A stretch of 64,000 bases of DNA. Source: Aurantibacter sp. Its GTDB lineage: Bacteria > Bacteroidota > Bacteroidia > Flavobacteriales > Flavobacteriaceae. Location of the stretch: NCBI RefSeq assembly GCF_039941195.1, contig NZ_JBDVFA010000098.1, positions 99,775 to 163,774 of the forward strand, in the 5' to 3' direction. A program made the translations under genes and the position numbers. Shown here one piece after another: positions 1-64,000 of this stretch; positions within the stretch are counted from its first letter, which is position 1; each line of letters begins with the position of its first letter. Under the pieces are notes generated by a model. The model made no database searches. It saw only the letters and a program-made list of their open reading frames with translations, and was not told the origin of the DNA.

Positions 1-1600
1 TGAAGACACATTGGTAGACATTAAATTTAGTGGTATTTCTTGGAAAGGAAACGAAGGGTTTTACTATTCCAGTTATGATAAACCTGAAGGCAGTGAGCTT
101 TCTGCAAAAACCGATCAACATAAAGTATATTATCATAAATTAGGTACCTCTCAAAATAATGATGAACTAATCTTTGGAGGTTCAAGTGAGGAAAAACATC
201 GATATGTAGGGGCATATCTTACTGAAGATGAACGATACTTGCTTATTTCAGCATCTGTGTCTACAACAGGAAATAAATTATTTATCAAAGATTTAAATGA
301 CCAAAAAAGTAGTTTAGAAACTATTATAAATACGACAGAAACGGATACCTATGTAATTGAAAATGTAGGTTCAAAACTATATTTAGTCACTAATAAAGAC
401 GCCCCCAATAAAAAAATAGTAACCGTTGACGCTTCGAATCCAAGCCCTAACAATTGGGTTGATTTTATTCCAGAAACTGAGCATGTTCTATCACCAAATA
501 CTGGAGGCGGTTATTTTTTTACGGAATATATGGTTGATGCAATTTCAAAAGTTTTTCAATTCGATTATCAAGGAAATTTAATTCGAGAAGTTAAATTACC
601 TGGACTAGGAACTGCCGGAGGATTTGGAGGGAAAAAGATAGATAAAGAGTTCTATTTTTCGTTTACAAATTACAGCACACCGGCATCTTCTTATAAATAC
701 AATATTGAAAATGGCACGTATTCTCAATATTGGAAACCTGAAATAGATTTCAACTCCGATGATTATGAATCGAAACAAGTTTTTTACAAATCAAAGGATG
801 GCACTAAAATACCAATGATAATAACTCATAAAAAAGGTATTGCGCTGAATGGACGAAATCCAACCATTTTATATGGATACGGAGGATTCAACATAAGCCT
901 TACTCCGTCTTTTAGTATTACAAATATTATTTGGATGGAGCAAGGTGGTATCTACGCGGTGCCTAATTTGCGTGGTGGCGGTGAATATGGGCAAAAATGG
1001 CATAATGCAGGAATCAAAACTAAAAAGCAAAATGTATTTGATGATTTCATTGCTGCTGCTGAATTTTTAATTACAGAAAACTATACCTCATCCCTTTATT
1101 TAGCAATAAGAGGTGGAAGCAATGGCGGTCTTTTAGTTGGTGCAACAATGACCCAAAGACCAAATTTAATGCAAGTAGCATTACCAGCAGTCGGAGTTTT
1201 AGATATGTTACGATATCATATTTTTACAGCTGGAGCTGGATGGGCATATGATTATGGAACAGCTGATGACAGTGAAGAAATGTTTAATTATTTAAAAGGT
1301 TATTCCCCTTTGCATAATGTAAAATCAGGGACTGCTTACCCGGCTACATTAATAACCACTGGTGATCATGATGATCGCGTAGTACCTGCACATAGTTTTA
1401 AGTTCGCAGCAGAATTACAAGAAAAACAAACAGGAAAAAATCCTGCCTTAATCCGTATTGAAACGAATGCCGGACATGGAGCTGGCACCCCTATTAGTAA
1501 GACCATAGCGCAATATGCAGATATATTCGCCTTTACCCTATACAATATGAACTTTAAAGAACTACCCAATACAACCATTTTGAATACCACTAAAGAATAA
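1..1600 (+). CDS. Prolyl oligopeptidase (peptidase S9A), 5'-truncated by the window edge
   Basis: Frame open from position 2 (GAA GAC ACA TTG...). Catalytic-triad motifs GGSNGGLL (Ser), DHDDRVVP (Asp) and AGHGAG (His); LYGYGGF and NLRGGGEYG are typical of S9A. Confidence 0.95.
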
Positions 1601-1717
1601 TTCAAATAAACAACCGTTCTTATAATGAATGGCTTTTTACTCCCCGTACCCTTATAATATTTGGCCAATACACATTTTTCTATTAAGATAAACTCCATTT
1701 AAAAACTGTACCTCAAA

Positions 1718-2692
1718 ATGCTACAAGTAGATCATGTTTCTTTTTCTTATGATGAGCTTTCAGTACTGAATGATATTAACCTTAAAATTGCTAAAGGCGA
1801 ACACGTTTCTATTATTGGACAGAGTGGTTGTGGTAAGAGCACACTTTTAAAAATTATTTATGGATTATTACATATAGATCAGGGTGAAGTTTATTGGGAA
1901 GATACTCCAGTATTAGGCCCTTTATATAATTTAGTGCCTGGAGAGCCCTATATGAAGTACTTATCGCAGGACTTCGATTTAATGCCATACACCACAGTAG
2001 CAGAAAATATTAGTGAATATCTTTCAGTATTTGAGCCTGAAGAAATGGCAAGAAAAACATCTGAATTACTTGAAATGATAGAGCTGACAGAATTTGCCAA
2101 AACAAAGGTAAAATTCTTAAGTGGTGGTCAACAACAACGAGTTGCTTTAGCAAAAGTTTTAGCACAAGAACCCTTAGTTTTATTACTAGACGAGCCTTTT
2201 AGTCATATCGATAATTTTCGAAAAAACAGTCTACGTAGAAACCTATTTGCATATCTAAAAAAGCAAGAAATTACAGTAATTACTGCCACTCATGATCATA
2301 ATGATATGTTACCTTTTGCAGATCGTGTGGTAGTATTAAAAGATCAAAAAATAATAGCAAAAGACTCGCCTATAAATTTATATCAACACCCTAAAGACCT
2401 ATATATTGCTTCATTGTTTGGTGAGGCCAATAAAATTCCAGTTAATATTGTAAAAACTTATGCTGATACTAAACGCCGGATAATTGTGTATGCTCATGAA
2501 TTTAAAGTATCAGATAAATCTGGTTTAGAGGTAATAGTTACTAATTCGTATTTTAAAGGAGGTCATTATTTAATTGAAGGAGTTTATGAAGGTCAGAAAT
2601 TGTATTTTAATCATCCTAAACCAATTGATATTGGCAAGGAAATTTTCTTAAATATTTCAATTGACACCATCAACCAACGGCTTGAAAAATAA
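1718..2692 (+). CDS. ABC transporter ATP-binding protein (Fe3+/polyamine-type ATPase, no permease adjacent)
   Basis: Walker A GQSGCGKST, signature LSGGQQQR, Walker B LLLDEPF, H-loop THD. Confidence 0.9.
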   Translation: MLQVDHVSFSYDELSVLNDINLKIAKGEHVSIIGQSGCGKSTLLKIIYGLLHIDQGEVYWEDTPVLGPLYNLVPGEPYMKYLSQDFDLMPYTTVAENISEYLSVFEPEEMARKTSELLEMIELTEFAKTKVKFLSGGQQQRVALAKVLAQEPLVLLLDEPFSHIDNFRKNSLRRNLFAYLKKQEITVITATHDHNDMLPFADRVVVLKDQKIIAKDSPINLYQHPKDLYIASLFGEANKIPVNIVKTYADTKRRIIVYAHEFKVSDKSGLEVIVTNSYFKGGHYLIEGVYEGQKLYFNHPKPIDIGKEIFLNISIDTINQRLEK

Positions 2693-2694
2693 AT

Positions 2695-3099
2695 ATGAAC
2701 CACACACTAATTGTTCAAGAATTAAAATTTAAAGCAGTTCGAAGTAGTGGTGCTGGTGGTCAACATGTAAACAAAGTCTCTACAAAAGTTGAATTAACTT
2801 TTGATCTCATTAATTCTCTTACACTTTCAGATATAGAAAAGGATAGAATTTCAAACAAATTATCCTCAAAATTAACAAAAGAAGGTCTAATTCTACTTCA
2901 AGAAGATAAAACTCGAAGTCAGCATAAAAATAAGGAGTTAGTAATAAAGAAATTTCTCGAACTCATAGAGAACGTATTGAAAGTTCCTAAAAAAAGAAAA
3001 AAGAGTAGACCAACGAAGGCATCAATCGAAAAACGTTTAAAATCGAAACGAATTTCTTCACAGAAGAAAGCGAATAGAGGCAAGCTGGGATTGGAATAA
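2695..3099 (+). CDS. arfB: Alternative ribosome-rescue peptidyl-tRNA hydrolase ArfB (YaeJ)
   Basis: RSSGAGGQHVNKV with the GGQ motif, RSQHKN, and a basic C-terminal tail (KKRKKSRPTKASIEKRLKSKR). Confidence 0.93.
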   Translation: MNHTLIVQELKFKAVRSSGAGGQHVNKVSTKVELTFDLINSLTLSDIEKDRISNKLSSKLTKEGLILLQEDKTRSQHKNKELVIKKFLELIENVLKVPKKRKKSRPTKASIEKRLKSKRISSQKKANRGKLGLE

Positions 3100-3102
3100 A
3101 AA

Positions 3103-3129
3103 AACCGGCATCAATTAATGATGCCGGTT
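3103..3129. terminator. Bidirectional intrinsic terminator between convergent arfB and susD-like genes
   Basis: Perfect 11-bp inverted repeat AACCGGCATCA-attaa-TGATGCCGGTT. The upstream A-run gives a U tail on the minus strand. Confidence 0.8.
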
Positions 3130-3154
3130 ATGAATAAACTGAATAATTTTTCTA

Positions 3155-4921
3155 CTAATAACCTTGATTCTGTGTTAAGAATCCATCGATACCAGACGCC
3201 CCGTCAACTGCACTTTGTGGAATTGGGAACAATCTATGGTTCACATCAGAATCCGTTTTTTCTGTCCAACTATCCTCGTACTTTCCAAAACGAATTTGAT
3301 CGGTTCTTCTAAAACCCTCCCAATACAATTCAAAGCCTCTTTCTCTAAATAAGATATCTAAATCCACTGTTGAAAGTGCCCCTGGTGTTTGATCAGGTCT
3401 GGCCGTTCTTGATATTCTAACCATATTTACATCAGTTAAGGCACTAGCATTGTCACCTTTTCTTAGTTTGGCTTCTGCACGCATCAGATATATTTCAGCC
3501 AAGCGCATCATTACTAAATCAACGCTACTATAACCATTTCCATTAGGAGATGTGCGACTATACTGGTATTTTGAAAAGCGATACCCAGCATGGTGCAAAG
3601 ACCCTACATTGGTAAAATCAACTTGAAAGGTGTGATCAACATATCCGGTATCTCTGTCAGGTCCGTTGCCTTTGGTTTGTTGTAGCGGGTAGATTCGTAT
3701 TGATCCATCATCACATTTTTCAAGATCACCATCACCTCTACGTGGCCCCCATTGAATACCGCGTAGAATACCACGATCCATTTCAAATTCTTCTGCTACC
3801 ACACAATAGTAACTGTTTTCTGTTTCCGTCGCCAACAAAGGTTCCCGATTTTCCAAGTCTGAAAGTTGTACTTCTGGAACCAGAGTATTTCTTTGATAGA
3901 AACGTGCATCAGCTTCTGCAGGGTCTACATCATCATAAGCATCTACCCAGCTTAGATAAAAGTCGGGTGATACAGCAGGGCCATCGGTACCATCTGCAGT
4001 ATTGTCTGGATAAAATTCCGGTCTAGCAATCATTGCTCCTGCAATGGACCAATATGCCCACCGACTATGTTCTCTATTAAGAACCCCTCTTTGGTCTAAG
4101 GCAAAAATAAGTTCAGCATTTGTGTTGTTATCATCATTAAAAAGTTCAAAATATTCTGGAGATAGGTCATAACTGCCCGAATTTATTATTTGATCGGTAT
4201 AAGCTATAACCTTATCCATATCCTCATCCATAAAATTGGGGGTACCATAAGGGTCTCTATATATTGCAGCATTAAGGTATAACCTTGCTAAAAAACCTTT
4301 TACGGCATCTTGGGTAATACGTCCAGGACCTTTGTCATTATTAATTAGATCAACGACAGATAACAATTCACTTTCAATATAAGCAATTGCCTCATCCGTT
4401 CTAAGTACTTCTGAAAGCGCATCTGACGATTCCTTCTTAAAGACCACACCCCAACTATCAAGCATCAACATGTTTAAATAAGCCCTAAGTGCCTTCATTT
4501 CATACAATGCCCCCGAAGCTTCCACATTACCTTCTTCAGAAAGCGGAGTCAGTACTTCAATAGCTGAAAGGGTTCTTGAAATATTAATAGCCACTTGGTT
4601 CCATCCAGAACTAATCAAATCATTACTGGGCGTAAAATTGTGTTGATGTGCAGCTATGTACTTGCCTCCATCAAACCAGTCTGTTCCTCCTCTATAAGGA
4701 AGTATGGCCTCATCCGAGGAAACCTCTTGAAGACCAAAGTAATTAGTATGCCTCCAAGTCCATGATAGATAACCGTAGGCAGGGGCAATGGCTCCGTTTA
4801 TGGCATCTGCTTCTGCACCAAATTCAGTTTCATCAATTCGCTCTTCTATTAAATCGGTACAGCTTAGACCCAATAGCCCGAACAGTACCATATAAACTCC
4901 TATTTTAATTCTATTTTTCAT
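3155..4921 (-). CDS. SusD/RagB family outer-membrane lipoprotein
   Basis: Lipobox LGLSC; C-terminal RLAEIYLMRAEA, ERGFELYWEGFRRTDQIRFG and LFPIP motifs; directly downstream of a SusC. Confidence 0.93.
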   Translation of the reverse strand: MKNRIKIGVYMVLFGLLGLSCTDLIEERIDETEFGAEADAINGAIAPAYGYLSWTWRHTNYFGLQEVSSDEAILPYRGGTDWFDGGKYIAAHQHNFTPSNDLISSGWNQVAINISRTLSAIEVLTPLSEEGNVEASGALYEMKALRAYLNMLMLDSWGVVFKKESSDALSEVLRTDEAIAYIESELLSVVDLINNDKGPGRITQDAVKGFLARLYLNAAIYRDPYGTPNFMDEDMDKVIAYTDQIINSGSYDLSPEYFELFNDDNNTNAELIFALDQRGVLNREHSRWAYWSIAGAMIARPEFYPDNTADGTDGPAVSPDFYLSWVDAYDDVDPAEADARFYQRNTLVPEVQLSDLENREPLLATETENSYYCVVAEEFEMDRGILRGIQWGPRRGDGDLEKCDDGSIRIYPLQQTKGNGPDRDTGYVDHTFQVDFTNVGSLHHAGYRFSKYQYSRTSPNGNGYSSVDLVMMRLAEIYLMRAEAKLRKGDNASALTDVNMVRISRTARPDQTPGALSTVDLDILFRERGFELYWEGFRRTDQIRFGKYEDSWTEKTDSDVNHRLFPIPQSAVDGASGIDGFLTQNQGY

Positions 4922-4939
4922 CTTTTAAACAATTATAAG

Positions 4940-7930
4940 TTAGAATGATACATTTAGGCCAAACATGAATGTTCTGGCAGTGGGATACCTGTACCTATCA
5001 ATTCCAAAGGTTTGTATTTGGTCTATTTGACTCCCCGTATTTACTTCAGGATCGTAACCTGAATAATCGGTAATGGTGAAAAGATTCTGTCCTGTAATGT
5101 TAAAACGTATATTGTTAACCCATTCATCAAGGCCAATTATAGACGGATCAAGTGAATAACCCAAACTTGCATTGTTAAGTCTTAGAAAACTACCATCTTC
5201 TAAATAACGTGTAGATACATCATTAGAGTTAGTAGTGCTTTCGTTAGGATATGCAACAGCAAAATCTGTAGTATTTAAGTTATTAACCAATTGTCCTTTG
5301 TTAAATTGAGACATAGCTGTATGGTTAAATATTTTGTTGCCTGATACTCCATTAAAATTCAAACCTAAATCCAATTTTTTATAATTGAAATTCATATAGA
5401 AAGCATAAAGCACATTTGGAAGCGCGCTACCTGGTACAATACGGTCATTATCTAAGGACACCCCGTCAGCTACAACATCACTAAATTGGTTCAAGCCATC
5501 TTCGCCTATTCCAATAAAATCTTTCATGTAAAAGGCACCAATAGCCTCATTGTTGATGTAACCATTAATAGTAGCACCTGTTTGTCCGGCACCTTGTGCA
5601 GCCCCCGAGGTAATTACTGAATATATAGACCCTTCTACTACGTTATCTATAAAAGAAACATTACCACCTAGATTATAGGTAAAATCTTCACCAATATTAC
5701 CCCTGTAATCCAACGCAACTTCATAACCCTTATTCTTCACCTCCATATCTGGAAAATTGGTCCAGTACTTTTCTGTGGGGTTAATCGGATCCGGAGTTGT
5801 AGCAAATAAAATTACATCATTAGTGACTTTGTTGAAATAATCTAGTGTTCCTGTTAGACTGCCATTAAAAAAGGCAAAATCTAGTCCTACGTTGGCCTGT
5901 GTTACCACTTCCCACTTTAGGTCCGGATTAGCCGTTCGAACAGCAATGGTGCCATAAGGGTAATCATCTAAAGAAGATTCTGTACCGTCCAAAGGATAGG
6001 TGTCGTTATCACTTTTAGAATCATTATAACTGGCATAACTAGCTTTACTAGCAATCCCGTTCTGGTTTCCAGTTTGCCCCCAAGAGGCACGTAATTTAAG
6101 GTTGCTAATTAAGTCACTATCAGCCAAAAAATCTTCTTTGTAAATGTTCCATCCCAAAGCAACAGATGGAAAATAACCGTATTTATTATTGGAACCAAAT
6201 CTAGAAGAACCATCAGCACGTAAGGTTCCTGTTACCAAATATTTGTCCGCATAAGAATAGTTTAACCTTCCAAAATAAGACTGTAGTTCATCTGTAGTGG
6301 CAGTAGATGCTATTGTTGTAGCCGTAACATCTGTACTGGATTGGTCTTGGTAACGAGGTTCTATTCCGTTATTTGCAAAACCGCCTTGAAAATCAATATC
6401 CTTTCTTTCAAATTTTGTTTCTTGGTACGAATGCCCAGCTAAAAGAGTAATGCTATGCTTATCGAAATCCAATTTATAATTTAGCGTATTTTCAATTAAG
6501 TAGTTACTATTCTCTGTAGAAATGGTATTTAAAGTGCCCATGAACAGCCCTTCACCTAAGGTATAGGGCATATTTTGAATATCTCGATTAGTCATTGAAT
6601 AATCCACTCCCAGATTCACCTTATAGGTTAACCCTTTTACAATTTCTACGGAAGGAGTAATATTTGCTAAAATACGATTGCTACTAGCTTCGTCTAAGTA
6701 AATCTCATTTCGTTGTAACGGGTTTAGGATTAATCCACTAGCTCCCTCCAATACAGCAATATTACCATTGCTATCATACGCCGAAGAAGTAGGATTCAAT
6801 TGGAGCATACTCACAATTGTTGATCCAATATCGGGTCTTTCATTTATAGTTTTTGAAGCAGTCAAATTAAAGTCAACATCCAACTTCCCATCAAAGGCTT
6901 TTTGGTTCAACTTAACACGACCAGAATATCTTTTCAGGTCACTATTATAGAAAATACCTTGTTGGTCTGATACACCTCCAGAAAGAAAATAAGAAAACTT
7001 TTCACTGACACCACCACTCATGGACAAATTAACATTCTTGGTAATTCCGGTACGGGTAAGCGTATCTTGCCAATCTGTGTTGCCACCTTGATCGTCTAAG
7101 GTTCCTCCTGCTGCAGGTACCTGTTGTCTAAACTCATCGGCGCTAAATACATCCATCTTTTTAGCGATGGAAGACATAGCTGTAGAGACAGACAGTTCCA
7201 TTTCTGCCTTACCAGCCTTTCCTTTTTTAGTGGTAATCATAATTACCCCGTTTGCTGCTCGAGCACCATAAATGGCGGTAGCCGATGCATCCTTTAACAC
7301 GTCCATCGATGCGATATCTTGAGGGTTAATAAAATTCAAAGGACTTGTCCCCATACCAATATCATTACTACTGATAACAAAACCGTCAATCACATAAAGT
7401 GGTGCCGTACCTGATCTAAGGCTCCCTACCCCTCTAATAATAACGTTCTGTGATGCTCCTGGCTCCCCACTCACATTGGTAATATTTACTCCAGAAACTT
7501 TTCCTTGTAGTAATTGCCCTGGGTTGGTAACTACCCCTTGATTAAAATCTTCGCTCTTTACCGATGCAATAGATCCTGTAACATCTGATTTTTTCTGAGT
7601 TCCATAACCTATAACCACCACATCTTCTAACTGTGTTGCATCTTCTTTAAGTTGTACAATTACTGAGTTTTGCCCATTAAGTGGTACATCCATTGTAGTA
7701 TAACCTATATAAGAAAGTTCTAAAACGGCATTTAGCTCGGCAACATCTATTGTAAAATTTCCATCAAAATCTGTTGTCGTTCCATTGGAGGTTCCCTTTT
7801 CTATAACACTCGCACCAGGTAGTGGAGAACCAAATTCGTCGGTAACGTTACCGTTCACAGTTTGTTGAGCCCACGCATTTGAAGCGCAACAAAACAAACT
7901 AATAATCATTAATAATTTGAGTTTTTTCAT
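4940..7930 (-). CDS. SusC/RagA family TonB-dependent transporter
   Basis: Carboxypeptidase-like N-domain (LPGASVIEKGTSNGTTTDFDGNF), plug motif DVLKDASATAIYGARAANGVIMITTKKG, LRADGSSRFG, C-terminal YPTARTFMFGLNVSF. Confidence 0.96.
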   Translation of the reverse strand: MKKLKLLMIISLFCCASNAWAQQTVNGNVTDEFGSPLPGASVIEKGTSNGTTTDFDGNFTIDVAELNAVLELSYIGYTTMDVPLNGQNSVIVQLKEDATQLEDVVVIGYGTQKKSDVTGSIASVKSEDFNQGVVTNPGQLLQGKVSGVNITNVSGEPGASQNVIIRGVGSLRSGTAPLYVIDGFVISSNDIGMGTSPLNFINPQDIASMDVLKDASATAIYGARAANGVIMITTKKGKAGKAEMELSVSTAMSSIAKKMDVFSADEFRQQVPAAGGTLDDQGGNTDWQDTLTRTGITKNVNLSMSGGVSEKFSYFLSGGVSDQQGIFYNSDLKRYSGRVKLNQKAFDGKLDVDFNLTASKTINERPDIGSTIVSMLQLNPTSSAYDSNGNIAVLEGASGLILNPLQRNEIYLDEASSNRILANITPSVEIVKGLTYKVNLGVDYSMTNRDIQNMPYTLGEGLFMGTLNTISTENSNYLIENTLNYKLDFDKHSITLLAGHSYQETKFERKDIDFQGGFANNGIEPRYQDQSSTDVTATTIASTATTDELQSYFGRLNYSYADKYLVTGTLRADGSSRFGSNNKYGYFPSVALGWNIYKEDFLADSDLISNLKLRASWGQTGNQNGIASKASYASYNDSKSDNDTYPLDGTESSLDDYPYGTIAVRTANPDLKWEVVTQANVGLDFAFFNGSLTGTLDYFNKVTNDVILFATTPDPINPTEKYWTNFPDMEVKNKGYEVALDYRGNIGEDFTYNLGGNVSFIDNVVEGSIYSVITSGAAQGAGQTGATINGYINNEAIGAFYMKDFIGIGEDGLNQFSDVVADGVSLDNDRIVPGSALPNVLYAFYMNFNYKKLDLGLNFNGVSGNKIFNHTAMSQFNKGQLVNNLNTTDFAVAYPNESTTNSNDVSTRYLEDGSFLRLNNASLGYSLDPSIIGLDEWVNNIRFNITGQNLFTITDYSGYDPEVNTGSQIDQIQTFGIDRYRYPTARTFMFGLNVSF

Positions 7931-8040
7931 TTAGTTTAGATTAGTTAATTAAGTTAAAATTTTGAGCACTACATCGTTTGAAATAGCACCTATGAATTTA
8001 CAAGTTGTTTTTTATTAAAACAAAAGCATTTTTGAAGCCG

Positions 8041-8048
8041 CAAAAATA
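8041..8048 (-). promoter_or_regulatory. Possible Bacteroidota sigma-ABfr -7 element upstream of susC
   Basis: Minus strand TATTTTTG matches TAnnTTTG, about 110 nt upstream of the susC start. No well-spaced -33 TTG seen. Confidence 0.3.
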
Positions 8049-8187
8049 ATAGGGAATAATGGCGCGTCTATTACCCAAATCTTACGATTGGATTAATAAA
8101 TATTTACCAAATTTCTACAATGTTAACTAAATGTTATATTCAATACCTTGTATAAACTAGTATGATATTTTTAGTTCAGATTGGTTG

Positions 8188-9948
8188 TTAAGGTTGTATT
8201 TCTAACACCTGCAATATTTTTAAAAAGACCTCATTATTCTCGTAAACCCCTTGAAATTCAGTAGATTTGGGGCCATACGCAAAAATAGGCACCATTACAC
8301 CTGTATGGTCATGAGTGCTAAAAGCAGATTCAATTTCATGATTTTTTATATTTCCCTGAGGAATTGTAAGTCCACCTGTTTCGTGGTCAGCAGTAATAAT
8401 CACTAAAGTTTTTGGGTTTTGATCCGCAAATTTCAACGCTTCTGCAACGGCTTTATCAAATTGAATACTTTCATTAATAACTCCGCTAATATCATTTTCA
8501 TGACCGTATGAATCAATTTTAGCACCTTCAACCATTAAAAAAAATGGCTTTCCCTTTTTGTTCAAATAGTGCATTGCATTCTTTGCCGCTATTGCAAGTT
8601 CTGCGTTATCTTTCATTAGATAACCCACCTTTTCTTTTTTACTATTTCCTAAACTTTTTAATGAAGTAAGCATCTCAAAAGACGTTACTTTATTATTTAT
8701 ATTTTCCTTCCACAATCCATTACTAATAAAAAGCGACAATTTACTTTTTACAAGATCAGCTGCAATCTCTTTAGACATATCACGATCTAGCTGATGTGCA
8801 TAAAAAGAAGAAGGGGTAGCGCCAACTACTTCGTCAGTAGTAACAACCCCTGAAACAAATTTTTTACGAGAAAGAAATTCTGTTAAATTCTCGATAGGAT
8901 TACCACTAGCATCAACTCCAATTGCTCTATTTGGCACTTTCTCACCCGTTGCCAAAGCCGTACCTGCAGCAGCAGAATCTGTAGTAAAATCATCTGAAGA
9001 CTGTGTTTTTAAGAATCCAATACTCTTTAATTGTGTAAGCGATAATTGACCATTGTTAGCTAATGCAGTTGCAGATATTTGTGTAATTCCGTTACCATCA
9101 CCAATTAATAAAATTACACTTTCAACTTCATCATCTTTTTGATCTGAAACAAAACTGGGTGAATACACCTCTGAAAATTGCGCATTTTGAACAACACTTT
9201 TATCCAAATTTTGAACATAAGAAACACAGTTAAAAGGCATATCAGTATTAATAAAATCAACTCCTAAATTTACCATAACCTTCCATGAGGTTTTAGAATC
9301 TGGCGTTGCCCAAAAGCGAAATGGTTTTCCAAGAGCATGAGCCTTAGCTACAGCGTTAGAAACTTTGGTAAAATCTTCGTCTGTCAACCTACCTTTACCG
9401 TTCCAAAAGGAGAATTTTTTAAAGCTTAAACTTACAAGTGCAATCTTATTTAATATGGATGCATCGCCAATTGCCTCTAAACTTTGATAATCAAAATAGA
9501 TATAATCTGGATAATTTATATAATCTTCAACTTTTGGTCGATTACCTGAAATTACAATAGATAGATTTTTATTTTCTATCAAAGTAGGATACATTTTTAA
9601 AGCAGAAATAATGGCCTCTAAAGTTGCATAAGCCTCTGATTTAATATCCAAAAGCAATTGAAAAGGCTGATCACCAATATTTGTGGTTTTTAGGCCCTTT
9701 GCCAAAGGGTTTAAATAAAGCTCTTCAAGGCTTTTACTTTCACTAATTTCATTTTTTTCATGTGCAACAAGTAATTTATTAGCTGCCAAAAAAACATCAG
9801 CTTCAACAGACGTAGCTCCAGCAGAAACAGCCTTCCAAAAAGGAATGCTCTGAAAATAATCGTTATGTGAATGAACCCTAAAATCACTTGGTTGCTGTGC
9901 AAACAAAATAGTTGTAGTAAAAAATAAAAGGAATATAATTTTTTTCAT
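8188..9948 (-). CDS. Secreted fusion: N-terminal PLC/GDPD-like TIM-barrel phosphodiesterase + C-terminal alkaline phosphatase
   Basis: Signal peptide (ILFA/QQ). N-domain HSHNDY...SVEADV...LLVAHE...LLLDIK, FRFWATPD, FINTD. C-domain ILLIGDGNG, TDSAAAGTA (Ser nucleophile), FFLMVEGAKIDSYGH, TADHETGG, HTG. Confidence 0.88.
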   Translation of the reverse strand: MKKIIFLLFFTTTILFAQQPSDFRVHSHNDYFQSIPFWKAVSAGATSVEADVFLAANKLLVAHEKNEISESKSLEELYLNPLAKGLKTTNIGDQPFQLLLDIKSEAYATLEAIISALKMYPTLIENKNLSIVISGNRPKVEDYINYPDYIYFDYQSLEAIGDASILNKIALVSLSFKKFSFWNGKGRLTDEDFTKVSNAVAKAHALGKPFRFWATPDSKTSWKVMVNLGVDFINTDMPFNCVSYVQNLDKSVVQNAQFSEVYSPSFVSDQKDDEVESVILLIGDGNGITQISATALANNGQLSLTQLKSIGFLKTQSSDDFTTDSAAAGTALATGEKVPNRAIGVDASGNPIENLTEFLSRKKFVSGVVTTDEVVGATPSSFYAHQLDRDMSKEIAADLVKSKLSLFISNGLWKENINNKVTSFEMLTSLKSLGNSKKEKVGYLMKDNAELAIAAKNAMHYLNKKGKPFFLMVEGAKIDSYGHENDISGVINESIQFDKAVAEALKFADQNPKTLVIITADHETGGLTIPQGNIKNHEIESAFSTHDHTGVMVPIFAYGPKSTEFQGVYENNEVFLKILQVLEIQP

Positions 9949-9976
9949 GGTAGTAATTTATTCATTTTATAAAACA

Positions 9977-10003
9977 AAACCGGCGTTAGCCAAACACCGG
10001 TTT
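9977..10003 (-). terminator. Intrinsic terminator-like hairpin between the AlkP-family gene and the PDE-AP fusion
   Basis: Minus strand AAACCGGTGTT-tggct-AACGCCGGTTT (one G-U pair) followed by TGTTTT. Confidence 0.6.
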
Positions 10004-10123
10004 AATAAAATAACTCAAACTATTCTTAATCAAATAATATTTTACAAAATTCGCTCTAAATAGAGTTTCAATTGTTAAATAAAGGTGACCATTCTATTAA
10101 GATTAAATTAGGTACACAAACAA

Positions 10124-11206
10124 TTATAATTTAATTGGTGCTGCTTCCATCAATTGCTTGTCAATTTTTAAATTCATTGCTTTAAGAATAGTGGGGGCAA
10201 TCATATTAGTATATAATTGATTATTCCTTTTAATTTCTCCTTTGGGCGAAACTCCTTTACCAAAGAAGGCCATCCATACTTCACCTGAATTTTTTACCTC
10301 ATCTCCGTGACTACGCCATGTATCTAGAGGTTGAGTACCTCTTCCGTGATCCGTAGTTATTATGAATAGGGTATTATCTTTATAAAATGGGTCTTGTTGT
10401 GTGAAATTCCAAATTTCATTAATCATATCATCGGTGGCATTTGCAGATTTCAGATATGCATCATACTCGCCATCATGGGCGAAATCATCAGTTTCACCGT
10501 ATGCGATATATACCAATTCAGGATGATTTTTCTTCATAGTTTCTAGTGCATAATAATGCGTAAAACCATCGAACCGAACAGTACCCCACGGACTAGGAAC
10601 TTTCGGCTGAAGTTCGTTTAAAAGTTTTTCGCGATCGGTGAGGTTATTTCCTTTCGCATTTTCAAAACCAGCATTAACCGGAACACCTGATCGTTCTTCA
10701 TTTATTATATATGGAAAAACATCCCAGCTTCCAAAAGCGGCTACCTTGCCTTTATACCTTACATCAGAATTAGCAATTTCTAATACAGTTTTACTCGGAT
10801 TATTAATTTTAGCATTACTATCAATTCTTTCATCATCAGCTTTGCCTGTTAAAATTTCATTATAGCCAGGGTATGAAAACCACATTTTATTGGTTAAATT
10901 CACTTTACTACCAAAATTTCTATTCCCATGAATTTGACCTAATGCTGTAACTTTTGACCAAAAAAAAGGAAGTAGCGTTTCTCTTCTTTCGGCAGCTGTT
11001 TCTTTCCAGAATTGCTTTTTTAAACCGGTTGTATCATGTACATACTGTTTATTTGCAACTAAAAGCGGATCGGCCCCGGTAAAGAGTTCTTGCCAACGCA
11101 ATCCGTCCAAAGTGATTAATACTACTTTTGTGTTTTTTGATTGTTGCGCTTTTAGTGAAAAAGTAGTTACCATCAAAAAGACAGTAAACATTATTTTAGT
11201 TTTCAT
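10124..11206 (-). CDS. Secreted alkaline-phosphatase-superfamily enzyme (NPP/phosphoglyceromutase-like)
   Basis: Signal peptide (SLKA/QQ); LITLDGLR metal Asp; FSYPGYNEILTG; GETDDFAH; ITTDHGRG; final H. Its ATG overlaps the upstream stop (ATGA, 11203-11206). Confidence 0.8.
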   Translation of the reverse strand: MKTKIMFTVFLMVTTFSLKAQQSKNTKVVLITLDGLRWQELFTGADPLLVANKQYVHDTTGLKKQFWKETAAERRETLLPFFWSKVTALGQIHGNRNFGSKVNLTNKMWFSYPGYNEILTGKADDERIDSNAKINNPSKTVLEIANSDVRYKGKVAAFGSWDVFPYIINEERSGVPVNAGFENAKGNNLTDREKLLNELQPKVPSPWGTVRFDGFTHYYALETMKKNHPELVYIAYGETDDFAHDGEYDAYLKSANATDDMINEIWNFTQQDPFYKDNTLFIITTDHGRGTQPLDTWRSHGDEVKNSGEVWMAFFGKGVSPKGEIKRNNQLYTNMIAPTILKAMNLKIDKQLMEAAPIKL

Positions 11207-12792
11207 TTCTCTTTTGTTTTAAAAGTTTTAACCGCCGACCAATCGCTCCAATTCAAGTTTTGATCTCTGTAGCGAACGCGCCAATAATAAGTTGTATTTG
11301 GTTTTAAGCGTTGTATTTCTTCATCTGTAAGGTCATCATCTTTCTGCCGATTCTCTTTATAATACCAGTTTTCATACTGTTTCCATCTATCAAATGTGGG
11401 CTTTTCAAAAGATTCTGTAGTAGACACTTGCCAATTTGATGCTGCATGAAAAGCACCAGAATAATCACTTTTAAATTCACCTGCTTTAAAAATGACATTG
11501 GTAATTTCAATATCAGATTTCACTGGAGAAATCGCCAGAGGAACATTTGGTTTTCGTTCATTTCTAAAAATAGTTATGCTGTCTCTTAACTCGTTTTCTC
11601 GATGCTCAATTGTATTTCCCCTACTAATTCGTTTTATGGTAAACTTTGGGTTTTTTCGATCTCCATCAACAGATACCATTACAAATCCGTATTCATCTTG
11701 TGTTACGGTAAATTCATCATAATCTTTACCCTCAAATTCACCCCAATTATCAATTGCACCACCTGCTGACGCTACATTAATCCAAAGGTGTTTATGGTCT
11801 TTAGATTGACCTCTAGAATACCCATGTGTGTGTCCAAAAAAGTGAATACTTGGCTTACCGGTTTTAGTTGAAAATTGTTCTAATTCTTTCACAATTTTTC
11901 CGGTGAAATCTTCCTCACCAGGAATCCAAAGCTCTGATTTATATGGATGATGTAATTGCGCAAAAACAAAATCAATTTTATCATCTTTCTCAGTTTCTAA
12001 AAGCACCTTTTTCAACCATTCTAATTGTTCATATAAATCGCGATAACCATCATTAGAATCTAGACCGATAACACGTGTATTTCCATAGTCTTTATACCAC
12101 CAATGTTCTGCATAAGCTGGGGTACCATTTTCAGGCAAATTGAAATATTTGAAGTAATACACAGAATTACGTTCATGATTACCTGGCACAGGATATACTG
12201 GCACTTCAGAAAATAATTTTTCAGCAGGATTAAAAAAATGGTCTTTCCATTGAAAAAATTTCGAACCTCGTTCCACCAAATCTCCAGGTATAAGAACCAT
12301 TGCAAGATTATCTGGCAAGTTTCCTCCAAACTCTTTTTCAAGATAACCTATAACCCCTTCATTTACAACCTCGTTAAATTTATTAGGCTGATTATGATCG
12401 TATTGCATATCACTCATGGCTACCAACTTAAAATCTTCACCATCATCAGAAAAAGGTGTCGTTTTAAATTGAAAAATATCAGATTTCATTTTTCCTGTTC
12501 GCACACGGTAATAATATTCTGTAAAACGTTCTAAGCCTTCAATTTTTACAGTGTGTAATTGCACCGCATCAAAATTAACAGCTTCCGAAGTTCCTGACGC
12601 TTTTTTACCCAATTTCGGACTTGTTCCCCATTCTAATATACTTTCATCACCAATTGACGTTTGCCACATTACTACGGCTGAATTGGGTTCAACATCTTGT
12701 AGATACGGTTTAATCTCTAATTCTTGCGCCCTTGATTGAGCGCTTATAACTAAGAATAATAAGCATACAATTGCCTTTAATTTGGTATTCAT
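11203..12792 (-). CDS. Purple acid phosphatase / calcineurin-like metallophosphoesterase with N-terminal Ig-like and C-terminal FN3-like domain
   Basis: Signal peptide; KPYLQ N-domain; MSDMQ, PGDLV, PGNHE, QLHHP, GHTHGY; C-terminal YYWRVRYRD...WSDWS. Confidence 0.88.
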   Translation of the reverse strand: MNTKLKAIVCLLFLVISAQSRAQELEIKPYLQDVEPNSAVVMWQTSIGDESILEWGTSPKLGKKASGTSEAVNFDAVQLHTVKIEGLERFTEYYYRVRTGKMKSDIFQFKTTPFSDDGEDFKLVAMSDMQYDHNQPNKFNEVVNEGVIGYLEKEFGGNLPDNLAMVLIPGDLVERGSKFFQWKDHFFNPAEKLFSEVPVYPVPGNHERNSVYYFKYFNLPENGTPAYAEHWWYKDYGNTRVIGLDSNDGYRDLYEQLEWLKKVLLETEKDDKIDFVFAQLHHPYKSELWIPGEEDFTGKIVKELEQFSTKTGKPSIHFFGHTHGYSRGQSKDHKHLWINVASAGGAIDNWGEFEGKDYDEFTVTQDEYGFVMVSVDGDRKNPKFTIKRISRGNTIEHRENELRDSITIFRNERKPNVPLAISPVKSDIEITNVIFKAGEFKSDYSGAFHAASNWQVSTTESFEKPTFDRWKQYENWYYKENRQKDDDLTDEEIQRLKPNTTYYWRVRYRDQNLNWSDWSAVKTFKTKEK

Positions 12793-12823
12793 GTTCTTGA
12801 TTTAAATATTTTATGAATAATTT

Positions 12824-14188
12824 TTATGCCCTTAAATGATACGATTTAGGTTGCACAAAAGCCCGAATTCCTTGTGATGATAAAGTAGCTCCCAGACCTG
12901 AATTTTTTCTACCCGACCATGGCACATTTGGACTAACACGATCACAGCAATTCCAATACACAGTACCTGTATTCATTTGTTGAAGAACCTGCATAGCACG
13001 GTTTTCGTTGGCAGTGAAAATTGCTGACGTCAAACCATATTCTGTGTCTTGCATTAAGGCAATAGCTTCAGCATCAGTAGTTACTTTTTGTATACCGATA
13101 ATTGGTCCAAAAGATTCATCTTTCATCACCTTCATAGCATGAGTACAGTCGACCAAAACAGTGGGTTGAAAAAAGTAACCCTCACCATCAATAGCTTTTC
13201 CTCCAGTTTTTAGAACAGCACCTTTTTCTAAGGCATCATTCACTTGATCTTTCAATACTGTAAGTTGTGGTTCTCGCGTTAATGGGCCAATAAAAGTATT
13301 GGTATCATTAGGATCACCTATAGTATACGATGCAACCTCTTCTACAAAGCATTCAACAAATTCATCATAAATTGATTCAGAAACATAAATACGTTCAACG
13401 GCACAACAACTTTGACCATTATTATAAAAAGCGCCTTCTGCGGCATTTATAGCAGCAACTTTTACATTGGGCACATCATCTGCAATAAAGAGCGGGTCTT
13501 TTCCGCCTAATTCCAACTGCAATGGAACTAATTTTGCTGCTACAGATTTTGCTATTTTTTGACCAGTTGCATGAGATCCCGTAAAAAAGTAACCATCAAA
13601 TTCTGATTCTAAAATTTGTTGTCCTAATTTTCCATCACCAATAGCACATTTAAATACATTATTTGGTACACCAGCCTCATATAAATATTTTTCAAATTGC
13701 TTACCAGTAAGACTCGCAAATTCTGAAGGTTTATACAAAACAGCATTACCTGCAACCAAAGCATATAGAAAAACATTGTAACCTACATTGTATGGGAAAT
13801 TCCAAGCTGAAATATTTGCAATAACACCTAATGGCTCATAAACTATTTTCTCATGCGTAGCACCACTAGCCACCAATACCTCATCGGCTAACCATTTTTC
13901 AGCATTATCAATTAAATGGTCTATTCTATTCTGAGCGCCGACAATTTCATTTAACGATTGCTGTAATGGTTTCCCTGTTTCACTGGTAAGTAAAGCAGCT
14001 AATTCATCTTTATTTTGTTGAATAAGACTTCCGAACTTTACAATACAATCCAAACGCTCACCAACAGACCGTTGAGACCATTCTTTCTGTCCGCTTTGAA
14101 GTATTTTCAATAATTCATTCACTTCTTGCGGATTGTTAGCTTCCAATTCGGCTATAATTTTATTTGTTGCCGGGTTCTTAATTTTCAT
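12824..14188 (-). CDS. NAD(P)-dependent aldehyde dehydrogenase
   Basis: AWNFP, KPSE, FTGS, LELGGKDP (catalytic Glu), GQSCCA (catalytic Cys), ESFGP. Confidence 0.95.
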   Translation of the reverse strand: MKIKNPATNKIIAELEANNPQEVNELLKILQSGQKEWSQRSVGERLDCIVKFGSLIQQNKDELAALLTSETGKPLQQSLNEIVGAQNRIDHLIDNAEKWLADEVLVASGATHEKIVYEPLGVIANISAWNFPYNVGYNVFLYALVAGNAVLYKPSEFASLTGKQFEKYLYEAGVPNNVFKCAIGDGKLGQQILESEFDGYFFTGSHATGQKIAKSVAAKLVPLQLELGGKDPLFIADDVPNVKVAAINAAEGAFYNNGQSCCAVERIYVSESIYDEFVECFVEEVASYTIGDPNDTNTFIGPLTREPQLTVLKDQVNDALEKGAVLKTGGKAIDGEGYFFQPTVLVDCTHAMKVMKDESFGPIIGIQKVTTDAEAIALMQDTEYGLTSAIFTANENRAMQVLQQMNTGTVYWNCCDRVSPNVPWSGRKNSGLGATLSSQGIRAFVQPKSYHLRA

Positions 14189-14202
14189 TTCAAAATTTGA
14201 AT

Positions 14203-14940
14203 TTATTTTACTTGTTTTAAAAAGGCCTTATATAAAATATTATGGTCAATGAGTTCTCCACTTAAGGTGTTCGAAAATTCCGGGTGCCATTGTACGCCCA
14301 TCACCTTTCCGTTTTGTTCTTTGTTGTATCCAAAAGCCTCAATTAACCCATCATCACTATGTGCATAAACCGTTAGGTCTTCTCCTAAATCTTTTACTGC
14401 CTGATGATGCACTGTATTTACATGTGGATCTTTAATACCTTTGTATAAAGTATCAAAAAAGGTGTTTTCAACAATTTTTAAAGGATGCTTAATTGTATCA
14501 TACAATTCAGCTGATCTATGTTTATTTACATGAGGTAATTGTGTATCTAGATCTTGATATAGTGTACCACCAAAATAGGCATTCATCAATTGAAATCCAC
14601 GACAAATTCCTAAAACCGGCAATGAATTTTTAATTGCAAAATCAAGAATTTTCAATTCATATTGATCTCTATGCGCATCACCTTTCCATCTGCCAATTGG
14701 CTTTTCACCATAAGTTTCTGGTGCCAAATCACTACCGCCTTGTAATACAATACCGCTAACTTCAGATAAAATTGCTTCCAAATAAGAGTCATCCACATCA
14801 GGTATTAAAACTGGAAGAATACCTTTTTGTGTCACATACCGAGCCATGTCATTTTCAATGTAACTCAGCGATTTCATACCAAACACTGTCCGGTCTTTAT
14901 CTGGGTACATAAAGCAAGAAGAAATACCAATTTTTATCAT
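14203..14940 (-). CDS. Gamma-glutamyl-amide hydrolase, peptidase C26 / PuuD-like (class I glutamine amidotransferase fold)
   Basis: LQGGSD, RDQYE, LGICRGFQ (nucleophilic Cys), VNTVHHQAV, GVQWHPE (His-Glu). Confidence 0.9.
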   Translation of the reverse strand: MIKIGISSCFMYPDKDRTVFGMKSLSYIENDMARYVTQKGILPVLIPDVDDSYLEAILSEVSGIVLQGGSDLAPETYGEKPIGRWKGDAHRDQYELKILDFAIKNSLPVLGICRGFQLMNAYFGGTLYQDLDTQLPHVNKHRSAELYDTIKHPLKIVENTFFDTLYKGIKDPHVNTVHHQAVKDLGEDLTVYAHSDDGLIEAFGYNKEQNGKVMGVQWHPEFSNTLSGELIDHNILYKAFLKQVK

Positions 14941-14949
14941 TTCTTATTG

Positions 14950-16092
14950 TTAAAGTGCTGTTTGATATAACTTTTTAAAATCTTCTAATGCCACCGGTTT
15001 GGGGTTATTTGGATGACAAAAATCTGCCAGCGCCAAAACCGACAATTCATCAATATGCTCTGCTTTAACACCTATTGCTGATAACTTTGTGGGAAGTCCT
15101 AATTTTTCATTCAACTCAAATAAGTGAGAAACCACCTTACTGCCCTCATTAGACCCAAGCCCTAAAGCAACTGCCATTTTATCAAATCGGTCTTCAAAAC
15201 CTTCATAATTAAAGTCCATTCCATAGGGTAAATTAATAGCATTTGCCAAACCGTGATGGGTGTCAAATACACTAGATAATGGATGCGCCAAACTATGTAC
15301 TACTCCCAAACCTTTTTGGAAAGCAACAGCACCCATTAGTGATGCTAATAGCATTTTTGAACGCGATTCTATATCCGGATTTTTCGTAGCGGTTTCTAAA
15401 GACTGTGCAATCAATGTAATTCCTTCAAGAGCAATTCCATCGCACATTGGGTGAAAACCTTTTGCAACATACGCTTCCATATTATGGGTTAAGGCATCCA
15501 TACCTGTAGCAGCAGTAATAAAACCCGGAAGTTCCATTGTCAACATAGGATCTGCAAAGACAATTTTTGCCATCAACTTTGGACTAAACAAAATTCGTTT
15601 CTTTTTGCTTTCATCTTCCGAGATTATAGCACTTCTACCCACCTCACTTCCAGTACCTGAAGTTGTTGGCACGGTTATAAAATGAGGTACATCTTCAGTA
15701 ACATATTTATCACCACCTATTAGATCATCATAATCAAAAAGATCACGTTTATGATTAACTCGTAGAACGATGGCTCTAGCAACGTCTAAAGCAACGCCAC
15801 CACCAATACCTACAATACAATCGCACTTGGCATCATGATAAGCATCACCACCTTTAAGAACATCCGATTTAAGTGGATTTTTGTGCATTTCAGTGAATAC
15901 TTCTACACTCAATCCAGCTTTTTCTATGTCCTTCTTTATTTTTTTAAAAAAGGACAATTCTGCTACAGTACCATCAGTTACAAAAAGTGGCTTTTTTAGG
16001 TTATGGCTTTTTAAGTAATCAGCTAGCTCATTAATAACACCACTTCCAAAGCGAATTGGAGTTGGAAAATTATAAGTATATGTAGTATTCAA
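14950..16092 (-). CDS. Iron-containing alcohol dehydrogenase (TTG start)
   Basis: GIGGGVALD, PTTSGTGSE, GMDALTHNME, HSLAH, HHGLAN (Fe ligands). Confidence 0.92.
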   Translation of the reverse strand: MNTTYTYNFPTPIRFGSGVINELADYLKSHNLKKPLFVTDGTVAELSFFKKIKKDIEKAGLSVEVFTEMHKNPLKSDVLKGGDAYHDAKCDCIVGIGGGVALDVARAIVLRVNHKRDLFDYDDLIGGDKYVTEDVPHFITVPTTSGTGSEVGRSAIISEDESKKKRILFSPKLMAKIVFADPMLTMELPGFITAATGMDALTHNMEAYVAKGFHPMCDGIALEGITLIAQSLETATKNPDIESRSKMLLASLMGAVAFQKGLGVVHSLAHPLSSVFDTHHGLANAINLPYGMDFNYEGFEDRFDKMAVALGLGSNEGSKVVSHLFELNEKLGLPTKLSAIGVKAEHIDELSVLALADFCHPNNPKPVALEDFKKLYQTAL

Positions 16093-16103
16093 TTTTTATC
16101 TAT

Positions 16104-17459
16104 TTAAATTATTTCGAAATATCTTTTGGTTTCCCAATCAGTCACAGCAGCAGCAAATTGCTTCCATTCCCATTCTCGGGTATATGTAAAATGATCTACA
16201 AACGCTTCACCAAAAATCTCTTTCGCAATTGTTGAGTTTTTCATTTTTATCGCTGCTTCTAATAAGTTTGAAGGCAGCTTTCCATTTTTAAAGTCTAGGT
16301 ATCCATTACCATTTGTTGGTTCAACAGTTAATTCAAGCTTATGCTTAATTCCGTATAACCCACTAGCCAAACAAGCAGCCATTGCCAAATAAGAATTCGT
16401 ATCAGAACCTACTACTCTATGTTCAATTCTTGTTGATTTTGCAGAACCTACTAAAGGTCTTAGCGCTGTGGTTCTATTATCATGACCCCACGTAATTGTA
16501 GTTGGTGCCCAAGCTCCTTCCACTAAGCGTTTATAACTATTTATTGTTGGGGCAAACATGGGTAATATTTCTGGAAGACAAAGTAATTGTCCTGCAAGAA
16601 AACTCCGCATTATAGTACTCATTCCATCTTTTGCCTTTTCATCAAAAAACAAATTGGTTTTCATATCTACATCCCAAAGGCTTTGATGAACATGACCACT
16701 ACAACCGGGTAAATCACTACTAGGTTTGGCCATAAAACTTGGCACTATACCATGCTTGTGACCGATTTCTTTGGCTGCGGTTTTAAACAAAACTGCACGA
16801 TCAGCAGCTTCAAGAATTCCACTATATTGAATAGCCGCCTCTGTAACTCCAGGGCCAGTTTCAGTATGAAGACCTTCTAATGGAACATTAAATTCACCTA
16901 ACAAATCGAAAAGGTCCTGAAAAAATTCGGAGTTTTCTGATAATTTCAACATAGAATACCCAAACATTCCAGAAGTAAGTGGTTGTAGGTTACTAAAATT
17001 CTTTTCGTTTACAGAAGTCGACGTTTCTTTATAATTAAACCATTCAAATTCTTGAGAAAACATGGCAGCAAAACCCATTTGTTCACTTTCAGCAATTATC
17101 TTTTTTAGCAAACTTCTTGGGCACACCGAAAAATTTTCTTCTCCATTCGAAAAATCAGCTAAAAACAGCGGTGTATTCTTTTCCCAAGGAATTGTTCTAA
17201 AAGTATTTAAATCGATATACGCATTTACATCTCCATAACCCGTATGCCATCCGGTAACTTTAGCATTTTCATATGAAACGTCATCCATATCCCATCCAAA
17301 GACTACCGAACAAAATCCGAATCCGTCTTTTAATGCTGCAATAAACTTGTCTTTATGCATGTATTTACCGCGTAAAACGCCATCAATATCTACAATAGCC
17401 AACTTTATTTTATGATGACCGCTTTCTTGAATTCTTAAGATAATTTCATTTTTGTCCAT
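16104..17459 (-). CDS. Glutamine-synthetase-like gamma-glutamyl-amine ligase (PuuA/GlnA4-like)
   Basis: DIDGVLRGK, EFEWF, HTETGPG, KP...GCSGHVHQS, NSYKRL..WAP, NRTTALR, RIEHR. The flap reads GAWAP where true GS has GYEAP. Confidence 0.88.
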   Translation of the reverse strand: MDKNEIILRIQESGHHKIKLAIVDIDGVLRGKYMHKDKFIAALKDGFGFCSVVFGWDMDDVSYENAKVTGWHTGYGDVNAYIDLNTFRTIPWEKNTPLFLADFSNGEENFSVCPRSLLKKIIAESEQMGFAAMFSQEFEWFNYKETSTSVNEKNFSNLQPLTSGMFGYSMLKLSENSEFFQDLFDLLGEFNVPLEGLHTETGPGVTEAAIQYSGILEAADRAVLFKTAAKEIGHKHGIVPSFMAKPSSDLPGCSGHVHQSLWDVDMKTNLFFDEKAKDGMSTIMRSFLAGQLLCLPEILPMFAPTINSYKRLVEGAWAPTTITWGHDNRTTALRPLVGSAKSTRIEHRVVGSDTNSYLAMAACLASGLYGIKHKLELTVEPTNGNGYLDFKNGKLPSNLLEAAIKMKNSTIAKEIFGEAFVDHFTYTREWEWKQFAAAVTDWETKRYFEII

Positions 17460-17468
17460 GGGCTACCT

Positions 17469-18791
17469 TTATTTCATTTTATGATTGAGAAAAATTAAGA
17501 AATACAGATATGAAACCCCAATAATACCAATGAAAATTAATGCGATATTAAAATTATAATAGGTCATTGATACAAAAGCAATTATAGCAATTATCAGTGC
17601 AGTACTAGGAAACAGGGGAAACAGAGGCACTTTAAATGGACGTTCTAATTCAGGTTCTTTTTTTCGAAGTGCAAAAAATGAAAGCATTGATACGATGTAG
17701 AGTCCTAAAGCACCAAAACAAGCAATGGTAATAATCTCACCTGTTTTACCTGTAAACAAAGCCACAATGCCAATAAGCATATTCACAATTAATGAGTTTG
17801 CTGGCGTTCTATACTTTTTATGAATTGCCCCTAGCACTTTAGGAGCATAACCAACTCTACCGAATTCAAAAGTTGATCGGCCACCAGCAAGAATAATTCC
17901 ATGAAAAGAAGCTACCAAACCTAATAGGCCAATACCTACTAAAAGTTTATACAAAATATGATCACTAGACACCACGTAAGAAATAGCTAAAGGAAGTGGT
18001 GAATCTGAGGCAATTGCACTACCTGCAGGATACACTACAGCCTCCCAACCTGCCACGCCAACTGCTGAAGCAAAAGTGAGCAAACATAAAATAACCAAGG
18101 TTAAAATGGCAGAACCAAAACCTATTAAAATACTTCGCTGTGGATTAATAGCTTCTTCTGCTACATTTGCTACGCCTTCTATCGCTAAGAAAAACCAGAT
18201 AGCGAAAGGAATGGCGGCAAAAATACCAGCGTAACCATTTGGCAATGGATTAGATTGAACATTTGCCCATTCAAATTCAGGCAATGTAACCCCAGAAAAT
18301 ATTAAAAGCTCGATAATAGCTAATACGGTAATTACCAATTCAAAAGTAGCTGCCAGTTTTACCCCTAGAATATTAATTAAGGTAAAAATTACATACGCAC
18401 CAATAGCAAAAATCATTAAATCTACAGAAGGATAAAGTAGGTTTAAATACGCGCCAATTGCTGCAGCTATGGCCGGCGGCGCAAAAACGAATTCTATATT
18501 TTGAGTAATACCCGCTAAAAATCCTAAATGCTTACCGAGCCCCCTATTTGCATATTCAAATGCTCCACCAGCTTTAGGAATGGCACAAGCCATTTCGGTA
18601 TAGCTAAAGGTAAACGTAACGTACATTAGTATGATGAAAATGGTAGCAATCGCAAGTCCGTATGTACCTCCTTCGGCAAGACCTAAATTCCATCCGAAGT
18701 ACATTCCCGATATTACATATCCAACACCTAACCCCCATAACATTAAAGGACTTAGTACTTTTTTCAATTTGGGTTGGTCGGTTTGGCTCAT
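17469..18791 (-). CDS. eat: Ethanolamine permease (APC family)
   Basis: LWGLGVGYVISGMYFGW, IEFVFAPPAIAAAIGAYL and AIPFAIWFFLAIEG match motifs I recall for Eat-type permeases; about 12 hydrophobic segments. Confidence 0.82.
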   Translation of the reverse strand: MSQTDQPKLKKVLSPLMLWGLGVGYVISGMYFGWNLGLAEGGTYGLAIATIFIILMYVTFTFSYTEMACAIPKAGGAFEYANRGLGKHLGFLAGITQNIEFVFAPPAIAAAIGAYLNLLYPSVDLMIFAIGAYVIFTLINILGVKLAATFELVITVLAIIELLIFSGVTLPEFEWANVQSNPLPNGYAGIFAAIPFAIWFFLAIEGVANVAEEAINPQRSILIGFGSAILTLVILCLLTFASAVGVAGWEAVVYPAGSAIASDSPLPLAISYVVSSDHILYKLLVGIGLLGLVASFHGIILAGGRSTFEFGRVGYAPKVLGAIHKKYRTPANSLIVNMLIGIVALFTGKTGEIITIACFGALGLYIVSMLSFFALRKKEPELERPFKVPLFPLFPSTALIIAIIAFVSMTYYNFNIALIFIGIIGVSYLYFLIFLNHKMK

Positions 18792-18978
18792 TTCGGTTGG
18801 TTTATCAATATCGCAAAATTCATGACAGTTGAATAATACCTGAAATTAAAATTTTTTAGAATATAAAACCTAGTTTTTCAATTATTTAGTTAATTATGTA
18901 CATTTAATTACGATATACAGGAATATACTTCTAAAAACATCATCTCGAAGATTGTTATTTAGGCTAAAAATACTACTC

Positions 18979-19449
18979 ATGAAACTGGACGAAAAAGACC
19001 TAAAAATTTTAGATTTATTACAAGAGGATGCTAATATTACTAACAAGCAAATAGCGCTAGCAACTAATTTAACTTTAACACCTGTTTATGAACGTATTAA
19101 AAAGCTTACATCTTTAGCGTTACTTAAGAAAAAGGTTTATTTATTGAATCGTAAAAAATTAGGGCTGAATGTAATGGTATTGGTTTCAGTCAAAATTGAA
19201 AAACACTCCGAAGAAGGAGCACTATCATTTATGAATGAAATAAAAAAAATTCCTGAAGTAATCGAATGTTTGCATGTTACCGGGGCTTTTGACTTTCAAT
19301 TAAAGGTTATTACAAAAGATATTGATACATATCACGAATTTAATTTTAAAAAATTAGCTACAATTAAAAATATTAGTCAAATGGAAAGCTATTTTGTGAT
19401 GAAAGAGGTTATAAATTCAACTCGATTGCCTTTGTCTATTATTAAATAA
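18979..19449 (+). CDS. Lrp/AsnC family transcriptional regulator, divergent from eat
   Basis: LDEKDLKILDLLQEDANITNKQIA HTH and ECLHVTGAFDFQLKV RAM domain. ATG at 18979 preferred over the TTG at 18952. Confidence 0.9.
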   Translation: MKLDEKDLKILDLLQEDANITNKQIALATNLTLTPVYERIKKLTSLALLKKKVYLLNRKKLGLNVMVLVSVKIEKHSEEGALSFMNEIKKIPEVIECLHVTGAFDFQLKVITKDIDTYHEFNFKKLATIKNISQMESYFVMKEVINSTRLPLSIIK

Positions 19450-19450
19450 A

Positions 19451-19900
19451 TTATACGACTTCAACGATTGTAATCTCATTTCCATTAAATTGAATACGCT
19501 CATCTTTTACCTTTCCTAATAAAAGCTGCGCTATAGGGGTTAAAATAGAAATGCAATACACAGATGTAGCATCGTCTTTATACTCGCCTGCGGAAATCGC
19601 CAAAAAATAATGTGCCGTTGAAGTCTTTACCCAACTACCTAATTGCACTGTTGTAGTAGATTTAGCAATATTAACTTTGGCTAGCGTTTGTTTCATTTTT
19701 TCAGCTTCGGCCAACTGCTGTCCCAGTTTTTCGCGTTCTAACTGCAACATTGCTCTACCAGTCTCATGCTTGTCACCTGCGCTACTCTTTGTCTCAGAAG
19801 TTAACGCATCTTGAATTGATGAAATGTTATTTTGAATTCGACTTAACCTTTGTTCTACAAAAGTTTGACAGAAATTATAGTATTTTTCTTTTTTAATCAT
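19451..19900 (-). CDS. GreA/GreB-like small protein (Bacteroidota type)
   Basis: Coiled coil with TKSSAGDKHETGRAMLQLE; C-terminal VQLGSWV...IS..TPIAQLLLGK resembles the Gre C-domain. Confidence 0.6.
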   Translation of the reverse strand: MIKKEKYYNFCQTFVEQRLSRIQNNISSIQDALTSETKSSAGDKHETGRAMLQLEREKLGQQLAEAEKMKQTLAKVNIAKSTTTVQLGSWVKTSTAHYFLAISAGEYKDDATSVYCISILTPIAQLLLGKVKDERIQFNGNEITIVEVV

Positions 19901-19918
19901 TAAGAATTTAGAGAAATC

Positions 19919-20554
19919 TTAAAAGTGATACAAATCTGCCAATTGGTATATTAAGAAGTTAATCACCGCTGCTTCACCTTTTCCTTGCTGAAACATTTCT
20001 TGAACCACGGCTTGATTTTCATCTTTAAAGAATTCTAAATCATCTGTTCCGTAAGTACTGAATATATTCCAAGATTTTAAACCTTCAAGCATCTCACGAT
20101 GCGCATGAAAACGTTGATTTATTTTTTCTAGCTTTTCTTTAAATTCTTTACTCTTCTTTTTTTCTTTATTTAATGCTACAGCATTTCGTAGCATGTATTC
20201 TTTTTCTAAACGTTCATCTGCTTTTTCAGCCTGTGCGATAATTCTAACATATGCCGTTCTAACCAATTCATCATACTCAACTTCGAAAGTTGCTTTACTA
20301 GTGCTTTTTTCTATTGCATAATCATCTATAATAATAGCATCATCGTTACTTGCATAAAATTCTTGATCCTGTGAATCATTCGAATCTTCACTAACCAGAG
20401 CATCTTTCCAAGCTTGAGATTTTAAAACTTTTTGCCATGCTTCAGCATAAACCCCATCTGAGGAGGATTTCGTTACAGAACAACTACTCAACGTTACTAT
20501 TAATAACAACAAAGCACACTGCCCTACAGTCTTTTTTACTTTATTCATTTTCAT
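19919..20554 (-). CDS. Hypothetical lipoprotein
   Basis: 211-aa ORF with lipobox LSSC and a charged helical body; no family recognised. Confidence 0.75.
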   Translation of the reverse strand: MKMNKVKKTVGQCALLLLIVTLSSCSVTKSSSDGVYAEAWQKVLKSQAWKDALVSEDSNDSQDQEFYASNDDAIIIDDYAIEKSTSKATFEVEYDELVRTAYVRIIAQAEKADERLEKEYMLRNAVALNKEKKKSKEFKEKLEKINQRFHAHREMLEGLKSWNIFSTYGTDDLEFFKDENQAVVQEMFQQGKGEAAVINFLIYQLADLYHF

Positions 20555-20788
20555 ATAATGTTACATCAAAGTGCGGTTCTAAAACACTTCTCAGATTTCT
20601 ATAATTCTATCAGTCTATTTCTTGATTAACTAATTAATCAACAATAAATACACCAATGCACTTATAGTATTGCTCAAATAAAGATTTGGAAAAGAGGCTC
20701 CGAAGAGCATTTACTGTGGGGCGTACAATATAAGAAGAATAGGGGCTCATAAAAGAAAAAAATGGTTTTTTCGATGAAAACAACCACT

Positions 20789-21904
20789 TTATTCAAGCAA
20801 TTCAGCCATTTCTTTTCCAATTAAACTTCCAATGGCAATACCCATTCCACCCATTTTTATTCCACAAAAAACATTCTCCGAAATTGATTTCACAATAGGC
20901 TTTTTGTTCTTTCCAACCCCCATAATACCACTCCATCGTTGTTCTATTTCAAAGTTTGTTTGAGGCAGAATAATCTCTTTTAGTAAACACTCTAATTTTT
21001 GCTGAACAATTTCTGTTTCTCCAAAAGTTGTGGTACGTTCAGTTACGAAATCTAAATTTCTACCGCCACCCAAAAGAATTCTATTGTCAATATTTCTGAA
21101 ATAATAATATCCTTCATCCAAATGAAAAGTTCCTTTAATAGCTAAATTTTCGATGGGTTTAGTAATTAATACCTGAGCTCTTGCAGGCTCTATATCTTCT
21201 TTCACTAATTCAGCGGCAAATCCATTGGTAGCAATGAAAAGTTTTTTTGATATTAAATCAAATTTGCTGGTTTGTATAGAAACATTGCCATTAACATCAC
21301 AGAAATCAAGGACAGAAATGGTATTTAATACTAGTACACCTTGTTGTTGAACCTTATGCAATAAGGACATCATCATTTTGCCAGTATCTATTTGAGATTC
21401 AAACAAATTCGTTATATACTGGTAATAAATTCCTTTGAAATTGTAGTTATTCAATTGAATTTCAAAGGCATCCTTTTTAAAGATAGGATGAAAAAGTTGA
21501 TTAATACATGTTAAGTATTCGCAACAATGAGCAAATAAATCTTGTTGATTATTTAGAAATATTTCGTGTCCACCATTATTTTCAAACCCTATATCGTCAT
21601 CTCCTAAATTATCTCGTAATAATTGAATTCCTTCCACACGTTTTTTTACTAACTGAAACACCTCTGTTTCAGAAGTTTTATCTATATCAGAAAGAATTTC
21701 AGAGATACTACCAAAACACGCAAAACCAGCATTTTTAGTACTTGCTCCTTGCGGCAAAAAACCTTTTTCCAAAACCAATATTTTGGCCTTTGGAAATTTT
21801 TTCTTGAGGAATAAAGCACAATTTAAGCCTACGATACCGCTACCGATTATAGTAAAATCAATATTTGATAACCAAGATTTATATTCCCAGTAGCTTAAAT
21901 TCAT
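20789..21904 (-). CDS. FAD-dependent oxidoreductase (DAO/PuuB-like family)
   Basis: IIGSGIVG Rossmann motif, GASTKNAGFACFGS, YYYFR, LGGGR, RWSGIMG, GGMGIAIG. Confidence 0.88.
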   Translation of the reverse strand: MNLSYWEYKSWLSNIDFTIIGSGIVGLNCALFLKKKFPKAKILVLEKGFLPQGASTKNAGFACFGSISEILSDIDKTSETEVFQLVKKRVEGIQLLRDNLGDDDIGFENNGGHEIFLNNQQDLFAHCCEYLTCINQLFHPIFKKDAFEIQLNNYNFKGIYYQYITNLFESQIDTGKMMMSLLHKVQQQGVLVLNTISVLDFCDVNGNVSIQTSKFDLISKKLFIATNGFAAELVKEDIEPARAQVLITKPIENLAIKGTFHLDEGYYYFRNIDNRILLGGGRNLDFVTERTTTFGETEIVQQKLECLLKEIILPQTNFEIEQRWSGIMGVGKNKKPIVKSISENVFCGIKMGGMGIAIGSLIGKEMAELLE

Positions 21905-21978
21905 AGTACTAAAATACGATTATAAGACCGTATTCTATGTTCTATATAAATTGAGGAAAATATTACTATTATAAAACG

Positions 21979-22010
21979 AAAAACTCCGATTAAATATAAT
22001 CGGAGTTTTT
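21979..22010 (-). terminator. Intrinsic terminator downstream of accC
   Basis: Perfect 14-bp inverted repeat AAAAACTCCGATTA-aata-TAATCGGAGTTTTT, 2 nt past the accC stop. Confidence 0.85.
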
Positions 22011-22012
22011 GT

Positions 22013-23371
22013 TTACTCTTCAAGAGCTGGATCCATTTCAAAGCTATCCATAAAGGCCGTTGTGTATTTACCTGCCAAATAATCTGGATGATCCATTAAT
22101 TGACGATGAAATGGAATTGTAGTTTTAATGCCTTCAATTACAAACTCATCTAAAGCTCTTTTCATTTTATTAATTGCCTCTTCTCTAGTTTGCGCTGTAG
22201 TAATAAGCTTTGCAATCATAGAATCGTAGTGAGGTGGAATAATATAGCCACTATAGACATGAGTATCCATACGTACACCATGGCCGCCAGGAATATGTAA
22301 CGTCGTAATTCTACCAGGGGATGGTCTAAAGTTATTATAGGGGTCTTCAGCATTAATTCTACACTCAATTGAGTGTAGTTTAGGAATATAATTCTTTCCT
22401 GAAATTGGCACACCTCCAGCAACTAAAATTTGTTCTCTAATTAAATCATAATCAATTACTTGTTCCGTAATAGGGTGTTCCACTTGAATACGCGTATTCA
22501 TTTCCATAAAATAGAAATTACGGTGCTTATCAACTAAAAACTCTACTGTACCAGCGCCTTCATATTTTATATATTCCGCAGCTTTAACCGCAGCTTTACC
22601 CATCGCATCACGTAATTTATCTGTCATGAATGGAGAAGGAGTTTCTTCTGTTAATTTTTGGTGTCTACGCTGTACAGAGCAATCCCTTTCTGATAAGTGA
22701 CAAGCCTTTCCATATTGATCACCTACTACTTGTATCTCAATATGACGTGGTTCTTCAATCAATTTTTCCATGTACATACCACCATTACCAAAGGCAGCAG
22801 TAGCTTCCTGAACCGCACTGTCAAAAAGATCTTCCATTTCTTCTTCTTTCCAAACTGCACGCATACCCTTACCACCTCCACCAGCGGTAGCCTTTATCAT
22901 AACGGGGTATCCCATTTTTTTTGCAATCTTTAATGCATCCTTGACATCCTTTAAAAGTCCGTCAGAACCTGGTACACATGGCACACCAGCAGCTTTCATG
23001 GTTTCTTTAGCTGATGCCTTATCTCCCATTCGATCAATATGCTCACCGGATGCACCTATAAATTTAATCTCATGCTCAGCACATATTTTTGAAAATTTAG
23101 AATTTTCTGATAAAAATCCATATCCAGGGTGAATGGCATCTGCATTAGTAATTTCAGCTGCAGCTATTATATTAGGAATCTTAAGGTATGATTCACTACT
23201 AGGTGCTGGACCTATACAAACAGCTTCATCTGCAAAACGAACATGCAAACTTTCTTCATCAGCTTTAGAATATACTGCTACGGTCTTAATTCCCATTTCT
23301 TTACAGGTTCTAATAACACGTAATGCAATCTCTCCTCTATTTGCTATTAAAATTTTTTTAAACATCTTCAA
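22013..23371 (-). CDS. accC: Acetyl-CoA carboxylase biotin carboxylase subunit
   Basis: [64 protein letters not shown]. Start may be the second Met (23365). Confidence 0.98.
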
Positions 23372-23460
23372 AAGTTTTAAATTTTAAGTAATAAGCCTTC
23401 AACAAAGCATTAATACCACTAAGAATAGTTGATATTTAATATTAAACACTTAAAATTTAT

Positions 23461-23946
23461 TTAAGATGGGTCAACCAAAAATAAAGGTTGATCAAATTCA
23501 ACTGGTGAAGAATCTTCAACCAAAATCTTCACTATTTTACCTGAAATTTCAGATTCAATATCATTGAACAACTTCATAGCTTCAATTACGCAAAGCACAT
23601 CACCTTGCCCAATAGAATCACCTACTTCAACAAAAGTTGGTTTGTCAGGCGCAGGTTTTCTATAAAATGTTCCTATAATTGGTGATTTTATAGTCACATA
23701 TTTAGAATCTTCAGCAGGGGCTTCAGCAACTGGTGCAGCACTCGATGGTGCTTCAACTGGTACCGGGGCACCAACAACATGTTGTGCGGCAGCCATTGGA
23801 ATTTGCTGAACGACAGTTGTTTCACTTTTAGACATTCCTTCACCGGTTCTAATGGTAATTTTAATGTCGTCTGTTTCTAGCTTCACTTCACTTGCACCAG
23901 ATTTGGCGACAAATTTAATTAGGCTTTGAATTTCTTTAATATCCAT
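23461..23946 (-). CDS. accB: Acetyl-CoA carboxylase biotin carboxyl carrier protein
   Basis: SPIIGTFYRKP, EAMKLFN biotinylation motif, Pro/Ala-rich linker. Confidence 0.98.
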   Translation of the reverse strand: MDIKEIQSLIKFVAKSGASEVKLETDDIKITIRTGEGMSKSETTVVQQIPMAAAQHVVGAPVPVEAPSSAAPVAEAPAEDSKYVTIKSPIIGTFYRKPAPDKPTFVEVGDSIGQGDVLCVIEAMKLFNDIESEISGKIVKILVEDSSPVEFDQPLFLVDPS

Positions 23947-23967
23947 GAATTTGAGTTTTTTTAAAAT

Positions 23968-24963
23968 TTAGTTGTAGGCCCATTTTAAAAATATAGACCC
24001 CCATGTGAACCCGCCACCAAAAGCAGCAAAAACTAGATTGTCTCCCTTTTTAAATTTCTTTTCAAAATCAGCCAACAATAATGGTAATGTTGCTGAAGTA
24101 GTATTTCCGTAGCGCTGTATATTCATTAATACTTTGCTTTCATCCAATCCCATTCGATTAGCCGTGGCATCAATAATACGCTTATTAGCCTGATGGGGTA
24201 CCAACCAAGATACATCTTCATGACTCAAATTATTACGTACCATTATTTTTTCTGCAACATCAGCCATATTAGATACTGCAAATTTGAAAACTGTTTTTCC
24301 TTCCTGAAAGATAAAATGTTTTCTAGCCTTAACCGATTCTATAGTAGCTGGCATAATTGAACCACCGCCTTCCATACCAAGATAAGCCCTACCACTTCCA
24401 TCCGCTCTTAAATACTCGTCTTGAAGTCCTAGACCCTCCGTATTAGGCTCAAAAAGTACCGCACCGGCTCCATCGCCAAATATGATACAGGTTGTTCGGT
24501 CTGTATAATCAATAATTGAAGACATTTTATCAGCTCCAATTAACAGTACTTTTTTGTATTTACCAGAAGCTATATATCCAGAAGCAGTTGACATTCCAAA
24601 TAAAAAGCTAGAGCATGCCGCCAAAAGATCAAAAGCAAAAGCATTTGATGCGCCAATTTCAGATGCTACAAAAGCTGCTGTCGATGCCACCATACTATCA
24701 GGTGTAGCCGTGGCAACAACTACTAGGTCAATTTCATTTGGATCTAAATTCTTTTTATTCAATAAATCTTGCGCAGCTTTAATGGCTAAATATGAAGTAC
24801 CTTCTCCTTCTTCAGGTTTTAGAATTCTTCTTTCCTTTATTCCCGTTCTACTAGTTATCCATTCATCATTAGTCTCAACAACGTCTTCCAACATTTTATT
24901 GGTCATAATAAATTTGGGAACATAAGATCCTACAGCGGTAATCGCTGCTGTGAGTTTGTTCAT
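23968..24963 (-). CDS. fabH: Beta-ketoacyl-ACP synthase III
   Basis: WITSRTGIKERR, AACSSF (Cys), PHQANKRII (His), GNTTSAT (Asn), FGGGFTWG. Confidence 0.97.
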   Translation of the reverse strand: MNKLTAAITAVGSYVPKFIMTNKMLEDVVETNDEWITSRTGIKERRILKPEEGEGTSYLAIKAAQDLLNKKNLDPNEIDLVVVATATPDSMVASTAAFVASEIGASNAFAFDLLAACSSFLFGMSTASGYIASGKYKKVLLIGADKMSSIIDYTDRTTCIIFGDGAGAVLFEPNTEGLGLQDEYLRADGSGRAYLGMEGGGSIMPATIESVKARKHFIFQEGKTVFKFAVSNMADVAEKIMVRNNLSHEDVSWLVPHQANKRIIDATANRMGLDESKVLMNIQRYGNTTSATLPLLLADFEKKFKKGDNLVFAAFGGGFTWGSIFLKWAYN

Positions 24964-25088
24964 ACTAAAAATACTTTTGTATCAAAAACGACTAGAAATT
25001 GGTGAAAAATACTCAATTTTTGGCATTTTTTAAGTAAAATCAAGAGTTTTTAAAAAATAAATGGAGAATACAATTGATTAAAATATAA

Positions 25089-25134
25089 AAAACAGGAACC
25101 CTACTCATTTATGGATGAATAGGGTTCCTGTTTT
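25089..25134 (-). terminator. Intrinsic terminator downstream of rpmF
   Basis: 15-bp perfect outer stem AAAACAGGAACCCTA / TAGGGTTCCTGTTTT with an extended inner stem; A-run gives a U tail on the minus strand. Confidence 0.8.
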
Positions 25135-25168
25135 CTTATTTTATTTCGAAAAATAAAACATTTTAAGC

Positions 25169-25366
25169 TTAAGCCTCCGCTACTTCTGTTTTGTCAATTA
25201 AGACCTGGCCTTTATAGTATAGTTTACCTTCGTGCCAATGTGCTCTATGAAACAAATGCATCTCACCAGTTGTAGAATCTTTAGCAAGAGTTGGTGCTAC
25301 AGCCTTATAATGTGTTCTTCTTTTATCCCTACGGGTTTTCGATATTTTTCTCTTAGGATGTGCCAT
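25169..25366 (-). CDS. rpmF: 50S ribosomal protein L32 (non-zinc-binding type)
   Basis: [21 protein letters not shown]...HRAH...YYKGQ; no Cys residues. Confidence 0.97.
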
Positions 25367-25372
25367 TGTCGA

Positions 25373-25906
25373 CTATTTGTCAGTTAATAAATTCTTTAAT
25401 TTGTCCCATCTGGGATCATTTACCTCTTTATTGTCACTTGATTCTTTTGGTTGTAATTCTTCGAGTTTGTCTAGTACTTCAGACTTTAAAGTACCGTCAG
25501 CAACACCAGGATGTACCCTTTTTTGAGGCACAGCAAGAACTAACATTTCATAAACGTATTGAGCAATATTTACTTGATGCGAACCATGAGGTATAATTAA
25601 TATCTCATCATCGTCATCGTTAAAAGCTTCACCAAATTTAACCACAAGATCCATTTGAGAATCTATTGGTTGGTCATATGGTTCACTAGTAATATCACAG
25701 TTAACATTTACTGAGCCTTGCCCATTAAATTCAAGCTCTAACATCGTAGCTGTTTTATTTAATTGCAATTGCAACTTAATATCAGCTGCATTAAACTCAT
25801 CGTATCCAAAAGATTCAAAGAACTTGTTATCAATTTCAAATTCAAAATCGTGCTTCCCTTGTTTCAATCCCGAGAAAGGAACGTTAAACTCCTTTTGCTT
25901 CATCAT
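25373..25906 (-). CDS. yceD: YceD / DUF177 family protein
   Basis: CDITSEP, DPRWDKLK C-terminus, position directly upstream of rpmF. ATG at 25906 preferred over the GTG at 25948. Confidence 0.88.
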   Translation of the reverse strand: MMKQKEFNVPFSGLKQGKHDFEFEIDNKFFESFGYDEFNAADIKLQLQLNKTATMLELEFNGQGSVNVNCDITSEPYDQPIDSQMDLVVKFGEAFNDDDDEILIIPHGSHQVNIAQYVYEMLVLAVPQKRVHPGVADGTLKSEVLDKLEELQPKESSDNKEVNDPRWDKLKNLLTDK

Positions 25907-25967
25907 GACCACACAAAATTTAAAATTCACCCTATTAAAAGACAACACGCTTCCATTCAGGCGGGTG

Positions 25968-25997
25968 CAAAGATACTATATTTTTACAAATTGCCAA
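25968..25997 (-). promoter_or_regulatory. Bacteroidota housekeeping promoter for yceD-rpmF
   Basis: Minus strand TTG (25997-25995), 19-nt spacer, then TATCTTTG (25975-25968), matching TTG-N19-TAnnTTTG. Confidence 0.65.
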
Positions 25998-26030
25998 CCA
26001 ATAGCCTCTAAATAAATAGAAAATACACCC

Positions 26031-27077
26031 TTAACGTCTTACCTTTTGTTTTTGTAATTGATTATTGGTCAGTTCTTGATACTCTTTTCTATTTTTATAT
26101 ATACTTATAGCGGTAAATACAGCTTCTTTAAAAGAACTAAAATCTGCCTGGCCTTTTCCAGCAATTTCATAGGCTGTACCATGATCTGGTGAAGTTCTAA
26201 CTTTAGACAAACCTGCTGTAAAGTTCACTCCTTGACCAAAGGATAATGTTTTAAAAGGAATTAAACCTTGATCGTGATACGCAGCAAGAATAGCATCATA
26301 TTTAGTGTAATTATCCGTGCCAAAAAAACTATCTGCAGCAAACGGACCGTAAACTAAATGACCAGCATCCGACATTTCTTTAATTACAGGCTTTAATACT
26401 TCATCGTCTTCCTTTCCTATTACCCCATTATCTCCATTATGTGGATTAATGCCTAACAGGGCTATTTTTGGTCTTCGAACACCAAAATCCATTTGTAAAG
26501 ACTTTTCAATAGTTCTAACCTTGGTTCGTATTAAAATGGGGTTAATTGCTGCCGGAGCATCTTTAACTGCAACATGATCGGTTAAAAGACCAACTTTTAA
26601 TCCATCCGTTACCATGAACATAAGACTATCCCCTTCCAATTCTTGTGCTAAATAATCGGTATGGCCTGGAAAATTAAAATCTTCAGTTTGTATGTTATTT
26701 TTATTAATTGGCGCCGTAATAAGGGCATCAATTTCATTATTCTTGAGTGCATCGACAGCAGCTTTTAATGATAATATGGCATACTTACCACCATTTTCAG
26801 TGGATTGTCCAAATTCAATTTTGGGCACATCTTTCCAAACATTTACCACATTTATCTTACCATCTATCGCCTTTGAAGCGTCCTGAACACCATTAAAATT
26901 TATTTTAATCCCAAGTTTATTCTTTTGAAAAGAAACAGTCTTATTTGATGCAAATAGTACGGGTGTACAAAAATCAAGCATTCGCGAATCTTCAAACGTT
27001 TTTAAAATAACTTCACATCCGATTCCATTGAGGTCACCTACGCTAATACCTAACTTTATGTTTTTGCCTTCGTGCAT
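26031..27077 (-). CDS. pdxA: 4-hydroxythreonine-4-phosphate dehydrogenase
   Basis: GDLNGIGCE, TAPINK, GHTDYL, GINPHNG, YHDQGLIPFK, RTSPDHGTAYEIAG. Confidence 0.96.
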   Translation of the reverse strand: MHEGKNIKLGISVGDLNGIGCEVILKTFEDSRMLDFCTPVLFASNKTVSFQKNKLGIKINFNGVQDASKAIDGKINVVNVWKDVPKIEFGQSTENGGKYAILSLKAAVDALKNNEIDALITAPINKNNIQTEDFNFPGHTDYLAQELEGDSLMFMVTDGLKVGLLTDHVAVKDAPAAINPILIRTKVRTIEKSLQMDFGVRRPKIALLGINPHNGDNGVIGKEDDEVLKPVIKEMSDAGHLVYGPFAADSFFGTDNYTKYDAILAAYHDQGLIPFKTLSFGQGVNFTAGLSKVRTSPDHGTAYEIAGKGQADFSSFKEAVFTAISIYKNRKEYQELTNNQLQKQKVRR

Positions 27078-27099
27078 TATAATACCTAAATTTACCTCG

Positions 27100-27107
27100 C
27101 AAAACTA
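27100..27107 (-). promoter_or_regulatory. Possible -7 element for pdxA
   Basis: Minus strand TAGTTTTG, 22 nt before the pdxA ATG. Confidence 0.4.
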
Positions 27108-27124
27108 CTTAATTTAAACGACAC

Positions 27125-27709
27125 GTGTTTACTGGAATTATTGAAACTTTAGGAGAAGTACAAGAACTACAAAATGATAATGGCAATCTACATATTACCA
27201 TTAAATCATCACTTGCTCAAGATTTAAAAATAGATCAAAGTGTTTCACATAATGGCATTTGTTTAACGGTAGTATCATTAGACGAAAGCAGTTATACTGT
27301 TACTGCTATTCAAGAAACATTAGAAAAAACGAATTTAAATCAGTTAAAAATAGGGCAGAAAGTAAATCTAGAAAGAGCTATGATTTTAGGTTCTCGTTTA
27401 GATGGTCATATTGTTCAGGGACATGTGGATCAAACGGGTACAATTACTAAGATTGAAGAGAAAGATGGCAGCTGGCAGTTTAGTATAAACTATGATTCTA
27501 TTCTTAACAATATTACCATAGAAAAAGGTTCTATTACTATTGATGGCGTTAGTCTTACCGTGGTCGACTCAGGGATTAATACTTTTAGTGTTGCCATTAT
27601 TCCATACACTTTTGAGCATACCTGTTTTAACAATTATGAAGTGGGTACAATTATTAATTTGGAATTTGATGTTATTGGTAAATATGTAGCTAAAATGATG
27701 CAAAAATAG
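27125..27709 (+). CDS. ribE: Riboflavin synthase (alpha chain; named ribE or ribC depending on organism), GTG start
   Basis: MFTGIIE N-terminus, SVSHNGICLTV, NLERA, GHIVQGHVD, KGSITIDGVSLTV, NLEFDVIGKY. Confidence 0.96.
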   Translation: MFTGIIETLGEVQELQNDNGNLHITIKSSLAQDLKIDQSVSHNGICLTVVSLDESSYTVTAIQETLEKTNLNQLKIGQKVNLERAMILGSRLDGHIVQGHVDQTGTITKIEEKDGSWQFSINYDSILNNITIEKGSITIDGVSLTVVDSGINTFSVAIIPYTFEHTCFNNYEVGTIINLEFDVIGKYVAKMMQK

Positions 27710-27740
27710 AGGTGAAATAGATTTCGATATACTTTTCTAT

Positions 27741-28352
27741 TTAATTATTTATTTTCCACGTATTGTAAAAACGAACTATTTCTAAAGGACTATTGAGTTG
27801 TTTATTTAAAATGCGCTGACTTAATTCTGGATAATCAGAGAAATACCTTGCCAACTTTTTTCTCTTTAACCCAAAAACACCCTGATTAACACGGATTAAA
27901 ACATCCTCATTTTCCTTTTTAAAATAGGCATTACCATCTATATGCCCTGAATCAGCATCTTCAAACTCTAGCATGTAATAACTTAAGTTTCCTTTATGTA
28001 TTACTTTAAAAAACTCATAATCACCACTATCTGACAGTTGTAATTGTTGATTAAAAAACTGCCCTGTTCTGGTTATTTTCATTATTTCGAAGGTGACATC
28101 TCCATTCTTATAAGCAAATAAATCTTTGGCAGCATACTTAGTTTTGCCCTTTTTACCTTTAAATTTTATCTTTTTGTAAAGCTTAGCAAACGCACCTAAT
28201 TTTCGATCTCTAACAACACCATATAACGTATCATTAGTTTTTGTAACCACATAACCCTCTTGAAATCCATTTTGAGAAATATTTTCCTGAGGCCATCCAA
28301 CTAAAATAAATATTAGAATGATAAATCTATAAGACCTAAAGGCTTTTTTCAT
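27741..28352 (-). CDS. Hypothetical secreted protein
   Basis: 203-aa ORF with N-terminal hydrophobic segment and GYVVTKTNDTLYG; abuts the upstream gene (2-nt gap). Confidence 0.7.
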   Translation of the reverse strand: MKKAFRSYRFIILIFILVGWPQENISQNGFQEGYVVTKTNDTLYGVVRDRKLGAFAKLYKKIKFKGKKGKTKYAAKDLFAYKNGDVTFEIMKITRTGQFFNQQLQLSDSGDYEFFKVIHKGNLSYYMLEFEDADSGHIDGNAYFKKENEDVLIRVNQGVFGLKRKKLARYFSDYPELSQRILNKQLNSPLEIVRFYNTWKINN

Positions 28353-28354
28353 AG

Positions 28355-29449
28355 TTATACTTTGAAGAATATCTTTCTTCGAAACAAAATATATGCCAAA
28401 AGTGTGTAAAATGCGACTACAGTTAGACCATACAACAATGAAGAGAGTTGCAAAGACAAGAAATCATGCACATACACCTGATTAAATATCCACCCATGTA
28501 AAGAGGTGTCTCCTACCTTTATTTGCCCCATAATTTTACTGATAAAGCTTGAAAGAAAATAAAGGGTAATAGCATTAGCACCAGCATATCTAAAAATACT
28601 TCCAAATTGAATTCCCTTAACATCACTCAAATAATAAATTAGCGCCAAAATCAAATTTGCCCATCCAGCAGTAACTAATACAAAACTGCTTGTCCATAGC
28701 GCCTTATTTATAGGAAAAACAATATCCCAAAGGTGCCCTATTATTAATAAAGACCCCCCAATTCCCATTAATAATGTAGCTTTCTTTTCTTGCTTAGATG
28801 TTAATAGAAGCCCCGTAAATATTCCCAATAAAGAACTACAGATAGAAGGTATGGTACTTAAAAAACCTTCTGGGTCATAATCTACTTTGTAATTATGCGA
28901 TCCAAAAATTTGAACATCCAACCAATTTGCCAAATTATTAGGAGCTCTCTCAAGAGTAGATTCCACACCGTTTACAGGAATAAAAACCATCATTAACCAA
29001 TATCCTATTAATAGTGTTACACAAATTCCAAGTAATGTTTTCCAATTAAAATTGATAAACAATATAGAAGCGAAAAAGAAAACCACCCCAATTCGTTGCA
29101 AAACACCTGGGAACCTAATGTTTTCAAAATCTTTTATAAAGGGAAAACTTATCAAAAATGCCCCTAGAAAAAGACCTAGGCCAATTAATTTTAAAGTACG
29201 TATTGTAATTTTCTTATAGGTACCAGCATTTATTACTCTGTTCTTATATGCAAAAGCTATAGAAGTTCCAACAATAAATAAAAAGAATGGAAAAACTAAA
29301 TCTGTTGGAGTTATTCCATGCCATTTCGCATGTCTAAAAGGTGGGTAAACAGCAGCCCAAGTTCCAGGCGTATTAACTAAAATCATTAATACTATTGTCA
29401 TCCCTCTAAAGATGTCAATCGATTGTATTCTATTGCTCAAACTGGCCAT
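28355..29449 (-). CDS. HGSNAT-like / DUF5009 (NagX-like) membrane acyltransferase
   Basis: RIQSIDIFRG, HAKWHG.TPTDLVFPFFLFIVG, PGVLQRIG, DPEGFLST, PINKALWTSSF. Confidence 0.88.
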   Translation of the reverse strand: MASLSNRIQSIDIFRGMTIVLMILVNTPGTWAAVYPPFRHAKWHGITPTDLVFPFFLFIVGTSIAFAYKNRVINAGTYKKITIRTLKLIGLGLFLGAFLISFPFIKDFENIRFPGVLQRIGVVFFFASILFINFNWKTLLGICVTLLIGYWLMMVFIPVNGVESTLERAPNNLANWLDVQIFGSHNYKVDYDPEGFLSTIPSICSSLLGIFTGLLLTSKQEKKATLLMGIGGSLLIIGHLWDIVFPINKALWTSSFVLVTAGWANLILALIYYLSDVKGIQFGSIFRYAGANAITLYFLSSFISKIMGQIKVGDTSLHGWIFNQVYVHDFLSLQLSSLLYGLTVVAFYTLLAYILFRRKIFFKV

Positions 29450-29451
29450 AA

Positions 29452-31260
29452 TTAGAGAATATGCTCTTTCATTTTATTCCAAGTAATAATCAATAAAACT
29501 CCAGAGACAATAGCGGCAACTGAGAGTATTATGGCGTCAGTAGTTCGGCCATAAATCCAATAACCAGTTGCAAACATCATAGAATAAACCAATACAACAC
29601 CTAATAACATAGCCGTTATACCTGATGGCACACTCCATTTTTCACCTTTATCAATTACCACATTATCCACTTTCGCCTCATCAACTACTTTTTGCCAACC
29701 AGGCCCGCCCGGTTGTATTTTTTTATAAAATGAACGAAGCACTTCATCCGATTCAGGTTTAGTTGCATATGTGGCAATTAACCAAACGGTAGTTGTAACT
29801 ATCATAACAAAAGGAATCTCACCCCAATCTGGAAATATGCCAGTATCTGTTGCAAATAAAAATGCACCAAAAGATGTTGCTTTTAATAATATGGACAAAA
29901 TACCTGAGGCGAACATCGCAGAAATTTCGGTCCATGCATTAATTCGCCACCAAAACCAACGTAGAATAAATATTAATCCCGTACCGGCTCCAAATAGCAA
30001 CAACAATTCGAAAATTTGTTGAGCATTTTGCATGGCCAAAGCTAAAAATGCACTTAAAACCATTAAAACAACTGTAGAAATCCTACCTACCGCCACTAAT
30101 TGTTTTTCTGTTGCATCAGGGTTTACTTGTTGTTTATAGAAATCAAAAACAATATAAGATGATCCCCAGTTCAATTGTGTAGAAATCGTACTCATATATG
30201 CAGCTACAAGCGAAGCTAAGACTAAACCTAGTAGTCCACTAGGTAATTTAGTTAACATTGCGGAATAGGCTAAATCATGTCCTAATTTATCTGCGGGTAC
30301 ATTTGGAAACGCTTCTGATATACTTGCTATATCTGGATAAACTACTAACGATGCCAAAGCAACTAATATCCACGGCCATGGGCGCAATGCATAATGCATA
30401 ATATTAAAAAAGAATGTCGCACCAATAGCATGGTTCTCGTCTTTCGCCGCCAACATTCGTTGAGCTATGTAACCTCCTCCTCCTGGCTCACCACCTGGAT
30501 ACCAAGAACTCCACCATTGAACAGCCAATGGAATGATAAGCAATGTAATCACCATTTTTGTGTCACTAAAATCAGGCAAAATATCCATTTTAGAGGCAAC
30601 TAAGTCATTTGCCATCATTGCATTTATTCCCCCAACTTCAGGAATATTTACTAAATAATATGCGGCGCCAATAGCTCCAGACATTGCAACAAAAAATAAT
30701 AAAAAATCGGTATACACTACACCCTTAAAACCTCCTAAGGCACTAAAGACAACAGTAATCAGACCCGCACCTATAACTGTTTGCCAATCTTCAAGACCAA
30801 GCATTATACCTCCTATTTTAATAGCGGCTAATGTCACAGCTGACATGGTAATCACATTAAAAACAACGCCTAAATAAATTGCTCTAAATTTTCTTAAAAA
30901 ACTAGCTGGCTTACCACCATAACGCAATTCATAAAACTCCAAATCCGTTTTCACATTAGATTTACGCCATAATTTAGCATATACAAATACGGTAAGCATT
31001 CCTGTTAATAAAAAACACCACCAACCCCAGTTTCCAGAAACACCCTTATCTCTAACAAAGTCTGTTACTAAATTAGGCGTATCGGTTGAAAATGTAGTCG
31101 CCACCATTGATAAACCCAACAACCACCATGGCATTGTTCTACCAGATAGAAAAAATTCATTTGAATCTTTACCAGATTTTTTAGAGACATAAATTCCGAT
31201 TCCTAAGACAAGAGAAAAGAATATTATAATAAAACTGTAATCGAGTGTACTTAATTCCAT
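29452..31260 (-). CDS. Sodium:solute symporter (SSS/SLC5), probable sugar transporter
   Basis: FFLSGRTMPWW, SMVATTFSTD, YIAQRMLAAK, AAYMSTISTQLNW; many TM segments. Confidence 0.92.
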   Translation of the reverse strand: MELSTLDYSFIIIFFSLVLGIGIYVSKKSGKDSNEFFLSGRTMPWWLLGLSMVATTFSTDTPNLVTDFVRDKGVSGNWGWWCFLLTGMLTVFVYAKLWRKSNVKTDLEFYELRYGGKPASFLRKFRAIYLGVVFNVITMSAVTLAAIKIGGIMLGLEDWQTVIGAGLITVVFSALGGFKGVVYTDFLLFFVAMSGAIGAAYYLVNIPEVGGINAMMANDLVASKMDILPDFSDTKMVITLLIIPLAVQWWSSWYPGGEPGGGGYIAQRMLAAKDENHAIGATFFFNIMHYALRPWPWILVALASLVVYPDIASISEAFPNVPADKLGHDLAYSAMLTKLPSGLLGLVLASLVAAYMSTISTQLNWGSSYIVFDFYKQQVNPDATEKQLVAVGRISTVVLMVLSAFLALAMQNAQQIFELLLLFGAGTGLIFILRWFWWRINAWTEISAMFASGILSILLKATSFGAFLFATDTGIFPDWGEIPFVMIVTTTVWLIATYATKPESDEVLRSFYKKIQPGGPGWQKVVDEAKVDNVVIDKGEKWSVPSGITAMLLGVVLVYSMMFATGYWIYGRTTDAIILSVAAIVSGVLLIITWNKMKEHIL

Positions 31261-31315
31261 AAAGTCGGGTTTTGGTATTCGCTAAAGATATTACTTTTTA
31301 CCATATTTTTGAAGC

Positions 31316-32092
31316 TTGTTAACCAAACCACAACTATTGTATTCATTAATAACGAGTGAAGTTTCTACAACAGCTTGGATATTAGCCTTTACTGCCGCTA
31401 TGGTAGTAGGAATATCTAAATCAGGAATCAAAGGAATTGCAATTATTACAGTCACTTTAATGGCTTTAGCCTTTGGTGCAAAGGAGTCAACAGGGATAAT
31501 AGTGCCACTTTTAATAGTAGGTGATATTTTCGCCGTAATTTATTATAATAGACATACACAATGGAAATACATCATACGTTTTCTTCCTTGGATGATGCTT
31601 GGTGTTCTAATTGGTGTATTCATTGGTAAAGATTTAGACGAAACCACTTTTAAAATTGGCATGGCCATTATTATTTTGGGTAGTGTAATTATGATGTACT
31701 GGTGGGATTCAAAAAAATCTAAGAAAGTCCCTACACATTGGGCTTTCGCAGGTTTTATGGGAATTATGGCTGGCATAACAACTATGATAGGTAATCTTGC
31801 TGGTGCCTTTGCTAATATATTTTTCCTAGCAATGCGTTTACCTAAAAATGAATTTATAGGAACTGCAGCATGGCTGTTCTTTATTATAAATGTTTTTAAG
31901 CTTCCCTTTCATATATGGGCATGGGGCACCATAACCAAAGAAAGTTTTATTCTCGATTTAAAACTTATCCCGGCCATATTTGTAGGACTATTTGTAGGCA
32001 TACAATTGGTTAAAATTATCAAAGAAAGTTTCTACAGAAAAATGATTCTTATTCTTACTGCAATAGGGGCTTTGCTAATATTCTTTAGATAA
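31316..32092 (+). CDS. Sulfite exporter TauE/SafE family membrane protein
   Basis: VGISKSGIKG, LLIVGDIFAVIYY, GITTMIGNLAG, LPKNEFIGTAAW. Start may be the TTG at 31337, because a TATTTTTG -7-like element lies at 31304-31311. Confidence 0.85.
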   Translation: MLTKPQLLYSLITSEVSTTAWILAFTAAMVVGISKSGIKGIAIITVTLMALAFGAKESTGIIVPLLIVGDIFAVIYYNRHTQWKYIIRFLPWMMLGVLIGVFIGKDLDETTFKIGMAIIILGSVIMMYWWDSKKSKKVPTHWAFAGFMGIMAGITTMIGNLAGAFANIFFLAMRLPKNEFIGTAAWLFFIINVFKLPFHIWAWGTITKESFILDLKLIPAIFVGLFVGIQLVKIIKESFYRKMILILTAIGALLIFFR

Positions 32093-32149
32093 TACACATC
32101 CAAAAAATATGATTAGTTTTAAGCTAATGCAACAAGAACATTAGCAATC

Positions 32150-33532
32150 ATGAAAAACAATATCATTTACTCCATATCATTTTTTGCAATCATAATAGCA
32201 TTAAATTCCTGTAATCAGAAAGAACATAGTAAAACGATAACAACAGATCCTATTCTATCTGAAGTAGAAATTGAATTAGAAAATCTAACTAATGTTTGGT
32301 ATCCAAAATCTATTGATACAGTGAATGGTGGTTTTTGGTCCGATTTTAATTATAAATGGGATAAAGAAGGAGCTCAAAATAAAATGATAGTTAGTCAAGC
32401 ACGCCATATTTGGACTACATCGGTTTTGGCTGAACATTATAAGGATAAAAAATATGAAAAGATTGCGAAACATGGATATCATTTCTTACGAGACAAAATG
32501 TGGGATTCTATTAATGGCGGTTTTCATACTTTAGTAGGTTTTGTAGGTGATGGACTAAAAGTGATTTCAAAAAATAAAAGCACTTACGGCAACGCTTTCG
32601 CCATATATGGTCTCGCCACTTACTACAAGGTTTCAGACGACACAGCTGCATTAGATTTAGCGAAAAAAACATTTTCGTGGATAGAAGAACATGCACATGA
32701 TTCTATTTACAAAGGATATTTTGATGTTTTACAACAAGATGGTTCATGGATGCTGGACATTACTGAAGATAAAGGTTATGATAATTTTAAACGAAAAGAC
32801 TGGAAAGATCAAAATTCATCAATTCATCTTTTGGAATGCCTATCAGCTCTTTATGAAGTGTGGCCCAATGATTTAGTACGAGAGCGATTAGAAGAACTGT
32901 TAATATTAATTCGTGATACTATAACAACCGAAAAAGGTTATTTAACCTTACACCTTCATCGCGATTGGTCTCCGGTCACCTTTAAAGATTCTTCCGCTAT
33001 ATATCAAAAACAAAATTTTGGCCTAGACCATGTCTCCTTTGGTCATGATGTTGAAACAGCGTTTCTAATGCTTGAAGCCTCTCATATTCTAGGTAGAAAA
33101 AAGGACACCCTAACCGAGTTGAAAGCGAAACAAATGGTGGATCATGGTATCGCGAAAGGTTGGGATAATAAAGAAGGAGGCTTTTATGACGGAGGCTTTT
33201 ATTACACTCAAGACACCTGCACAGTGGTGAAAGAAGCTAAAGTTTGGTGGACTGAAGCTGAAGGACTTAATTCACTTTTACTGATGTCGAAGTTATACCC
33301 AAATAATCCAGAGTATTATAACTTGTTTCAAAAACAATGGCAGTATATCAAAAAAAATATGATTGACCACAAATACCACGGATGGTATGCCGAAGGAATG
33401 GATACTGATTCGCAAGCAGATAAAAAAGTAAAAGCGCAAATTTGGAAAGTTAATTACCACAATATTAGGTCCTTAATTAATGTTACCCAGATGCTAAAAG
33501 GAGAATTCATTCTTACTAAAGAACTACATTAG
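32150..33532 (+). CDS. AGE/cellobiose 2-epimerase family protein with lipoprotein signal
   Basis: QARHIW, YGNAFAIYGLA, QNSSIHLLE, SFGHDVE, WWTEAEG, WKVNYHN (catalytic His motifs); lipobox ALNSC at residue 21. Confidence 0.88.
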   Translation: MKNNIIYSISFFAIIIALNSCNQKEHSKTITTDPILSEVEIELENLTNVWYPKSIDTVNGGFWSDFNYKWDKEGAQNKMIVSQARHIWTTSVLAEHYKDKKYEKIAKHGYHFLRDKMWDSINGGFHTLVGFVGDGLKVISKNKSTYGNAFAIYGLATYYKVSDDTAALDLAKKTFSWIEEHAHDSIYKGYFDVLQQDGSWMLDITEDKGYDNFKRKDWKDQNSSIHLLECLSALYEVWPNDLVRERLEELLILIRDTITTEKGYLTLHLHRDWSPVTFKDSSAIYQKQNFGLDHVSFGHDVETAFLMLEASHILGRKKDTLTELKAKQMVDHGIAKGWDNKEGGFYDGGFYYTQDTCTVVKEAKVWWTEAEGLNSLLLMSKLYPNNPEYYNLFQKQWQYIKKNMIDHKYHGWYAEGMDTDSQADKKVKAQIWKVNYHNIRSLINVTQMLKGEFILTKELH

Positions 33533-33689
33533 AAGAAGTTTTTATAAATGCTTAACATTTATGATTCTCTAAAACAAGAGCAATTCCCTTATATTTATGG
33601 AACCTTAGAACATCTGTAAAATTTTATACCCCGTATATAATCACAGGTTGTTTACAATACTAAACCCAAGTTTGAAGCGTTCGCTATTT

Positions 33690-36266
33690 ATGAGATTTCT
33701 GTTAGGAATAGTTGTGGTTTTTTGTCTGGTAACTTCTTGCCAGTCAGTTAATTTATTTAAGAAAGAAGCTAAAAAAGAAACCAACAAAACAAAAGTAGTA
33801 TCAAATGCCAAGGCATATGACCTACTTATATCAAATGATGCCGTTTCTACAAAGGGGCTTTTTGATGTTCATATAGTAAAACAGAAATACTATTTTGAAA
33901 TTCCAGAAGATTTATTAAATCGTGAAATTTTAGTAGTTACTCGTTTTATTAAAACTCCATCTGGCGCGGCTAGTTATGGAGGGGAAAAAATAGGTGAAAA
34001 TACTATTGTATTTGAAAAGGGACCTAATAACAATATCTTTTTGCGTATAGCTACTTTAGTTAGTTCTGCCAATGAAGACGATGCTATTTCGAAAGCAGTA
34101 AACAATTCTAACATTACTCCAATATTAGAATCATTTGATATTAAAGCGGATAATGAAAAGAAAAAATCTTTTGTAATTGATGTTACAAAATTCATCAACA
34201 GTGAAAATCCATTACTAGCTTTAAGCAGTTCCCAAAAAGATGTTTATAAATTATCTTCTTTAGAAAGTGATAAGTCTTATATAAAAGAGATTAGCACATT
34301 TCCAATGAATACAGAAATACGTGCTGTTAAAACGTATAAAGCAAAGTCTGTAATTAAAAAAAGGAAAAAAGAATTACCTGCTGCCATATTAGCCGGCGTT
34401 GTTACACTTGAAATAAACAACTCATTTATTCTACTACCAAAAGAACCTATGCGTAAACGTTATTATGATACTAGGGTTGGCTATTTTGCCAGTTCTTATT
34501 TAGAGTATGGTGATGACCAGCAGAAGGTTGATCGAAATACCTATATTCATCGATGGCGATTAGAACCTAAAGAGGAAGACATTGAAAAATGGAAAAATGG
34601 TGAATTAGTAGAACCAAAAAAACAAATCGTCTATTATATTGATCCAGCTACTCCAAAAAAATGGAGGCCTTACCTAATAAAAGGAATAAATGACTGGCAA
34701 GTAGCTTTTGAACAAGCTGGTTTTAAAAATGCAATTGTAGGTAAAGAATGGCCAGAGAACGACCCTAACATGAGTTTAGAAGATGCTCGATTTTCGGTTT
34801 TACGTTACTTCGCATCGCCTTCAAAAAATGCCTACGGCCCAAATATTGTTGACCCGAGAAGCGGTGAAATTTTAGAAAGTCATATAGGTTGGTATCACAA
34901 TTTAATGAGTCTTTTACACAGTTGGTATATGATACAAGCCGGCGCAGTAGATGAGCGAGCTCAACACATGGAGTTTGACACAGAATTAATGGGTGATCTT
35001 ATTCGTTTTGTTTGCGCACATGAAGTAGGGCACACATTGGGCTTAAGACATAACATGGGTGCCAGTTTTGCCACTCCTGTTGAAAATTTACGTGATGCTG
35101 AATGGTTAGAAAAAAATGGCCATACTAGTTCAATTATGGATTATGCTCGTTTTAATTATGTAGCTCAGCCCGAAGATAATATTCCTGTAAAAAATTTAAT
35201 GCCAAGAATAGGCGATTATGACAAATGGGCCATACAGTGGGGATATTCTAAGCTTCCTGATGATCTAGACCTTTCAGACGAGAAAGAACTGATGAGCCAA
35301 ATGGTCACCGACAGTATTGCTGCAAATAAAAGACTATGGTTTGGAGGTGAAGGCAGAGATTTTGATCCACGTTCACAAACCGAAGATTTGGGTGATGATG
35401 CAATGATTGCTAGTAATTACGGTATTTTAAATCTACAGCGAATTGCACCATGTGTTCGCGAATGGGTAAAAGATCGCAATAGTGATGATTATTCTAACCT
35501 AGATGAAATTTACAAAGCATTAGTGAACCAATACAGCGATTATATTTTTCATGTTACTAAAAACATTGGTGGTATTTATGTAACACCAAAGACGATGAGT
35601 GAAGAAGGTGAAATTTATCAATTGGTACCAAAACAAACTCAACAACAGGCCTTAGCATTTTTAAACAACCATATTTTTAAAGAACCTAAATGGTTGTTAA
35701 GAAATGATATTTTAAATGCTATACAGTCACCACAATCAAAAGAGTCGGTTACGCAAACTATGGAAAGTGTAATGATGAATTTGTTAGGCGGAAGTCGCTT
35801 AAGTAGAATGACATTTATTGCCGAACGATATGAGAATGAAAATCCATATCGCCCAGAAGAATATATTGATGATTTAACACAACTCGTTTGGGGCGAAATG
35901 AATGTTTTTTACCAAACCAATGCCTATAAAAGGAAGTTACAAAAAGCTTATGTTGCGAATATGATTAACCTATACAAACCCGAAGAGGCAGATGGTATGG
36001 TTGAAGGTATTCTAGCTAAATTATCTGAGGGGTATACCTCTAATACAGATGTTCGTTCATTAGCTTTAAATAATCTATTATCACTTCAAAATAATATTAA
36101 AAGAACGCTTCCTGTAATGACAGACCGTTTAACCATTGCACATTTACAATATTTAAAACGAGAAATTGAAGATGTTGTAGGTGATACTGACGATGCTAGA
36201 CCTTTATTTATTCCTGTTATTAGAGACAATACGATTCAAAGTGACGCCGACGAAAACAACAAATAA
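33690..36266 (+). CDS. Zinc-dependent metalloprotease lipoprotein (EcxA / DUF5117-DUF4953 type)
   Basis: HEVGHTLGLRHN zincin motif, Met-turn SSIMDY, lipobox VTSC. ATG at 33690 preferred over the TTG at 33648. Confidence 0.9.
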   Translation: MRFLLGIVVVFCLVTSCQSVNLFKKEAKKETNKTKVVSNAKAYDLLISNDAVSTKGLFDVHIVKQKYYFEIPEDLLNREILVVTRFIKTPSGAASYGGEKIGENTIVFEKGPNNNIFLRIATLVSSANEDDAISKAVNNSNITPILESFDIKADNEKKKSFVIDVTKFINSENPLLALSSSQKDVYKLSSLESDKSYIKEISTFPMNTEIRAVKTYKAKSVIKKRKKELPAAILAGVVTLEINNSFILLPKEPMRKRYYDTRVGYFASSYLEYGDDQQKVDRNTYIHRWRLEPKEEDIEKWKNGELVEPKKQIVYYIDPATPKKWRPYLIKGINDWQVAFEQAGFKNAIVGKEWPENDPNMSLEDARFSVLRYFASPSKNAYGPNIVDPRSGEILESHIGWYHNLMSLLHSWYMIQAGAVDERAQHMEFDTELMGDLIRFVCAHEVGHTLGLRHNMGASFATPVENLRDAEWLEKNGHTSSIMDYARFNYVAQPEDNIPVKNLMPRIGDYDKWAIQWGYSKLPDDLDLSDEKELMSQMVTDSIAANKRLWFGGEGRDFDPRSQTEDLGDDAMIASNYGILNLQRIAPCVREWVKDRNSDDYSNLDEIYKALVNQYSDYIFHVTKNIGGIYVTPKTMSEEGEIYQLVPKQTQQQALAFLNNHIFKEPKWLLRNDILNAIQSPQSKESVTQTMESVMMNLLGGSRLSRMTFIAERYENENPYRPEEYIDDLTQLVWGEMNVFYQTNAYKRKLQKAYVANMINLYKPEEADGMVEGILAKLSEGYTSNTDVRSLALNNLLSLQNNIKRTLPVMTDRLTIAHLQYLKREIEDVVGDTDDARPLFIPVIRDNTIQSDADENNK

Positions 36267-36290
36267 TTAGTTTATATAATTTATTTTGTT

Positions 36291-37517
36291 CTACTGTTTT
36301 TTCACATTAGGATATATATCAATTAAATGAGTTCGGATATAAAAAGATGTTTCTTCACTATCCTTTTCCGATAATTGAACGGTCATAGAGTTTGATGCGT
36401 TTAAAGGCATATGACAAGCAATACAATTATTATTCATTTTGCCAATTTCCGCGTCTGAAGCATTACAATCAAGCTTTTCATTAATATGACAAGCAATGCA
36501 TTTTAAATTAAAAATTTCAGATTTTCCTCGTTCATTACTATGTGAATTATGACAAGTATTACAGTCCAAATGTTCACTTTTTTTAAAACATTCACTTTCT
36601 ATCAATAAGCCATATTGATTACCATGTACATCCAAAATTTCATCTTTAGATAATGGGCGCGCATTTCGGGAATAATCGGATAATTTTTCACCAGTAACAA
36701 ACGAGAACGAATCACCTTTAAGTATTAATTCTCGCTTACCTGAATGACATTGAGCACAAACATCTAATCGCTGTTGTCTTGAAAGTGATTGAATATCAAT
36801 CATAAATTGAGCTTCTTTAACATCGGGATTTTCATTATGAAATGCTACATGTTTTGCAGCCGTATTATGACACCGTTCGCAATCAATTCCATAAATTATT
36901 TGATCTCTATTAAATAGATTCCCAGAAGTATTTTCATCAAGACCTTTGGCAAATGTAGTATGGCATTTTAAGCAAGCATCACGCAGAGGTCTAGGGTCAT
37001 CGTAATAATTTGGATATCCTGGGCTAAGCACCCAACTATTTGAAGGCGTGTAATATGATGTCTGTAACTGAAAAAGTGCACTTTCTTTCCATGTTCCATA
37101 TGATTGTCCTCGTACTCCAGAACCTATTACAACATCAAGTTTTTCGGGTGCAATCTCTGTAGATCTATTTTTTATCCTAGTGTTTTGATAAAACAAGTTA
37201 TTCTTCGCTTCCATTGTAAACAACACTTGATCCAAATCTAAAACATTTGAATGTTCTAGAAAGCTACCCTTTATATTATTAGAGTTTGCAATTCCAGAAG
37301 TGTTAAAATGAGCAGTCTCAACATGCGTTGTATAAATATCTAAATGACATTGAACACAAGTGTCAGAACCTACAAAATGTTCACCGTTTGTATGCGTTGC
37401 AAGAATTATTGGAGAATAAAATTCCGACTTTTTATTCTTACAATAATAAATTACTGATGCTACCGTAATAGCAACAATTATAAAACCGAGTTTCTTGAAA
37501 AAATTTTTAAGCAACAT
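36291..37517 (-). CDS. Membrane-anchored multiheme c-type cytochrome (7 CXXCH)
   Basis: CVQCH, CLKCH, CERCH, CAQCH, CNTCH, CIACH, CIACH; N-terminal TM or signal segment. Confidence 0.9.
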   Translation of the reverse strand: MLLKNFFKKLGFIIVAITVASVIYYCKNKKSEFYSPIILATHTNGEHFVGSDTCVQCHLDIYTTHVETAHFNTSGIANSNNIKGSFLEHSNVLDLDQVLFTMEAKNNLFYQNTRIKNRSTEIAPEKLDVVIGSGVRGQSYGTWKESALFQLQTSYYTPSNSWVLSPGYPNYYDDPRPLRDACLKCHTTFAKGLDENTSGNLFNRDQIIYGIDCERCHNTAAKHVAFHNENPDVKEAQFMIDIQSLSRQQRLDVCAQCHSGKRELILKGDSFSFVTGEKLSDYSRNARPLSKDEILDVHGNQYGLLIESECFKKSEHLDCNTCHNSHSNERGKSEIFNLKCIACHINEKLDCNASDAEIGKMNNNCIACHMPLNASNSMTVQLSEKDSEETSFYIRTHLIDIYPNVKKQ

Positions 37518-37612
37518 TAATTAGTGCATCTGTCCATGTAGATTTAACAAGTTAATGCAAATTTTGAAATTTAAAAGAGTGACAAATTTTATTCGACCTA
37601 AAGACTAACAAT

Positions 37613-38629
37613 CTAATAATCTTCTTTGTAAGTTTCCATAGTAAAAAGTTCTGGTTCACCACCTCTATTTCCGCAACCAGAAGCAATATACAAAGCACCA
37701 TTATATTCTAATAAACCTGTCCCATGTCTACCTTCATTTAAAAAAGCTGAGTTTTCCCATTTCGATGTTTTTAAGTCTAAAGCTTCAACTTCGGAATGTG
37801 CTTTTTCTTGAGCACTAGATTCACCTCCAGCAATTAAAACTTTATCATTGTAAACTATTGCAGCTGTTCCTGCTCTTTCCGTTGGAATATTATTGGTTAA
37901 TGTGGTCCAAGTATCCGATTTTATATCATAAACATCTACTTCTCCAATTGTCCCCGCAAAACCATCTTCTGGAAATTTGCCTGTATTTCTTCCTGCAGCT
38001 AAATATATCTTATCATCAACTTGTACTGCCTGAAAATGATCCCGAGCTCTAGGAGCATCAGATAGCATTTTCCATTCTCCTGATTTTGGATTGTAACTGT
38101 CCATCCAATTCTTATGGTCTCCTATATGACCATTCTTTATTCCACAGGATATATAAATCTTTCCATTATATAATACATTCCCCGTAGAGCCTCTTCTTCT
38201 ATTCTCGGGAATAGTATCACCCTTAGTCCATGAATCGGATTCTGGGTCATAGCTATAAATAAATTCTGTTGGCTTTTCATTCGGATAACCACCAGTTAAA
38301 GCTGAAATAATATAAATTCTATCCTCAAAGACTACAGGTTGAAAATGATGCAGTTCCAAAGGCGGTTTTGAACCTTGAGACCAGAGCATAGTATCTGGAT
38401 TAAAAATACTTACCGGTCGAATACCTCTTCCTCCAAGTAAATAAAACTTATCCTTCACTCTTACAAAAGCAGCTTCGTGGCGTTCAACGGGCTTAGATTC
38501 CATTTTTAGTGTAACCAGGTTCCATTCATTGTTTGGAGTTTCTACTTCACTTACCGCTTTATTTAACTTTTTGGTTTCGTTGCAAGCTATCATAGCAAAA
38601 AAGCATACAAATAAAATACAGTTTTTCAT
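37613..38629 (-). CDS. Kelch-repeat beta-propeller lipoprotein
   Basis: Six Kelch-like repeats (YLLGG, YIISA, YISCG, YLAAG, LIAGG, YIASG, with Y..W spacing); lipobox MIAC. Confidence 0.9.
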   Translation of the reverse strand: MKNCILFVCFFAMIACNETKKLNKAVSEVETPNNEWNLVTLKMESKPVERHEAAFVRVKDKFYLLGGRGIRPVSIFNPDTMLWSQGSKPPLELHHFQPVVFEDRIYIISALTGGYPNEKPTEFIYSYDPESDSWTKGDTIPENRRRGSTGNVLYNGKIYISCGIKNGHIGDHKNWMDSYNPKSGEWKMLSDAPRARDHFQAVQVDDKIYLAAGRNTGKFPEDGFAGTIGEVDVYDIKSDTWTTLTNNIPTERAGTAAIVYNDKVLIAGGESSAQEKAHSEVEALDLKTSKWENSAFLNEGRHGTGLLEYNGALYIASGCGNRGGEPELFTMETYKEDY

Positions 38630-38759
38630 TGTTAAACAATTATAATGTTATGATTCTTAAACATTCGAAGTTAACAATAAAAATCGCTTAGTCTTTTATC
38701 TTAAAATGACTCTGAAAATAGTAACTTTATCAATCATTACAACCAACTAAGAATACATA

Positions 38760-40028
38760 ATGAAAACAACCAAAATCATCAAAAAATTACCACATTACAC
38801 ATCAATTCTTTTCATTGCTGCCATTTTAATTCAATGTAAAAGCGAAACTAAAGAAGTGGCAAAAAAACCTATTAATGACACTTTTTTAAAAACTCCTGAA
38901 GGCTTTTCAGTTGAAGAAATTGGAAAGGAATTAGGAAATGTTCGCCATTTAACTGTTGCTAAAAATGGAGACATTTACGCCAATAGATCAGTGCTAAAAG
39001 ACGGAAATAGCATTCTCCTTTTAAAGGACAATAATCAAGATGGTATTATCGATGAGCAAAAAACATTTTCTGAACTACCAGGAACCGGAATACTAGCTAA
39101 AGATGAATATTTATATACTTCATCTAATTCTGGAGTATACCGCTATAAATTTAACGCAAACAATGAAATTATTGATACCGATAATCCTGAAAAGATAATT
39201 GATGGATTAATAGATATGGGTCGTGATAATGCAAAACCTTTTGCAATTGACAATAACGACAACCTTTATATAACAATAGGTTCTTGGAACGATGCCTGTA
39301 GAGATCAGGAAGGCGAAAAAGGCATGATACCTTGTACGGTTTTAGATTCTGCCGGTGGTATTTGGAAATTTAGTGCAAGCAAACCAAACCAAACCTACGC
39401 TGATGGCTCTAGATATGCTACAGGTCTTAAAAATGCAGTTGGTATAGCCTGGAATTTTAAAACCAATACTTTATTCGCTACAGATCATGGTAGAGGTGGC
39501 TTAAGCAATTATTATCCCGATATATTTTCAGCAAAACAAAATGATGAATTACCAAGTGAAACACTTTACGAGCTCAAAGAAAATGATGATGCAGGCTGGC
39601 CTTCTACCTATTATGACCATCAAAAAAATAAAAGAGTACTAGCTCCAGAATATGGTGGTGATGGTGAAAAAACAAGTGAAGAAAAGTTTATAGAACCACT
39701 CGTTGGTTTTCCGGCACATTTAGGACCTAACGATGTACTATTTTACACAGGAGATATGTTTCCAGAAAAATATAAAAACGGGGTGTTTATTGCATTTCAC
39801 AATCAATCTAAAGAAATAGAAAAAGGTTTTTTTGTAGCATTTGTACCATTTAAGAATGGAAAACCTTCTGGCGAATGGGAAATTTTCTTAGACAATTTTG
39901 CTGGTATCGATCCAACAAAACCAGACGACACGTTAAAACATAGGCCTTGTGGTTTAGCCCAAGGGCCAGATGGTGCTCTTTATGTTGCAGATGATTTTGG
40001 CGGTAGTATTTTTAAAATTACATATTAA
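38760..40028 (+). CDS. PQQ-dependent glucose/sorbosone dehydrogenase-family lipoprotein
   Basis: RHLTVAKNG, YATGLKNAVG, AGWPSTY, FPAHLGP, HRPCGLAQGPDGALYVADD; lipobox LIQC. Confidence 0.85.
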   Translation: MKTTKIIKKLPHYTSILFIAAILIQCKSETKEVAKKPINDTFLKTPEGFSVEEIGKELGNVRHLTVAKNGDIYANRSVLKDGNSILLLKDNNQDGIIDEQKTFSELPGTGILAKDEYLYTSSNSGVYRYKFNANNEIIDTDNPEKIIDGLIDMGRDNAKPFAIDNNDNLYITIGSWNDACRDQEGEKGMIPCTVLDSAGGIWKFSASKPNQTYADGSRYATGLKNAVGIAWNFKTNTLFATDHGRGGLSNYYPDIFSAKQNDELPSETLYELKENDDAGWPSTYYDHQKNKRVLAPEYGGDGEKTSEEKFIEPLVGFPAHLGPNDVLFYTGDMFPEKYKNGVFIAFHNQSKEIEKGFFVAFVPFKNGKPSGEWEIFLDNFAGIDPTKPDDTLKHRPCGLAQGPDGALYVADDFGGSIFKITY

Positions 40029-40049
40029 AAATATCATTTTCAATTTCAC

Positions 40050-40092
40050 ATGATTTCTACTATTTTTTGAATTGAAAAATAGTAGAAATCAT
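40050..40092. terminator. Bidirectional terminator between convergent genes
   Basis: Perfect 18-bp AT-rich inverted repeat ATGATTTCTACTATTTTT / AAAAATAGTAGAAATCAT with a 7-nt loop. Confidence 0.75.
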
Positions 40093-40097
40093 TTTTT

Positions 40098-40958
40098 TTA
40101 ATGATGCAATTTTTTAGATCGTAACAATTGCAATAACAATTCGGGTTCATCAGTTTGAATCATATTTGCTCCGTATTTTAAAACTTCATCAAGTACTTTT
40201 TCTCCCTTTCCATAACGAATTTGTGCATCTAATTCGCCCAAAGTATTTATCCAAATTCTTGAGTTGTTCTTTTTCAACAACACACCAACTTCTTTAGAAT
40301 TAAACTTAGAATCAATATGTACTACTGGTGGTGCAAATCTCGTAATAGCAGAATCCACCATTTTATATGAATATGCTCTTGGCATTAATTGTGCCGATTT
40401 ATCAAGCTCCAATATTCGATCTAACTGTTCATAATCATTATCAAAATAAAAAGCTTCTTTAGTTGTTCCCGTTTTTCTTAAAGCGGCTAAAATTCCTTCA
40501 ACATTGTCTGTTTTCATATCAATGTCAATCATAATTTTTCCCTTTGTAACTTTTAAAAACTCTTCAAATGTTGGCACGGTCTCTTCGCTGATTCTTCCGT
40601 AAGGTGCTTTAAGTTTAAACTTTCTAATTTCTGCAAAAGTCAACTCTTCAACCTTACCTTTTCCAGTAGTTGTTCTATCAATACTAGAATCGTGCATTAA
40701 AATTAAATATCCATCTTTTGTTGTTTTTACATCCGCTTCAATAATATCAACTCCTAATTTAATCGCTTGCTTTGTTGAGGCTATTGAATTCTCAAAATTG
40801 CCCATATAAGCACCTCTATGCGCAGCTACAAGAACTGTTTTAGCATTTGAATTATGAAATACCCTTAAAGTTTCATTAAGATTTGTAGCATTTTTGGTAC
40901 TCGCACAGGATATAAAAAAGACTGCTATAAAAAGAACTAAATAGTTTAGTTTTCTCAT
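40098..40958 (-). CDS. Glycerophosphodiester phosphodiesterase (GDPD) lipoprotein
   Basis: AAHRGA, ENSIAS, IIEADV, ILMHDSSIDRTT, MIDIDMK, IQTDEP; lipobox FISC. Confidence 0.92.
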   Translation of the reverse strand: MRKLNYLVLFIAVFFISCASTKNATNLNETLRVFHNSNAKTVLVAAHRGAYMGNFENSIASTKQAIKLGVDIIEADVKTTKDGYLILMHDSSIDRTTTGKGKVEELTFAEIRKFKLKAPYGRISEETVPTFEEFLKVTKGKIMIDIDMKTDNVEGILAALRKTGTTKEAFYFDNDYEQLDRILELDKSAQLMPRAYSYKMVDSAITRFAPPVVHIDSKFNSKEVGVLLKKNNSRIWINTLGELDAQIRYGKGEKVLDEVLKYGANMIQTDEPELLLQLLRSKKLHH

Positions 40959-40999
40959 TCTATTATTTTGTTAGCGATGGAGGGAAAAATTAAATAATA

Positions 41000-43201
41000 T
41001 TATGGTTTTGGAGCGCTAATAGCTTCTGCATAGCGTCCAGCCCAATAGGGCAATAAATATATATACGGGGCGTATTCCTGTTTAGCACTACCCCCGTTAT
41101 TTCTATAAGCACCATTATGTTTATGCAAAACTCGTTCATCTCCAGGCAATACTTCTGAATAGGTCTGACTTCTGAAGTTGGGCTCAATTTCAACTAAATC
41201 TTTACGGTGACTATTATCAATTTTCCAATCAATTAAATCCATTGGAAATTCTCTTAAATTCCAAGCTGAATCTTCACTATCAATAGTTTTTGCACCACTT
41301 AAGGCAAACAGATAATTCCATAATGGATTTTTCTCAGAGCGCTCCACCTCCCAATGACTTTTTACTGTTTCAAAATGCTTTGCACGTTGTTCTTCTGTAA
41401 ACGAGTAATTGACAAAACTTGGAATAGTTAAAAAATACATTTCGTCATCGGAGTGATTCCAACGATCACTTAAATCTTCGCCTTCAACATATCCTATAGT
41501 TGTAGCAGGGCGATTCGCATTTTCATCATAACCATATCTTTTAATCAACTTTAGAGCTGCTTTCTTATACTTTTCATCCTTTGTAAAATGATATGTGGTT
41601 TGTAAAAATGAAAGAATAAGCGTTGAATTTAATCTGCGATCACCAACATTTGTAGGAAAGCTATTCACGTATTTTGGGTTCCATTTACCCCAAGCCGTTG
41701 GTTCTCCGTTCCAATCAACCAAATACCAATTATTATCCATTATATGATCCATCTGAATTTTTATTTGATGAATTGCGCGATCTTTCCATTCTTCATCTGG
41801 AGCCAATTCTGCAAAAAGCGCATGAACATAGAAATGTCCACAAGTTTCATCACTACTAGTTGTAGATTTCCAACGCCATTTTTTATCATCTGCCAATTGC
41901 CAAATTCTACCATTTTCAGCAACATGTTTTTTATACCATTCTTCGGAAAATCCGTTAGCATGTAAACCTACTTCATAACCATCACGTTCAAATGATCTTG
42001 CAGGAAATCCACTCATCGGCGGAAGTGCTGTTAATCTTTCCATTGCTTCAAAAGCTTCATATGCATTTTGCTTTGCATCTTCATCTTTCGTTACCGCATA
42101 ACGGTATAATTCACCTGCCAAATACATAGAAGTCCATAAGCCATCATTATCAGTATCCTTATAATAACCGGAAGTTAAATCTCCTGGTATTTTCAAACTT
42201 AAATTAGCCGTAAAACCGTACCTAATGTGCCTTAAACGTTGAATTTTTTGAAAATAAGCCGCTTTGTCGGCAAGTGTCATCGACACAAATTTAATTTGTG
42301 ACATTCCGCTTTTAGTAGCTATTAATACACTATTTTCTGGTCCTTCAGCTATATCAATTACTTCATCGTCTACTAACCATCGCTTTGAAGCGTAATAATC
42401 ATACTTACCATCTTCACGCAATTTAAAAGCTCCTTTTGTTGAACCAAACCAAAGTGAATTATTTATATTTTTAATTGTAGTAATTTCTGTCCAAGGAAGT
42501 TTTTCATTGATATCCCCAGGGGTAGCAGCAGTACCTGATAATGTAATAATCCCATTTTCAGTACCAACCATAACGTCATTTTTAAACACAGCAAGTGCCG
42601 TAAGACTGGAACCTGTATATATTTTATTCCATTTAGGGTTGGTAATTGAAACAGCATAAACAGCTCCCTTGCCTAAAATTAAAAATCGATTTTGATTTTC
42701 ATCGTATACTATGGAGGTAAGGTTCAATCCGGTTTGCTGAGTTTCCCAAATTGTTTTCCCTTCTTTATCAATTAATTTTATTGTCTTCGATGAAGCAACC
42801 AAACTTGTAAAATCTGAACCAATTGCAAAATGTGAAGGTGATTGCATACCGTGCTCAACCTCAAAGGTACCTCCCCATGCATTGCTTAATACTGAATTCT
42901 CCGTTAAATAAACAAACTGCTTTTTATAAGTATCAAAAGCAACAATATTCATATCTGTTAAGGGTCTGTATTGTAAATCGGAGGATAATTCTTTTTCAAA
43001 GGCGTTTAACACTCCTTCATTAGAAAGCACTTTTATAGCCAAATTACGATCACTTCTAACTTGTAAAACAGTTACATTTTTATTGGCCTCGTTTAGTTCA
43101 AACTTTTCAGCAAAATCTTGAAGAAATGGCACATCAAGATATTCCTGAGCATTTAAATTTACTGATACTATTAAACACGTAACTACAATTAGTTTTTTCA
43201 T
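41000..43201 (-). CDS. Uncharacterised secreted protein (N-terminal propeller-like repeats + helical C-domain), paralog of 46781-49033
   Basis: SPI signal (VNLNA/QE); SLWFGS and VLIAT propeller-like strands; C-domain DNDG, SSDE, DLIDW, LLPYWAGRY shared with the paralog. Confidence 0.75.
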   Translation of the reverse strand: MKKLIVVTCLIVSVNLNAQEYLDVPFLQDFAEKFELNEANKNVTVLQVRSDRNLAIKVLSNEGVLNAFEKELSSDLQYRPLTDMNIVAFDTYKKQFVYLTENSVLSNAWGGTFEVEHGMQSPSHFAIGSDFTSLVASSKTIKLIDKEGKTIWETQQTGLNLTSIVYDENQNRFLILGKGAVYAVSITNPKWNKIYTGSSLTALAVFKNDVMVGTENGIITLSGTAATPGDINEKLPWTEITTIKNINNSLWFGSTKGAFKLREDGKYDYYASKRWLVDDEVIDIAEGPENSVLIATKSGMSQIKFVSMTLADKAAYFQKIQRLRHIRYGFTANLSLKIPGDLTSGYYKDTDNDGLWTSMYLAGELYRYAVTKDEDAKQNAYEAFEAMERLTALPPMSGFPARSFERDGYEVGLHANGFSEEWYKKHVAENGRIWQLADDKKWRWKSTTSSDETCGHFYVHALFAELAPDEEWKDRAIHQIKIQMDHIMDNNWYLVDWNGEPTAWGKWNPKYVNSFPTNVGDRRLNSTLILSFLQTTYHFTKDEKYKKAALKLIKRYGYDENANRPATTIGYVEGEDLSDRWNHSDDEMYFLTIPSFVNYSFTEEQRAKHFETVKSHWEVERSEKNPLWNYLFALSGAKTIDSEDSAWNLREFPMDLIDWKIDNSHRKDLVEIEPNFRSQTYSEVLPGDERVLHKHNGAYRNNGGSAKQEYAPYIYLLPYWAGRYAEAISAPKP

Positions 43202-43540
43202 AATAAATTAGAATTATTTCAATGGATAAAATTACCCATATACCTCCATGCTTGTTTCATCATTATTGATTAAAATACATTAAATATTGACCTGAAATAA
43301 AATATAAAAAAACTCCTAAACACTTTAATATCAACAATTTCATTATATAATTGCATGGTTTTCAATTAAATTAATGTATTTTTTACAACAATTAAAGCTA
43401 AAACAGCATTATTGACCATAAGTCAAAAAAATGCTGTTCGGGTTAATTTTCCATATAAATAAATCAATTATTATGTGGTGAAATATTACTAACATTAGTA
43501 CATTTATTCTAAACACATATAGAATATTATTATAAGTATT

Positions 43541-45511
43541 ATGAATTGGAACAAGCCACTTTTTTTAATAACATTATTCCTAATTCTCGCTTATGATGTA
43601 AATGATAAACCTAACGAGTTATCTCGAACTTTATCTCCAAAATTTGAAAGATTAGCATACAATAACCCAGACCTAACGGTAGACTTAGGGGTTGGTTTAT
43701 GGGCATCTCCACTACCTATTGATTATGATAATGATGGAGACTTAGACTTATTAGTTTCATGTAACGATGTTCCTTTTAATGGCATCTTCTTTTTTGAAAA
43801 TAAGAGTGGCGAGGCATTCCCTGTTTTTGAACCTCCTGTTAAGGTCAGTAAACCAATTAAACATATTCAAGTTTCATATGTTGATGGTAAACCTCGTTTT
43901 TTAAAACCAGGCCAAGAGCTTTTAGATTTTAAATCGTCTTTTAATGATAAAGGAGTTTCGCTGTTTCCAGGTAATACCTTTTCAAAACTTCATAACAACA
44001 TTCGTTTTAATCAATGGAAATATGTCGATTATGAAAATGATGGTGATTTAGATATTATTGTTGGTATTCAAGATGGCGAAGATTATGGCTGGGACAATGC
44101 TTTTGATGAAAATGGTATATGGACAAATGGTCCGCTACATGGTTATGTTTATCTTATTGAATATGATAATGGCGCATATAAATTGAAAGATAAAATATTA
44201 GCAAGTGGAGCACCTATTGATGTTTACGGAGCACCTTCTCCAAATTTTGACGACTATGATAATGATGGAGATCTCGATATTATTTGCGGGGAATTTTTAG
44301 ACAAATTTACCTATTTTGAGAATATAGGTACTCGAGAAAAACCAGAATATGCTAAAGGAAAATATCTTGAAAATGAAGCTGGTGTACTAACCATGGATTT
44401 AGAAATGATATTGCCAGTTTCATTAGATTGGGATAAAGATGGCGATATAGATTTAGTAGTAGGTGATGAAGATGGTCGCGTAGCATTTATAGAAAATACG
44501 GGAATAACCAAGAACGGGATGCCGATTTTTAACAGCCCTAAATACTTTAAACAGAAAGCAGAACACGTTAAATTTGGAGCACTTGTTACTCCATTTAGCA
44601 CGGACTGGGATGATGATGGAGATGAAGACCTTATCTGTGGCAATTCTGCAGGATATCTTTCTTTTATTGAAAATTTAGATGGCGCTGATACTCCAAAATG
44701 GGATGCTCCTAAATATTTAAAGAACGATGGTGAAGTTATAAGAATTCAAGCAGGTGAAAGTGGTTCTATTCAAGGGCCATGTGAAGCTAAATGGGGATAT
44801 ACAACATTATCCGTTGAAGATTGGAACAATGATGGCTTAAAAGATATTCTAGTAAATTCCGTCTGGGGAAAAGTAATTTGGTATGAAAACATTGGAACAA
44901 AAGGAAATCCAAAACTAGCCAAAGAACAACCCATTAAAGTAAAATGGGATAATGACACCCCTAAGCCCGAATGGTATTGGTGGGATCCTGAGCCTAATAC
45001 TTTAGCAACACAGTGGAGAACAACACCAAATGCTATTGATTGGAACAAAGATGGTTTAATGGATTTAGTTATGTTAGACCAAGAAGGCTATCTAAGTTTT
45101 TATGAACGCTTTAAAGATGGTGAAGATTTAATATTAAGACCTGGACAACGTATTTTTAAAACTACGAATGGCACTTATGACCGTAAGAACCAATTTATCA
45201 ATAAATCTAATGGCCCATTACGGCTTAGTGAGCAAAAATATGGCAGTAGTGGAAGAAGAAAATTAGCCTTTGGTGATTGGGATTTAGATGGTGATACTGA
45301 TATTTTAATAAACGGCATAAATGCTGCACTTTTAGAAAACACCAAACAAAATAAAAACCGAGTAGAATATAAATTCAAAGGTAACTTATCGAACATAAAA
45401 TTAGCAGGACACACGACGAGTCCAACTTTAGTTAATTGGGATAATGAAGGAAAGCCAGACTTACTTTTAGGAGCTGAAGATGGCTATTTTTACTACTATA
45501 AAAATGACTAG
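43541..45511 (+). CDS. FG-GAP/VCBS repeat beta-propeller protein
   Basis: At least seven DxDxDGDxDL repeats (DYDNDGDLDL, DYENDGDLDI, DWDKDGDIDL, DWDDDGDEDL, DWNNDGLKDI, DWNKDGLMDL, DWDLDGDTDI); N-terminal hydrophobic segment. Confidence 0.9.
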   Translation: MNWNKPLFLITLFLILAYDVNDKPNELSRTLSPKFERLAYNNPDLTVDLGVGLWASPLPIDYDNDGDLDLLVSCNDVPFNGIFFFENKSGEAFPVFEPPVKVSKPIKHIQVSYVDGKPRFLKPGQELLDFKSSFNDKGVSLFPGNTFSKLHNNIRFNQWKYVDYENDGDLDIIVGIQDGEDYGWDNAFDENGIWTNGPLHGYVYLIEYDNGAYKLKDKILASGAPIDVYGAPSPNFDDYDNDGDLDIICGEFLDKFTYFENIGTREKPEYAKGKYLENEAGVLTMDLEMILPVSLDWDKDGDIDLVVGDEDGRVAFIENTGITKNGMPIFNSPKYFKQKAEHVKFGALVTPFSTDWDDDGDEDLICGNSAGYLSFIENLDGADTPKWDAPKYLKNDGEVIRIQAGESGSIQGPCEAKWGYTTLSVEDWNNDGLKDILVNSVWGKVIWYENIGTKGNPKLAKEQPIKVKWDNDTPKPEWYWWDPEPNTLATQWRTTPNAIDWNKDGLMDLVMLDQEGYLSFYERFKDGEDLILRPGQRIFKTTNGTYDRKNQFINKSNGPLRLSEQKYGSSGRRKLAFGDWDLDGDTDILINGINAALLENTKQNKNRVEYKFKGNLSNIKLAGHTTSPTLVNWDNEGKPDLLLGAEDGYFYYYKND

Positions 45512-45537
45512 ATTCATGCCTCGAAAAAAATTGAACA

Positions 45538-46671
45538 ATGAAACAACTTTTAGCTATTCTTATTATTCTATTTCTGAACTCATGCATTACGAATGAAGAA
45601 CGAGACTCATATTTGATAGAAGGCACCTTAAAAAACATACCAGATGGTACAATAATAGATTTATCGTTGCACATTGGAAGAAACGGCCAGAGAATAAATT
45701 CTGATACAATTATTGATGGACGGTTTAAATTTAATGACACTTTAAAAATACGACCTTCGAAAATGTCTCTAAAATTTAGGGATGGAAAGAATTATTACGG
45801 AAGTTGCGATTTATGGGTTGATTATGAAGTGATAAAAGTAGACGGTTACAGCAAATATCCAACTTCATGGGTTGTTACTGGTAAAAACAAGGAACAAGTA
45901 GCACTTAATAGCATTAAGAATAAAATAAGAAAAATTGAAACTAAAAAGGATAGTATTCGCTTGCTAATAAAGAACAGCCTAAAAGGTGCAGATGCGACAG
46001 AACTTTTATGGGATGCTTTTGACTCGGTTGAGACAATAGCAAACGCAATTGAATTAAAGGCAATTGAAGAAAACCCGAATAGCTTAAGTGCCATTGAAAT
46101 ACTTTATAGGAATGCTAAATTTGACTCCACTATAACTAAAAATCAAATTAAAAAAATCTACGACAAATTAGATACCAGCTATCAAAAAACCATATTTGCA
46201 GAAGGATTATTGTCAATAATACAAGAAAAAAATATTCCTGAAATTGGTGATTCCATGACAAACATTGTAGCTTTTGACCCAGATGGCAAAAAGTACGACT
46301 TAAATGGATTTAAGGGGAAGTATATTTTATTAGATTTTTGGGCTTCAGCTTGCGCCCCTTGTGTACAGGCACTACCAGAAACTAGAAATTTATATGCCAA
46401 TAATAATGAGCAACTCACAATAATTGGTGTAAATATGGATGATAATCTAGATTTATGGAAAAAGAGTTCACAAAGACATAACATAACATGGGAGAATATT
46501 TCTGATGGCAAAGGGAGTATTGCAGGTGCATCGGCTGAGTATGGCATAAAAGTATTTCCGACCTACTTCTTAATTGACCCAAATGGCACCATAATTGACA
46601 AATGGATTGGTTACGAACCTAATGAATTAACTGAAAAAATGAGTCAGCATATTAAAGAATTAAAAATCTAA
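45538..46671 (+). CDS. TlpA/ResA-family thiol-disulfide oxidoreductase lipoprotein (DUF4369-like N-domain)
   Basis: LLDFWASACAPC (CXXC), FPTYFLIDPNG; lipobox LNSC. Confidence 0.88.
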   Translation: MKQLLAILIILFLNSCITNEERDSYLIEGTLKNIPDGTIIDLSLHIGRNGQRINSDTIIDGRFKFNDTLKIRPSKMSLKFRDGKNYYGSCDLWVDYEVIKVDGYSKYPTSWVVTGKNKEQVALNSIKNKIRKIETKKDSIRLLIKNSLKGADATELLWDAFDSVETIANAIELKAIEENPNSLSAIEILYRNAKFDSTITKNQIKKIYDKLDTSYQKTIFAEGLLSIIQEKNIPEIGDSMTNIVAFDPDGKKYDLNGFKGKYILLDFWASACAPCVQALPETRNLYANNNEQLTIIGVNMDDNLDLWKKSSQRHNITWENISDGKGSIAGASAEYGIKVFPTYFLIDPNGTIIDKWIGYEPNELTEKMSQHIKELKI

Positions 46672-46780
46672 TATTAACAGCTATAAAGAAATATTTCTAT
46701 ACTAAAGACCTCATGCACTCTAAAATGCCGACACTTAGATTCAACTTTGTAGAAAATATATAGGAAGTCTAAAAAAAAGT

Positions 46781-49033
46781 TTATTTATTGATAATTATCT
46801 CTTGGTAGCGCCCCATCCAATAGGGTAAAAGCCAGAATACAGGTTCCTTTTCTTGACTTGGGTTTCCAACAATAGCTTCATATATATTATTATCCCAACG
46901 TACCGTACGGTATTCGCTTGGTGGTCGTAGTGCTACCTGTAGTTCCTCTAAAATGGGTTCCCTGACCACATTTAAATCTTCACGCTTGCCATTATCAATA
47001 TGCCAATCGATTAAATCTAACGGTGCATTCTTTAAAAAAGCAATGGAGGCATCTAGTTCATGACTGCCGCCGGAAAGATAATTATAGGCAAAATTCACAA
47101 GAGGACTTTTTGTTTGCCTATTCTTTTCAAACCACTTATTTAAATGGCTTACATATTCTTTTTTAAGCTTAGGGTCATGCTCATATTTGATCAATGGAGG
47201 ATACACATACAAAGCCATATAGATATCAAAATACGTTTCCCAAGCTGGGTTTGTATCATGCAACATTTTTGCATTTTCAAGATAGCCTTCCTCACTTATT
47301 AAATTAGAATATTCTTTTTGATATTTTTCTTCCTTCGTAATTTGATATGTGAATTTTAAAAAAGAAAGTAATTCTAAGGAGTTCAATGCTCGTTCTGGTG
47401 CCCAGTCTGGATTTTGATTTAGCATTTTAGGTGACCATACGCCCCATTTTGTATGTTTACCATCTACTCCTACCAAGTTAAAATCATTTGTAATCAAATG
47501 ATCCATGATTTTACTAAAGTGATTTGCTACACGTACTTTTTCTTCCTTATCTGCAACTAGGGTATAATAACAGTAGTATCCAAAAAGATGCCCGCAAAGT
47601 TCATCACTACTTGTATCTCCTTTCCATTTCCATTTTCCATCCTTAGAAAAGTGCCAACGTTGTTCTACCGGTTTTTGCCTTGGGTCGTTTATGATTTCAT
47701 CAGCCAATTGCTTATTTGAATAGGTACGATTCATATCATGTGAATTTTCCCATGAAACTGGAATAATCGTACGAGCAAAAAATCCATCAATTTCGGTTAC
47801 TTCTCGCAAAAAATGTAAAAAATCAAATGCCTTTTTAGCTCTTTCTTTTGCTTCTGGGTTTTTTGTAGCGGCGTATCGAAATGATTCCATAGCCAAATAC
47901 ATTGCCGTATATTCGCCATCATTATCATCATCTTCTGGAATTATAGTTGTGGTATCCCCAGGAATGGTCAATTTGGACCTACCTACAATCCAAGGTTCTC
48001 GAACATGGCGCTTAATTAATTTCTTATAGAAATAATCTGCTTTGGATTTAAGTGTCATTTGTTTTTTCTTAATGCTACTTACTCCATTAGCTGTTGCTAT
48101 CCAAGCATTACCATTAATATCAAAAGCAATATCCCGTACTTCATTGTTCATTAACCAACGTCTACTTAACCGTACTGAATATTCTTTTTCCTTTGGTTTA
48201 AATCTTGTAATTCCATAATTCGTACCAACCCACATCGTTCCATCTGGTGCATTTGCAACTACATTAACATTCGCATTAGGCAAACCGTCTTTTGGTAACT
48301 TTTCACTCAGTTTTTCTGTAGCATTGCGAATAGTAATACCCCCCAATCCACCTACCCATAATTTTCCTTCATTGTCATAATCAATACCTTTAACATAAGC
48401 GCTCACCAAATCTTCGTTCTTCTGATAAACACTTACTTTTTTTTCATTGCAATGATATAATCCAACATCAGTCCCTATCCACAAACCACCATTGTTATCA
48501 GACAAAGCCACACGTATACTTTTAGCAATAGTATAATCCTTTTTATGCCAAACCCCTTTTTCATAAAACCAAATACCATAAGGGCCTAAGGCGTACACAC
48601 CTTCTTTAGCGCACACAATTTTAGCAATTGGCGATTTAGGTCCGTCCATTTTTTCCAATTTTCCAGATTGATAGGAGTAGACTGCATTCCAGGTAGCCAT
48701 CCAAACAGCACCTGAAGAATCTAATGCGATATCATATGCAGGTCCCGAATCTTTATCCGAAAACAATGGTTTCCAATCTTGCGAAGTGGCAATCTTTTTA
48801 TAAACACCATTTTTAGTAGCAGCCCAAATAGTTTGATCAAAATCAGGTAATACAGCCCTAATATCATTTGCATCAGAATTGTCAGCATCAACTAAAAAAC
48901 CTTCATGATATTCTTGTTCAAAAGGTACATCAGCATAAAACAATTTGTCTTCAATCTCGGCTTCAACAATATTATTTTCAACTTGCTTACATGATAAAAC
49001 GACTAATAGTAATAGTAAAATTGAATTTCTCAT
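46781..49033 (-). CDS. Uncharacterised lipoprotein (two-component-regulator-propeller-like repeats + helical C-domain), paralog of 41000-43201
   Basis: Lipobox VLSC; repeats DSSGAVWMAT, DNNGGLWIGT, DNEGKLWVGG, APDGTMWVGT, DINGNAWIAT; C-domain DNDG, SSDE, DLIDW, LLPYWMGRY. Confidence 0.78.
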   Translation of the reverse strand: MRNSILLLLLVVLSCKQVENNIVEAEIEDKLFYADVPFEQEYHEGFLVDADNSDANDIRAVLPDFDQTIWAATKNGVYKKIATSQDWKPLFSDKDSGPAYDIALDSSGAVWMATWNAVYSYQSGKLEKMDGPKSPIAKIVCAKEGVYALGPYGIWFYEKGVWHKKDYTIAKSIRVALSDNNGGLWIGTDVGLYHCNEKKVSVYQKNEDLVSAYVKGIDYDNEGKLWVGGLGGITIRNATEKLSEKLPKDGLPNANVNVVANAPDGTMWVGTNYGITRFKPKEKEYSVRLSRRWLMNNEVRDIAFDINGNAWIATANGVSSIKKKQMTLKSKADYFYKKLIKRHVREPWIVGRSKLTIPGDTTTIIPEDDDNDGEYTAMYLAMESFRYAATKNPEAKERAKKAFDFLHFLREVTEIDGFFARTIIPVSWENSHDMNRTYSNKQLADEIINDPRQKPVEQRWHFSKDGKWKWKGDTSSDELCGHLFGYYCYYTLVADKEEKVRVANHFSKIMDHLITNDFNLVGVDGKHTKWGVWSPKMLNQNPDWAPERALNSLELLSFLKFTYQITKEEKYQKEYSNLISEEGYLENAKMLHDTNPAWETYFDIYMALYVYPPLIKYEHDPKLKKEYVSHLNKWFEKNRQTKSPLVNFAYNYLSGGSHELDASIAFLKNAPLDLIDWHIDNGKREDLNVVREPILEELQVALRPPSEYRTVRWDNNIYEAIVGNPSQEKEPVFWLLPYWMGRYQEIIINK

Positions 49034-49070
49034 GTTTATTTAATAATTATACTTCCAAAAAGCTACTGTT

Positions 49071-49160
49071 CTAACTTTAAGTAATCAGGATAAGAAAGGA
49101 AAACCCGACCTACTGTTAAGAACTGAGAATGGTTATTTTACTATTATAAAAGATTTATAG
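49071..49160 (+). pseudogene. Decayed remnant of the 3' end of a VCBS/FG-GAP gene (copy of 45422-45511)
   Basis: Translates LTLSNQDKKGKPDLLLRTENGYF vs PTLVNWDNEGKPDLLLGAEDGYF in the intact gene. 53/69 nt identical by hand count, then a 1-nt deletion; no start codon or upstream body. Confidence 0.8.
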
Positions 49161-49192
49161 AAGACTTTGAATATATATACAAAGTCTTCTAT
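49157..49192. terminator. Bidirectional terminator between the VCBS remnant and the PAP gene
   Basis: Perfect 13-bp inverted repeat ATAGAAGACTTTG-N10-CAAAGTCTTCTAT. Confidence 0.75.
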
Positions 49193-49209
49193 TGTCTTAA
49201 TTTAGCTTA

Positions 49210-50613
49210 TCACTTAGGGTCTGCAAAATCCTTTTTAAGTCTCATTGGAGTATCAGGCACTTTATTAATTAAAGTCTTTTTACCATTCTTTTTCACAATT
49301 TCAAAAGCATCGTAGAGGGTTCCGATAGGAGTATAAGCCCCGTAACTTATAGTATCTTCTGACACTGTTATAATTTGAAAAAGCTGTGTATACTCACCTC
49401 TTCGCACCATCCATTCTTGGTCTTGCGATTCATACATTTTTGGCCCACTAACAGAAACTGCATAAACTGTTCCTGCATCTTCTACCACAGTTAAACCCTT
49501 GCCTTCATTTTCAGGAAATCCTCTAGCATAGGTATGATCATGCCCTTGCAATACCAAATCCACTTCATATTTGTCTATCAACGGTTTTATGGCTTCTCTT
49601 AACTCCCAATTATCTCTACCTTCTTTTGTGGAGTAGACAGGATAATGCGTAGTTATTGTTATCCATTTTTTCGTGTTTGATTGTAAAACTGAATCGAGCC
49701 ATTTTACTTGAGCAGTTCGCGCATCCATACTTTCATCAAAACCTTCACTATCTATAGATATCAATTTCATATCTTGATAATCAATTGCGAAACAAGTTTC
49801 TTTCAATGCTTCACTAGGTCCGTTTTCTGGTAAAGTAAAGCTAGGCCTCCATAAAGAAGTTAGTACTCCGTCTCTATATTCATGATTACCAGGTGTCATT
49901 ACACTTGGCACTGTCGCATGAATAAAACTACCAGCATGAAACCATTCTCCCCATTCCAAATTCGCATCTCTATCATTAATTAAATCGCCTGCATGTAACA
50001 TAAAATCTACCTGAGGAAATTGGCGATATGAGTTTCTAATTACTCGTGACCATAACGATTTCACATTATTTTGAGCATCACCAAAATAGATAAAACTAAA
50101 AGGTTCTTTACCTCCTATACGAGCAGTTGTTATTTGAAACCACTCGCTCCAATAGCCATTATCTTTTTCACCATTCCCAACGCGATATATATATGTAGTA
50201 TTTGGCTTCAAATTTTTAATTAATGCGGAGTGATATGTAGCCTTTACAAGGGGTTCATTTCTATTCTGATTTTCAAATTTCTGAGAGATAGCTGTTACCT
50301 TTTTAACATCACGTAATAAAAATTCAGGACCATCAGTTGCTAACGCTACTTCTACAATTCCTTTTTTTACCTGCTGATCCGTTCGCCAATTCACTGCAAA
50401 AGTATGCGCAGGATTTTCGGTAAGGTTTGATATTATACGGTCTGGTGTATTGGATGGAAATATTAATTTATGCGCAGGTATCGAATCATGCGTTGTATAA
50501 TGTGAATGGCTATGTTCTACTCCATTTTGATGTTTATGTTGTGCTTGGATATTTATGCTTAACATAAACATCATTGAAAAAACTGTAAGACTATTTGTTA
50601 TCCTCATCATCAA
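49210..50613 (-). CDS. Secreted purple acid phosphatase-family metallophosphoesterase
   Basis: Signal peptide (IQA/QH) followed by a His-rich segment; FGDAQN, HAGDLIN, PGNHE, TTHYP, LQGHDHTY. Confidence 0.9.
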   Translation of the reverse strand: MMMRITNSLTVFSMMFMLSINIQAQHKHQNGVEHSHSHYTTHDSIPAHKLIFPSNTPDRIISNLTENPAHTFAVNWRTDQQVKKGIVEVALATDGPEFLLRDVKKVTAISQKFENQNRNEPLVKATYHSALIKNLKPNTTYIYRVGNGEKDNGYWSEWFQITTARIGGKEPFSFIYFGDAQNNVKSLWSRVIRNSYRQFPQVDFMLHAGDLINDRDANLEWGEWFHAGSFIHATVPSVMTPGNHEYRDGVLTSLWRPSFTLPENGPSEALKETCFAIDYQDMKLISIDSEGFDESMDARTAQVKWLDSVLQSNTKKWITITTHYPVYSTKEGRDNWELREAIKPLIDKYEVDLVLQGHDHTYARGFPENEGKGLTVVEDAGTVYAVSVSGPKMYESQDQEWMVRRGEYTQLFQIITVSEDTISYGAYTPIGTLYDAFEIVKKNGKKTLINKVPDTPMRLKKDFADPK

Positions 50614-50626
50614 ATTATTTACTATT

Positions 50627-50657
50627 CAAATCTATTTTAGATCTTATCGAAAACCAA
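50627..50657 (-). promoter_or_regulatory. Bacteroidota-type promoter for the PAP gene
   Basis: Minus strand TTG (50657-50655), 20-nt spacer, then TAGATTTG (50634-50627). Confidence 0.55.
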
Positions 50658-50698
50658 TATTCACATATCAAGCTATCGTTAAAAGTACTTTCCTATTA

Positions 50699-51691
50699 TT
50701 AAATTTTTACTCGATTTCCCACGGCATTACTTTCATGTAATTTCTCAATTACAATCATATTATTTATTGCATCAATTAAATTGACGGGTGCTTCCCTATT
50801 TTGAATAATAGCATTTGAAAAAGCATCCGCTTGTAATGTATATTGATCACATATATCGAATTGAATTTCCTTTGTTATTTCATCTTTCGTCAACCAAATT
50901 TTAGATTTAGTATCAATAGGAGGGTTAAATGGAAGCTCAAATTTGATACTTCCCTTTGTTCCGAATATTTGGGCTTGTTGTGTATAGTCCAATTGCGTGG
51001 CACAGAAAAAAGAAGAACTACCATTTTCGAATTCAAGAATTCCATTTGCCAAAATATCTACTTCATATTCTGGATGATATTCAATGGAAGCCAAAACGCT
51101 TTTAGGTTCTGCATTAAATAATAATCTTGAAATTGAAATAGAATAACAACCAATATCCATTAAGCTCCCTCCTCCAAAAGATTTATTATTGGTAATACTT
51201 TGGGCATCATCATCAAAAAAAGAAAATGAGGATTGTATTGTTTTTAAAACACCTATTTCTCCACTATCAACTAATTGCTTTACTTTAATCCATTGCGGAT
51301 GAAACTTATACATAAAAGCCTCAGCAATTTTTAAGTTTGGGTGTTTTTTAGCTTCATCTAATAAGCTTATGGCAGAAGCGCTACCTAATGCTATAGGTTT
51401 TTCAACAAGCACATGCTTACCGGCTAGCAAAGCTTTTTTAGCCCATTCTACATGCAAATGATTTGGTAATGGAATATAAACTGCTTCAATTTCTGAATCA
51501 TTTAATAGTTCTTGGTAATCATCGTAAAACTTTGAGATTCCAAATTCAACTGCAGTTTCTTCCGCTTTTTTTTTATTCCTAGAAGCAATTGCTAAAACAT
51601 TACAGTATTTACTATTTAGCATAGCTGGAATTACTTGTTCTCTAGCAATTGTAGCAGTACTTAATATACCCCATTGAATTTTACTATTCAT
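50699..51691 (-). CDS. Gfo/Idh/MocA family oxidoreductase
   Basis: WGILSTA, YIPLPNHLH, HVLVEKP, EAFMYKFHP, GGGSLMDIGCY. Confidence 0.93.
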   Translation of the reverse strand: MNSKIQWGILSTATIAREQVIPAMLNSKYCNVLAIASRNKKKAEETAVEFGISKFYDDYQELLNDSEIEAVYIPLPNHLHVEWAKKALLAGKHVLVEKPIALGSASAISLLDEAKKHPNLKIAEAFMYKFHPQWIKVKQLVDSGEIGVLKTIQSSFSFFDDDAQSITNNKSFGGGSLMDIGCYSISISRLLFNAEPKSVLASIEYHPEYEVDILANGILEFENGSSSFFCATQLDYTQQAQIFGTKGSIKFELPFNPPIDTKSKIWLTKDEITKEIQFDICDQYTLQADAFSNAIIQNREAPVNLIDAINNMIVIEKLHESNAVGNRVKI

Positions 51692-51706
51692 CGAACGAAA
51701 ACTTTT

Positions 51707-53191
51707 TTAGGTTCTATTTTTTTGTTTGTTTATAAAAACAAATACAAAAGCAAGAGATAATAACCCCGCAGTTGCTACAGCACCCACAATAATAGGATCC
51801 AATGTACACTCTAACCAAGCTAATTCAGGTGATAATTCTCTTAAGAAAGTACCCCAAATAATTATTAAAATGCTAAAAATAACCGACACAATACCCTGTG
51901 TTTTAGAGATTTTCACATTGAAAAGTGCCAATAAGAATAGCCCTAAAATTCCACCCCCAAAAATGCCTGAAATTTGCCACCAAATATCAAGAGCGCTTTC
52001 AGCATTTATTAATAATAAAGCGAATGCAATTCCTAGTACACCCCAAATTATCGTGATTAACCGTAAAAATCCAATGCTGCTTTTTTCGGAAGCATCTGGT
52101 TTAAAATATTTTTTAAAATAATCCAAATAGAGTACCGTAGCAGATGAGTTTAATGCAGAATCTACCGTGCTCATTGAAGCTGCAAGTATAGCTGCAATTA
52201 TTAATCCTTTAAGACCCGTTGGAAGTTCGGTTGCAATAAAAAATGGAAATACCTCATCACCTTTAACTATTGCGGGGTCCAATACGTGCGCCGAACCAGA
52301 ATAAAAAGCGAACATTGCAGTGCCGATATAAAGGAAGATTGCCGTTAGCGGTAAATATATAAGCATGGCAATCCACACCGATTTTTTAGCCTTCTTTTCG
52401 GTAGCTACCGCGCTATACTTTTGTGTATAATTTTGATCAGCCATTAGGTTTCTAATATTTTCAGTTACCCCATAAATAATCATCACCCAAATGGTTCTAC
52501 TGCTTAATGAAAAGGAAGAGTCTCCCAAGCTAAATTTGTTTTCATCAAAAGCTTTTTGGATTAAAAATTCTGGATCGGCAAATACTTCTGTCGTTAGGAT
52601 ATAAGCGCTAAAAAGAAGTCCGCCAATCATAATTATCGACTGCATAACATCTGTCCAAATTACAGCTTCCATACCTCCCATTAAAGTATAGGCAATGGTC
52701 ATTACACCTATTATTAATATTAAAGTACTAATATCAACGGAAACAAAAGAAGTAAGTAAGAGTGAAGAAAGATAAAGTATAACAGCAGTTCTACCAATCA
52801 TAAAAAGCACAAACGATAGAGATGCATAAACCCTACCCCAATCGCCTATTTTATCTTCTAAATATTTATATACCGATATTATTTTATGTTTTCTGTAGTG
52901 TGGAATTACGTACTTGGTTACAAACCATGCAACAGGTAAAGCTGTTAGCGCAAAAATTAATGGATGCCAATTTTGATCAAATGCTTTACCAGGAACTGCG
53001 ATATATGAAATACTACTGGTATAGGCGCTCATAACCGCTATTCCTGCTGCCCATGCAGGAATACCACGGCCAGCCACCATAAACTCCTCTGAAGTTTTGG
53101 TTTTCCTTAAAAAATAAATTCCCATTCCGATCATTAACAAACCGTAAATAATCAAAATGGCAATATCTAGTACTTCTAACTGATAGTTCAT
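51707..53191 (-). CDS. Sodium:solute symporter (SSS), probable sugar-acid transporter
   Basis: FMVAGRGIPAW, SSISYIA.PG, GGMEAVIWTD, DQNYTQKY, AASMSTVDSALNS. Confidence 0.92.
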   Translation of the reverse strand: MNYQLEVLDIAILIIYGLLMIGMGIYFLRKTKTSEEFMVAGRGIPAWAAGIAVMSAYTSSISYIAVPGKAFDQNWHPLIFALTALPVAWFVTKYVIPHYRKHKIISVYKYLEDKIGDWGRVYASLSFVLFMIGRTAVILYLSSLLLTSFVSVDISTLILIIGVMTIAYTLMGGMEAVIWTDVMQSIIMIGGLLFSAYILTTEVFADPEFLIQKAFDENKFSLGDSSFSLSSRTIWVMIIYGVTENIRNLMADQNYTQKYSAVATEKKAKKSVWIAMLIYLPLTAIFLYIGTAMFAFYSGSAHVLDPAIVKGDEVFPFFIATELPTGLKGLIIAAILAASMSTVDSALNSSATVLYLDYFKKYFKPDASEKSSIGFLRLITIIWGVLGIAFALLLINAESALDIWWQISGIFGGGILGLFLLALFNVKISKTQGIVSVIFSILIIIWGTFLRELSPELAWLECTLDPIIVGAVATAGLLSLAFVFVFINKQKNRT

Positions 53192-53197
53192 CTATTA

Positions 53198-54115
53198 TTA
53201 AGATTCTGCCATAAATTCTTTTTCAAAATTTTCTATATGACATTTTACTTTTTCTCTTTCTGGTTGTTCAAACCTATGTAATGGCATAGCCATGTGATCT
53301 TCACAAATTCCTTTTATAGACAATGCACATTTAATACCTTTTGTCACTCGTGACGCGGTAGTGCCAACACTATAGATAGTTTCATCTATTTGTGTTACTT
53401 GTCTATGTAACGCAGCTATTTTAAAGTCGTCTTTAGCTACTGAAGCATTATACAGTTCTACAAACAATTTTGGAAATACATTTGCACCACCGGCAACTGC
53501 TCCATCACCACCGTGTTTAATAGTAGCAGGCAAATAACCCTCAGAACCAGCTATTACTAAAAATTCTGGTGAATCTTTAAAAGCGTCAATTAAATTATAT
53601 AAATAATCAAGGTCACCAGAGCTGTCTTTTACACCTAAAGCACCCATTTCCTTACCTTTTTTTATTGTATTTAAAGAAAGGTTCATTTTCGTACAACTGG
53701 GCATATTATATAGCAAAAACGGCAATTCCAATTTCGGTATCAAGGTATTCAAATATTCGTCCATTTCAGCATCGGAAATTGGAAAATAATACGGAGGTGC
53801 AATCACCACAGCATCAGCACCTGAGGCTTTGGAATGTGCTGCTATTTCCACAGAGCCTTCAAAAGAGGTATCCGTAATCCCCACTAAAACAGGCACTCTT
53901 TTATTGATGTACTCGCAAGATTTTGTAATTAAATCCTTGCGAACTTCATTGCTTAAACTAGGACCTTCTCCGTTGGTTCCTAGAATAAAAATACCGTGAA
54001 CTCCACCAGATATTAAATGTTCAATTAAATTCTTTAAACCTTTGTAGTCTAATTTGTAATCCTCCGTAAGAGGAGTAATCATTGGAGGGATAATTCCTCT
54101 CAAATTTAAAGTCAT
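53198..54115 (-). CDS. DHDPS/NAL-family class I aldolase (copy 1)
   Basis: PPMITP, GTNGEG, APPYY, LLYNMP, GVKDSSGD (Schiff-base Lys), GAVAGGAN. Confidence 0.9.
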   Translation of the reverse strand: MTLNLRGIIPPMITPLTEDYKLDYKGLKNLIEHLISGGVHGIFILGTNGEGPSLSNEVRKDLITKSCEYINKRVPVLVGITDTSFEGSVEIAAHSKASGADAVVIAPPYYFPISDAEMDEYLNTLIPKLELPFLLYNMPSCTKMNLSLNTIKKGKEMGALGVKDSSGDLDYLYNLIDAFKDSPEFLVIAGSEGYLPATIKHGGDGAVAGGANVFPKLFVELYNASVAKDDFKIAALHRQVTQIDETIYSVGTTASRVTKGIKCALSIKGICEDHMAMPLHRFEQPEREKVKCHIENFEKEFMAES

Positions 54116-54254
54116 ATCGCTTACTTAATTCAAGCAAAGTAAATTTAATTAGCTCCAATACGCCACTATTATTTTACATAAATCTTATGTTATTTTAACC
54201 TAAAATATCAAAAAAAATTACTATTATTGATAATAAGAGTTAAAATACTTAGAT

Positions 54255-55103
54255 ATGGAATTTGTTTGTGAAAAAATATTTGTGCCCAATAATCATTCTT
54301 TTATATCACGTAAACTACCCCTTTCATCTAACGCAAGAATTCACTCACATAAAAATTTTGAGTTAAATTATATTACCTCTGGTGTGGGAAGAAGGATTGT
54401 TGGTGATAATATATCAGGATTTGAAAAAGGAGACCTCGTACTTTTAGGTCCAAACTTACCTCACTGCTGGGAACTGCTTGATAGTGAAGGAAATGAGGAG
54501 CCAACTTGTATTGTAACTCACTTTTCTGAAAATATTATTGATTCTGATTTCTTTCAAATGCCAGAACTCGAGAAAGTAGTAGACCTTCTTAAGCTATCGA
54601 ATAGAGGTATTCGATTTAAATTAGATGATGATTCTGAAATAAAACATATTCTAGAAAGCATGGCAAATAGTAATGGCCTTGAATATTATATTGGCTTGCT
54701 TAAAATTTTCAATAATTTGATAAAAGTAGAAGACAGAGATAGGTTGTCTAACCCTATCGATCGTTCATCTGTGTTCTCTAAGAATATCGACAAAGTAAAT
54801 AAAGTGTACGAATATGTATTCCAAAATATTCAAGAAGGTATAAAACTAGAAGAAGCCTCAGCTGTGCTAAATATGGCTCCAAGTTCTTTTTGTCGCTTCT
54901 TTAAAAAGAAAACAGGACATACTTTCATGGAATATGTAAAAAATGTACGCGTAGGAATTGCGGCAAAATTATTGGCAGAAACTGACAAACAGATTACACA
55001 GATATGTTTTGAAAGTGGCTATAATAATTTAGCAAATTTCAATCACTATTTTAAAGCCAATATGGGGAAGACGCCTTCGGACTATCGTAAACATTTTAGA
55101 TAA
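54255..55103 (+). CDS. AraC-family transcriptional regulator
   Basis: Cupin N-domain HSHKNFELNYI...GPNLPHCW; C-terminal FCRFFKK...ICFESGYNNLANFNHYFK..GKTPSDYRK. Confidence 0.95.
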   Translation: MEFVCEKIFVPNNHSFISRKLPLSSNARIHSHKNFELNYITSGVGRRIVGDNISGFEKGDLVLLGPNLPHCWELLDSEGNEEPTCIVTHFSENIIDSDFFQMPELEKVVDLLKLSNRGIRFKLDDDSEIKHILESMANSNGLEYYIGLLKIFNNLIKVEDRDRLSNPIDRSSVFSKNIDKVNKVYEYVFQNIQEGIKLEEASAVLNMAPSSFCRFFKKKTGHTFMEYVKNVRVGIAAKLLAETDKQITQICFESGYNNLANFNHYFKANMGKTPSDYRKHFR

Positions 55104-55138
55104 TAAATGATTTATGCTATTTGGCTAAAATAGAATTG

Positions 55139-56416
55139 CTACCCAAACTCAAAACGGTTATGACTACCGTGCAATTCAGCATTATAACTTACTGCAATTA
55201 TAGATAGTATTGCCAGAACCGTAAGTATCGCCAATAAATAAATAAGCCATTTTTTAGTAATTAATTGAACTGTTGTTTTTTGCACATCTTTTATTTCATG
55301 TTTTTTAGCTAAAAAATAGATTAGGATAATATTCAAAATGTACAGGTGATGATTTAATCCTAATTTGCCTGCAAAAAGACCAGTCACAACATAACTCATT
55401 AATGCATAACTACCTAAATAGGTAAAGAAGAATAAGGCTACATCATTTTTCTTATAATTATTATCATTCAATTTCCAAAATAGTACAAGAGCAACTATAA
55501 GCAAAACAATAGCGGCAAAAGCGGTACTTGAAAATGCAACTTGTTCTACGCTTTGGATCTCACCTAAACGTCTTAATATATGTTCATAGGCCAAAGATTC
55601 TCTATAAACGATAAGTGGAATAAAAACGAGTAGCACAAACAAAGCAACCCTATTTACCCAATTCTTTGGTTTCGCATCTTCATCAACCGGCCATTTTGAT
55701 GAAAACACACCATATGCCATTCCAGTACCCCCAAAAAAACCAATGCTGTATTCCATGACATTCCACATATTAAATGGAATTTCAAATACATTACCAGTTA
55801 CATGCAAAAAATTTCCAAAACCAAAACCAAAACCACCTCCAAGTGCCGAAAATATGGCTACCCTAATTGCAGAGTTTCGATTTGTTCGAGCCATATGTAA
55901 AAGCATAGCTAAACCAGCTCCAAAAATAAATGCCCAAGCTTCAGATCGTGGAGGAGTCATTTTAAAACCAATTTGCTCAATCAAAAAGAAATAAGTCAGT
56001 AACCCTCCAGCAACCATTTCCGATACCAAGGCACCCCATGAAACTTTATTGCTTTTTGTTGAATCAATCACTAGCCCCACTAATCCTCCACCGAGCACAC
56101 CAAATAAAGCACCAATTACAAAAAGCATACTAAAGCCATAAAAGACATTAATAAAATTGTCAGCTCTACCATAGCCAACTACTACCCCATAACTTATCAT
56201 ACCTCCTGCTCCCCATCCAATGGCAGATACAAGTGCAAGTATTGGCATTTTAGCATACCAATCCTTTCTATTCGAAACTAAAACTAATGCCAATGCTCCA
56301 ATAGCTCCAGCCCATGCAGCACCCTGCTCATGTCCAAACTGACCTCTTATAGCCCATGCAGTTGCCAAAGCCATACCGACGATTATTAAACTTATGCCTT
56401 GCTTTTTAATATTCAT
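55139..56416 (-). CDS. Uncharacterised polytopic membrane protein
   Basis: About 11-13 Gly/Ala-rich hydrophobic segments; AWAIRGQFGHEQGAAW; MEYSIGFFGG. No family recognised. Confidence 0.75.
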   Translation of the reverse strand: MNIKKQGISLIIVGMALATAWAIRGQFGHEQGAAWAGAIGALALVLVSNRKDWYAKMPILALVSAIGWGAGGMISYGVVVGYGRADNFINVFYGFSMLFVIGALFGVLGGGLVGLVIDSTKSNKVSWGALVSEMVAGGLLTYFFLIEQIGFKMTPPRSEAWAFIFGAGLAMLLHMARTNRNSAIRVAIFSALGGGFGFGFGNFLHVTGNVFEIPFNMWNVMEYSIGFFGGTGMAYGVFSSKWPVDEDAKPKNWVNRVALFVLLVFIPLIVYRESLAYEHILRRLGEIQSVEQVAFSSTAFAAIVLLIVALVLFWKLNDNNYKKNDVALFFFTYLGSYALMSYVVTGLFAGKLGLNHHLYILNIILIYFLAKKHEIKDVQKTTVQLITKKWLIYLLAILTVLAILSIIAVSYNAELHGSHNRFEFG

Positions 56417-56427
56417 TTGTACTCGTT

Positions 56428-58197
56428 TTAGTATTTAATAGTATAATTTCCTTTGCTGTATTTGAGATTGGATACAACACTTATTTTATTAAGGATGTGA
56501 TCATAATTCCATTGCTTCTGATTCAATTCTTGCTGGTCGAGAATTATTTTTTGAGGAACGGTTTCAGAATAAATTTTTAAAATATGACCCACCTTATTTC
56601 CCGAGATATTAATTTTTAATTCTTTACGATTTTTTTGATATGAAATTATCGTTTGCTCTCTCGTAAGCGTATCATAATATATAAATGAATTACTAGTATT
56701 GGGATAAATTAAAACAGTTAAAAAACCATCGGAAGCACGATTTCCAAATCCGGTATAATCGCGTTTTACGGCTAAAGGAATAATGGCTCCTTCTTTTACG
56801 AAAACCGGAAATTCATCTATTGGGAATTCTTTTGTAAAAGTACTTCCCCCATCCATTAATTCTTTATCATCAAAAAAATACCTCCATTGACCTTCAGGTA
56901 AGGAAACCACTCTATTTTTAGTGTCTTTGTAAATAGGGGCAATTAGAAAATCATCACCGAACATATAATGATATTTTCCTTTTTTCAAAGGAGATTGCAA
57001 TCGCCTTCCTCCATCATGAGCAGTAACTACATAATGGTACATATAGGGAACCAATTCTGTATGTAACCAGGAGAACTTTCGAATAATTTCTAATTCTTCT
57101 TGACTTCTTTTCCATAATCTTCGTTCTCCATGTCCGCCATTCAAAAATAATCCACAAAACGTTGAAAATTGAGCCCAACGAATATACAATCGAGGCGGAA
57201 TTGTTTTTCCAGAAAAACCAGCAACATCAGATCCAACAATATTATACCCAAGTTCAGCGCTTTCGAGAATATTCTCAATAGCAGATTCAAAACCTTGAAT
57301 CCCGTCAAGGGCAATATCTACTTTGTCATTCTCCTCAGCTAACATTTCATCTGTAACCCATTTGTGTTCTTGATCACCTACCCAATTTACTGGCGAAGCA
57401 TCAATTGGTGCAAAACCCTCGGGGTGATAACCTCTATCAATAGACCTAGATAAAGTTATAAATTCTGGGTTCTGTGTTAATCCATGTTCATATTCATCTC
57501 GGTAATAGTGATTCATATAAGTTCGTGCTGACATTAGTCCATCTGCAGTATTTTTATAGAAGAATGGAATTCCTAAAACATCGCTCCAAAAAAGAGTAGC
57601 AGTTCCATCAAGTTTCCAACCATCAATACCTAAATCAAAAATATTTTGTTGCATACTCCTCCACCAACGCATCGCCTCCGGATTACTATAATCTATAAAC
57701 CCTCCTTTACCTTTCCACCATGTATTTGCACTTTTAGATTTTGCCAAATATCCCTTTTTCATAGCGTCTTGATACCAAACTGAATCATGTTTAATTCTGG
57801 TATCCTTGCTATAACTATCTACCATTGAGGTCATCCAAAGAACCACACGATAACCTTCATTTTCTAAATTTTTAAACCATTTATCAGGTTTTTTATATAG
57901 CAATGTGTCAACCTCAAAATCGTTATAACGAAGCGACCACGGACTGTCTAATACAATGGTTCGAACAGGAATATCATGAGCCTTATACCCTGCTAATAAT
58001 TCATCTACAATTTCAGAATTATTGACATCATCTTCCCATAACCAACATTCTAATGCCCATGCCGGTGTTAAAGGTGGATTTCCATGTCTTTGTGAATTAA
58101 ACGGCATTCCCCAAATAGGAAGAAACCAATAAAAATATGATACTATAAATAATACACCTATGGACCAGACTAAAACCTTTAAAACCTTCTTTTTCAT
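56428..58197 (-). CDS. GH31-family glycoside hydrolase with N-terminal membrane anchor
   Basis: IVLDSPW, GYRVVLW, GFIDYSNPEAMRWW, DGWKLDG (nucleophile), WVGDQ (acid/base), GSDVAGF, YIRWAQF, YMFGDDFLIAP. Confidence 0.88.
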   Translation of the reverse strand: MKKKVLKVLVWSIGVLFIVSYFYWFLPIWGMPFNSQRHGNPPLTPAWALECWLWEDDVNNSEIVDELLAGYKAHDIPVRTIVLDSPWSLRYNDFEVDTLLYKKPDKWFKNLENEGYRVVLWMTSMVDSYSKDTRIKHDSVWYQDAMKKGYLAKSKSANTWWKGKGGFIDYSNPEAMRWWRSMQQNIFDLGIDGWKLDGTATLFWSDVLGIPFFYKNTADGLMSARTYMNHYYRDEYEHGLTQNPEFITLSRSIDRGYHPEGFAPIDASPVNWVGDQEHKWVTDEMLAEENDKVDIALDGIQGFESAIENILESAELGYNIVGSDVAGFSGKTIPPRLYIRWAQFSTFCGLFLNGGHGERRLWKRSQEELEIIRKFSWLHTELVPYMYHYVVTAHDGGRRLQSPLKKGKYHYMFGDDFLIAPIYKDTKNRVVSLPEGQWRYFFDDKELMDGGSTFTKEFPIDEFPVFVKEGAIIPLAVKRDYTGFGNRASDGFLTVLIYPNTSNSFIYYDTLTREQTIISYQKNRKELKINISGNKVGHILKIYSETVPQKIILDQQELNQKQWNYDHILNKISVVSNLKYSKGNYTIKY

Positions 58198-58202
58198 AAG
58201 AT

Positions 58203-59639
58203 TTACAAGGTGTTTTTTAGTCTGAAAAATCGAAAATATGCTACTATCCCAGAATAGAACAGAAGTATAAGTCCCATTGGCCCAAGCAGTAAACTATATT
58301 CTTTATACACTTTACTATACCCTATTACAGCTTCTCCTTTAAGAAAATAATTAATGGCTAAAACAATCATAAATATGGAACTTATACCTGCCAATATAAA
58401 TAGTCCACTACATTTGATGTTCGAAACTTTTTTTATTCTAGTTATTAAATATTGAAATATTAACAACCAAGCAATCCAAGACACTACTTGCCATATATTT
58501 AAAGTTCTAAAATAATTTACTGCAGTTGCAAAAGGTCTAAAAGCCAAATTAGTTTTAGTATAAAAAGGGCGGTCTTTATATACTAAAATTTTAATGTTTT
58601 CTTGAGTCCCACTTTTTAAAATGGACAAAATTGTTTGTTCTTTTGTGCCAACATCTAAATTACTCCAATTCTCAATTTCAAATGCATTGTATAAAGAACA
58701 AGCCCTACCATAACCATGAAAATCCAGACCTCCAATCATGGTTAATTTATGTTCTTCACAAAAGTTTCTAATTGTTTCAAAAATTTCTCTATCGTAATAT
58801 AGGTCAGTCGCTGTATTTTCAATTTCAAAGCCATCAACGCCTAGCCGTTGATACACCTCTATATCTTTTCCTTTCCCGTCAAACCAATGATTAATAATAA
58901 CAGCTCCACCATATTTATGCACCGAGTCTATTACCGCTTTATCAGTCATCCCTTTGGTTTCAAATGTACCACTCAGTCCAAGTAAACTCATATGGTTACT
59001 ACCTGAAAACTCTTCTCCAACCATTACCAAAGGAGCATCTAACTTTTTAATTTTTTTCTGATTCTTAACAAGCTCTAAAGTTTTCTTATGGTTTGCATGG
59101 TCTGTAATAAAAAAGGCATCAAATCCATTTCTTTTATGCCACTGCATCATTTTCTCTTGTGAAATTAGTCCATCGTGACTGTACTCGGTATGAGCATGTG
59201 TTGTCACTAAAACAGAATTTTTGGAGTTGTTTACAATTGTATTATTTGGCAGAGGGATAAAGAGGATTAAAACAAAAATTGCAAAGCAAATACCCAAAAC
59301 AATAGGCACGTTTACAATTTTATAAATTATAAACTTTTTGCGATTAACGCTATTTCCAAAAAATTTAATCATGCAATAAACCAGGTATGCAATAAGTAGC
59401 CACATTAAGGCATAAGGCAATTCTTCTAATACGTATAATGATCTATTTAAGAATAATATCAGCCCTAAAAAAGGCTCAAAAAAAACACGCCAAAATGCTA
59501 TTTTTACATCAAAATCGGCTTCAGGTAGTAATGTTAAAGCATTTTCAAAATGTATCGGAAAATGAAAAATAGTAGCCAATAAAACGATGGATAAAATCAC
59601 GATTACAACGCCTAGCCTTTGCATTCTAATTTTATCCAT
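58203..59639 (-). CDS. Membrane protein with PHP-family phosphoesterase domain
   Basis: HAHTEYSHDG, FITDH, GEE...HM, INHW, GFEIEN, GLDFHG (complete PHP ligand set), flanked by TM clusters at both ends. Confidence 0.85.
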   Translation of the reverse strand: MDKIRMQRLGVVIVILSIVLLATIFHFPIHFENALTLLPEADFDVKIAFWRVFFEPFLGLILFLNRSLYVLEELPYALMWLLIAYLVYCMIKFFGNSVNRKKFIIYKIVNVPIVLGICFAIFVLILFIPLPNNTIVNNSKNSVLVTTHAHTEYSHDGLISQEKMMQWHKRNGFDAFFITDHANHKKTLELVKNQKKIKKLDAPLVMVGEEFSGSNHMSLLGLSGTFETKGMTDKAVIDSVHKYGGAVIINHWFDGKGKDIEVYQRLGVDGFEIENTATDLYYDREIFETIRNFCEEHKLTMIGGLDFHGYGRACSLYNAFEIENWSNLDVGTKEQTILSILKSGTQENIKILVYKDRPFYTKTNLAFRPFATAVNYFRTLNIWQVVSWIAWLLIFQYLITRIKKVSNIKCSGLFILAGISSIFMIVLAINYFLKGEAVIGYSKVYKEYSLLLGPMGLILLFYSGIVAYFRFFRLKNTL

Positions 59640-59658
59640 CGTTATATATAATTTCGAT

Positions 59659-60570
59659 TTACTTTATTAGACTCCCTTCTATTTTAAATAAATTCCTCTT
59701 TACAATGTTACTTTGTTCATGAGAAAGTTTCTGCAATGGTACAGCCATATAATCGTTACAAACACCCATTATTGCCAATGAACCTTTAATTGCTTTGATA
59801 CTGCTAGTTGGCGTATTATTTATATGATATATATTTTCATCAATAGCATATACTTTTTTTCTAAGTTCATTTATAGCGAGTTCATCTTTATTTACACATG
59901 CTTGGTATAGTTCAACAAAGGTTTTTGGACTAAAATTTGCACCTCCTGCAACCGCTCCATGGGCTCCTTTAGCCATTGCCTCAGAAATAAAAAGTTCATT
60001 TCCTACAATAATTGAAAATTCAGGATCATCTTTAAACGCTTCAATAATTTCATATAAGGATTCCATATCTCCTGAACTATCCTTCACTCCAATAGCACCC
60101 AACTCTCTAGCTTTCTTAACAATATTTACCTTTAAGTGCAGTTTTGTACAACTTGGAATATTATACAAAAGAAAAGGCAAGGGTAATTGTGGCGTTAAAA
60201 TTGATAAATATTCAATCATCTCCTCTTCCGAAATTGGAAAATAATATGGTGGTGCTACAACCAAAACATCTACTCCAGCCTCCTTTGAATAACTTGCAAT
60301 ATCCAAAGTACCCTCTAAAGAAGTATCGGTTATTCCAACTAATACTGGCACTCTACCATTAATAATTTCGCAAGCCTCAGAAATTAATTGTTTTCTTATT
60401 CTATAGCTTAAACTGGGTCCTTCCCCATTAGTTCCTAACAAAAATATACCATGAACACCACCTTCAATCAAATGTTCAATTATACTTTTTAAACCAATAC
60501 TGTCTAGTTCTCTATTTTCCAATAGAGGCGTAATCATCGGAGGAATAATTCCTTTTAATGGCAATTTCAT
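59659..60570 (-). CDS. DHDPS/NAL-family class I aldolase (copy 2)
   Basis: PPMITP, GTNGEG, APPYY, LLYNIP, GVKDSSGD, GAVAGGAN; close paralog of 53198-54115. Confidence 0.9.
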   Translation of the reverse strand: MKLPLKGIIPPMITPLLENRELDSIGLKSIIEHLIEGGVHGIFLLGTNGEGPSLSYRIRKQLISEACEIINGRVPVLVGITDTSLEGTLDIASYSKEAGVDVLVVAPPYYFPISEEEMIEYLSILTPQLPLPFLLYNIPSCTKLHLKVNIVKKARELGAIGVKDSSGDMESLYEIIEAFKDDPEFSIIVGNELFISEAMAKGAHGAVAGGANFSPKTFVELYQACVNKDELAINELRKKVYAIDENIYHINNTPTSSIKAIKGSLAIMGVCNDYMAVPLQKLSHEQSNIVKRNLFKIEGSLIK

Positions 60571-60725
60571 AATTAACTATTAGTGTTTAAACAAATTAAG
60601 TATACAACTAAAACTTATGCCACAACAATGTTGAAGTAATCCTATAGAATTTTACCCATTCTAGTAATAATTCAAATATTTAAATCTTAAAACACAGATA
60701 AAAACAATAAAAGGTTGCAAATAAA

Positions 60726-60755
60726 AAGGAGGTTTTACATATGTGAAACCTCCTT
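60726..60755 (-). terminator. Intrinsic terminator downstream of the susD-like gene
   Basis: Inverted repeat AAGGAGGTTT...AAACCTCCTT; the upstream A-run gives a U tail on the minus strand. Confidence 0.75.
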
Positions 60756-60808
60756 AAATTGAACTGGTTTTTATCAAGTTCGTTTGGTTATTATTTTAAG
60801 CTACAAAT

Positions 60809-62467
60809 TTAATAGGGCTTATTGGTGCCTTGTAAAAGCCACATTTTAGACCAAGCACTGTTGTTAGTTGCATCATCACCTTTAAATGCTGTGGTTTCCA
60901 ATCTTCCTATTGCGGCATCTGCATTAGTTGCGTTATTATCTATTTCGTCTATATGATAGTAAAAGCGTAAAGGTAGCGCAGGTCTTTTTGCAGCGGCTCC
61001 CGCTTGTAAATCAGGAATTCCTGTTCTTCTATAATCGAACCAGGCTTCTGCCGCAGACGACCAGTTTGCAATCCATTTTTGCTTTAGTATATCGTCTGGT
61101 TCGGTGTAAGCCGCAGGACCAGCAATGTAGTCGTTATATGCGTCACCAACTCCCCAAGCATTAAAGGATTGTTTTATTGCTTCATTATAATAGCCTGATA
61201 CTGCACCATTCGCCCAACCTTTAGTTGCAGCTTCCGCTTTAATAAAATTGACTTCAGCTGCAGAAATTAAACGGGCTTGTAATAAATCACCACTAGCTTC
61301 TTTATAAATATCATTTAATTGAGAAACATGTAAATTAAGTGCTCCTTGATTTAGATTTTCACTTAAATTATAAGCAATACCGAATGTCATACCGGTGGGC
61401 AAGCCTACATACTCTTTATCATAATCAACAGGAAAGCCTACAATATCCTCATATGCATCAACTATATCTTGTGAAACATGTCGTTCTCCATCTTCTACAT
61501 AATCAGTTCCATCAGGAGCCCCAGCATCCAAAACAAGAGGGATGTCAATTTGATTTGCCCATACGCCTAATCGAGGGTCATTCAATGCTTGCAATTCGTC
61601 AACTAAAGTTGCCCCCATTTTTATTCTAAAATAAGACCCCTGCGAATCTGAATCAAACTTTGTGTTTGTAGGCCAAGAATCGACACTTGTATTTCCAACA
61701 TAAGCCATGTTCGCATCATCTGCTGCATCTATAATTAATGGATATAATTGTGGGTTTTGTAAAATCTTTTTTATCCCTTGCTCTGCCCAAGCTGGCTCCT
61801 TAACCGATAAGCGCATATAATATCGTAAAGCCAATGAATTGGCAAATTTTCTCCATTTAGCAACATCCCCTCCAAATAAAATATCCTGATCAGCTTGTAT
61901 ACTAAAATATGACCCTTGATCTTTAGATAGCAATGAATTCGCAGTTTCTAAATCCATCAAAATACCTTCATAAATTGACCTTTGATCATCAAATACTGCA
62001 TCAAAAAATTCTGCTCCTTCATTACCTCTTAGAGCTTCAGAATAAGGTGCATCACCCCATAAATCTGTTATTAAACCAAATAGGAAAGACTTCATAACTA
62101 GTCCTGCACCTTGATGAAATTCTAGTTCATCAGCCTCTGCCTTTTCTATCATGTTTTTATTATTCGTCAATAAAGTATAGTAACCATTCCAACTATGAGA
62201 ATCGTTACTCCAATCATAGGCATTATGTCCACTAGACCAACCATCCTTTTGTGTGTGTTGCATTACCCCAGCAATGTCTCCAAAGCCCAAGCTAACTACA
62301 GCTTTACCCGCACCATTAATTACGGTTGGCAGGAGTAGATTGGGATCCACATTTTCTGAACCAATTTGATTAGGGTTTTCGTTCAAATCTTCTAGTCCGT
62401 GACAAGAGACTAAAAGAATAAGACCTAAAACCAATAGGGCTATTTTATTGTTATTAGCATTGTTCAT
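60809..62467 (-). CDS. SusD/RagB family lipoprotein (SusD-like_2 type)
   Basis: Lipobox LVSC; TDLWGDAPYSEA, KWRKFANSLALRYYMRLS, DPRL, QKWIA, EAWFDYRRTG, PLRFYY. Confidence 0.93.
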   Translation of the reverse strand: MNNANNNKIALLVLGLILLVSCHGLEDLNENPNQIGSENVDPNLLLPTVINGAGKAVVSLGFGDIAGVMQHTQKDGWSSGHNAYDWSNDSHSWNGYYTLLTNNKNMIEKAEADELEFHQGAGLVMKSFLFGLITDLWGDAPYSEALRGNEGAEFFDAVFDDQRSIYEGILMDLETANSLLSKDQGSYFSIQADQDILFGGDVAKWRKFANSLALRYYMRLSVKEPAWAEQGIKKILQNPQLYPLIIDAADDANMAYVGNTSVDSWPTNTKFDSDSQGSYFRIKMGATLVDELQALNDPRLGVWANQIDIPLVLDAGAPDGTDYVEDGERHVSQDIVDAYEDIVGFPVDYDKEYVGLPTGMTFGIAYNLSENLNQGALNLHVSQLNDIYKEASGDLLQARLISAAEVNFIKAEAATKGWANGAVSGYYNEAIKQSFNAWGVGDAYNDYIAGPAAYTEPDDILKQKWIANWSSAAEAWFDYRRTGIPDLQAGAAAKRPALPLRFYYHIDEIDNNATNADAAIGRLETTAFKGDDATNNSAWSKMWLLQGTNKPY

Positions 62468-62489
62468 AGCGATGTCAGTTTAAATTTTA

Positions 62490-64000
62490 TTAAAATGTGA
62501 TTCCGATTTTAATTCCTATTGGAACTAACCATGGATCTACATTATATCTTTCTATACCTTGTTTAAATTGTGTACCTCTGTTCCCTGAACTTGTTTCGGC
62601 TTGAAAAGCACGTTCTGGATCTATTCCAAATTCAGAGTCTTTAGTCCATAACATTATATTTCTACTATAAAGAGAAACACTCAAATTATCTATGGCGGTT
62701 CTTTCTATAAATTTTGAAGGCAAATCATAAGACAATGACACCTCTCTAAGTTTCACATAATCTGCATCAAACATATGCGGTGTACCAAAGTCCCATGGGT
62801 TGGCAACTGAAAATGGAATAAAAGCGGTGCCTGCTTCTCCTAAATTTTCAGATTCTAATATAAAATTACCATTCTCATCATGCGTTCCTACAACCCCCGC
62901 GTTAAAAATACCATCATAAACAACACTTCCCCCTAAATCTTGAGCAAAACCTCCATTGCTTGGTGGACCACCAATAGACAAGAAGTTTTCACCATAAATT
63001 AGTAAATCTGCGTTATCCAAAACCCATTGTTTCAATTCTGGTCCGGGTTCAGAAATACCAGGGTTTATAAGATTATTTAATATTTGTTGTCCATATCCAT
63101 CCTCAACCATGTATCTGCTGGTTTGCGACATGTACTGTCCACCTGAACGCCAATCAAATGTCAAGTTTAAAGAAAGGTTTTTGTATGATAAGGTTGTTTG
63201 TAAACCCATTACAAAATCAGGATTATAATTACCAACTTTTACACGTTCGTCTTGCGCGAGCCACTCAGCATCTTCACCTGAACCCAATAATGGATAATTG
63301 TAATATGGTGAATTTACATCAGTAACTCTTTTTATTAACGGCGAGTAAATATTGCCTACTAAACCATCTTCACCAGTTGCTGCATTTGCCACATAACCTC
63401 TTGAAACACTTTTGTTTTCACTCCAAAATTCTATATAATCGACACCATCAGATAATTCTAATATGGTCGATTCATTGGTCGTATAATTTAAATTTACATC
63501 CCAATTAAAATTCTCCGTACGAACTGGTGTAAAACCTAATGAAAGCTCTAGACCTTTACTTTCCAAAACACCTGCATTAATACTAACACTATTATAACCC
63601 GATGACCCAGGAATAGGAATATTAGGTACAATTTGATTTCTATTTTCTACAGTGTAATATGTACCTTCAAAACGAAGTCGGTTCGAGAACATATTTAAAT
63701 CAATACCAATTTCTTGAGAAGTTGCTTCTTCTGGTTCTAGATTAGGTGTATTTAAACCACTTTGACCACTATATAAAACTGCATTTTCCCATTGACCATT
63801 GTTATTAAAATAAGAGCTTAATTGATATGGGCTAGTATCGTTACCTACTCTTGCCCAACCTGCTCTTACTTTTAGTAAATCTACTTTGGGAATACTCACT
63901 AATTCACTCACCAATAAGCTTAATGAAGCAGATGGATAGAAATAAGAACGGTTATCAACAGGTAAAGTACTCGACCAATCATTACGAGCAGTTACATCTA
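62490..64000 (-). CDS. SusC/RagA family TonB-dependent transporter, 5' part outside the window
   Basis: Frame stays open to the window edge (DVTARNDWSSTLP...YFYPSAS); KVRAGWARVGND, DADYVKLREVSLSY, C-terminal GIKIGITF. Confidence 0.95.
   Translation of the reverse strand, partial: DVTARNDWSSTLPVDNRSYFYPSASLSLLVSELVSIPKVDLLKVRAGWARVGNDTSPYQLSSYFNNNGQWENAVLYSGQSGLNTPNLEPEEATSQEIGIDLNMFSNRLRFEGTYYTVENRNQIVPNIPIPGSSGYNSVSINAGVLESKGLELSLGFTPVRTENFNWDVNLNYTTNESTILELSDGVDYIEFWSENKSVSRGYVANAATGEDGLVGNIYSPLIKRVTDVNSPYYNYPLLGSGEDAEWLAQDERVKVGNYNPDFVMGLQTTLSYKNLSLNLTFDWRSGGQYMSQTSRYMVEDGYGQQILNNLINPGISEPGPELKQWVLDNADLLIYGENFLSIGGPPSNGGFAQDLGGSVVYDGIFNAGVVGTHDENGNFILESENLGEAGTAFIPFSVANPWDFGTPHMFDADYVKLREVSLSYDLPSKFIERTAIDNLSVSLYSRNIMLWTKDSEFGIDPERAFQAETSSGNRGTQFKQGIERYNVDPWLVPIGIKIGITF

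Follow-up and report, generated by a model that had tools for sequence, protein, structure and literature searches.

The window analysed here, a 64-kb stretch of the genome of the marine flavobacterium Aurantibacter sp., contains a locus that is a composite of three modules: an ethanolamine operon, a pair of exported phosphoesterases (PAP and AlkPfam) and a Pus2-like importer block. With moderate confidence we interpret it as an island of three transcription units for the scavenging of organophosphorus compounds and amino alcohols, an arrangement that probably lets the host draw both N and P from membrane-lipid head groups. Phospholipid head groups form a large marine pool of organic N and P, and the access of Bacteroidota to this pool is only recently being worked out. 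The parts of the locus are known, while their combination is not described in the literature found, the search of which returned no paper coupling eat with PUS loci.

The locus comprises ten consecutive minus-strand ORFs in the order eat > GS-like ligase > Fe-ADH > C26 hydrolase > ALDH > PAP > AlkPfam > GDPD-PhoA fusion > SusC > SusD, with an Lrp/AsnC gene diverging from eat. Recomputed ORFs, gaps and folding bear out the co-oriented genes, gap sizes, hairpins and divergent regulator given in the preliminary description. The gaps from eat through PAP measure 9, 11, 9, 14 and 31 nt, and PAP and AlkPfam overlap by 4 nt. As had been claimed, no structure is detected at the ALDH-PAP junction (folding z = +0.26) and a strong terminator-like hairpin (9977-10003, minus strand; 11-bp stem and T-run, -19.6 kcal/mol, z = -3.75) closes the eat-to-AlkPfam unit. 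Eat to AlkPfam is a single tight run without internal terminator, and the earlier claim that two exported phosphoesterases share one such run with the amine-catabolic genes stands at the level of sequence; as gauged from gene spacing alone, the run would be co-transcribed. Distal to AlkPfam the gaps are 175 nt (to the fusion gene), 257 nt (to susC) and 18 nt (susC-susD), with a further terminator-like hairpin at the end of susCD (3103-3129, minus strand; z = -6.2). A perfect Bacteroidota -7 promoter box, TATTTTTG (8041-8048, minus strand), lies 118 nt upstream of susC and is the one perfect TAnnTTTG match within the intergenic gaps of the locus, the other intergenic match (22046) falling outside the locus, ahead of DAO. 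Given the terminator at 9977-10003 and the TATTTTTG box at 8048, it is plausible that the fusion gene and susCD are transcribed separately, as previously proposed, the fusion gene as one unit and susCD as another. SPI-type signal peptides are predicted on PAP, AlkPfam and the fusion, a lipobox is present on SusD, and no signal peptide is seen on the GS-like ligase, Fe-ADH, C26 hydrolase or ALDH, all four cytoplasmic; this distribution, with three esterases exported, SusD a lipoprotein and four enzymes in the cytoplasm, fits the compartments of the model.

The first five genes appear to encode the known B12-independent gamma-glutamyl ethanolamine pathway, putatively under Lrp control. The ethanolamine permease Eat (17469-18791, minus strand) matches the TIGR00908 equivalog at 445.7 bits (cut-off, 381.75). 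The GS-like ligase (16104-17459, minus strand; Gln-synt_C, 305 bits) scores far under the GlnA, GS-III and gamma-glutamylputrescine-synthetase (GGputSyn) cut-offs in profile searches, and is a putative ethanolamine gamma-glutamylase (gamma-glutamylethanolamide synthetase) because it adjoins eat as in the published pathway (PMC6529630, PMC10132767). An Fe-dependent alcohol dehydrogenase (14950-16092; Fe-ADH and ADH_Fe_C), a peptidase C26/class-I GATase (14203-14940; Peptidase_C26, 191.7 bits) whose top NCBIfam match is PuuD-like and under that model's cut-off, and an aldehyde dehydrogenase (12824-14188; Aldedh, 424.9 bits) follow on the minus strand as the putative gamma-glutamylethanolamide dehydrogenase, gamma-glutamylglycine hydrolase and gamma-glutamylacetaldehyde dehydrogenase, respectively. 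One operon thereby holds an Eat transporter, a GS-like ligase that is not a glutamine synthetase, an ADH, an ALDH and a gamma-glutamyl amide hydrolase. A GS-like ligase, ADH, ALDH, gamma-glutamyl amide hydrolase and ethanolamine transporter likewise share one operon in the GlnA4 cluster of S. coelicolor (PMC6529630) and the EtoXVW operon of C. salexigens and Phaeobacter sp. MED193 (PMC10132767). In Phaeobacter the flow from phosphatidylethanolamine (PE) to ethanolamine to gamma-glutamyl catabolism was shown physiologically, and the operon is induced by growth on PE (PMC10132767). The window differs from the published systems in its transporter (Eat permease rather than a TRAP system), its hydrolase (C26/GATase rather than formylglutamate-amidohydrolase type), its Lrp/AsnC regulator and the inclusion of two exported phosphoesterases, which the GlnA4 and EtoXVW systems lack. 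Further Bacteroidia families also have the five-gene eat module (L094, L106, L107). EutB is absent from the 99.5%-complete genome (PF06751 search; E. coli control positive), as the earlier claim of B12-free ethanolamine use would have it, and the gamma-glutamyl route is the sole ethanolamine route found there.

The Lrp/AsnC-family regulator (18952-19449, plus strand; Pfam AsnC_trans_reg and HTH_24) probably starts at an internal Met at ~18979, since its orthologues measure 156-160 aa. Orthologues of 78-94% identity lie divergently beside eat or SusC in L009 (Kriegella sp. EG-1), L006, L002, L004 and L119. The eat-Lrp control region (18792-18951, minus strand) contains a conserved block, AGGTTTTATATTCTAAAAAA at 18871-18852 followed by TTAATTTCAGGTATTATT, that is shared with Kriegella and the metagenomic L119 and is the sole such site in the 64-kb window. 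Sites of the conserved block AGGTTTTNTNTTCTAAAAAA were found upstream of eat only, with none before the fusion gene or susC; a palindrome seen in Kriegella (TAGGTT-N4-AACCTA) shows the same distribution, and its matches are no commoner than chance. Because block and palindrome are confined to the region upstream of eat, they do not argue for one regulon over all three units. A CTGTCAT half-site upstream of eat was considered as a Pho box and rejected, being absent as a conserved element in Kriegella. A sigma-70 promoter scan gave sites no more numerous than in shuffled sequence, that model being uninformative for Bacteroidota.

The last two genes of the run encode the exported esterase pair. 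PAP (11203-12792, minus strand; SPI signal peptide) consists of an N-terminal Fn3-like domain, a Metallophos core and a C-terminal Ig-like domain (Pfam Pur_ac_phosph_N and Metallophos), and its fold matches are a purple acid phytase, PhoD and kidney-bean PAP. Purple acid phosphatases hold their metals through seven ligands in five blocks, with the Tyr of the GDxxY motif giving the Fe(III) charge-transfer colour. The metal-site blocks of PAP are D128, GDLVE, GNHE (204-207), HH (281-282) and GHTH (320-323), and in the second block G170, D171, L172 and V173 do not vary among 27 homologues and the Tyr is missing. Because GDxxY reads GDLVE, we classify the protein as a PAP/PhoD-like metallophosphoesterase and reject a true purple acid phosphatase; the original PAP call holds for the fold and domains and fails on the missing Tyr.

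AlkPfam (10124-11206, minus strand), whose start overlaps the PAP stop in an ATGA, is an exported 360-aa alkaline-phosphatase-superfamily enzyme of an uncharacterised family. Its Pfam matches are weak, with PF01676 alone over the cut-off and PF01663 (20.9 bits) and PF00884 (21.4 bits) below it; scores against iPGM models fall far under the cut-offs, and a sequence search of the PDB gave only noise and no relative. The AF2 model (pLDDT 93) aligns by Foldseek with sulfatases, LtaS/LtaP and YejM (probability 1.0, best TM 0.55-0.58), and eight residues (D34, S111, D240, D241, H244, D286, H287 and H300) are invariant in 52 homologues. The model thus predicts the core fold of the AlkP superfamily, a bimetal site and a Ser/Thr nucleophile included, while the sub-cut-off scores and TM of at most 0.58 led us to reject membership of the NPP (PF01663), sulfatase (PF00884), iPGM or PafA families. 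None of its more than 8000 homologues bears a functional name. The substrates of PAP and AlkPfam are guesses, since neither enzyme has a characterised close relative.

The usual home of the esterase pair is an aminophosphonate locus. PbfA (assigned by NF049939 at 714 bits, the cut-off being 525) adjoins PAP on its upstream side in 62 of 83 loci, phosphonate genes are present in 88 of 160, and the commonest neighbours of the pair are PbfA, a PhnX-like hydrolase, a TIGR03364 oxidase and DUF5690, for the last of which the literature search returned no paper. The layout of these loci is HTH-cupin, then SusC-SusD(PF12771)-NPP/PA14-u422-PbfA-PAP-AlkPfam-DUF5690-TIGR03364 oxidase-PhnX-like; loci of this kind have been touched on in passing (PMC8115612; bioRxiv 10.64898/2026.09.03.749221). 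They share with the window the translationally coupled PAP-AlkPfam and the pairing of exported esterases with cytoplasmic enzymes that break down a 2-aminoethyl head group. The window has an ethanolamine module in place of their C-P module (PbfA/PhnX-like), and lacks their dedicated PF12771-type SusCD and NPP/PA14 enzyme. In Pseudozobellia and a Maribacter MAG a Pus2-like block lies downstream of the aminophosphonate locus, as it lies downstream of the esterases in the window, and the order PbfA-PAP-AlkPfam-...-fusion-SusCD of L014 and Pseudozobellia reproduces the right half of the window. These neighbourhoods would suit an alternative in which PAP and AlkPfam still cut phosphonate esters, freeing 2-aminoethylphosphonate-type head groups from phosphonolipids or phosphonoglycans, their place behind eat being a remnant of rearrangement. 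We consider this improbable: the 99.5%-complete window genome has no homologue of PbfA, DUF5690, the TIGR03364 oxidase or PhnX, so that free 2-aminoethylphosphonate would be a dead end in this host, and the PAP clade of the window (SH-aLRT 95) holds no PbfA-linked member. The esterase pair has thus been kept without any phosphonate pathway. As the aminophosphonate context dominates and some genes are solitary (15 of 61 for AlkPfam and several for PAP), the pair could also be general phosphate-scavenging enzymes.

That last point bears on the alternative of mere adjacency, in which independent modules with no shared substrate (Pus2, the ethanolamine operon and a pair of general Pho-type phosphatases) have accumulated in a variable island whose backbone site is fixed, and PAP-AlkPfam, read through from the eat promoter or from an unrecognised one, serve general phosphate scavenging. 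The backbone in question, FabH-BCCP-BC-DAO-u211-u149 ... RF1-like-ABC-S9, carries AlkPfam alone in L118 and AlkPfam with the fusion gene in G110, and therefore points to stepwise addition of modules. The DAO-u211-u149 trio upstream of Lrp was considered as part of the system and rejected, as it belongs to this conserved backbone and DAO carries a terminator-like hairpin of its own. Across most Bacteroidia the eat module is found by itself, apart from the esterases, and linkage to AlkPfam is seen in the class sample in only 1 of 55 genomes, namely that of the window. In addition, the PF01676 'putative APase' Fjoh_2225, a putative AlkPfam relative, is induced together with PhoA1/PusCD2 by phosphate depletion in F. 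johnsoniae (PMC8115612).

Comparison with relatives nevertheless makes this alternative unlikely, if still the strongest of those weighed. Synteny of the whole window is kept in the cultured Kriegella sp. EG-1 (L009), and besides this type at least five architectures, from genomes and metagenomes, connect gamma-glutamyl amino-alcohol operons, themselves of two distinct kinds, with PAP, AlkPfam and/or SusCD. An Lrp gene diverges from eat-GS-FeADH-C26-ALDH-SusC-SusD-u448-PAP-AlkPfam in L119/L117, an order repeated without u448 in L120, and in L172 the operon ends as eat-GS-FeADH-C26-ALDH-PAP. An Lrp gene also diverges from SusC-SusD-AlkPfam-permease'-GS'-ALDH'-FeADH'-GATase' in G106/L004, an ECF sigma/anti-sigma pair precedes SusC-SusD-permease'-GS'-ALDH'-FeADH'-GATase' in G041/L007, and L177/L195 have PAP-permease'-GS'-ALDH'-FeADH'. 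In G071 SusCD-AlkPfam, an AEP module and an Lrp-eat operon lie side by side. The partner may therefore be PAP, AlkPfam, both or SusCD, and such differently built fusions, spread over two operon types, speak against adjacency alone. In the PAP tree the eat-linked proteins fall at two separately supported places, requiring at least two independent fusions. Among 151 genera AlkPfam occurs in 21, the GS-like ligase in 10 and both in 8 (Fisher p = 1.4e-6), and the two lie within 12 kb in 3 of the 8 shared genera, for which the chance probability is ~8e-6 (about 1e-5). The Kriegella synteny, the five or more further architectures and the repeated fusions in the PAP tree together indicate that the joining of eat operon and esterase pair is not an accident of one genome. 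The synteny expected by the preliminary description, whose interpretation is partly supported overall, is thus largely present among relatives, the class sample being where it falls short.

Downstream of the terminator lies the importer block. The exported PhoA1-type fusion (8188-9948, minus strand; GDPD_2 PF13653 and Alk_phosphatase PF00245) joins an N-terminal PLC/GDPD-like phosphodiesterase (~20-250) to a PhoA-type alkaline phosphatase (~275-585), retains the catalytic Ser of DSAAA and the metal ligands, and matches TAB5 alkaline phosphatase (2e-59) and, weakly, the GDPD 3no3 in the PDB; it has the same domain pair as Fjoh_3249 (PMC8115612). The SusC-type TonB-dependent transporter (4940-7930, minus strand; PusC2-like, TIGR04056, 795 bits) is 51% identical to a SusC of Flavobacterium sp. 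DSR3-2 (L057) that precedes SusD and a PhoA1-type fusion. The SusD-family surface lipoprotein (3155-4921, minus strand; PusD2-like, SusD_RagB, lipobox LSC) has orthologues of 49-95% identity, always beside the same SusC. Its W325 is invariant and Asp-flanked, but cannot be equated with the published conserved ligand-stacking W297 of PusD2; the SusD of the same block in Flavobacterium sp. is 49% identical. SusC/SusD accompany exported phosphoesterases without CAZymes, and a PF00245 + PF13653 fusion adjoins SusCD, the signature of PUSII (PMC8115612). By domain content the block corresponds to the known PUSII/Pus2 architecture of Flavobacterium johnsoniae (PhoA1 Fjoh_3249 and PusCD2 Fjoh_3250/1; PMC8115612, 2021; bioRxiv 10.64898/2026.09.03.749221, 2026), so that SusCD with phosphoesterases and without CAZymes is already known; the earlier belief in an undescribed architecture survives for the coupling to eat and not for this PUS arrangement (PMC8115612). 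The fusion-SusCD block is conserved in L009, L010, L014, L067, L057 and L160-163, and the three proteins of a Pus2-type block in Flavobacterium sp. are 49-56% identical to those of the window. In contrast to F. johnsoniae Pus2, the window has no ECF sigma/anti-sigma pair, its fusion gene lies upstream of susC and behind its own terminator, and the block stands beside an ethanolamine operon.

PusCD function was first studied in a 2026 preprint (bioRxiv 10.64898/2026.09.03.749221), in which Pus1 and Pus2 of F. johnsoniae act on phosphoinositol head groups and are not needed on GroPE, the pus1 pus2 double deletion growing normally on it. The import of glycerophosphoethanolamine by SusCD, as originally proposed, is accordingly left unsupported. 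The locus resembles classical PULs (SusCD and CAZymes) in encoding together the capture of a substrate at the outer membrane, its hydrolysis in the periplasm and uptake across the inner membrane, but has no glycoside hydrolases or lyases, its hydrolases being phosphoesterases and the end product an amino alcohol. A Pfam-type domain search found no CAZyme domain across 3155-19449, in agreement with the preliminary description, and this absence counts against a further alternative, that SusCD imports pEtN-decorated glycans or envelope polymers (invertebrate glycans, LPS cores, capsules) as oligosaccharides to be stripped in the periplasm. SusCD pairs usually import oligomers, the sister loci contain an NPP-type enzyme bearing the carbohydrate-associated domains PA14, Fn3_assoc and CHB_HEX_C, and the C-terminal Ig-like domain of PAP occurs in glycosidases too. 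The GDPD/PLC-like domain of the fusion, however, suits glycerophosphodiesters or inositol phosphodiesters (PMC8115612), and we give the glycan alternative very little credence.

In the scavenging island that we favour, unit 1 (18791-10124) would be the Lrp-controlled run from eat to AlkPfam. In the periplasm PAP and AlkPfam would split 2-aminoethyl phosphate esters into ethanolamine and phosphate; phosphoethanolamine, glycerophosphoethanolamine and lipid or glycan fragments bearing pEtN are the candidate substrates. Eat would take in the ethanolamine for use without B12, the cytoplasmic steps proceeding through gamma-glutamylethanolamide, the aldehyde and gamma-glutamylglycine to Gly and Glu. 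In most relatives the esterase pair would instead serve SusCD loci for the phosphonate analogue (2-aminoethylphosphonate, hydroxy-AEP; PbfA, PhnX-like hydrolase, DUF5690), and the window lineage may have exchanged the cytoplasmic phosphonate module for the ethanolamine module, a direction that we infer. Units 2 and 3, the fusion (9948-8188) and susCD (7930-3155), would form a PUSII/Pus2-type system that most likely imports phosphodiester head groups over the outer membrane and releases alcohol and phosphate; they may feed unit 1 and are probably under separate regulation.

The locus suggests that exported phosphoesterases can be wired straight into an ethanolamine catabolic operon, that one esterase pair may act on both the phosphate and the phosphonate forms of the aminoethyl head group, and that loci exchange cytoplasmic modules around PAP-AlkPfam. 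It offers a concrete candidate function for the more than 8000 unnamed proteins of the AlkPfam family and a candidate case, judged from sequence, of phosphatase expression under an amine rather than a phosphate regulator; experimental work is feasible in Kriegella sp. EG-1, the cultured relative with the same locus. More tentatively, and taking its parts jointly as possible rather than likely, Bacteroidota may possess modular head-group utilisation loci in which PAP-AlkPfam, recognising 2-aminoethyl-phosph(on)ate esters, is combined interchangeably with SusCD and a phosphonate or amino-alcohol module, the ethanolamine version answering to an amine-responsive Lrp and not to Pho. If so, phosphate release would be driven by N or C demand, and these loci would provide a phosphate-insensitive route of organophosphorus remineralisation.

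The ORF listing returned all eleven genes of the locus (3155-19449) as originally called, ten on the minus strand and an Lrp/AsnC regulator divergent to eat. The complete series of gaps from eat to SusD is 9, 11, 9, 14 and 31 nt, a 4-nt overlap, then 175, 257 and 18 nt, the first six agreeing with the preliminary description. Eat is a TIGR00908 ethanolamine permease (445.7 bits vs an NCBIfam cut-off of 381.75), and the GS-like ligase scores far under all cut-offs for true GS and gamma-glutamylputrescine synthetase; the Fe-ADH, C26/GATase hydrolase and ALDH that follow were likewise assigned by Pfam/NCBIfam. The next gene, PAP (12792-11203), encodes Pur_ac_phosph_N and Metallophos domains, AlkPfam (11206-10124) is a 360-aa alkaline-phosphatase-superfamily protein, and the fusion gene joins GDPD_2 to PhoA; SusC matches TIGR04056 (795 bits) and SusD adjoins it. 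SPI-type signal peptides are found on all three phosphoesterases and a lipobox on SusD, while a search of the four pathway enzymes for an export signal found none. The terminator-like hairpin at 10003-9977 (-19.6 kcal/mol, z = -3.75) and the unstructured, hairpin-free ALDH-PAP joint were both recovered as first described; a second terminator-like hairpin lies at 3129-3103 (z = -6.2), and a perfect Bacteroidota -7 box (TATTTTTG, 118 nt 5' of susC) is the only one in the intergenic gaps of the locus. Together these features make three transcription units likely: one from eat to AlkPfam, one for the fusion gene and one for susCD. As listed, the Lrp ORF begins with TTG and spans 165 aa (extra start, 18952-18978). 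Given orthologue lengths of 156-160 aa, translation probably begins at the Met of residue 10 (about 18979), and the control region would then extend to ~187 nt.

The fusion protein carries a C-terminal alkaline phosphatase domain of the PhoA type (match to the TAB5 enzyme, 2e-59), with the DSAAA nucleophile motif and metal ligands intact, and an N-terminal PLC/GDPD-like domain. The two halves also exist as separate genes in many Flavobacteriaceae (GDPD-like ~250-300 aa; PhoA ~360 aa), and a family survey found the complete fusion in about 12/151 genera. Of the five PAP metal blocks, PAP retains four; where GDxxY is expected it has GDLVE, invariant across 27 homologues, and it was rejected as a true purple acid phosphatase for this reason. 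In fold, its model (pLDDT 77) resembles purple acid phytase, B. subtilis PhoD and kidney-bean PAP, and it is a PAP/PhoD-like metallophosphoesterase. A sequence search of the PDB returned no relative of AlkPfam, and its confident model (pLDDT 93) has sulfatases, LtaS/LtaP and YejM as closest folds, at only TM 0.5-0.58. The residues invariant in 52 homologues (D34, S111, D240/241, H244, D286, H287, H300) match the pattern of a bimetal hydrolase of the AlkP superfamily that uses a Ser nucleophile. This esterase family has >8000 members under generic or clashing names ('sulfatase-like hydrolase/transferase', 'phosphoglyceromutase') and is uncharacterised.

Across 80 species-level loci centred on AlkPfam and mapped by tblastn, the commonest context is HTH-cupin / SusC-SusD(PF12771)-NPP/PA14-u422-AT3-PAP-AlkPfam-(DUF5690-oxidase-HAD), in which the AT3 slot corresponds to PbfA and both the oxidase (TIGR03364) and the HAD protein (PhnX-like phosphonatase) exceed their NCBIfam cut-offs. 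This SusCD is present in 44 of the 61 loci with full flanks and phosphonate genes in 37, while 15 are solitary; the upstream neighbour of PAP (83 loci, from genomes and metagenomes) is PbfA in 62, SusD in 10 and ALDH in one. The PbfA-type locus is widely conserved (relative loci L010, L011, L014, L020, L024-L029 and many more; e.g. L010:1-11083) in Flavobacteriaceae and Cytophagales, with just the SusCD-AlkPfam core seen in Balneolales. It is mentioned in the literature only in passing and appears to be a SusCD-based system for using esterified 2-aminoethylphosphonate (AEP) or hydroxy-AEP. A conserved protein of ~420-450 aa (u422, L010:5778-7046; u448, L119:14584-15930), absent from the window, is encoded after SusD or NPP and before PbfA or PAP. 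It falls in no Pfam family, with only a faint metallo-beta-lactamase match (E = 9e-4), and may be a further hydrolase of the loci that carry it. Some PbfA-type loci (L165:11619-14266 and L166) have an Eat-like permease, 30% identical to that of the window, directly 3' of AlkPfam and lack the gamma-glutamyl enzymes.

A main rival explanation is that the esterases keep a phosphonate-ester function, as in their usual context. The window's genome (99.5% complete) holds PAP, AlkPfam and the fusion gene in single copy and has no PbfA, DUF5690, TIGR03364 oxidase, NPP/PA14, u422 or PhnX; the esterase pair, PAP and AlkPfam, is thus retained without a recognisable aminophosphonate pathway. EutB is also absent and the gamma-glutamyl route is the sole ethanolamine route found, in favour of the proposal of B12-independent use.

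The region is modular. In Pseudozobellia and one Maribacter MAG the order is PbfA-PAP-AlkPfam-...-fusion-SusC-SusD, the window's right half joined to a phosphonate left half, and the fusion-SusCD block is found as a unit elsewhere too, including a Flavobacterium species (49-56% identity). The window's backbone, FabH-BCCP-BC-DAO-u211-u149 ... RF1-like-ABC-S9, holds AlkPfam alone in metagenomic contig L118 and AlkPfam plus the fusion gene in genome G110, indicating that the island grew around AlkPfam. A conserved backbone trio, directly 5' of AlkPfam in both, is found at 19451-21904 of the window: a DAO-type FAD oxidoreductase weakly similar to aminophosphonate, sarcosine and glycine oxidases, a 211-aa lipoprotein and a 149-aa GreA-C-like protein. 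The DAO gene carries its own terminator-like hairpin, and a role in glycine oxidation downstream of the ethanolamine pathway is conceivable.

Another main rival is adjacency only, without a common substrate. On its side, other Bacteroidia families carry the five-gene eat module on its own, and the GS-like orthologue, present in 55/401 genomes of the class, is AlkPfam-linked solely in the window's own genome. (In one family member, genome G092, the 63%-identical orthologue at C1:10155-11504 is interrupted by eight in-frame stops and is a pseudogene; a second partial copy lies elsewhere.) The expectation that the blocks stay linked in relatives is largely borne out by identical synteny with flanks in Kriegella sp. 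EG-1 (protein identity 73-95%) and by recurrent fusions. L119 and L117 have Lrp / eat-GS-FeADH-C26-ALDH-SusC-SusD-u448-PAP(85%)-AlkPfam, L120 (TARA) has this order without u448, and L172 has eat-GS-FeADH-C26-ALDH-PAP(66%), where the operon ends. In genome G071 SusCD-AlkPfam, an AEP module and the Lrp/eat operon lie side by side. A second, distantly related gamma-glutamyl module (primed names; permease' 356 bits to TIGR00908, slightly below cut-off; GS' 49% identical to the window's GS) forms SusC-SusD-AlkPfam-permease'-GS'-ALDH'-FeADH'-GATase' with the orthologous Lrp divergent in G106, PAP-permease'-... in L177 and L195, and ECF sigma/anti-sigma, then SusC-SusD-permease'-... in G041. The last operon (L007, G041:C39, 6135-19912) opens with ECF sigma, FecR anti-sigma and a SusC of 1173 aa with an N-terminal extension, continues straight into the permease and gamma-glutamyl amino-alcohol pathway, and has no phosphoesterase; it amounts to a trans-envelope-signalling SusCD devoted to an amine nutrient. 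AlkPfam and the GS-like gene co-occur far above expectation (both in 8 of 151 genera, Fisher p = 1.4e-6) and are linked within 12 kb in 3/8 such genera (chance probability ~8e-6). In a tree of PAPs, one clade (SH-aLRT 95) unites those of the window, Kriegella, L117 and L120 with seven solitary ones. The PAP of L172 is nested in a PbfA-linked clade (SH-aLRT 98), so this tree needs a minimum of two independent fusions of eat and PAP.

The component parts are of known kinds. PUS loci, described in Flavobacterium in 2021, combine SusCD with phosphoesterases, lack CAZymes and are induced by phosphate depletion; PUSII comprises PhoA1 (PF00245 + PF13653) and PusCD2, and some PusCD clusters adjoin phosphonate genes (PMC8115612). 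The window's fusion-SusCD block is Pus2-type. Growth on phosphatidylinositol and on GroPI depends on PusCD1 and PusCD2. PusCD2 prefers another ligand to GroPI, and GroPE and GroPC support normal growth of the double mutant (September 2026 preprint, bioRxiv 10.64898/2026.09.03.749221). The gamma-glutamyl ethanolamine pathway is established in S. coelicolor (PMC6529630), and in Phaeobacter growth on phosphatidylethanolamine induces it (PMC10132767). A literature search found no report of a Bacteroidota eat/gamma-glutamyl operon tied to SusCD or exported phosphoesterases, in line with the initial impression. The locus was confirmed to contain no CAZyme; a further main rival takes pEtN-decorated glycans as the substrate.

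The best-supported model treats the region as a head-group scavenging island. In it, the two periplasmic esterases of the Lrp-controlled operon would act on 2-aminoethyl phosphoesters, their predicted substrates, to release ethanolamine and phosphate, and Eat and the gamma-glutamyl pathway would then use the freed amine. The Pus2-type block would carry phosphodiester head groups, its putative ligand, over the outer membrane, but is probably regulated separately; a search for an operator shared with the eat operon found none. The phospholipid head-group interpretation first offered is partly supported: recurrent operon-level coupling favours it, whereas the usual context of the esterase pair is the aminophosphonate locus. 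In the window's lineage this pair has probably had its cytoplasmic partner exchanged. What appears to be new is the operon-level coupling of the parts and their modular exchange with phosphonate loci, neither of which is known to have been described.

Follow-up and report, generated by a model that had tools for sequence, protein, structure and literature searches.

Layout of the operon and its control region

The window analyzed here, a 64,000-nucleotide stretch of the genome of Aurantibacter sp., a marine flavobacterium (4.51 Mb, 99.46% complete), contains five closely spaced minus-strand genes. In this order, they encode an Eat-type permease, a glutamine synthetase (GS)-like ligase, an iron-type alcohol dehydrogenase (Fe-ADH), a Peptidase C26 family hydrolase, and an aldehyde dehydrogenase (ALDH), with intergenic gaps of 9, 11, 9, and 14 nt. 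The gene for an Lrp/AsnC-family regulator, on the plus strand, is divergent from this operon:

18952..19449, plus strand: Lrp/AsnC-family regulator, divergent (HTH_24, HTH_AsnC, AsnC_trans_reg)
18792..18978, no strand: divergent control region between Eat and Lrp, 187 bp, AT-rich (24% GC), read directly from the sequence
17469..18791, minus strand: Eat-type ethanolamine permease, APC superfamily, first gene of the operon (TIGR00908 equivalog)
16104..17459, minus strand: GS-like ATP-dependent gamma-glutamyl-amine ligase of clade A, putative gamma-glutamylethanolamide synthetase (Gln-synt_C, 6e-91)
14950..16092, minus strand: iron-type alcohol dehydrogenase, putative gamma-glutamylethanolamide dehydrogenase (PF00465 and PF25137, full length)
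14203..14940, minus strand: Peptidase C26/class-I amidotransferase-fold gamma-glutamyl amide hydrolase, putative gamma-glutamylglycine hydrolase (PF07722, 1.9e-56)
12824..14188, minus strand: NAD(P)-dependent aldehyde dehydrogenase, putative gamma-glutamyl-aminoacetaldehyde dehydrogenase (PF00171, 4e-127)

An earlier note on this DNA had described a tight cluster of these five genes under a divergent Lrp, and all six genes were recovered where it had placed them. The five-gene arrangement is not a product of chance, because the same genes, in the same order and on the same strand, are found in 43 of the 58 loci from other Bacteroidota species that have room on both sides. When the whole 4.51 Mb genome was searched in six frames, neither EutB (PF06751) nor EutC (PF05985) gave a match, with a positive E. 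coli control; the absence of eutB and eutC, previously noted for the window, thus extends to a 99.46% complete genome, which lacks both proteins that define the canonical Eut pathway (ethanolamine ammonia-lyase).

The operon is probably controlled by the divergent Lrp/AsnC protein, the probable true start of which is the ATG at 18979. Divergent orthologues of this regulator (67-94% identity) accompany the module at eight related loci (L001, L005, L015, L016, L018, L021, L099, and L100), and none was found next to most of the Chitinophagaceae and Cytophagales modules. The Bacteroidota -7 box TAnnTTTG is absent from both strands of the control region, and a sigma-70 scan showed no enrichment there compared with shuffled sequences.

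A GS-like ligase from a separate clade

The ligase scores below every NCBIfam cut-off, including those of type I glutamine synthetase (TIGR00653, GlnA; 220.9 bits against 429.15) and of the gamma-glutamylputrescine synthetase model (NF045547; 205.6 bits against 650). When aligned with GlnA and PuuA of E. coli, the ligase retains every ATP, glutamate, and metal residue found in GS, with 12 catalytic residues kept (E137, E139, E200, E207, H256, H258, R311, R329, R334, R344, E346, and R348), but the glutamate of the ammonia flap is replaced. The flap reads KRLVEGAWAPT in the ligase versus KRLVPGYEAP in GS, such that Glu327 corresponds to Trp317, as the earlier note had recognized. Two further GS genes, both housekeeping, are located elsewhere in the host genome.

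The ligase is 33% identical to the Chromohalobacter enzyme, 33% to a Streptomyces GlnA4-like protein, 38% to the protein in PDB entry 11zs, 36% to IpuC, and 26% to PuuA. In the phylogenetic tree, it falls into a clade of its own (clade A), apart from the Chromohalobacter/Streptomyces-type clade (clade B), with support of 100/99; the AU test of clades A and B as sisters gave p = 0.09. Judging from these comparisons, the ligase belongs to a separate, uncharacterized clade, which is a new observation, and is not an orthologue of the characterized gamma-glutamylethanolamide synthetases (Csal_0679/5dm3 and GlnA4). We know of no characterized member of clade A. By gene context, the clade is functionally mixed: one proteobacterial member, on a Rhodobacteraceae plasmid, has genes for an aminotransferase and for an ABC transporter of spermidine/putrescine as neighbors. 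From a 2026 paper on the M. tuberculosis GS, no specificity residues could be put to use, and 11zs does not originate from it.

Oxidation and hydrolysis enzymes

An alcohol dehydrogenase, an aldehyde dehydrogenase, and a predicted gamma-glutamyl amide hydrolase are all encoded beside the ligase, and none of the four operon enzymes reaches an NCBIfam equivalog cut-off. The best match of the Fe-ADH is 4-hydroxybutyrate dehydrogenase (340 bits versus a cut-off of 500); its GGGxxxD, D..H, and H...H motifs are intact. The best match of the C26 hydrolase is PuuD (88.8 bits versus 266), and both its cysteine in GICRGFQ and its HPE motif coincide in the alignment with catalytic residues of PuuD. The ALDH, which is below all equivalogs, has intact ELGG and GQSCCA catalytic motifs.

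The permease and the distribution of the module

The first gene of the operon is a predicted ethanolamine-specific uptake gene: as a sequence-model call, the permease matches TIGR00908 (ethanolamine permease) with 445.7 bits, above the curated cut-off of 381.75. Among 73 related loci, 57 have the Eat gene immediately beside that of the GS-like ligase. Other Bacteroidota carry a second module (type B; locus L088) with the layout GS-SDR-ALDH-GATase-Eat, as in Streptomyces, which is missing from the window and the ligase of which groups with the Chromohalobacter enzyme (5dm3) in the tree. The permeases of the two modules form one orthologous group (65-70% identity), whereas the identity of the window permease to EutB-linked Eat is 46-47%. 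Because the type B permease is nested among the window-type permeases, one transporter is common to two non-orthologous enzyme sets; by these sequence relationships, a single permease orthologue also serves the second, Streptomyces-like module, which is likewise new.

Relatives of the ligase are present in at least 595 species genomes. In a phylum sample of 401 Bacteroidota genomes, Eat adjoins a clade A-type ligase in 12, EutB in 2, and the second GS-like module in 2; EutB itself is encoded in 10. At E<1e-120, ligase homologues were detected in 59 of the 401 genomes, but 44 of these come from one family (54-59% identity), in which neither of the two loci examined contains the module, so that the raw tally is misleading and is not taken to mean that the route is six times more common than EutBC.

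Relationship to known gamma-glutamylation systems

A proteobacterial operon for ethanolamine gamma-glutamylation was reportedly described by Vetting et al. in 2015. For Chromohalobacter, Agrobacterium, Phaeobacter, and Streptomyces, the route has already been either demonstrated or postulated. The proteobacterial operon is represented by the Csal_0678/0679 region of Chromohalobacter salexigens, by Agrobacterium tumefaciens C58, and by the eto operon of Phaeobacter sp. MED193 (PMC10132767). According to the gene content of its contig, the Chromohalobacter locus encompasses GS-ALDH-Fe-ADH and an amidohydrolase; it would carry out the same four chemical steps as proposed here, shares the GS-like ligase, Fe-ADH, and ALDH families with the window, and has no need of eutBC. 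The ligases (33% identity) nevertheless belong to different clades, the ALDHs and Fe-ADHs are 37% and 38% identical, respectively, and the Chromohalobacter hydrolase is of the N-formylglutamate-amidohydrolase family rather than C26, with uptake by a TRAP system (DctPQM) in place of Eat and an RpiR regulator in place of Lrp. An Fe-ADH at the alcohol step, which the earlier note had compared with the Streptomyces cluster only, is therefore not a novelty, given that the Chromohalobacter locus already has it (PMC10132767).

In Streptomyces coelicolor, the cluster SCO1610-1615 similarly combines a GS-like gamma-glutamylethanolamide synthetase, GlnA4 (SCO1613), with an ALDH and a class-I amidotransferase-fold hydrolase; the clusters of other streptomycetes include an APC permease, as in the window, and eut genes are absent (PMC6529630). 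The expected departure from the Streptomyces cluster in the Fe-ADH and Lrp does hold, because the alcohol step there is assigned to a short-chain dehydrogenase and the regulator, EpuRI, belongs to a different family (PMC6529630). A homologous cluster on a Streptomyces plasmid encodes a ligase that shares 33% identity with that of the window and lies in the other clade.

The Puu pathway of E. coli (PuuP, PuuA, PuuB, PuuC, PuuD, and PuuR) follows the same logic of a gamma-glutamyl tag, oxidation to an acid, and C26 hydrolysis, with three enzyme families in common; however, its substrate is a diamine that is oxidized by the flavoprotein PuuB, no alcohol dehydrogenase is involved, and the identities to the window proteins are 26-30%. 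IpuC of Pseudomonas sp. KIE171 (annotated copy: Paenarthrobacter aurescens pTC1) is a GS-like ligase with 36% identity to that of the window, and its pTC1 neighborhood includes an SDR, an ALDH, amidotransferase-type hydrolases, and an AsnC-family regulator. The Ipu pathway, however, needs a P450 system to hydroxylate gamma-glutamyl-isopropylamide, whereas no P450 or ferredoxin hydroxylase genes were found in or beside the operon. In the literature searched, a limited collection, we found no description of a Bacteroidota version of the gamma-glutamyl ethanolamine route.

A putative B12-independent route of ethanolamine utilization

We propose, with a probability of roughly 0.7, that the operon mediates B12-independent use of ethanolamine via gamma-glutamyl intermediates, mainly as a nitrogen source. 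Ethanolamine would be imported by the Eat permease, and the ligase would attach the amine to the gamma-carboxyl group of glutamate at the expense of ATP, yielding gamma-glutamylethanolamide; with the amine masked by gamma-glutamylation, free aminoacetaldehyde or acetaldehyde would be avoided. The Fe-ADH would then convert the hydroxyl to an aldehyde, the ALDH would produce gamma-glutamylglycine, and the C26 hydrolase would release glycine and regenerate glutamate. This is the order of steps that we infer, and the same sequence of intermediates, ending in glutamate and glycine, had been suggested in the earlier note; it is supported by the intact motifs, the Eat model match, the loss of the flap glutamate, and the absence of eutBC. 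Ethanolamine is most likely the substrate, an assignment drawn from gene context and not from orthology because the ligase is orthologous neither to GlnA4 nor to the Chromohalobacter enzyme.

The same chemistry might act on other small primary amino alcohols, such as 3-aminopropanol (yielding beta-alanine), L-alaninol (alanine), serinol (serine), or 4-aminobutanol (GABA), with ethanolamine as one substrate or a minor one. The ligase is indeed as close to IpuC of the isopropylamine/alaninol route (36%) as it is to the ethanolamine ligases (33-38%), its clade includes no characterized member that we know of, and the best model for the Fe-ADH is the 4-hydroxybutyrate dehydrogenase. This alternative appears unlikely, however, considering that the permease exceeds the ethanolamine permease equivalog cut-off and is orthologous to the type B permease, whose partner ligase groups with the Chromohalobacter/Streptomyces-type enzymes; that there is no Ipu-type P450 or monooxygenase; and that ethanolamine is by far the commonest natural compound among such amino alcohols.

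Far less probable is a Puu-like operon for the catabolism of a polyamine, putrescine or cadaverine: although the ligase, hydrolase, and ALDH are of the PuuA, PuuD, and PuuC families and the clade A relative on the Rhodobacteraceae plasmid is found among polyamine-type genes (the aminotransferase and the spermidine/putrescine transporter), the operon encodes neither a PuuB oxidase nor an aminotransferase that could act on the distal amine, the corresponding place is taken by an alcohol dehydrogenase in 55 of 62 loci, the permease is of the Eat type and not PuuP, and the ligase is distant both from PuuA (26%) and from the gamma-glutamylputrescine synthetase model (206 of 650 bits). An ordinary nitrogen-assimilation or detoxification set outside any dedicated pathway, with, for example, glutamine or a gamma-glutamyl compound as the end product, would fit the intact GS fold and ATP, glutamate, and metal ligands but is scarcely credible in view of the replacement of the flap glutamate required for ammonium, the two other GS genes, and the conserved co-linearity with a hydrolase able to undo the ligation. 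A catabolic cycle is favored because the ligase is co-linear with this hydrolase.

Secreted phosphoesterases and a SusCD pair next to the module

In this lineage, the operon extends beyond the ALDH gene, from which the gene for a predicted secreted metallophosphoesterase is separated by 31 nt; the next gene overlaps it by 4 nt and is followed by a terminator-like hairpin (10003-9977) and another co-oriented unit, with a similar hairpin (3129-3103) at its SusD end, both detected in a terminator scan:

11203..12792, minus strand: secreted purple-acid-phosphatase-like metallophosphoesterase (Pur_ac_phosph_N and Metallophos; signal-peptide-like N-terminus)
10124..11206, minus strand: secreted alkaline-phosphatase (AlkP)-superfamily protein, 360 aa (weak Metalloenzyme and Phosphodiest matches; signal peptide)
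3155..9948, minus strand: next co-oriented unit (Pfam), consisting of the following three genes
8188-9948, minus strand: GDPD and PhoA-type alkaline phosphatase fusion (C-terminal half against TAB5 alkaline phosphatase 2w5v, 2e-59)
4940-7930, minus strand: SusC (Pfam)
3155-4921, minus strand: SusD (Pfam)

A sequence search found no PDB relative of the 360-aa protein. An orthologue of the metallophosphoesterase follows the module at locus L001, and in A. crassamenti and K. aquimaris, the module is followed by a SusCD pair and then by the same phosphoesterase domain type. This juxtaposition of the module with secreted phosphoesterases and a SusCD pair in the window genome and its close relatives is a new observation. 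Because the operon continues into secreted phosphoesterases and abuts the GDPD-alkaline phosphatase/SusCD unit, these neighbors suggest scavenging of phospholipid head groups, and the ethanolamine may come from such head groups, for example, glycerophosphoethanolamine or phosphoethanolamine. The Phaeobacter operon is induced on phosphatidylethanolamine (PMC10132767).

A broader scheme is possible but, in our estimation, rather doubtful. Clade A ligases might have been recruited independently, as a second lineage of enzymes that gamma-glutamylate ethanolamine, and, together with Eat, Fe-ADH, C26 hydrolase, and ALDH, would make up the main B12-independent ethanolamine route in Bacteroidota; the connection in the Kriegella/Aurantibacter group to the purple-acid-phosphatase-like and AlkP-superfamily proteins, the GDPD-PhoA fusion, and SusCD would then represent a phospholipid head-group utilization locus through which glycerophosphoethanolamine-type compounds would supply phosphate as well as nitrogen.

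Implications

Membrane phospholipids hold a large reserve of organic nitrogen in the form of ethanolamine, and textbooks link the use of ethanolamine by bacteria to the B12-dependent EutBC lyase. If the proposed pathway is confirmed, a B12-independent route would join the models of nitrogen cycling by Bacteroidota, both marine and soil, and the annotation of such ligases as 'glutamine synthetase family proteins' could be corrected across the phylum. The GS-like superfamily would acquire a clade of new specificity, of use to structure-function studies, and the link to secreted phosphoesterases and SusCD would join the scavenging of phosphorus and nitrogen from lipids, as has been demonstrated in Phaeobacter.

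Gene content and catalytic residues of the operon

Domain and NCBIfam profile searches recovered all six genes that the earlier note had assigned to this part of the window:

18952-19449, plus strand: Lrp/AsnC regulator (HTH and AsnC_trans_reg domains)
17469-18791, minus strand: Eat-type APC permease (TIGR00908, 'ethanolamine permease' equivalog, 445.7 bits against a cut-off of 381.75)
16104-17459, minus strand: GS-like ligase (Gln-synt_C, 6e-91)
14950-16092, minus strand: iron-type alcohol dehydrogenase (Fe-ADH; PF00465 and PF25137)
14203-14940, minus strand: Peptidase C26 (PF07722)
12824-14188, minus strand: aldehyde dehydrogenase (ALDH; PF00171)

The gaps between the five operon genes are 9, 11, 9 and 14 nt long, and a 187-bp region of 24% GC separates the operon from the diverging Lrp gene, for which an in-frame ATG at 18979 is a likelier start than 18952. 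Past the Lrp gene (19451-20554) lie two small genes encoding proteins of 149 aa, with a weakly GreA-like C-terminus, and 211 aa, of no family; the same pair is found in Kriegella sp. EG-1 and Aurantibacter crassamenti, again next to the locus.

The ligase falls below all NCBIfam cut-offs (221 of 429 bits for GlnA and 206 of 650 bits for gamma-glutamylputrescine synthetase). Alignment with E. coli GlnA and PuuA shows that the ligase retains E137, E139, E200, E207, H256, H258, R311, R329, R334, R344, E346 and R348, its residues for metal, ATP and glutamate. The position of the flap Glu327 is occupied by Trp317 (KRLVEGAWAPT, compared with KRLVPGYEAP of GS), so the tryptophan noticed from the sequence is indeed in the flap. 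Two more GS-domain genes are present on a different contig of this genome, and thus the window ligase is an accessory paralogue. The C26 protein retains the nucleophile cysteine (GICRGFQ) and the HPE motif of PuuD; the ALDH contains the ELGG and GQSCCA motifs, and the Fe-ADH contains GGGxxxD, D..H and H...H. The four cytoplasmic enzymes all lack a signal peptide.

The absence of eutB and eutC, originally noted for the window, extends to the whole genome: no match to EutB or EutC turned up when the assembly (107 contigs, 4.51 Mb, 99.46% complete) was searched with HMMs in six frames, with a positive E. coli control.

Two clades of ligases

In a maximum-likelihood tree, the ligases form two well-supported groups. 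Clade A (support 100/99) includes the window protein, the ligases of the other Bacteroidota modules and some genes from proteobacterial plasmids; to our knowledge, it has no characterised member. Clade B consists of PDB 11zs, enzymes from Chromohalobacter, Roseovarius and Ruegeria, a GlnA4-like protein of Streptomyces and another type of ligase found in Bacteroidota. Clade A lies nearer to IpuC and PuuA than clade B in the free tree, and a sister relationship of A and B is not rejected by the AU test (p = 0.09). The window ligase shares 33-38% identity with members of clade B and 36% with an annotated IpuC. Among solved structures, the closest to both clades is PDB 11zs (461 aa, titled 'Glutamine synthetase, catalytic domain'). 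For the window ligase, PDB 5dm3 ranks second; its 95% identity to a C. japonicus cluster representative marks it as a Chromohalobacter protein, and we take it to be Csal_0679.

Comparison with the known pathway

The known route leads from ethanolamine via gamma-glutamylethanolamide, gamma-glutamyl-aminoacetaldehyde and gamma-glutamylglycine to glycine and glutamate (PMC6529630, PMC9397018, PMC10132767). For Streptomyces coelicolor, the GlnA4 step has been demonstrated and the remaining steps predicted (PMC6529630, PMC9397018); the route has also been described in Chromohalobacter salexigens, Agrobacterium tumefaciens and Phaeobacter sp. MED193 (PMC10132767).

The contig carrying the Chromohalobacter 5dm3 gene reads RpiR / FGase-DctQ-DctM-DctP-GS-ALDH-Fe-ADH, which is the layout of the Phaeobacter eto locus. 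The proteobacterial pathway thus already includes an Fe-ADH at the alcohol step; the proposed status of this enzyme as a departure stands with respect to Streptomyces, where this step belongs to a short-chain dehydrogenase (SDR), but not as a novelty. Identity to the Chromohalobacter counterparts is 33% for the ligase, 37% for the ALDH and 38% for the Fe-ADH; the hydrolase is of the C26 family rather than the N-formylglutamate amidohydrolase family, a different fold family; the transporter is Eat rather than TRAP; and the regulator is Lrp rather than RpiR.

Ethanolamine as the probable substrate

Gene context supports the gamma-glutamylation proposed in the earlier note, in a pathway that, including the Fe-ADH step, is known outside Bacteroidota. 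That some small amino alcohol is processed by a gamma-glutamyl route is very highly probable. That ethanolamine is the main substrate we consider probable (roughly 70%), judging by association, from the permease model and the gene context. Ethanolamine is the best call, first, because the permease exceeds the curated ethanolamine-permease cut-off. Second, an Eat-type permease is encoded in 20 of the 401 genomes of the phylum sample, next to a clade A ligase in 12, EutB in 2 and a clade B ligase in 2, the latter in a GS-SDR-ALDH-amidotransferase-Eat cluster that has the Streptomyces layout. In the permease tree, those linked to clade B ligases are nested among those linked to clade A ligases (65-70% identity), with the EutB-linked permeases as a sister group (46-47%). 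Thus, one transporter orthologue feeds two non-orthologous enzyme sets, one of which includes a ligase from the clade with characterised members. This second module (clade B GS-like ligase, SDR, ALDH, class-I amidotransferase and Eat) was seen at two loci, L088 (3973-9491) and L089 (7967-15025).

Judged by gene context, clade A is mixed. Outside Bacteroidota, plasmid-borne members lie in GS-ALDH-FeADH-amidotransferase (Legionella lytica) and RpiR-GS-ALDH-amidotransferase (Burkholderia vietnamiensis) arrays, or close to a GMC oxidoreductase (Rhizobium). A Rhodobacteraceae plasmid, with an aminotransferase, FGase and a polyamine ABC transporter, points to a diamine substrate; the conserved pairing of alcohol dehydrogenase and ALDH in the present module, a further argument for ethanolamine, requires a primary amino alcohol instead. 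At L084, a Rhizobium leguminosarum plasmid locus, a clade A ligase and ALDH near a GMC oxidoreductase share their vicinity with a PuuD-family hydrolase and a 2-aminoethylphosphonate-pyruvate transaminase; phosphonate catabolism may be linked to amino-alcohol catabolism there.

Spread of the module in Bacteroidota

The nearest relatives of the ligase, from Aurantibacter crassamenti and Kriegella, are 85-90% identical, which places the window in a marine member of the Flavobacteriaceae. With each GTDB species represented by one genome, a scan yielded at least 595 loci with relatives; the best 80 carry Bacteroidota labels apart from two, which are labelled Francisellaceae and simply 'uncultured bacterium'. 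Where sequence on both sides sufficed (58 loci), the order Eat-GS-FeADH-C26-ALDH on one strand is preserved in 43; Eat adjoins the ligase gene in 57/73 loci, and Fe-ADH in 55/62. Among the loci compared, the divergent Lrp gene is confined to some Flavobacteriaceae and Sphingobacterium.

A ligase homologue with 54-59% identity is encoded in 44 of the 401 sampled genomes, all from one family; at both loci inspected in that family (L086 and L087), it has no ADH, ALDH, C26 or Eat partner, and the flanking ORFs scanned in L086 (7229-13210) encode a 346-aa protein, a HAD hydrolase, a GNAT protein and an amidase. One Bacteroidota genome (loci L096 and L098) combines Eat-EutB with a solitary clade A homologue (61% identity) that lacks the rest of the module. 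At another locus (L014, 11360-16166), a ligase orthologue unaccompanied by the module is directly followed by SusC/SusD-sized ORFs of 997 and 590 aa.

Association with secreted phosphoesterases and SusCD

Downstream of the ALDH gene, the window contains:

11203-12792: purple-acid-phosphatase (PAP)-like metallophosphoesterase with a signal peptide, 31 nt past ALDH
10124-11206: alkaline-phosphatase-superfamily protein with a signal peptide, overlapping the PAP-like gene by 4 nt
10003-9977: terminator-like hairpin
3155-9948: next co-oriented unit, a fusion of GDPD and PhoA-type alkaline phosphatase, then SusC and SusD

The operon is predicted to extend past ALDH into both secreted phosphoesterase genes, as a co-transcribed unit. 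Kriegella sp. EG-1 has the same gene run; in A. crassamenti and K. aquimaris, SusC-SusD stands between ALDH and the downstream gene for the PAP-like enzyme, and in a Kriegella MAG, SusC comes directly after ALDH. This recurrence in altered order indicates that the association survives rearrangement in this lineage; it is missing from most other loci compared.

A GDPD would release ethanolamine from glycerophosphoethanolamine, and its location beside the operon makes a role in head-group scavenging a reasonable inference. Such putative scavenging is in line with the work on Phaeobacter sp. MED193, in which phosphatidylethanolamine raises the levels of the operon proteins and the TRAP binding protein has a Kd of about 8 uM for ethanolamine (PMC10132767). 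What is new here is the ligase clade without a characterised member, the mosaic of parts, the wide distribution across Bacteroidota, and the fusion, in this lineage, with phosphoesterase and SusCD genes.

Follow-up and report, generated by a model that had tools for sequence, protein, structure and literature searches.

Gene content, extent and conservation of the locus

Which molecule would be taken up and dismantled by a SusCD locus that combines two DHDPS/NAL-family aldolases with several phosphoesterases and a series of proteins without recognised family? The question is raised by positions 40,098 to 64,000 of a 64,000-nucleotide stretch of DNA from Aurantibacter sp. (the window). In the original prediction, the target was a phosphodiester-linked or ulosonic-acid-containing glycoconjugate, for example LPS core, teichoic acid, capsule or glycolipid. 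Every gene named there was recovered in its place by open reading frame listing and by Pfam and NCBIfam scans (Table 1). The impression that only one recognisable CAZyme is present is correct within the window but not beyond it: a sialidase-fold gene (BNR_2) lies just outside, in the adjacent divergent operon, and GH92 and GH2 genes are found in a neighbouring sub-locus, so that the count of one reflects the position of the edge.

Table 1. Features of the locus within the window
Feature	Position	Strand	Basis or remark
GDPD-family phosphodiesterase lipoprotein	40098..40958	-	GDPD + DUF4996; 41 nt after U733
U733, 733 aa, secreted	41000..43201	-	predicted propeller ~20-308 and (α/α)6 barrel ~310-733
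FG-GAP/VCBS propeller protein	43541..45511	+	PF13517, 4.6e-25
TlpA/ResA-like thioredoxin lipoprotein	45538..46671	+	left out of the earlier gene list
U750 lipoprotein, 750 aa, HTCS-like beta-propeller and alpha-rich C-domain	46781..49033	-	Reg_prop
Purple acid phosphatase (PAP), secreted	49210..50613	-	Pur_ac_phosph_N + Metallophos; signal peptide
Gfo/Idh/MocA oxidoreductase (GFO), cytoplasmic	50699..51691	-	domain scan
SiaT-like Na+/carboxylated-sugar symporter (SSS)	51707..53191	-	PDB 5nv9 (SiaT), 2.3e-69
DHDPS2, DHDPS/NAL-family aldolase	53198..54115	-	first gene of DHDPS2-SSS-GFO-PAP run
Operator-like motif GGTTAAAAT-N15-TAAAATA, 31 nt	54170..54200	-	~35 nt upstream of Bacteroidota-type -7 box
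AraC-family regulator, cupin-type ligand domain	54255..55103	+	domain scans; divergent from DHDPS2
MEM, polytopic membrane protein, roughly 8-10 TM	55139..56416	-	hydropathy
GH31 alpha-glycosidase, N-terminal TM anchor	56428..58197	-	Pfam GH31 TIM barrel + C-domain
PHP metallo-phosphoesterase, membrane-embedded	58203..59639	-	PHP domain; hydropathy
DHDPS1, DHDPS/NAL-family class I aldolase, cytoplasmic	59659..60570	-	PF00701, 2e-50
SusD-like lipoprotein	60809..62467	-	Pfam SusD-like_2, 1.4e-73; syntenic in relatives
SusC-type TonB-dependent transporter, C-terminal part	62490..64000	-	domain scans; extends beyond window

The segment appears to be the middle portion of a catabolic system made up of several operons. 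Upstream of SusC, outside the window, lies a divergent operon encoding three ceramidase-like amidases (Cer), a sialidase-fold protein, a BASS transporter (SBF), a YdjC deacetylase and two esterases, and a second SusCD locus follows about 7.5 kb further. The system measures about 45 kb in this genome, or about 90 kb with the neighbouring SusCD locus included; the genes below position 40,098 are outside the conserved unit. Synteny of the ensemble extends over nine Flavobacteriaceae genomes from eight genera, in the order Cer-Cer-BNR2-SBF-YdjC-AXE-PhoPQrel-Cer <-> PKD-SusCD-DHDPS-PHP-(GH31)-MEM <-AraC-> DHDPS-SSS-GFO-PAP-(U750)-FGGAP-U733-GDPD, which argues that the grouping did not arise by chance. 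Arenibacter and Sediminicola have the ensemble with rearrangements, and the same families occur intermixed and in a different order in Prolixibacteraceae. Zobellia amurskyensis, Maribacter polysiphoniae and Aurantibacter crassamenti are examples of laboratory strains with the locus. The sub-blocks, whose separation in relatives had been named as evidence against a single system, are thus linked across genera. No DHDPS, BNR_2 or SiaT-like SSS gene was found in one assembled 61-kb Prolixibacteraceae region; the Flavobacteriaceae may therefore have added the ulosonic branch to the core.

Probable outer-membrane uptake and regulation

The full SusC gene reaches window-equivalent position 65,888 and encodes 1132 aa. 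It is preceded, outside the window, by the gene of a PKD-domain lipoprotein, and PKD, SusC and SusD are kept together in all nine extended Flavobacteriaceae loci.

In 33 of 54 loci the AraC-type regulator is found in synteny, with 77-98% identity. The operator-like motif upstream of DHDPS2 recurs with the same promoter architecture before the PKD-SusC operon (window-equivalent 67,024) and before a 2-hydroxyacid dehydrogenase-metallophosphoesterase operon on contig C97. These are the only three matches in the 4.5-Mb genome, against about one in shuffled sequence, and each lies ahead of an operon of the system. Across 1.74 Mb of related loci, 27 of 39 matches stand before DHDPS or PKD, and in alignments of 38 and of 25 orthologous intergenic regions the motif stands out as a conserved block. 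The shared motif argues that at least two operons are probably co-regulated.

Carboxylated-sugar transporter, sialidase-fold protein and aldolases

The closest structural relative of the inner-membrane symporter is SiaT, the Na+/sialic acid symporter of Proteus mirabilis (PDB 5nv9; PMC5931594), with similarity over the full length and 238 bits, compared with 126 bits for the next-best SSS structure. The SiaT carboxylate ligands S60, T63 and R135 correspond to S, S and R, and Asn247 is also retained. The N-acetyl pocket (F78P, G81F, F243G) and the glycerol ligands (T58Y, Q82A) are altered, together with Q250N, and unlike that of SiaT the pocket is filled at the 5-N-acetyl position. This signature is invariant across 24 locus orthologs. 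According to a reference as cited in PMC12199768, Kdo enters E. coli via the sialic acid transporter of that organism.

The BNR_2 protein of the divergent operon shows weak similarity to PDB entries, the best being the NanC and NanB sialidases and, in addition, the sialidase-like chain of 5mqr; the N-terminal RIP-type arginine motif is absent from it. The BASS-family transporter encoded in the same operon is PanS-like, a type associated with 2-oxo and hydroxy acids.

The two aldolases are 57% identical to each other, compared with 24-30% for the other DHDPS paralogs of the genome. DHDPS1 heads a tight run, DHDPS1-PHP-GH31-MEM, with gaps of 19, 5 and 11 nt. The top PDB match of DHDPS2 is 4xky, a B. 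thetaiotaomicron 'DHDPS' of uncertain function (4.8e-84), followed by YagE, a 2-keto-3-deoxy sugar-acid aldolase (2e-43). Together with YjhH, which like YagE belongs to the Dahms-type oxidative pentose route, these are the nearest solved relatives of both aldolases; 4xky reaches about 50% identity, and the region of the K-D-S-S-G Schiff-base motif is common to all. NCBIfam matches of the key enzymes all remain far below the cut-offs. DHDPS1 scores under every equivalog cut-off, and both aldolases obtain 82-113 bits, DHDPS2 by itself 95-113 bits, against two N-acetylneuraminate lyase (NanA-type) models with cut-offs of 281 and 382; neither is a dapA or nanA equivalog.

As in the YagE/YjhH route, the aldolases are paired with a Gfo-family enzyme whose top model is a pentose 1-dehydrogenase (Gfo6 xylose 1-dehydrogenase, 137 bits; IolG, 117 bits; both far under cut-off). 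The transporter, unlike that of the pentose route, is of the sialic acid type. The top PDB match of the Gfo enzyme, 4had (1e-58), is itself without known function, and the locus contains no lactonase, sugar-acid dehydratase or kinase, so that any role given to this enzyme is a guess.

The symporter keeps the carboxylate triad within an altered pocket; together with the two NAL/YagE-like aldolases and the sialidase-fold protein, this supports a substrate whose head group would include a ulosonic (2-keto-3-deoxy) sugar acid other than Neu5Ac.

Predicted membrane-anchored and exported enzymes

Hydropathy places three TM helices before the PHP domain and two to three after it, and the domain is predicted to face the periplasm. 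Its His/Asp/Glu metal ligands are kept without exception in 14 homologs (49-75% identity), and members of the family occur in 118 species representatives.

The GH31 protein, which adjoins PHP in 29 of the 54 related loci, shares with the YicI alpha-xylosidase and other GH31 members the TIM barrel, the nucleophile motif ('GWKLD' aligns with that of YicI) and the C-terminal domain; its W-V-G-D275 motif presumably holds the acid/base. Unlike them, it has a TM anchor in place of the N-terminal beta-sandwich domain. It is remote from any solved member, the best match being YicI at only 1e-28, and its catalytic motifs are separated by an insert of about 100 aa.

MEM matched no Pfam or NCBIfam family. 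It is present in 30 of 54 loci (tblastn), and a related family, 28% identical, adjoins GDPD-PHP in Prolixibacteraceae.

The three ceramidase-like paralogs share HTH, xHP, PGE and GYI motifs, a set which we take to be the ceramidase site, and Cer1 matches the Pseudomonas neutral ceramidase. YdjC resembles the glycolipid deacetylase HpnK, and the PhoPQ-related hydrolase belongs to a family presumably linked to LPS. Membrane anchors are predicted from hydropathy and N-terminal sequence for PHP, GH31, MEM, Cer1, Cer2 and AXE; six apparently membrane-anchored enzymes suggest that the substrate is lipid-anchored.

Among the exported proteins, PAP is syntenic after GFO in six of nine extended loci, and U750 follows PAP or SSS in EG-1, Ulvibacterium and Maribacter. 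U750 and U733 are paralogs (30% identity, E 3e-86). The PDB matches of U750 (3v9f, 4a2l) cover the N-terminal half only, and no Pfam family exceeded its cut-off in U733, which has 2538 homologs, all annotated 'hypothetical', and is syntenic in six of nine extended loci. An AlphaFold2 model of U733 (pLDDT 86.4, pTM 0.87) gave Foldseek matches to the propeller only when searched whole. With the C-domain alone, cellobiose 2-epimerase/AGE, GH76, GH88 and GH9 folds were returned at a best E of 5e-3. Both proteins are predicted to be a propeller joined to an orphan (α/α)6 barrel. From the weak fold resemblance of that barrel, the depolymerases may, as suggested earlier, be among the unannotated proteins. 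In five genera the FG-GAP gene sits between PAP/U750 and U733. GDPD, whose top NCBIfam model is lysophosphatidylglycerol phospholipase D (under cut-off), occurs in or beside the locus in eight of nine extended Flavobacteriaceae genomes and adjoins PHP in Prolixibacteraceae.

Proposed substrate and pathway

The gene content suggests, with chances that stand about even, a system that imports and dismantles an amphiphilic, phosphorylated, N- and O-acylated glycolipid bearing a non-Neu5Ac ulosonic acid in its head group; no system of this kind is known to have been described. The glycolipid or LPS-type option of the original prediction gains from the three ceramidase-like amidases, the two esterases, the YdjC deacetylase and the six apparently anchored hydrolases. 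Its ulosonic-acid reading gains from the SiaT-type symporter with intact carboxylate triad, the sialidase-fold gene and the BASS transporter.

The favoured candidate, a tentative one, is the Kdo-lipid A/inner-core region of LPS from other Gram-negative bacteria. The LPS option is strengthened by the neighbouring sub-locus, where GH2 carries an exo-beta-glucosaminidase Ig domain, a DegT (ArnB/PseC-like) gene is paired with a Gfo gene, Asp residues line the SSS binding site, and a GmhA-like isomerase embedded in the PUL stands beside a ROK kinase in a genome that lacks HldE and has a canonical ManA.

In the pathway pictured for such a glycolipid, the PKD lipoprotein, SusD and SusC would capture the molecule, whole or as fragments, and take it up. 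Phosphate esters, acyl or acetyl groups and outer sugars would be trimmed by the exported PAP, GDPD, U750/U733 and FG-GAP proteins, with help from one ceramidase-like amidase, the PhoPQ-related hydrolase, YdjC and the sialidase-fold protein of the divergent operon. The lipid-anchored remainder would partition into the inner membrane, where the periplasm-facing PHP, GH31 and MEM, two ceramidase-like amidases and the AXE-type esterase would remove phosphoesters, the alpha-linked sugar and acyl chains. The freed ulosonic acid would enter through the SiaT-like SSS, possibly also through the BASS transporter, and would be cleaved by DHDPS1 and DHDPS2 to pyruvate and an aldose; the Gfo/Idh/MocA enzyme might oxidise this aldose or convert an anhydro or dehydro form of the acid. 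AraC would switch on at least the SusCD and DHDPS2-SSS-GFO-PAP operons via the shared operator.

Comparison with known systems

In the nan clusters of Bacteroidota, NanOU is accompanied by a sialidase, a NanA/NanL lyase and a transporter. The locus likewise links SusC/SusD to a sialidase-fold enzyme, an NAL-family aldolase and an inner-membrane transporter for carboxylated 2-keto-3-deoxy sugars. It differs in that the aldolases fail the NanA models, the SiaT-like N-acetyl and glycerol pocket is replaced, and neither NanE nor NanK occurs in the locus operons; it adds several phosphoesterases, three ceramidase-like amidases and the membrane-anchored PHP and GH31. The PusCD phosphate utilisation systems of Flavobacterium johnsoniae reportedly also combine a SusCD pair with exported phosphatases and phosphodiesterases, whereas the present locus has in addition carbon-catabolic genes (for aldolases, an oxidoreductase and a glycosidase), genes for lipid amidases and for esterases, and a regulator of the AraC type. 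A known Kdo hydrolase is sialidase-like: this is KdhAB, the two-component enzyme of Francisella, Helicobacter and Legionella (PMC3573668). By description, KdhAB resembles the proposed system in that a sialidase-like protein works on the periplasmic side of the inner membrane, on the ketosidically linked ulosonic acid of a membrane glycolipid. It remodels the LPS of its own cell, however, whereas the context here is nutrient uptake, and no small membrane partner adjoins BNR_2.

Alternative substrates

The GH92 alpha-mannosidases, the three GDPD genes of the two sub-loci and the IolG-like Gfo enzymes suit inositol-phospho-glycolipids about as well as LPS. A eukaryotic lipid of this type (GPI anchor, free GPI, or GIPC/MIPC of algae, fungi or protists) is unlikely as the substrate. 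The inositol-phosphate diester would be the target of GDPD-type enzymes; ethanolamine-phosphate and phosphate would fall to PHP and PAP, alpha-mannose and alpha-glucosamine to GH92 and GH31, and the lipid to the ceramidase-like triplet and the esterases, while inositol would be oxidised by Gfo enzymes. The adjacency of GDPD and PHP in Prolixibacteraceae fits, as does that of GH92, which stands beside U745/U708 and flanks PHP in the same family, and the acidic-pocket SSS would suit free glucosamine. IolG is the best model of the second Gfo (167 bits), but this match is far below cut-off. Most named isolates and metagenomes among the homologs listed appear to be of marine or sediment origin, which would not be expected if the substrate were as widespread as LPS. 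Left unexplained are the SiaT-like symporter, the co-regulated NAL/YagE-like aldolases, the sialidase-fold protein and the BASS transporter, and the GH2 domain is known from beta-, not alpha-glucosaminidases.

A soluble phosphorylated polymer (a capsule or teichoic-acid-like phosphoglycan with Kdo or another ulosonate, or a phosphomannan) is quite unlikely. Soluble glycans are the normal SusCD cargo, GDPD-type enzymes degrade glycerol-phosphate polymers, and the lyso-PG phospholipase D model of GDPD, the GH92, GH2 and GH31 content and the distant GH76-like resemblance of the (α/α)6 barrels can be read in this direction. Anchoring would then merely keep enzymes periplasmic, and the 'ceramidase-like' proteins would take N-acyl groups off sugars. 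Against this, a soluble substrate would not ordinarily call for six membrane-anchored hydrolases, among them one whose PHP domain has a TM bundle on either side; lipid amides are the known targets of the neutral-ceramidase fold, and there would be no need for the two esterases or the PhoPQ-related hydrolase.

A variant sialoglycan or sialo-glycosphingolipid locus, serving ganglioside-like or KDN-bearing lipids from algae or animals, is likewise quite unlikely. SiaT is by far the closest structural relative of SSS, and NanC and NanB, the best matches of BNR_2, release dehydrated sialic acids. The anhydro-sialic acid route uses a transporter-Gfo-aldolase triad, which is paralleled here; a NanOx/YjhC-like role on anhydro or dehydro sialic acid would fall to Gfo, beside a sialidase, an O-acetyl esterase, ceramidases, the SiaT-type transporter and a sialate lyase. 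An AGE-family epimerase, the ROK kinase and an MFS-DHDPS pair in the neighbouring sub-locus would also fit. Against this, all Neu5Ac-specific pocket residues of SiaT are invariantly replaced, the aldolases fall short of the lyase cut-offs, no close solved NanOx/YjhC-type enzyme is among the 50 best PDB matches of Gfo, and five phosphoesterases (PHP, PAP, GDPD, Metallophos and, in the second sub-locus, HAD) would have no role.

A mosaic of independent modules kept together by descent (a phosphorus-scavenging SusCD, a sugar-acid operon and unrelated exported proteins) is highly improbable. In its favour, TlpA occurs in this genome only and is not in the conserved unit, GSDH, Kelch and cytochrome genes are retained in the two nearest relatives only, GH31, U750, SSS-GFO-PAP and U733 are each absent from some genera, and in this genome neither U733 nor the Cer operon has an operator match in front of it. 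Against it, the core families stay together despite the Arenibacter and Sediminicola rearrangements and across orders to Prolixibacteraceae, and the SusCD and SSS operons have a rare, conserved operator-promoter architecture in common.

Gene content and extent of the locus

All the genes named in the original prediction were recovered in place by ORF listing and by Pfam and NCBIfam scans. The SusC-like TonB-dependent transporter and the SusD-like lipoprotein are adjacent, separated by 22 nt. DHDPS1, PHP, GH31 and MEM form a tight run with gaps of 19, 5 and 11 nt; a second run consists of DHDPS2, SSS and Gfo, with gaps of 6 and 15 nt, and is followed after 85 nt by PAP. The two aldolases, DHDPS1 and DHDPS2, are 57% identical, and the propeller-barrel proteins U750 and U733 share 30% identity along their entire length. 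The window corresponds to C98:99775-163774, and reading on to the end of this contig showed that a gene for a PKD-domain lipoprotein precedes SusC and that an eight-gene operon diverges from it. The 433-aa product of this operon is a paralog of its two neutral-ceramidase N-domain proteins (Cer1 and Cer2). A second SusCD locus was found on another contig of the 4.5-Mb assembly, C97, the end of which lies ~4.3 kb from the end of C98 according to collinearity with strain EG-1 (87-90% nucleotide identity). A scan for sigma-70 promoters and terminators was uninformative (78 sites, 86 expected).

Location and content of the features discussed (window positions unless a contig, locus or assembly is named)
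Feature	Position	Strand	Description
SusC	62490 to window end	minus	1132 aa at full length, continuing beyond the window
SusD		minus	SusD-like lipoprotein
DHDPS1	59659-60570	minus	NAL-family aldolase
PHP	58203-59639	minus	PHP-domain protein
GH31	56428-58197	minus	glycoside hydrolase
MEM	55139-56416	minus	polytopic membrane protein
AraC		plus	regulator
DHDPS2	53198-54115	minus	NAL-family aldolase
SSS	51707-53191	minus	transporter
Gfo	50699-51691	minus	Gfo/Idh/MocA protein
PAP	49210-50613	minus	purple acid phosphatase
U750	46781-49033	minus	propeller-barrel protein
TlpA-like	45538-46671	plus	TlpA/ResA-like thioredoxin lipoprotein
FG-GAP	43541-45511	plus	propeller
U733	41000-43201	minus	propeller-barrel protein
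GDPD	40098-40958	minus	phosphodiesterase family
Cytochrome, Kelch, GSDH	36291-40028		three genes just below GDPD
Divergent operon	beyond window end		433-aa protein, PhoPQ-related α/β-hydrolase, AXE1-like esterase, YdjC deacetylase, BASS (SBF) transporter, sialidase-fold BNR_2 protein, two neutral-ceramidase N-domain proteins
Dehydrogenase-metallophosphoesterase operon	C97:20398-22512		D-2-hydroxyacid dehydrogenase, TAT-signal metallophosphoesterase; third genome-wide operator-like copy upstream
Second SusCD locus	G000 C97:22594-51445 (L006/L007)		~7.5 kb beyond divergent operon; GH92, two U733/U750 paralogs, third DHDPS (DHDPS3), MFS transporter; DUF3748, GmhA-like SIS isomerase, ROK kinase, 775-aa protein (weak GH67N/GH20b matches); SusD, SusC, then SSS, GH2 (exo-β-glucosaminidase Ig domain, Ig_GlcNase), DegT aminotransferase, GDPD, Gfo, HAD
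GmhA-like gene	C97:33283-33918 (L006:11284-11919)	minus	sedoheptulose-7-phosphate isomerase family
SSS paralog	C97:43043-44548 (L007:1044-2549)		in second SusCD locus
216-aa polytopic protein	L018:12892-13542		example from a related locus
602-aa SSS, HGSNAT-like protein	Aurantibacter assembly 51756-54664		example from a related genome

Conservation of gene order

Homologs of the PHP protein number 472 in a large protein collection, and relatives occur in 118 species representatives. Among 54 loci compared over ±10 kb around PHP, the gene order was PKD-SusCD-DHDPS-PHP-(GH31)-MEM-AraC-DHDPS-SSS-GFO-PAP, with GH31 present in 29. At this range U750, U733, FG-GAP and GDPD gave the impression of being unlinked, which was ruled out when all encoded proteins within ±30 kb were clustered in ten genomes; the wider flanks show linkage in five to six genera.

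Apart from minor differences, each of the nine Flavobacteriaceae genomes (EG-1, Aurantibacter, Pricia, Ulvibacterium, Zobellia, Maribacter, two Arenibacter, and Sediminicola; eight genera) has both PKD-SusCD and the divergent operon Cer-Cer-BNR2-SBF-YdjC-AXE-PhoPQrel-Cer. Within this set FG-GAP comes after PAP in five genomes, U733 is retained in six, and eight have a GDPD inside the locus or next to it. Arenibacter and Sediminicola retain the gene set in a changed order; in Sediminicola, U733 immediately follows SusD and a second BNR_2 gene. In Prolixibacteraceae a single locus mixes families of both sub-loci, in the order GH2-ROK-MFS-DegT-GFO-MEM-like-...-MEM-PHP-GH92-GH92-DUF3089-GDPD-HAD-Cer-esterase-Cer-Cer-PhoPQrel-SusD. 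Sub-blocks unlinked in relatives would have counted against the original prediction; instead, the blocks are syntenic across Flavobacteriaceae genera over ±30 kb and their families are intermixed in Prolixibacteraceae. As in a PUL, degradative enzymes and an AraC regulator make up one syntenic unit in the nine genomes. The system is a PUL variant new in content, with several orphan families.

A shared operator-like motif

A block in the intergenic region between AraC and DHDPS2 is conserved in 38 orthologous regions, and a similar block between the divergent operon and the PKD gene is conserved in 25. Both blocks of the present genome have the form GGTTAAAAT-N15-(T/C)AAAATA with a Bacteroidota-type -7 element downstream of the motif, and each totals the same 66 nt. 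A regular expression combining the operator with the -7 box was too strict and gave no matches; the genome-wide and related-loci counts therefore refer to the operator-only pattern. This pattern has 3 matches in the whole genome, compared with ~1 expected from shuffled sequence; of the 39 matches across related loci totalling 1.74 Mb, 27 precede DHDPS or PKD. The third site, of the same architecture and one nucleotide longer, is located upstream of the dehydrogenase-metallophosphoesterase operon on C97, beside the second sub-locus, and Maribacter has a partial match ahead of its ortholog of this operon. The occurrence of a rare motif before two operons of the locus and before the C97 operon argues for one common regulator, most simply the adjacent AraC, acting at a putative operator. 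Neighbours of the C97 operon include an M19 dipeptidase, a 342-aa protein of unknown family, an AGE-family 2-epimerase and a TAT-Gfo/DUF6807 pair.

Predicted membrane-anchored hydrolases and putative lipid amidases

The PHP protein has three predicted TM helices before its catalytic domain and two or three after it. Its metal ligands (H148, H150, E152, H155, D156, D180, H181, E210, H216, H251, D306 and H308) do not vary among 14 homologs; the Pfam PHP match covers the first motif alone. GH31 has one N-terminal TM helix, and the barrel starts right behind it at residue 41, so that the protein is without the N-terminal beta-sandwich domain of the family. That domain contributes to the active site in GH31 enzymes. 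The GH31 domain itself was matched; D197 aligns with the nucleophile motif of YicI, and D275 (WVGD), located in an unaligned stretch, is presumably the acid/base. MEM is polytopic, and a family of paralogs 28% identical to it adjoins GDPD-PHP in other orders too.

Signal-anchor-like N-terminal segments are also found in Cer1, Cer2 and AXE. The three ceramidase-like paralogs have in common the motifs HTH, xHP, PGE and GYI, which we take to be the zinc ligands (His, His, Glu, Tyr) of neutral ceramidase. In comparisons with known ceramidases, the Pfam N-domain match (1.6e-14) covers the first half only, the NCBIfam score is 24 bits against a cut-off of 1200, and Cer1 matches the Pseudomonas neutral ceramidase 2zws at 6e-7. 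At 433-521 aa they are shorter than 2zws (646 aa) and lack the C-terminal Ig-like domain. Matches of YdjC are to carbohydrate deacetylases and to HpnK, which deacetylates glycolipids. Taken together, six predicted membrane-anchored hydrolases with amidases and esterases would best fit a substrate that partitions into the membrane.

In an AlphaFold2 model of U733 (pLDDT 86), an HTCS-like β-propeller leads into an (α/α)6 barrel. Foldseek matches of the full-length model were confined to the propeller; the barrel alone (pLDDT 80) found distant relatives only, among cellobiose 2-epimerase/AGE, GH76, GH88 and GH9 (best E 5e-3). The family has >2500 members, all unnamed, and in the members listed, which are at least 58% identical to U733, residues D349, D351 and N352, where the first barrel helix begins, do not vary. 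Two further paralogs adjoin GH92 on C97. From the modelled fold, U733/U750 are plausible as a new carbohydrate-active family.

Proposed uptake and cleavage of a carboxylated sugar

The best match of SSS is the sialic acid transporter SiaT (5nv9; 2.3e-69), the next-best SSS protein scoring just 126 bits. SiaT binds the carboxylate through Ser60, Thr63 and Arg135 and the glycerol tail through Thr58 and Gln82, with an N-acetyl pocket lined by Phe78, Gly81 and Phe243 (PMC5931594). Similarity to SiaT extends over the full length of the present protein, and the carboxylate ligands of TM1 and TM3 are retained as S/S/R. The other Neu5Ac-binding residues are not: T58, Q82, F78, G81 and F243 correspond to Y, A, P, F and G, and Q250 is likewise replaced. 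No variation in this signature of ten residues was seen among 24 locus orthologs. With the triad kept and the remaining ligands changed, the cargo is therefore probably a carboxylated sugar whose 5-substituent and tail are unlike those of Neu5Ac; the phenylalanine in place of Gly81 would fill the N-acetyl pocket.

The nearest PDB entry to DHDPS1 and DHDPS2 is B. thetaiotaomicron 4xky (~50% identity); YagE, an aldolase of 2-keto-3-deoxy sugar acids, comes next and is closer to them than any NAL. Against the N-acetylneuraminate lyase models they score 82-113 bits, far below the cut-offs of 382 (TIGR00683) and 281 (NF003164), so that they fall outside NanA. The name of 4xky, 'dihydrodipicolinate synthase', prompted consideration of DapA, which was rejected: the scores against the dapA model are 162-167 bits (cut-off 206), the genes lie in catabolic operons, and the two further DHDPS-family genes elsewhere in the genome are only 24-30% identical to them. 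The 4xky entry bears this name yet is ~50% identical to the catabolic aldolase DHDPS2, and may itself belong to the catabolic subfamily rather than to DapA.

Gfo bears just a remote resemblance to sugar 1-dehydrogenases and IolG. The BNR_2 protein contains a BNR_2 domain (2e-86) with two Asp boxes and invariant R234, R291, E316 and Y327; an N-terminal RIP motif was sought in it and is absent. Its PDB similarity is weak, to the sialidases NanB and NanC (sialidase matches only 1e-5) and to the sialidase-like chain of 5mqr. The SBF protein of the divergent operon is a PanS-like BASS transporter. Together, SSS, the aldolases, Gfo, BNR_2 and BASS support a route by which an ulosonic acid would be released, imported and split into pyruvate and an aldose.

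The second SusCD sub-locus

In Aurantibacter the second SusCD locus directly abuts the ceramidase-like genes. Its SSS paralog has Asp at four SiaT Neu5Ac-binding positions (58, 63, 82 and 135), which points to a positively charged cargo, for instance an amino sugar; orthologs with these Asp residues occur in Aurantibacter, Pricia, L073, L074 and L080 (the last three being related loci), and the gene adjoins GH2 and DegT. The GmhA-like gene is flanked by the ROK kinase and DUF3748 and is the single copy in the genome, which encodes a canonical ManA elsewhere and has no HldE above cut-off. This arrangement is compatible with heptose catabolism, and the GmhA-like protein could be a catabolic heptose-phosphate isomerase.

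Nature of the substrate

For each bond class of Kdo-lipid A a candidate family of predicted specificity is present. The ketosidic Kdo could be served by the BNR_2 hydrolase, SiaT-like/BASS uptake and the aldolase; phosphate and phosphoethanolamine, including those at the 1- and 4'-positions, by PHP, PAP, Metallophos and GDPD; ester acyl chains by AXE and the PhoPQ-related hydrolase; and amide acyl chains by the ceramidase-like amidases. Candidates for the α-linked core sugars are GH31 and GH92, for the β-1,6-linked glucosamine disaccharide GH2, and for amino sugars DegT with Gfo and the Asp-lined SSS. The known Kdo hydrolase is sialidase-like (PMC3573668), and a reference cited in PMC12199768 is the source for Kdo import in E. 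coli via the sialic acid transporter.

We infer all functional readings from sequence, fold, synteny and motif. That the substrate is a glycolipid containing an ulosonic acid has, in our judgement, about even chances; that this glycolipid is the LPS inner core and lipid A is a good deal more doubtful. Three observations count against LPS. GH92, the IolG-like Gfo enzymes and the three GDPDs would suit a GPI- or GIPC-type inositol glycolipid equally well. The ulosonic branch is absent from the one assembled Prolixibacteraceae region, and the sources of the homologs listed look marine or sediment-derived. A full Dahms/Weimberg pentose pathway (GH31 alpha-xylosidase, xylose dehydrogenase, KDX aldolase) is not supported, the locus being without lactonase or dehydratase and its transporter being of the sialic acid type. 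Sulfoquinovose/SQDG, considered for GH31, and hydroxyproline, considered for DHDPS with a PutP-like SSS, were dropped when supporting genes were not found.

Were LPS the substrate, SusCD would import LPS or rough LPS fragments, and the membrane-anchored GH31 with the new propeller-(α/α)6 enzymes would strip the inner core. The membrane-embedded PHP would dephosphorylate lipid A and Kdo, the PhoPQ-related and AXE hydrolases would take the ester acyl chains, and the ceramidase-like amidases the amide ones. The sialidase-fold hydrolase would free Kdo, the re-tuned SiaT-type symporter would import it, and the 4xky/YagE-like DHDPS-family enzyme would cleave it as the long-sought Kdo aldolase. Tentatively, this could be the first dedicated LPS-eating system, a disassembly line of marine Bacteroidota built on SusCD and controlled by AraC.

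In the sea, the glycolipids and LPS of dead cells make up a very large store of organic carbon, nitrogen and phosphorus. The literature searches brought up no bacterial route by which these are consumed, nothing on the present locus, and nothing relevant on a PUL for LPS or glycolipids, Kdo aldolase genes, lipid A amidases of ceramidase-like type or the function of PqaA. If the proposal is true, it would provide a genetic handle on marine glycolipid and LPS turnover and would name several orphan activities, including a new SiaT specificity class, a membrane-embedded PHP phosphoesterase, an anchored GH31 without the N-domain, bacterial ceramidase-like lipid amidases and the propeller-(α/α)6 family with its >2500 members. 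Even with a eukaryotic inositol- or sialo-glycolipid as the substrate, the notion of a PUL would be widened beyond polysaccharides to take in amphiphilic glycoconjugates.

Lineage-specific and neighbouring genes

The TlpA-like lipoprotein, which combines DUF4369 with a thioredoxin fold and was omitted from the original prediction, lies between U750 and FG-GAP. Its gene is present here alone, being missing from every one of the 54 loci compared, and appears to have been inserted recently. Just below the locus are genes for a multihaem c-type cytochrome, a Kelch/NanM-like propeller lipoprotein and a glucose/sorbosone-dehydrogenase-like protein (GSDH); only EG-1 and Aurantibacter, the two closest relatives, keep them in synteny. 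In 21 of the related loci, among them those of Arenibacter and some Maribacter, the gene for a polytopic membrane protein of 216 aa lies between MEM and AraC; it is absent from the present genome. HGSNAT-type (heparan-α-glucosaminide N-acetyltransferase) enzymes acetylate free glucosamine residues ahead of cleavage; in EG-1 and Aurantibacter, a 602-aa SSS and an HGSNAT-like membrane protein are encoded ~10 kb downstream of GDPD.
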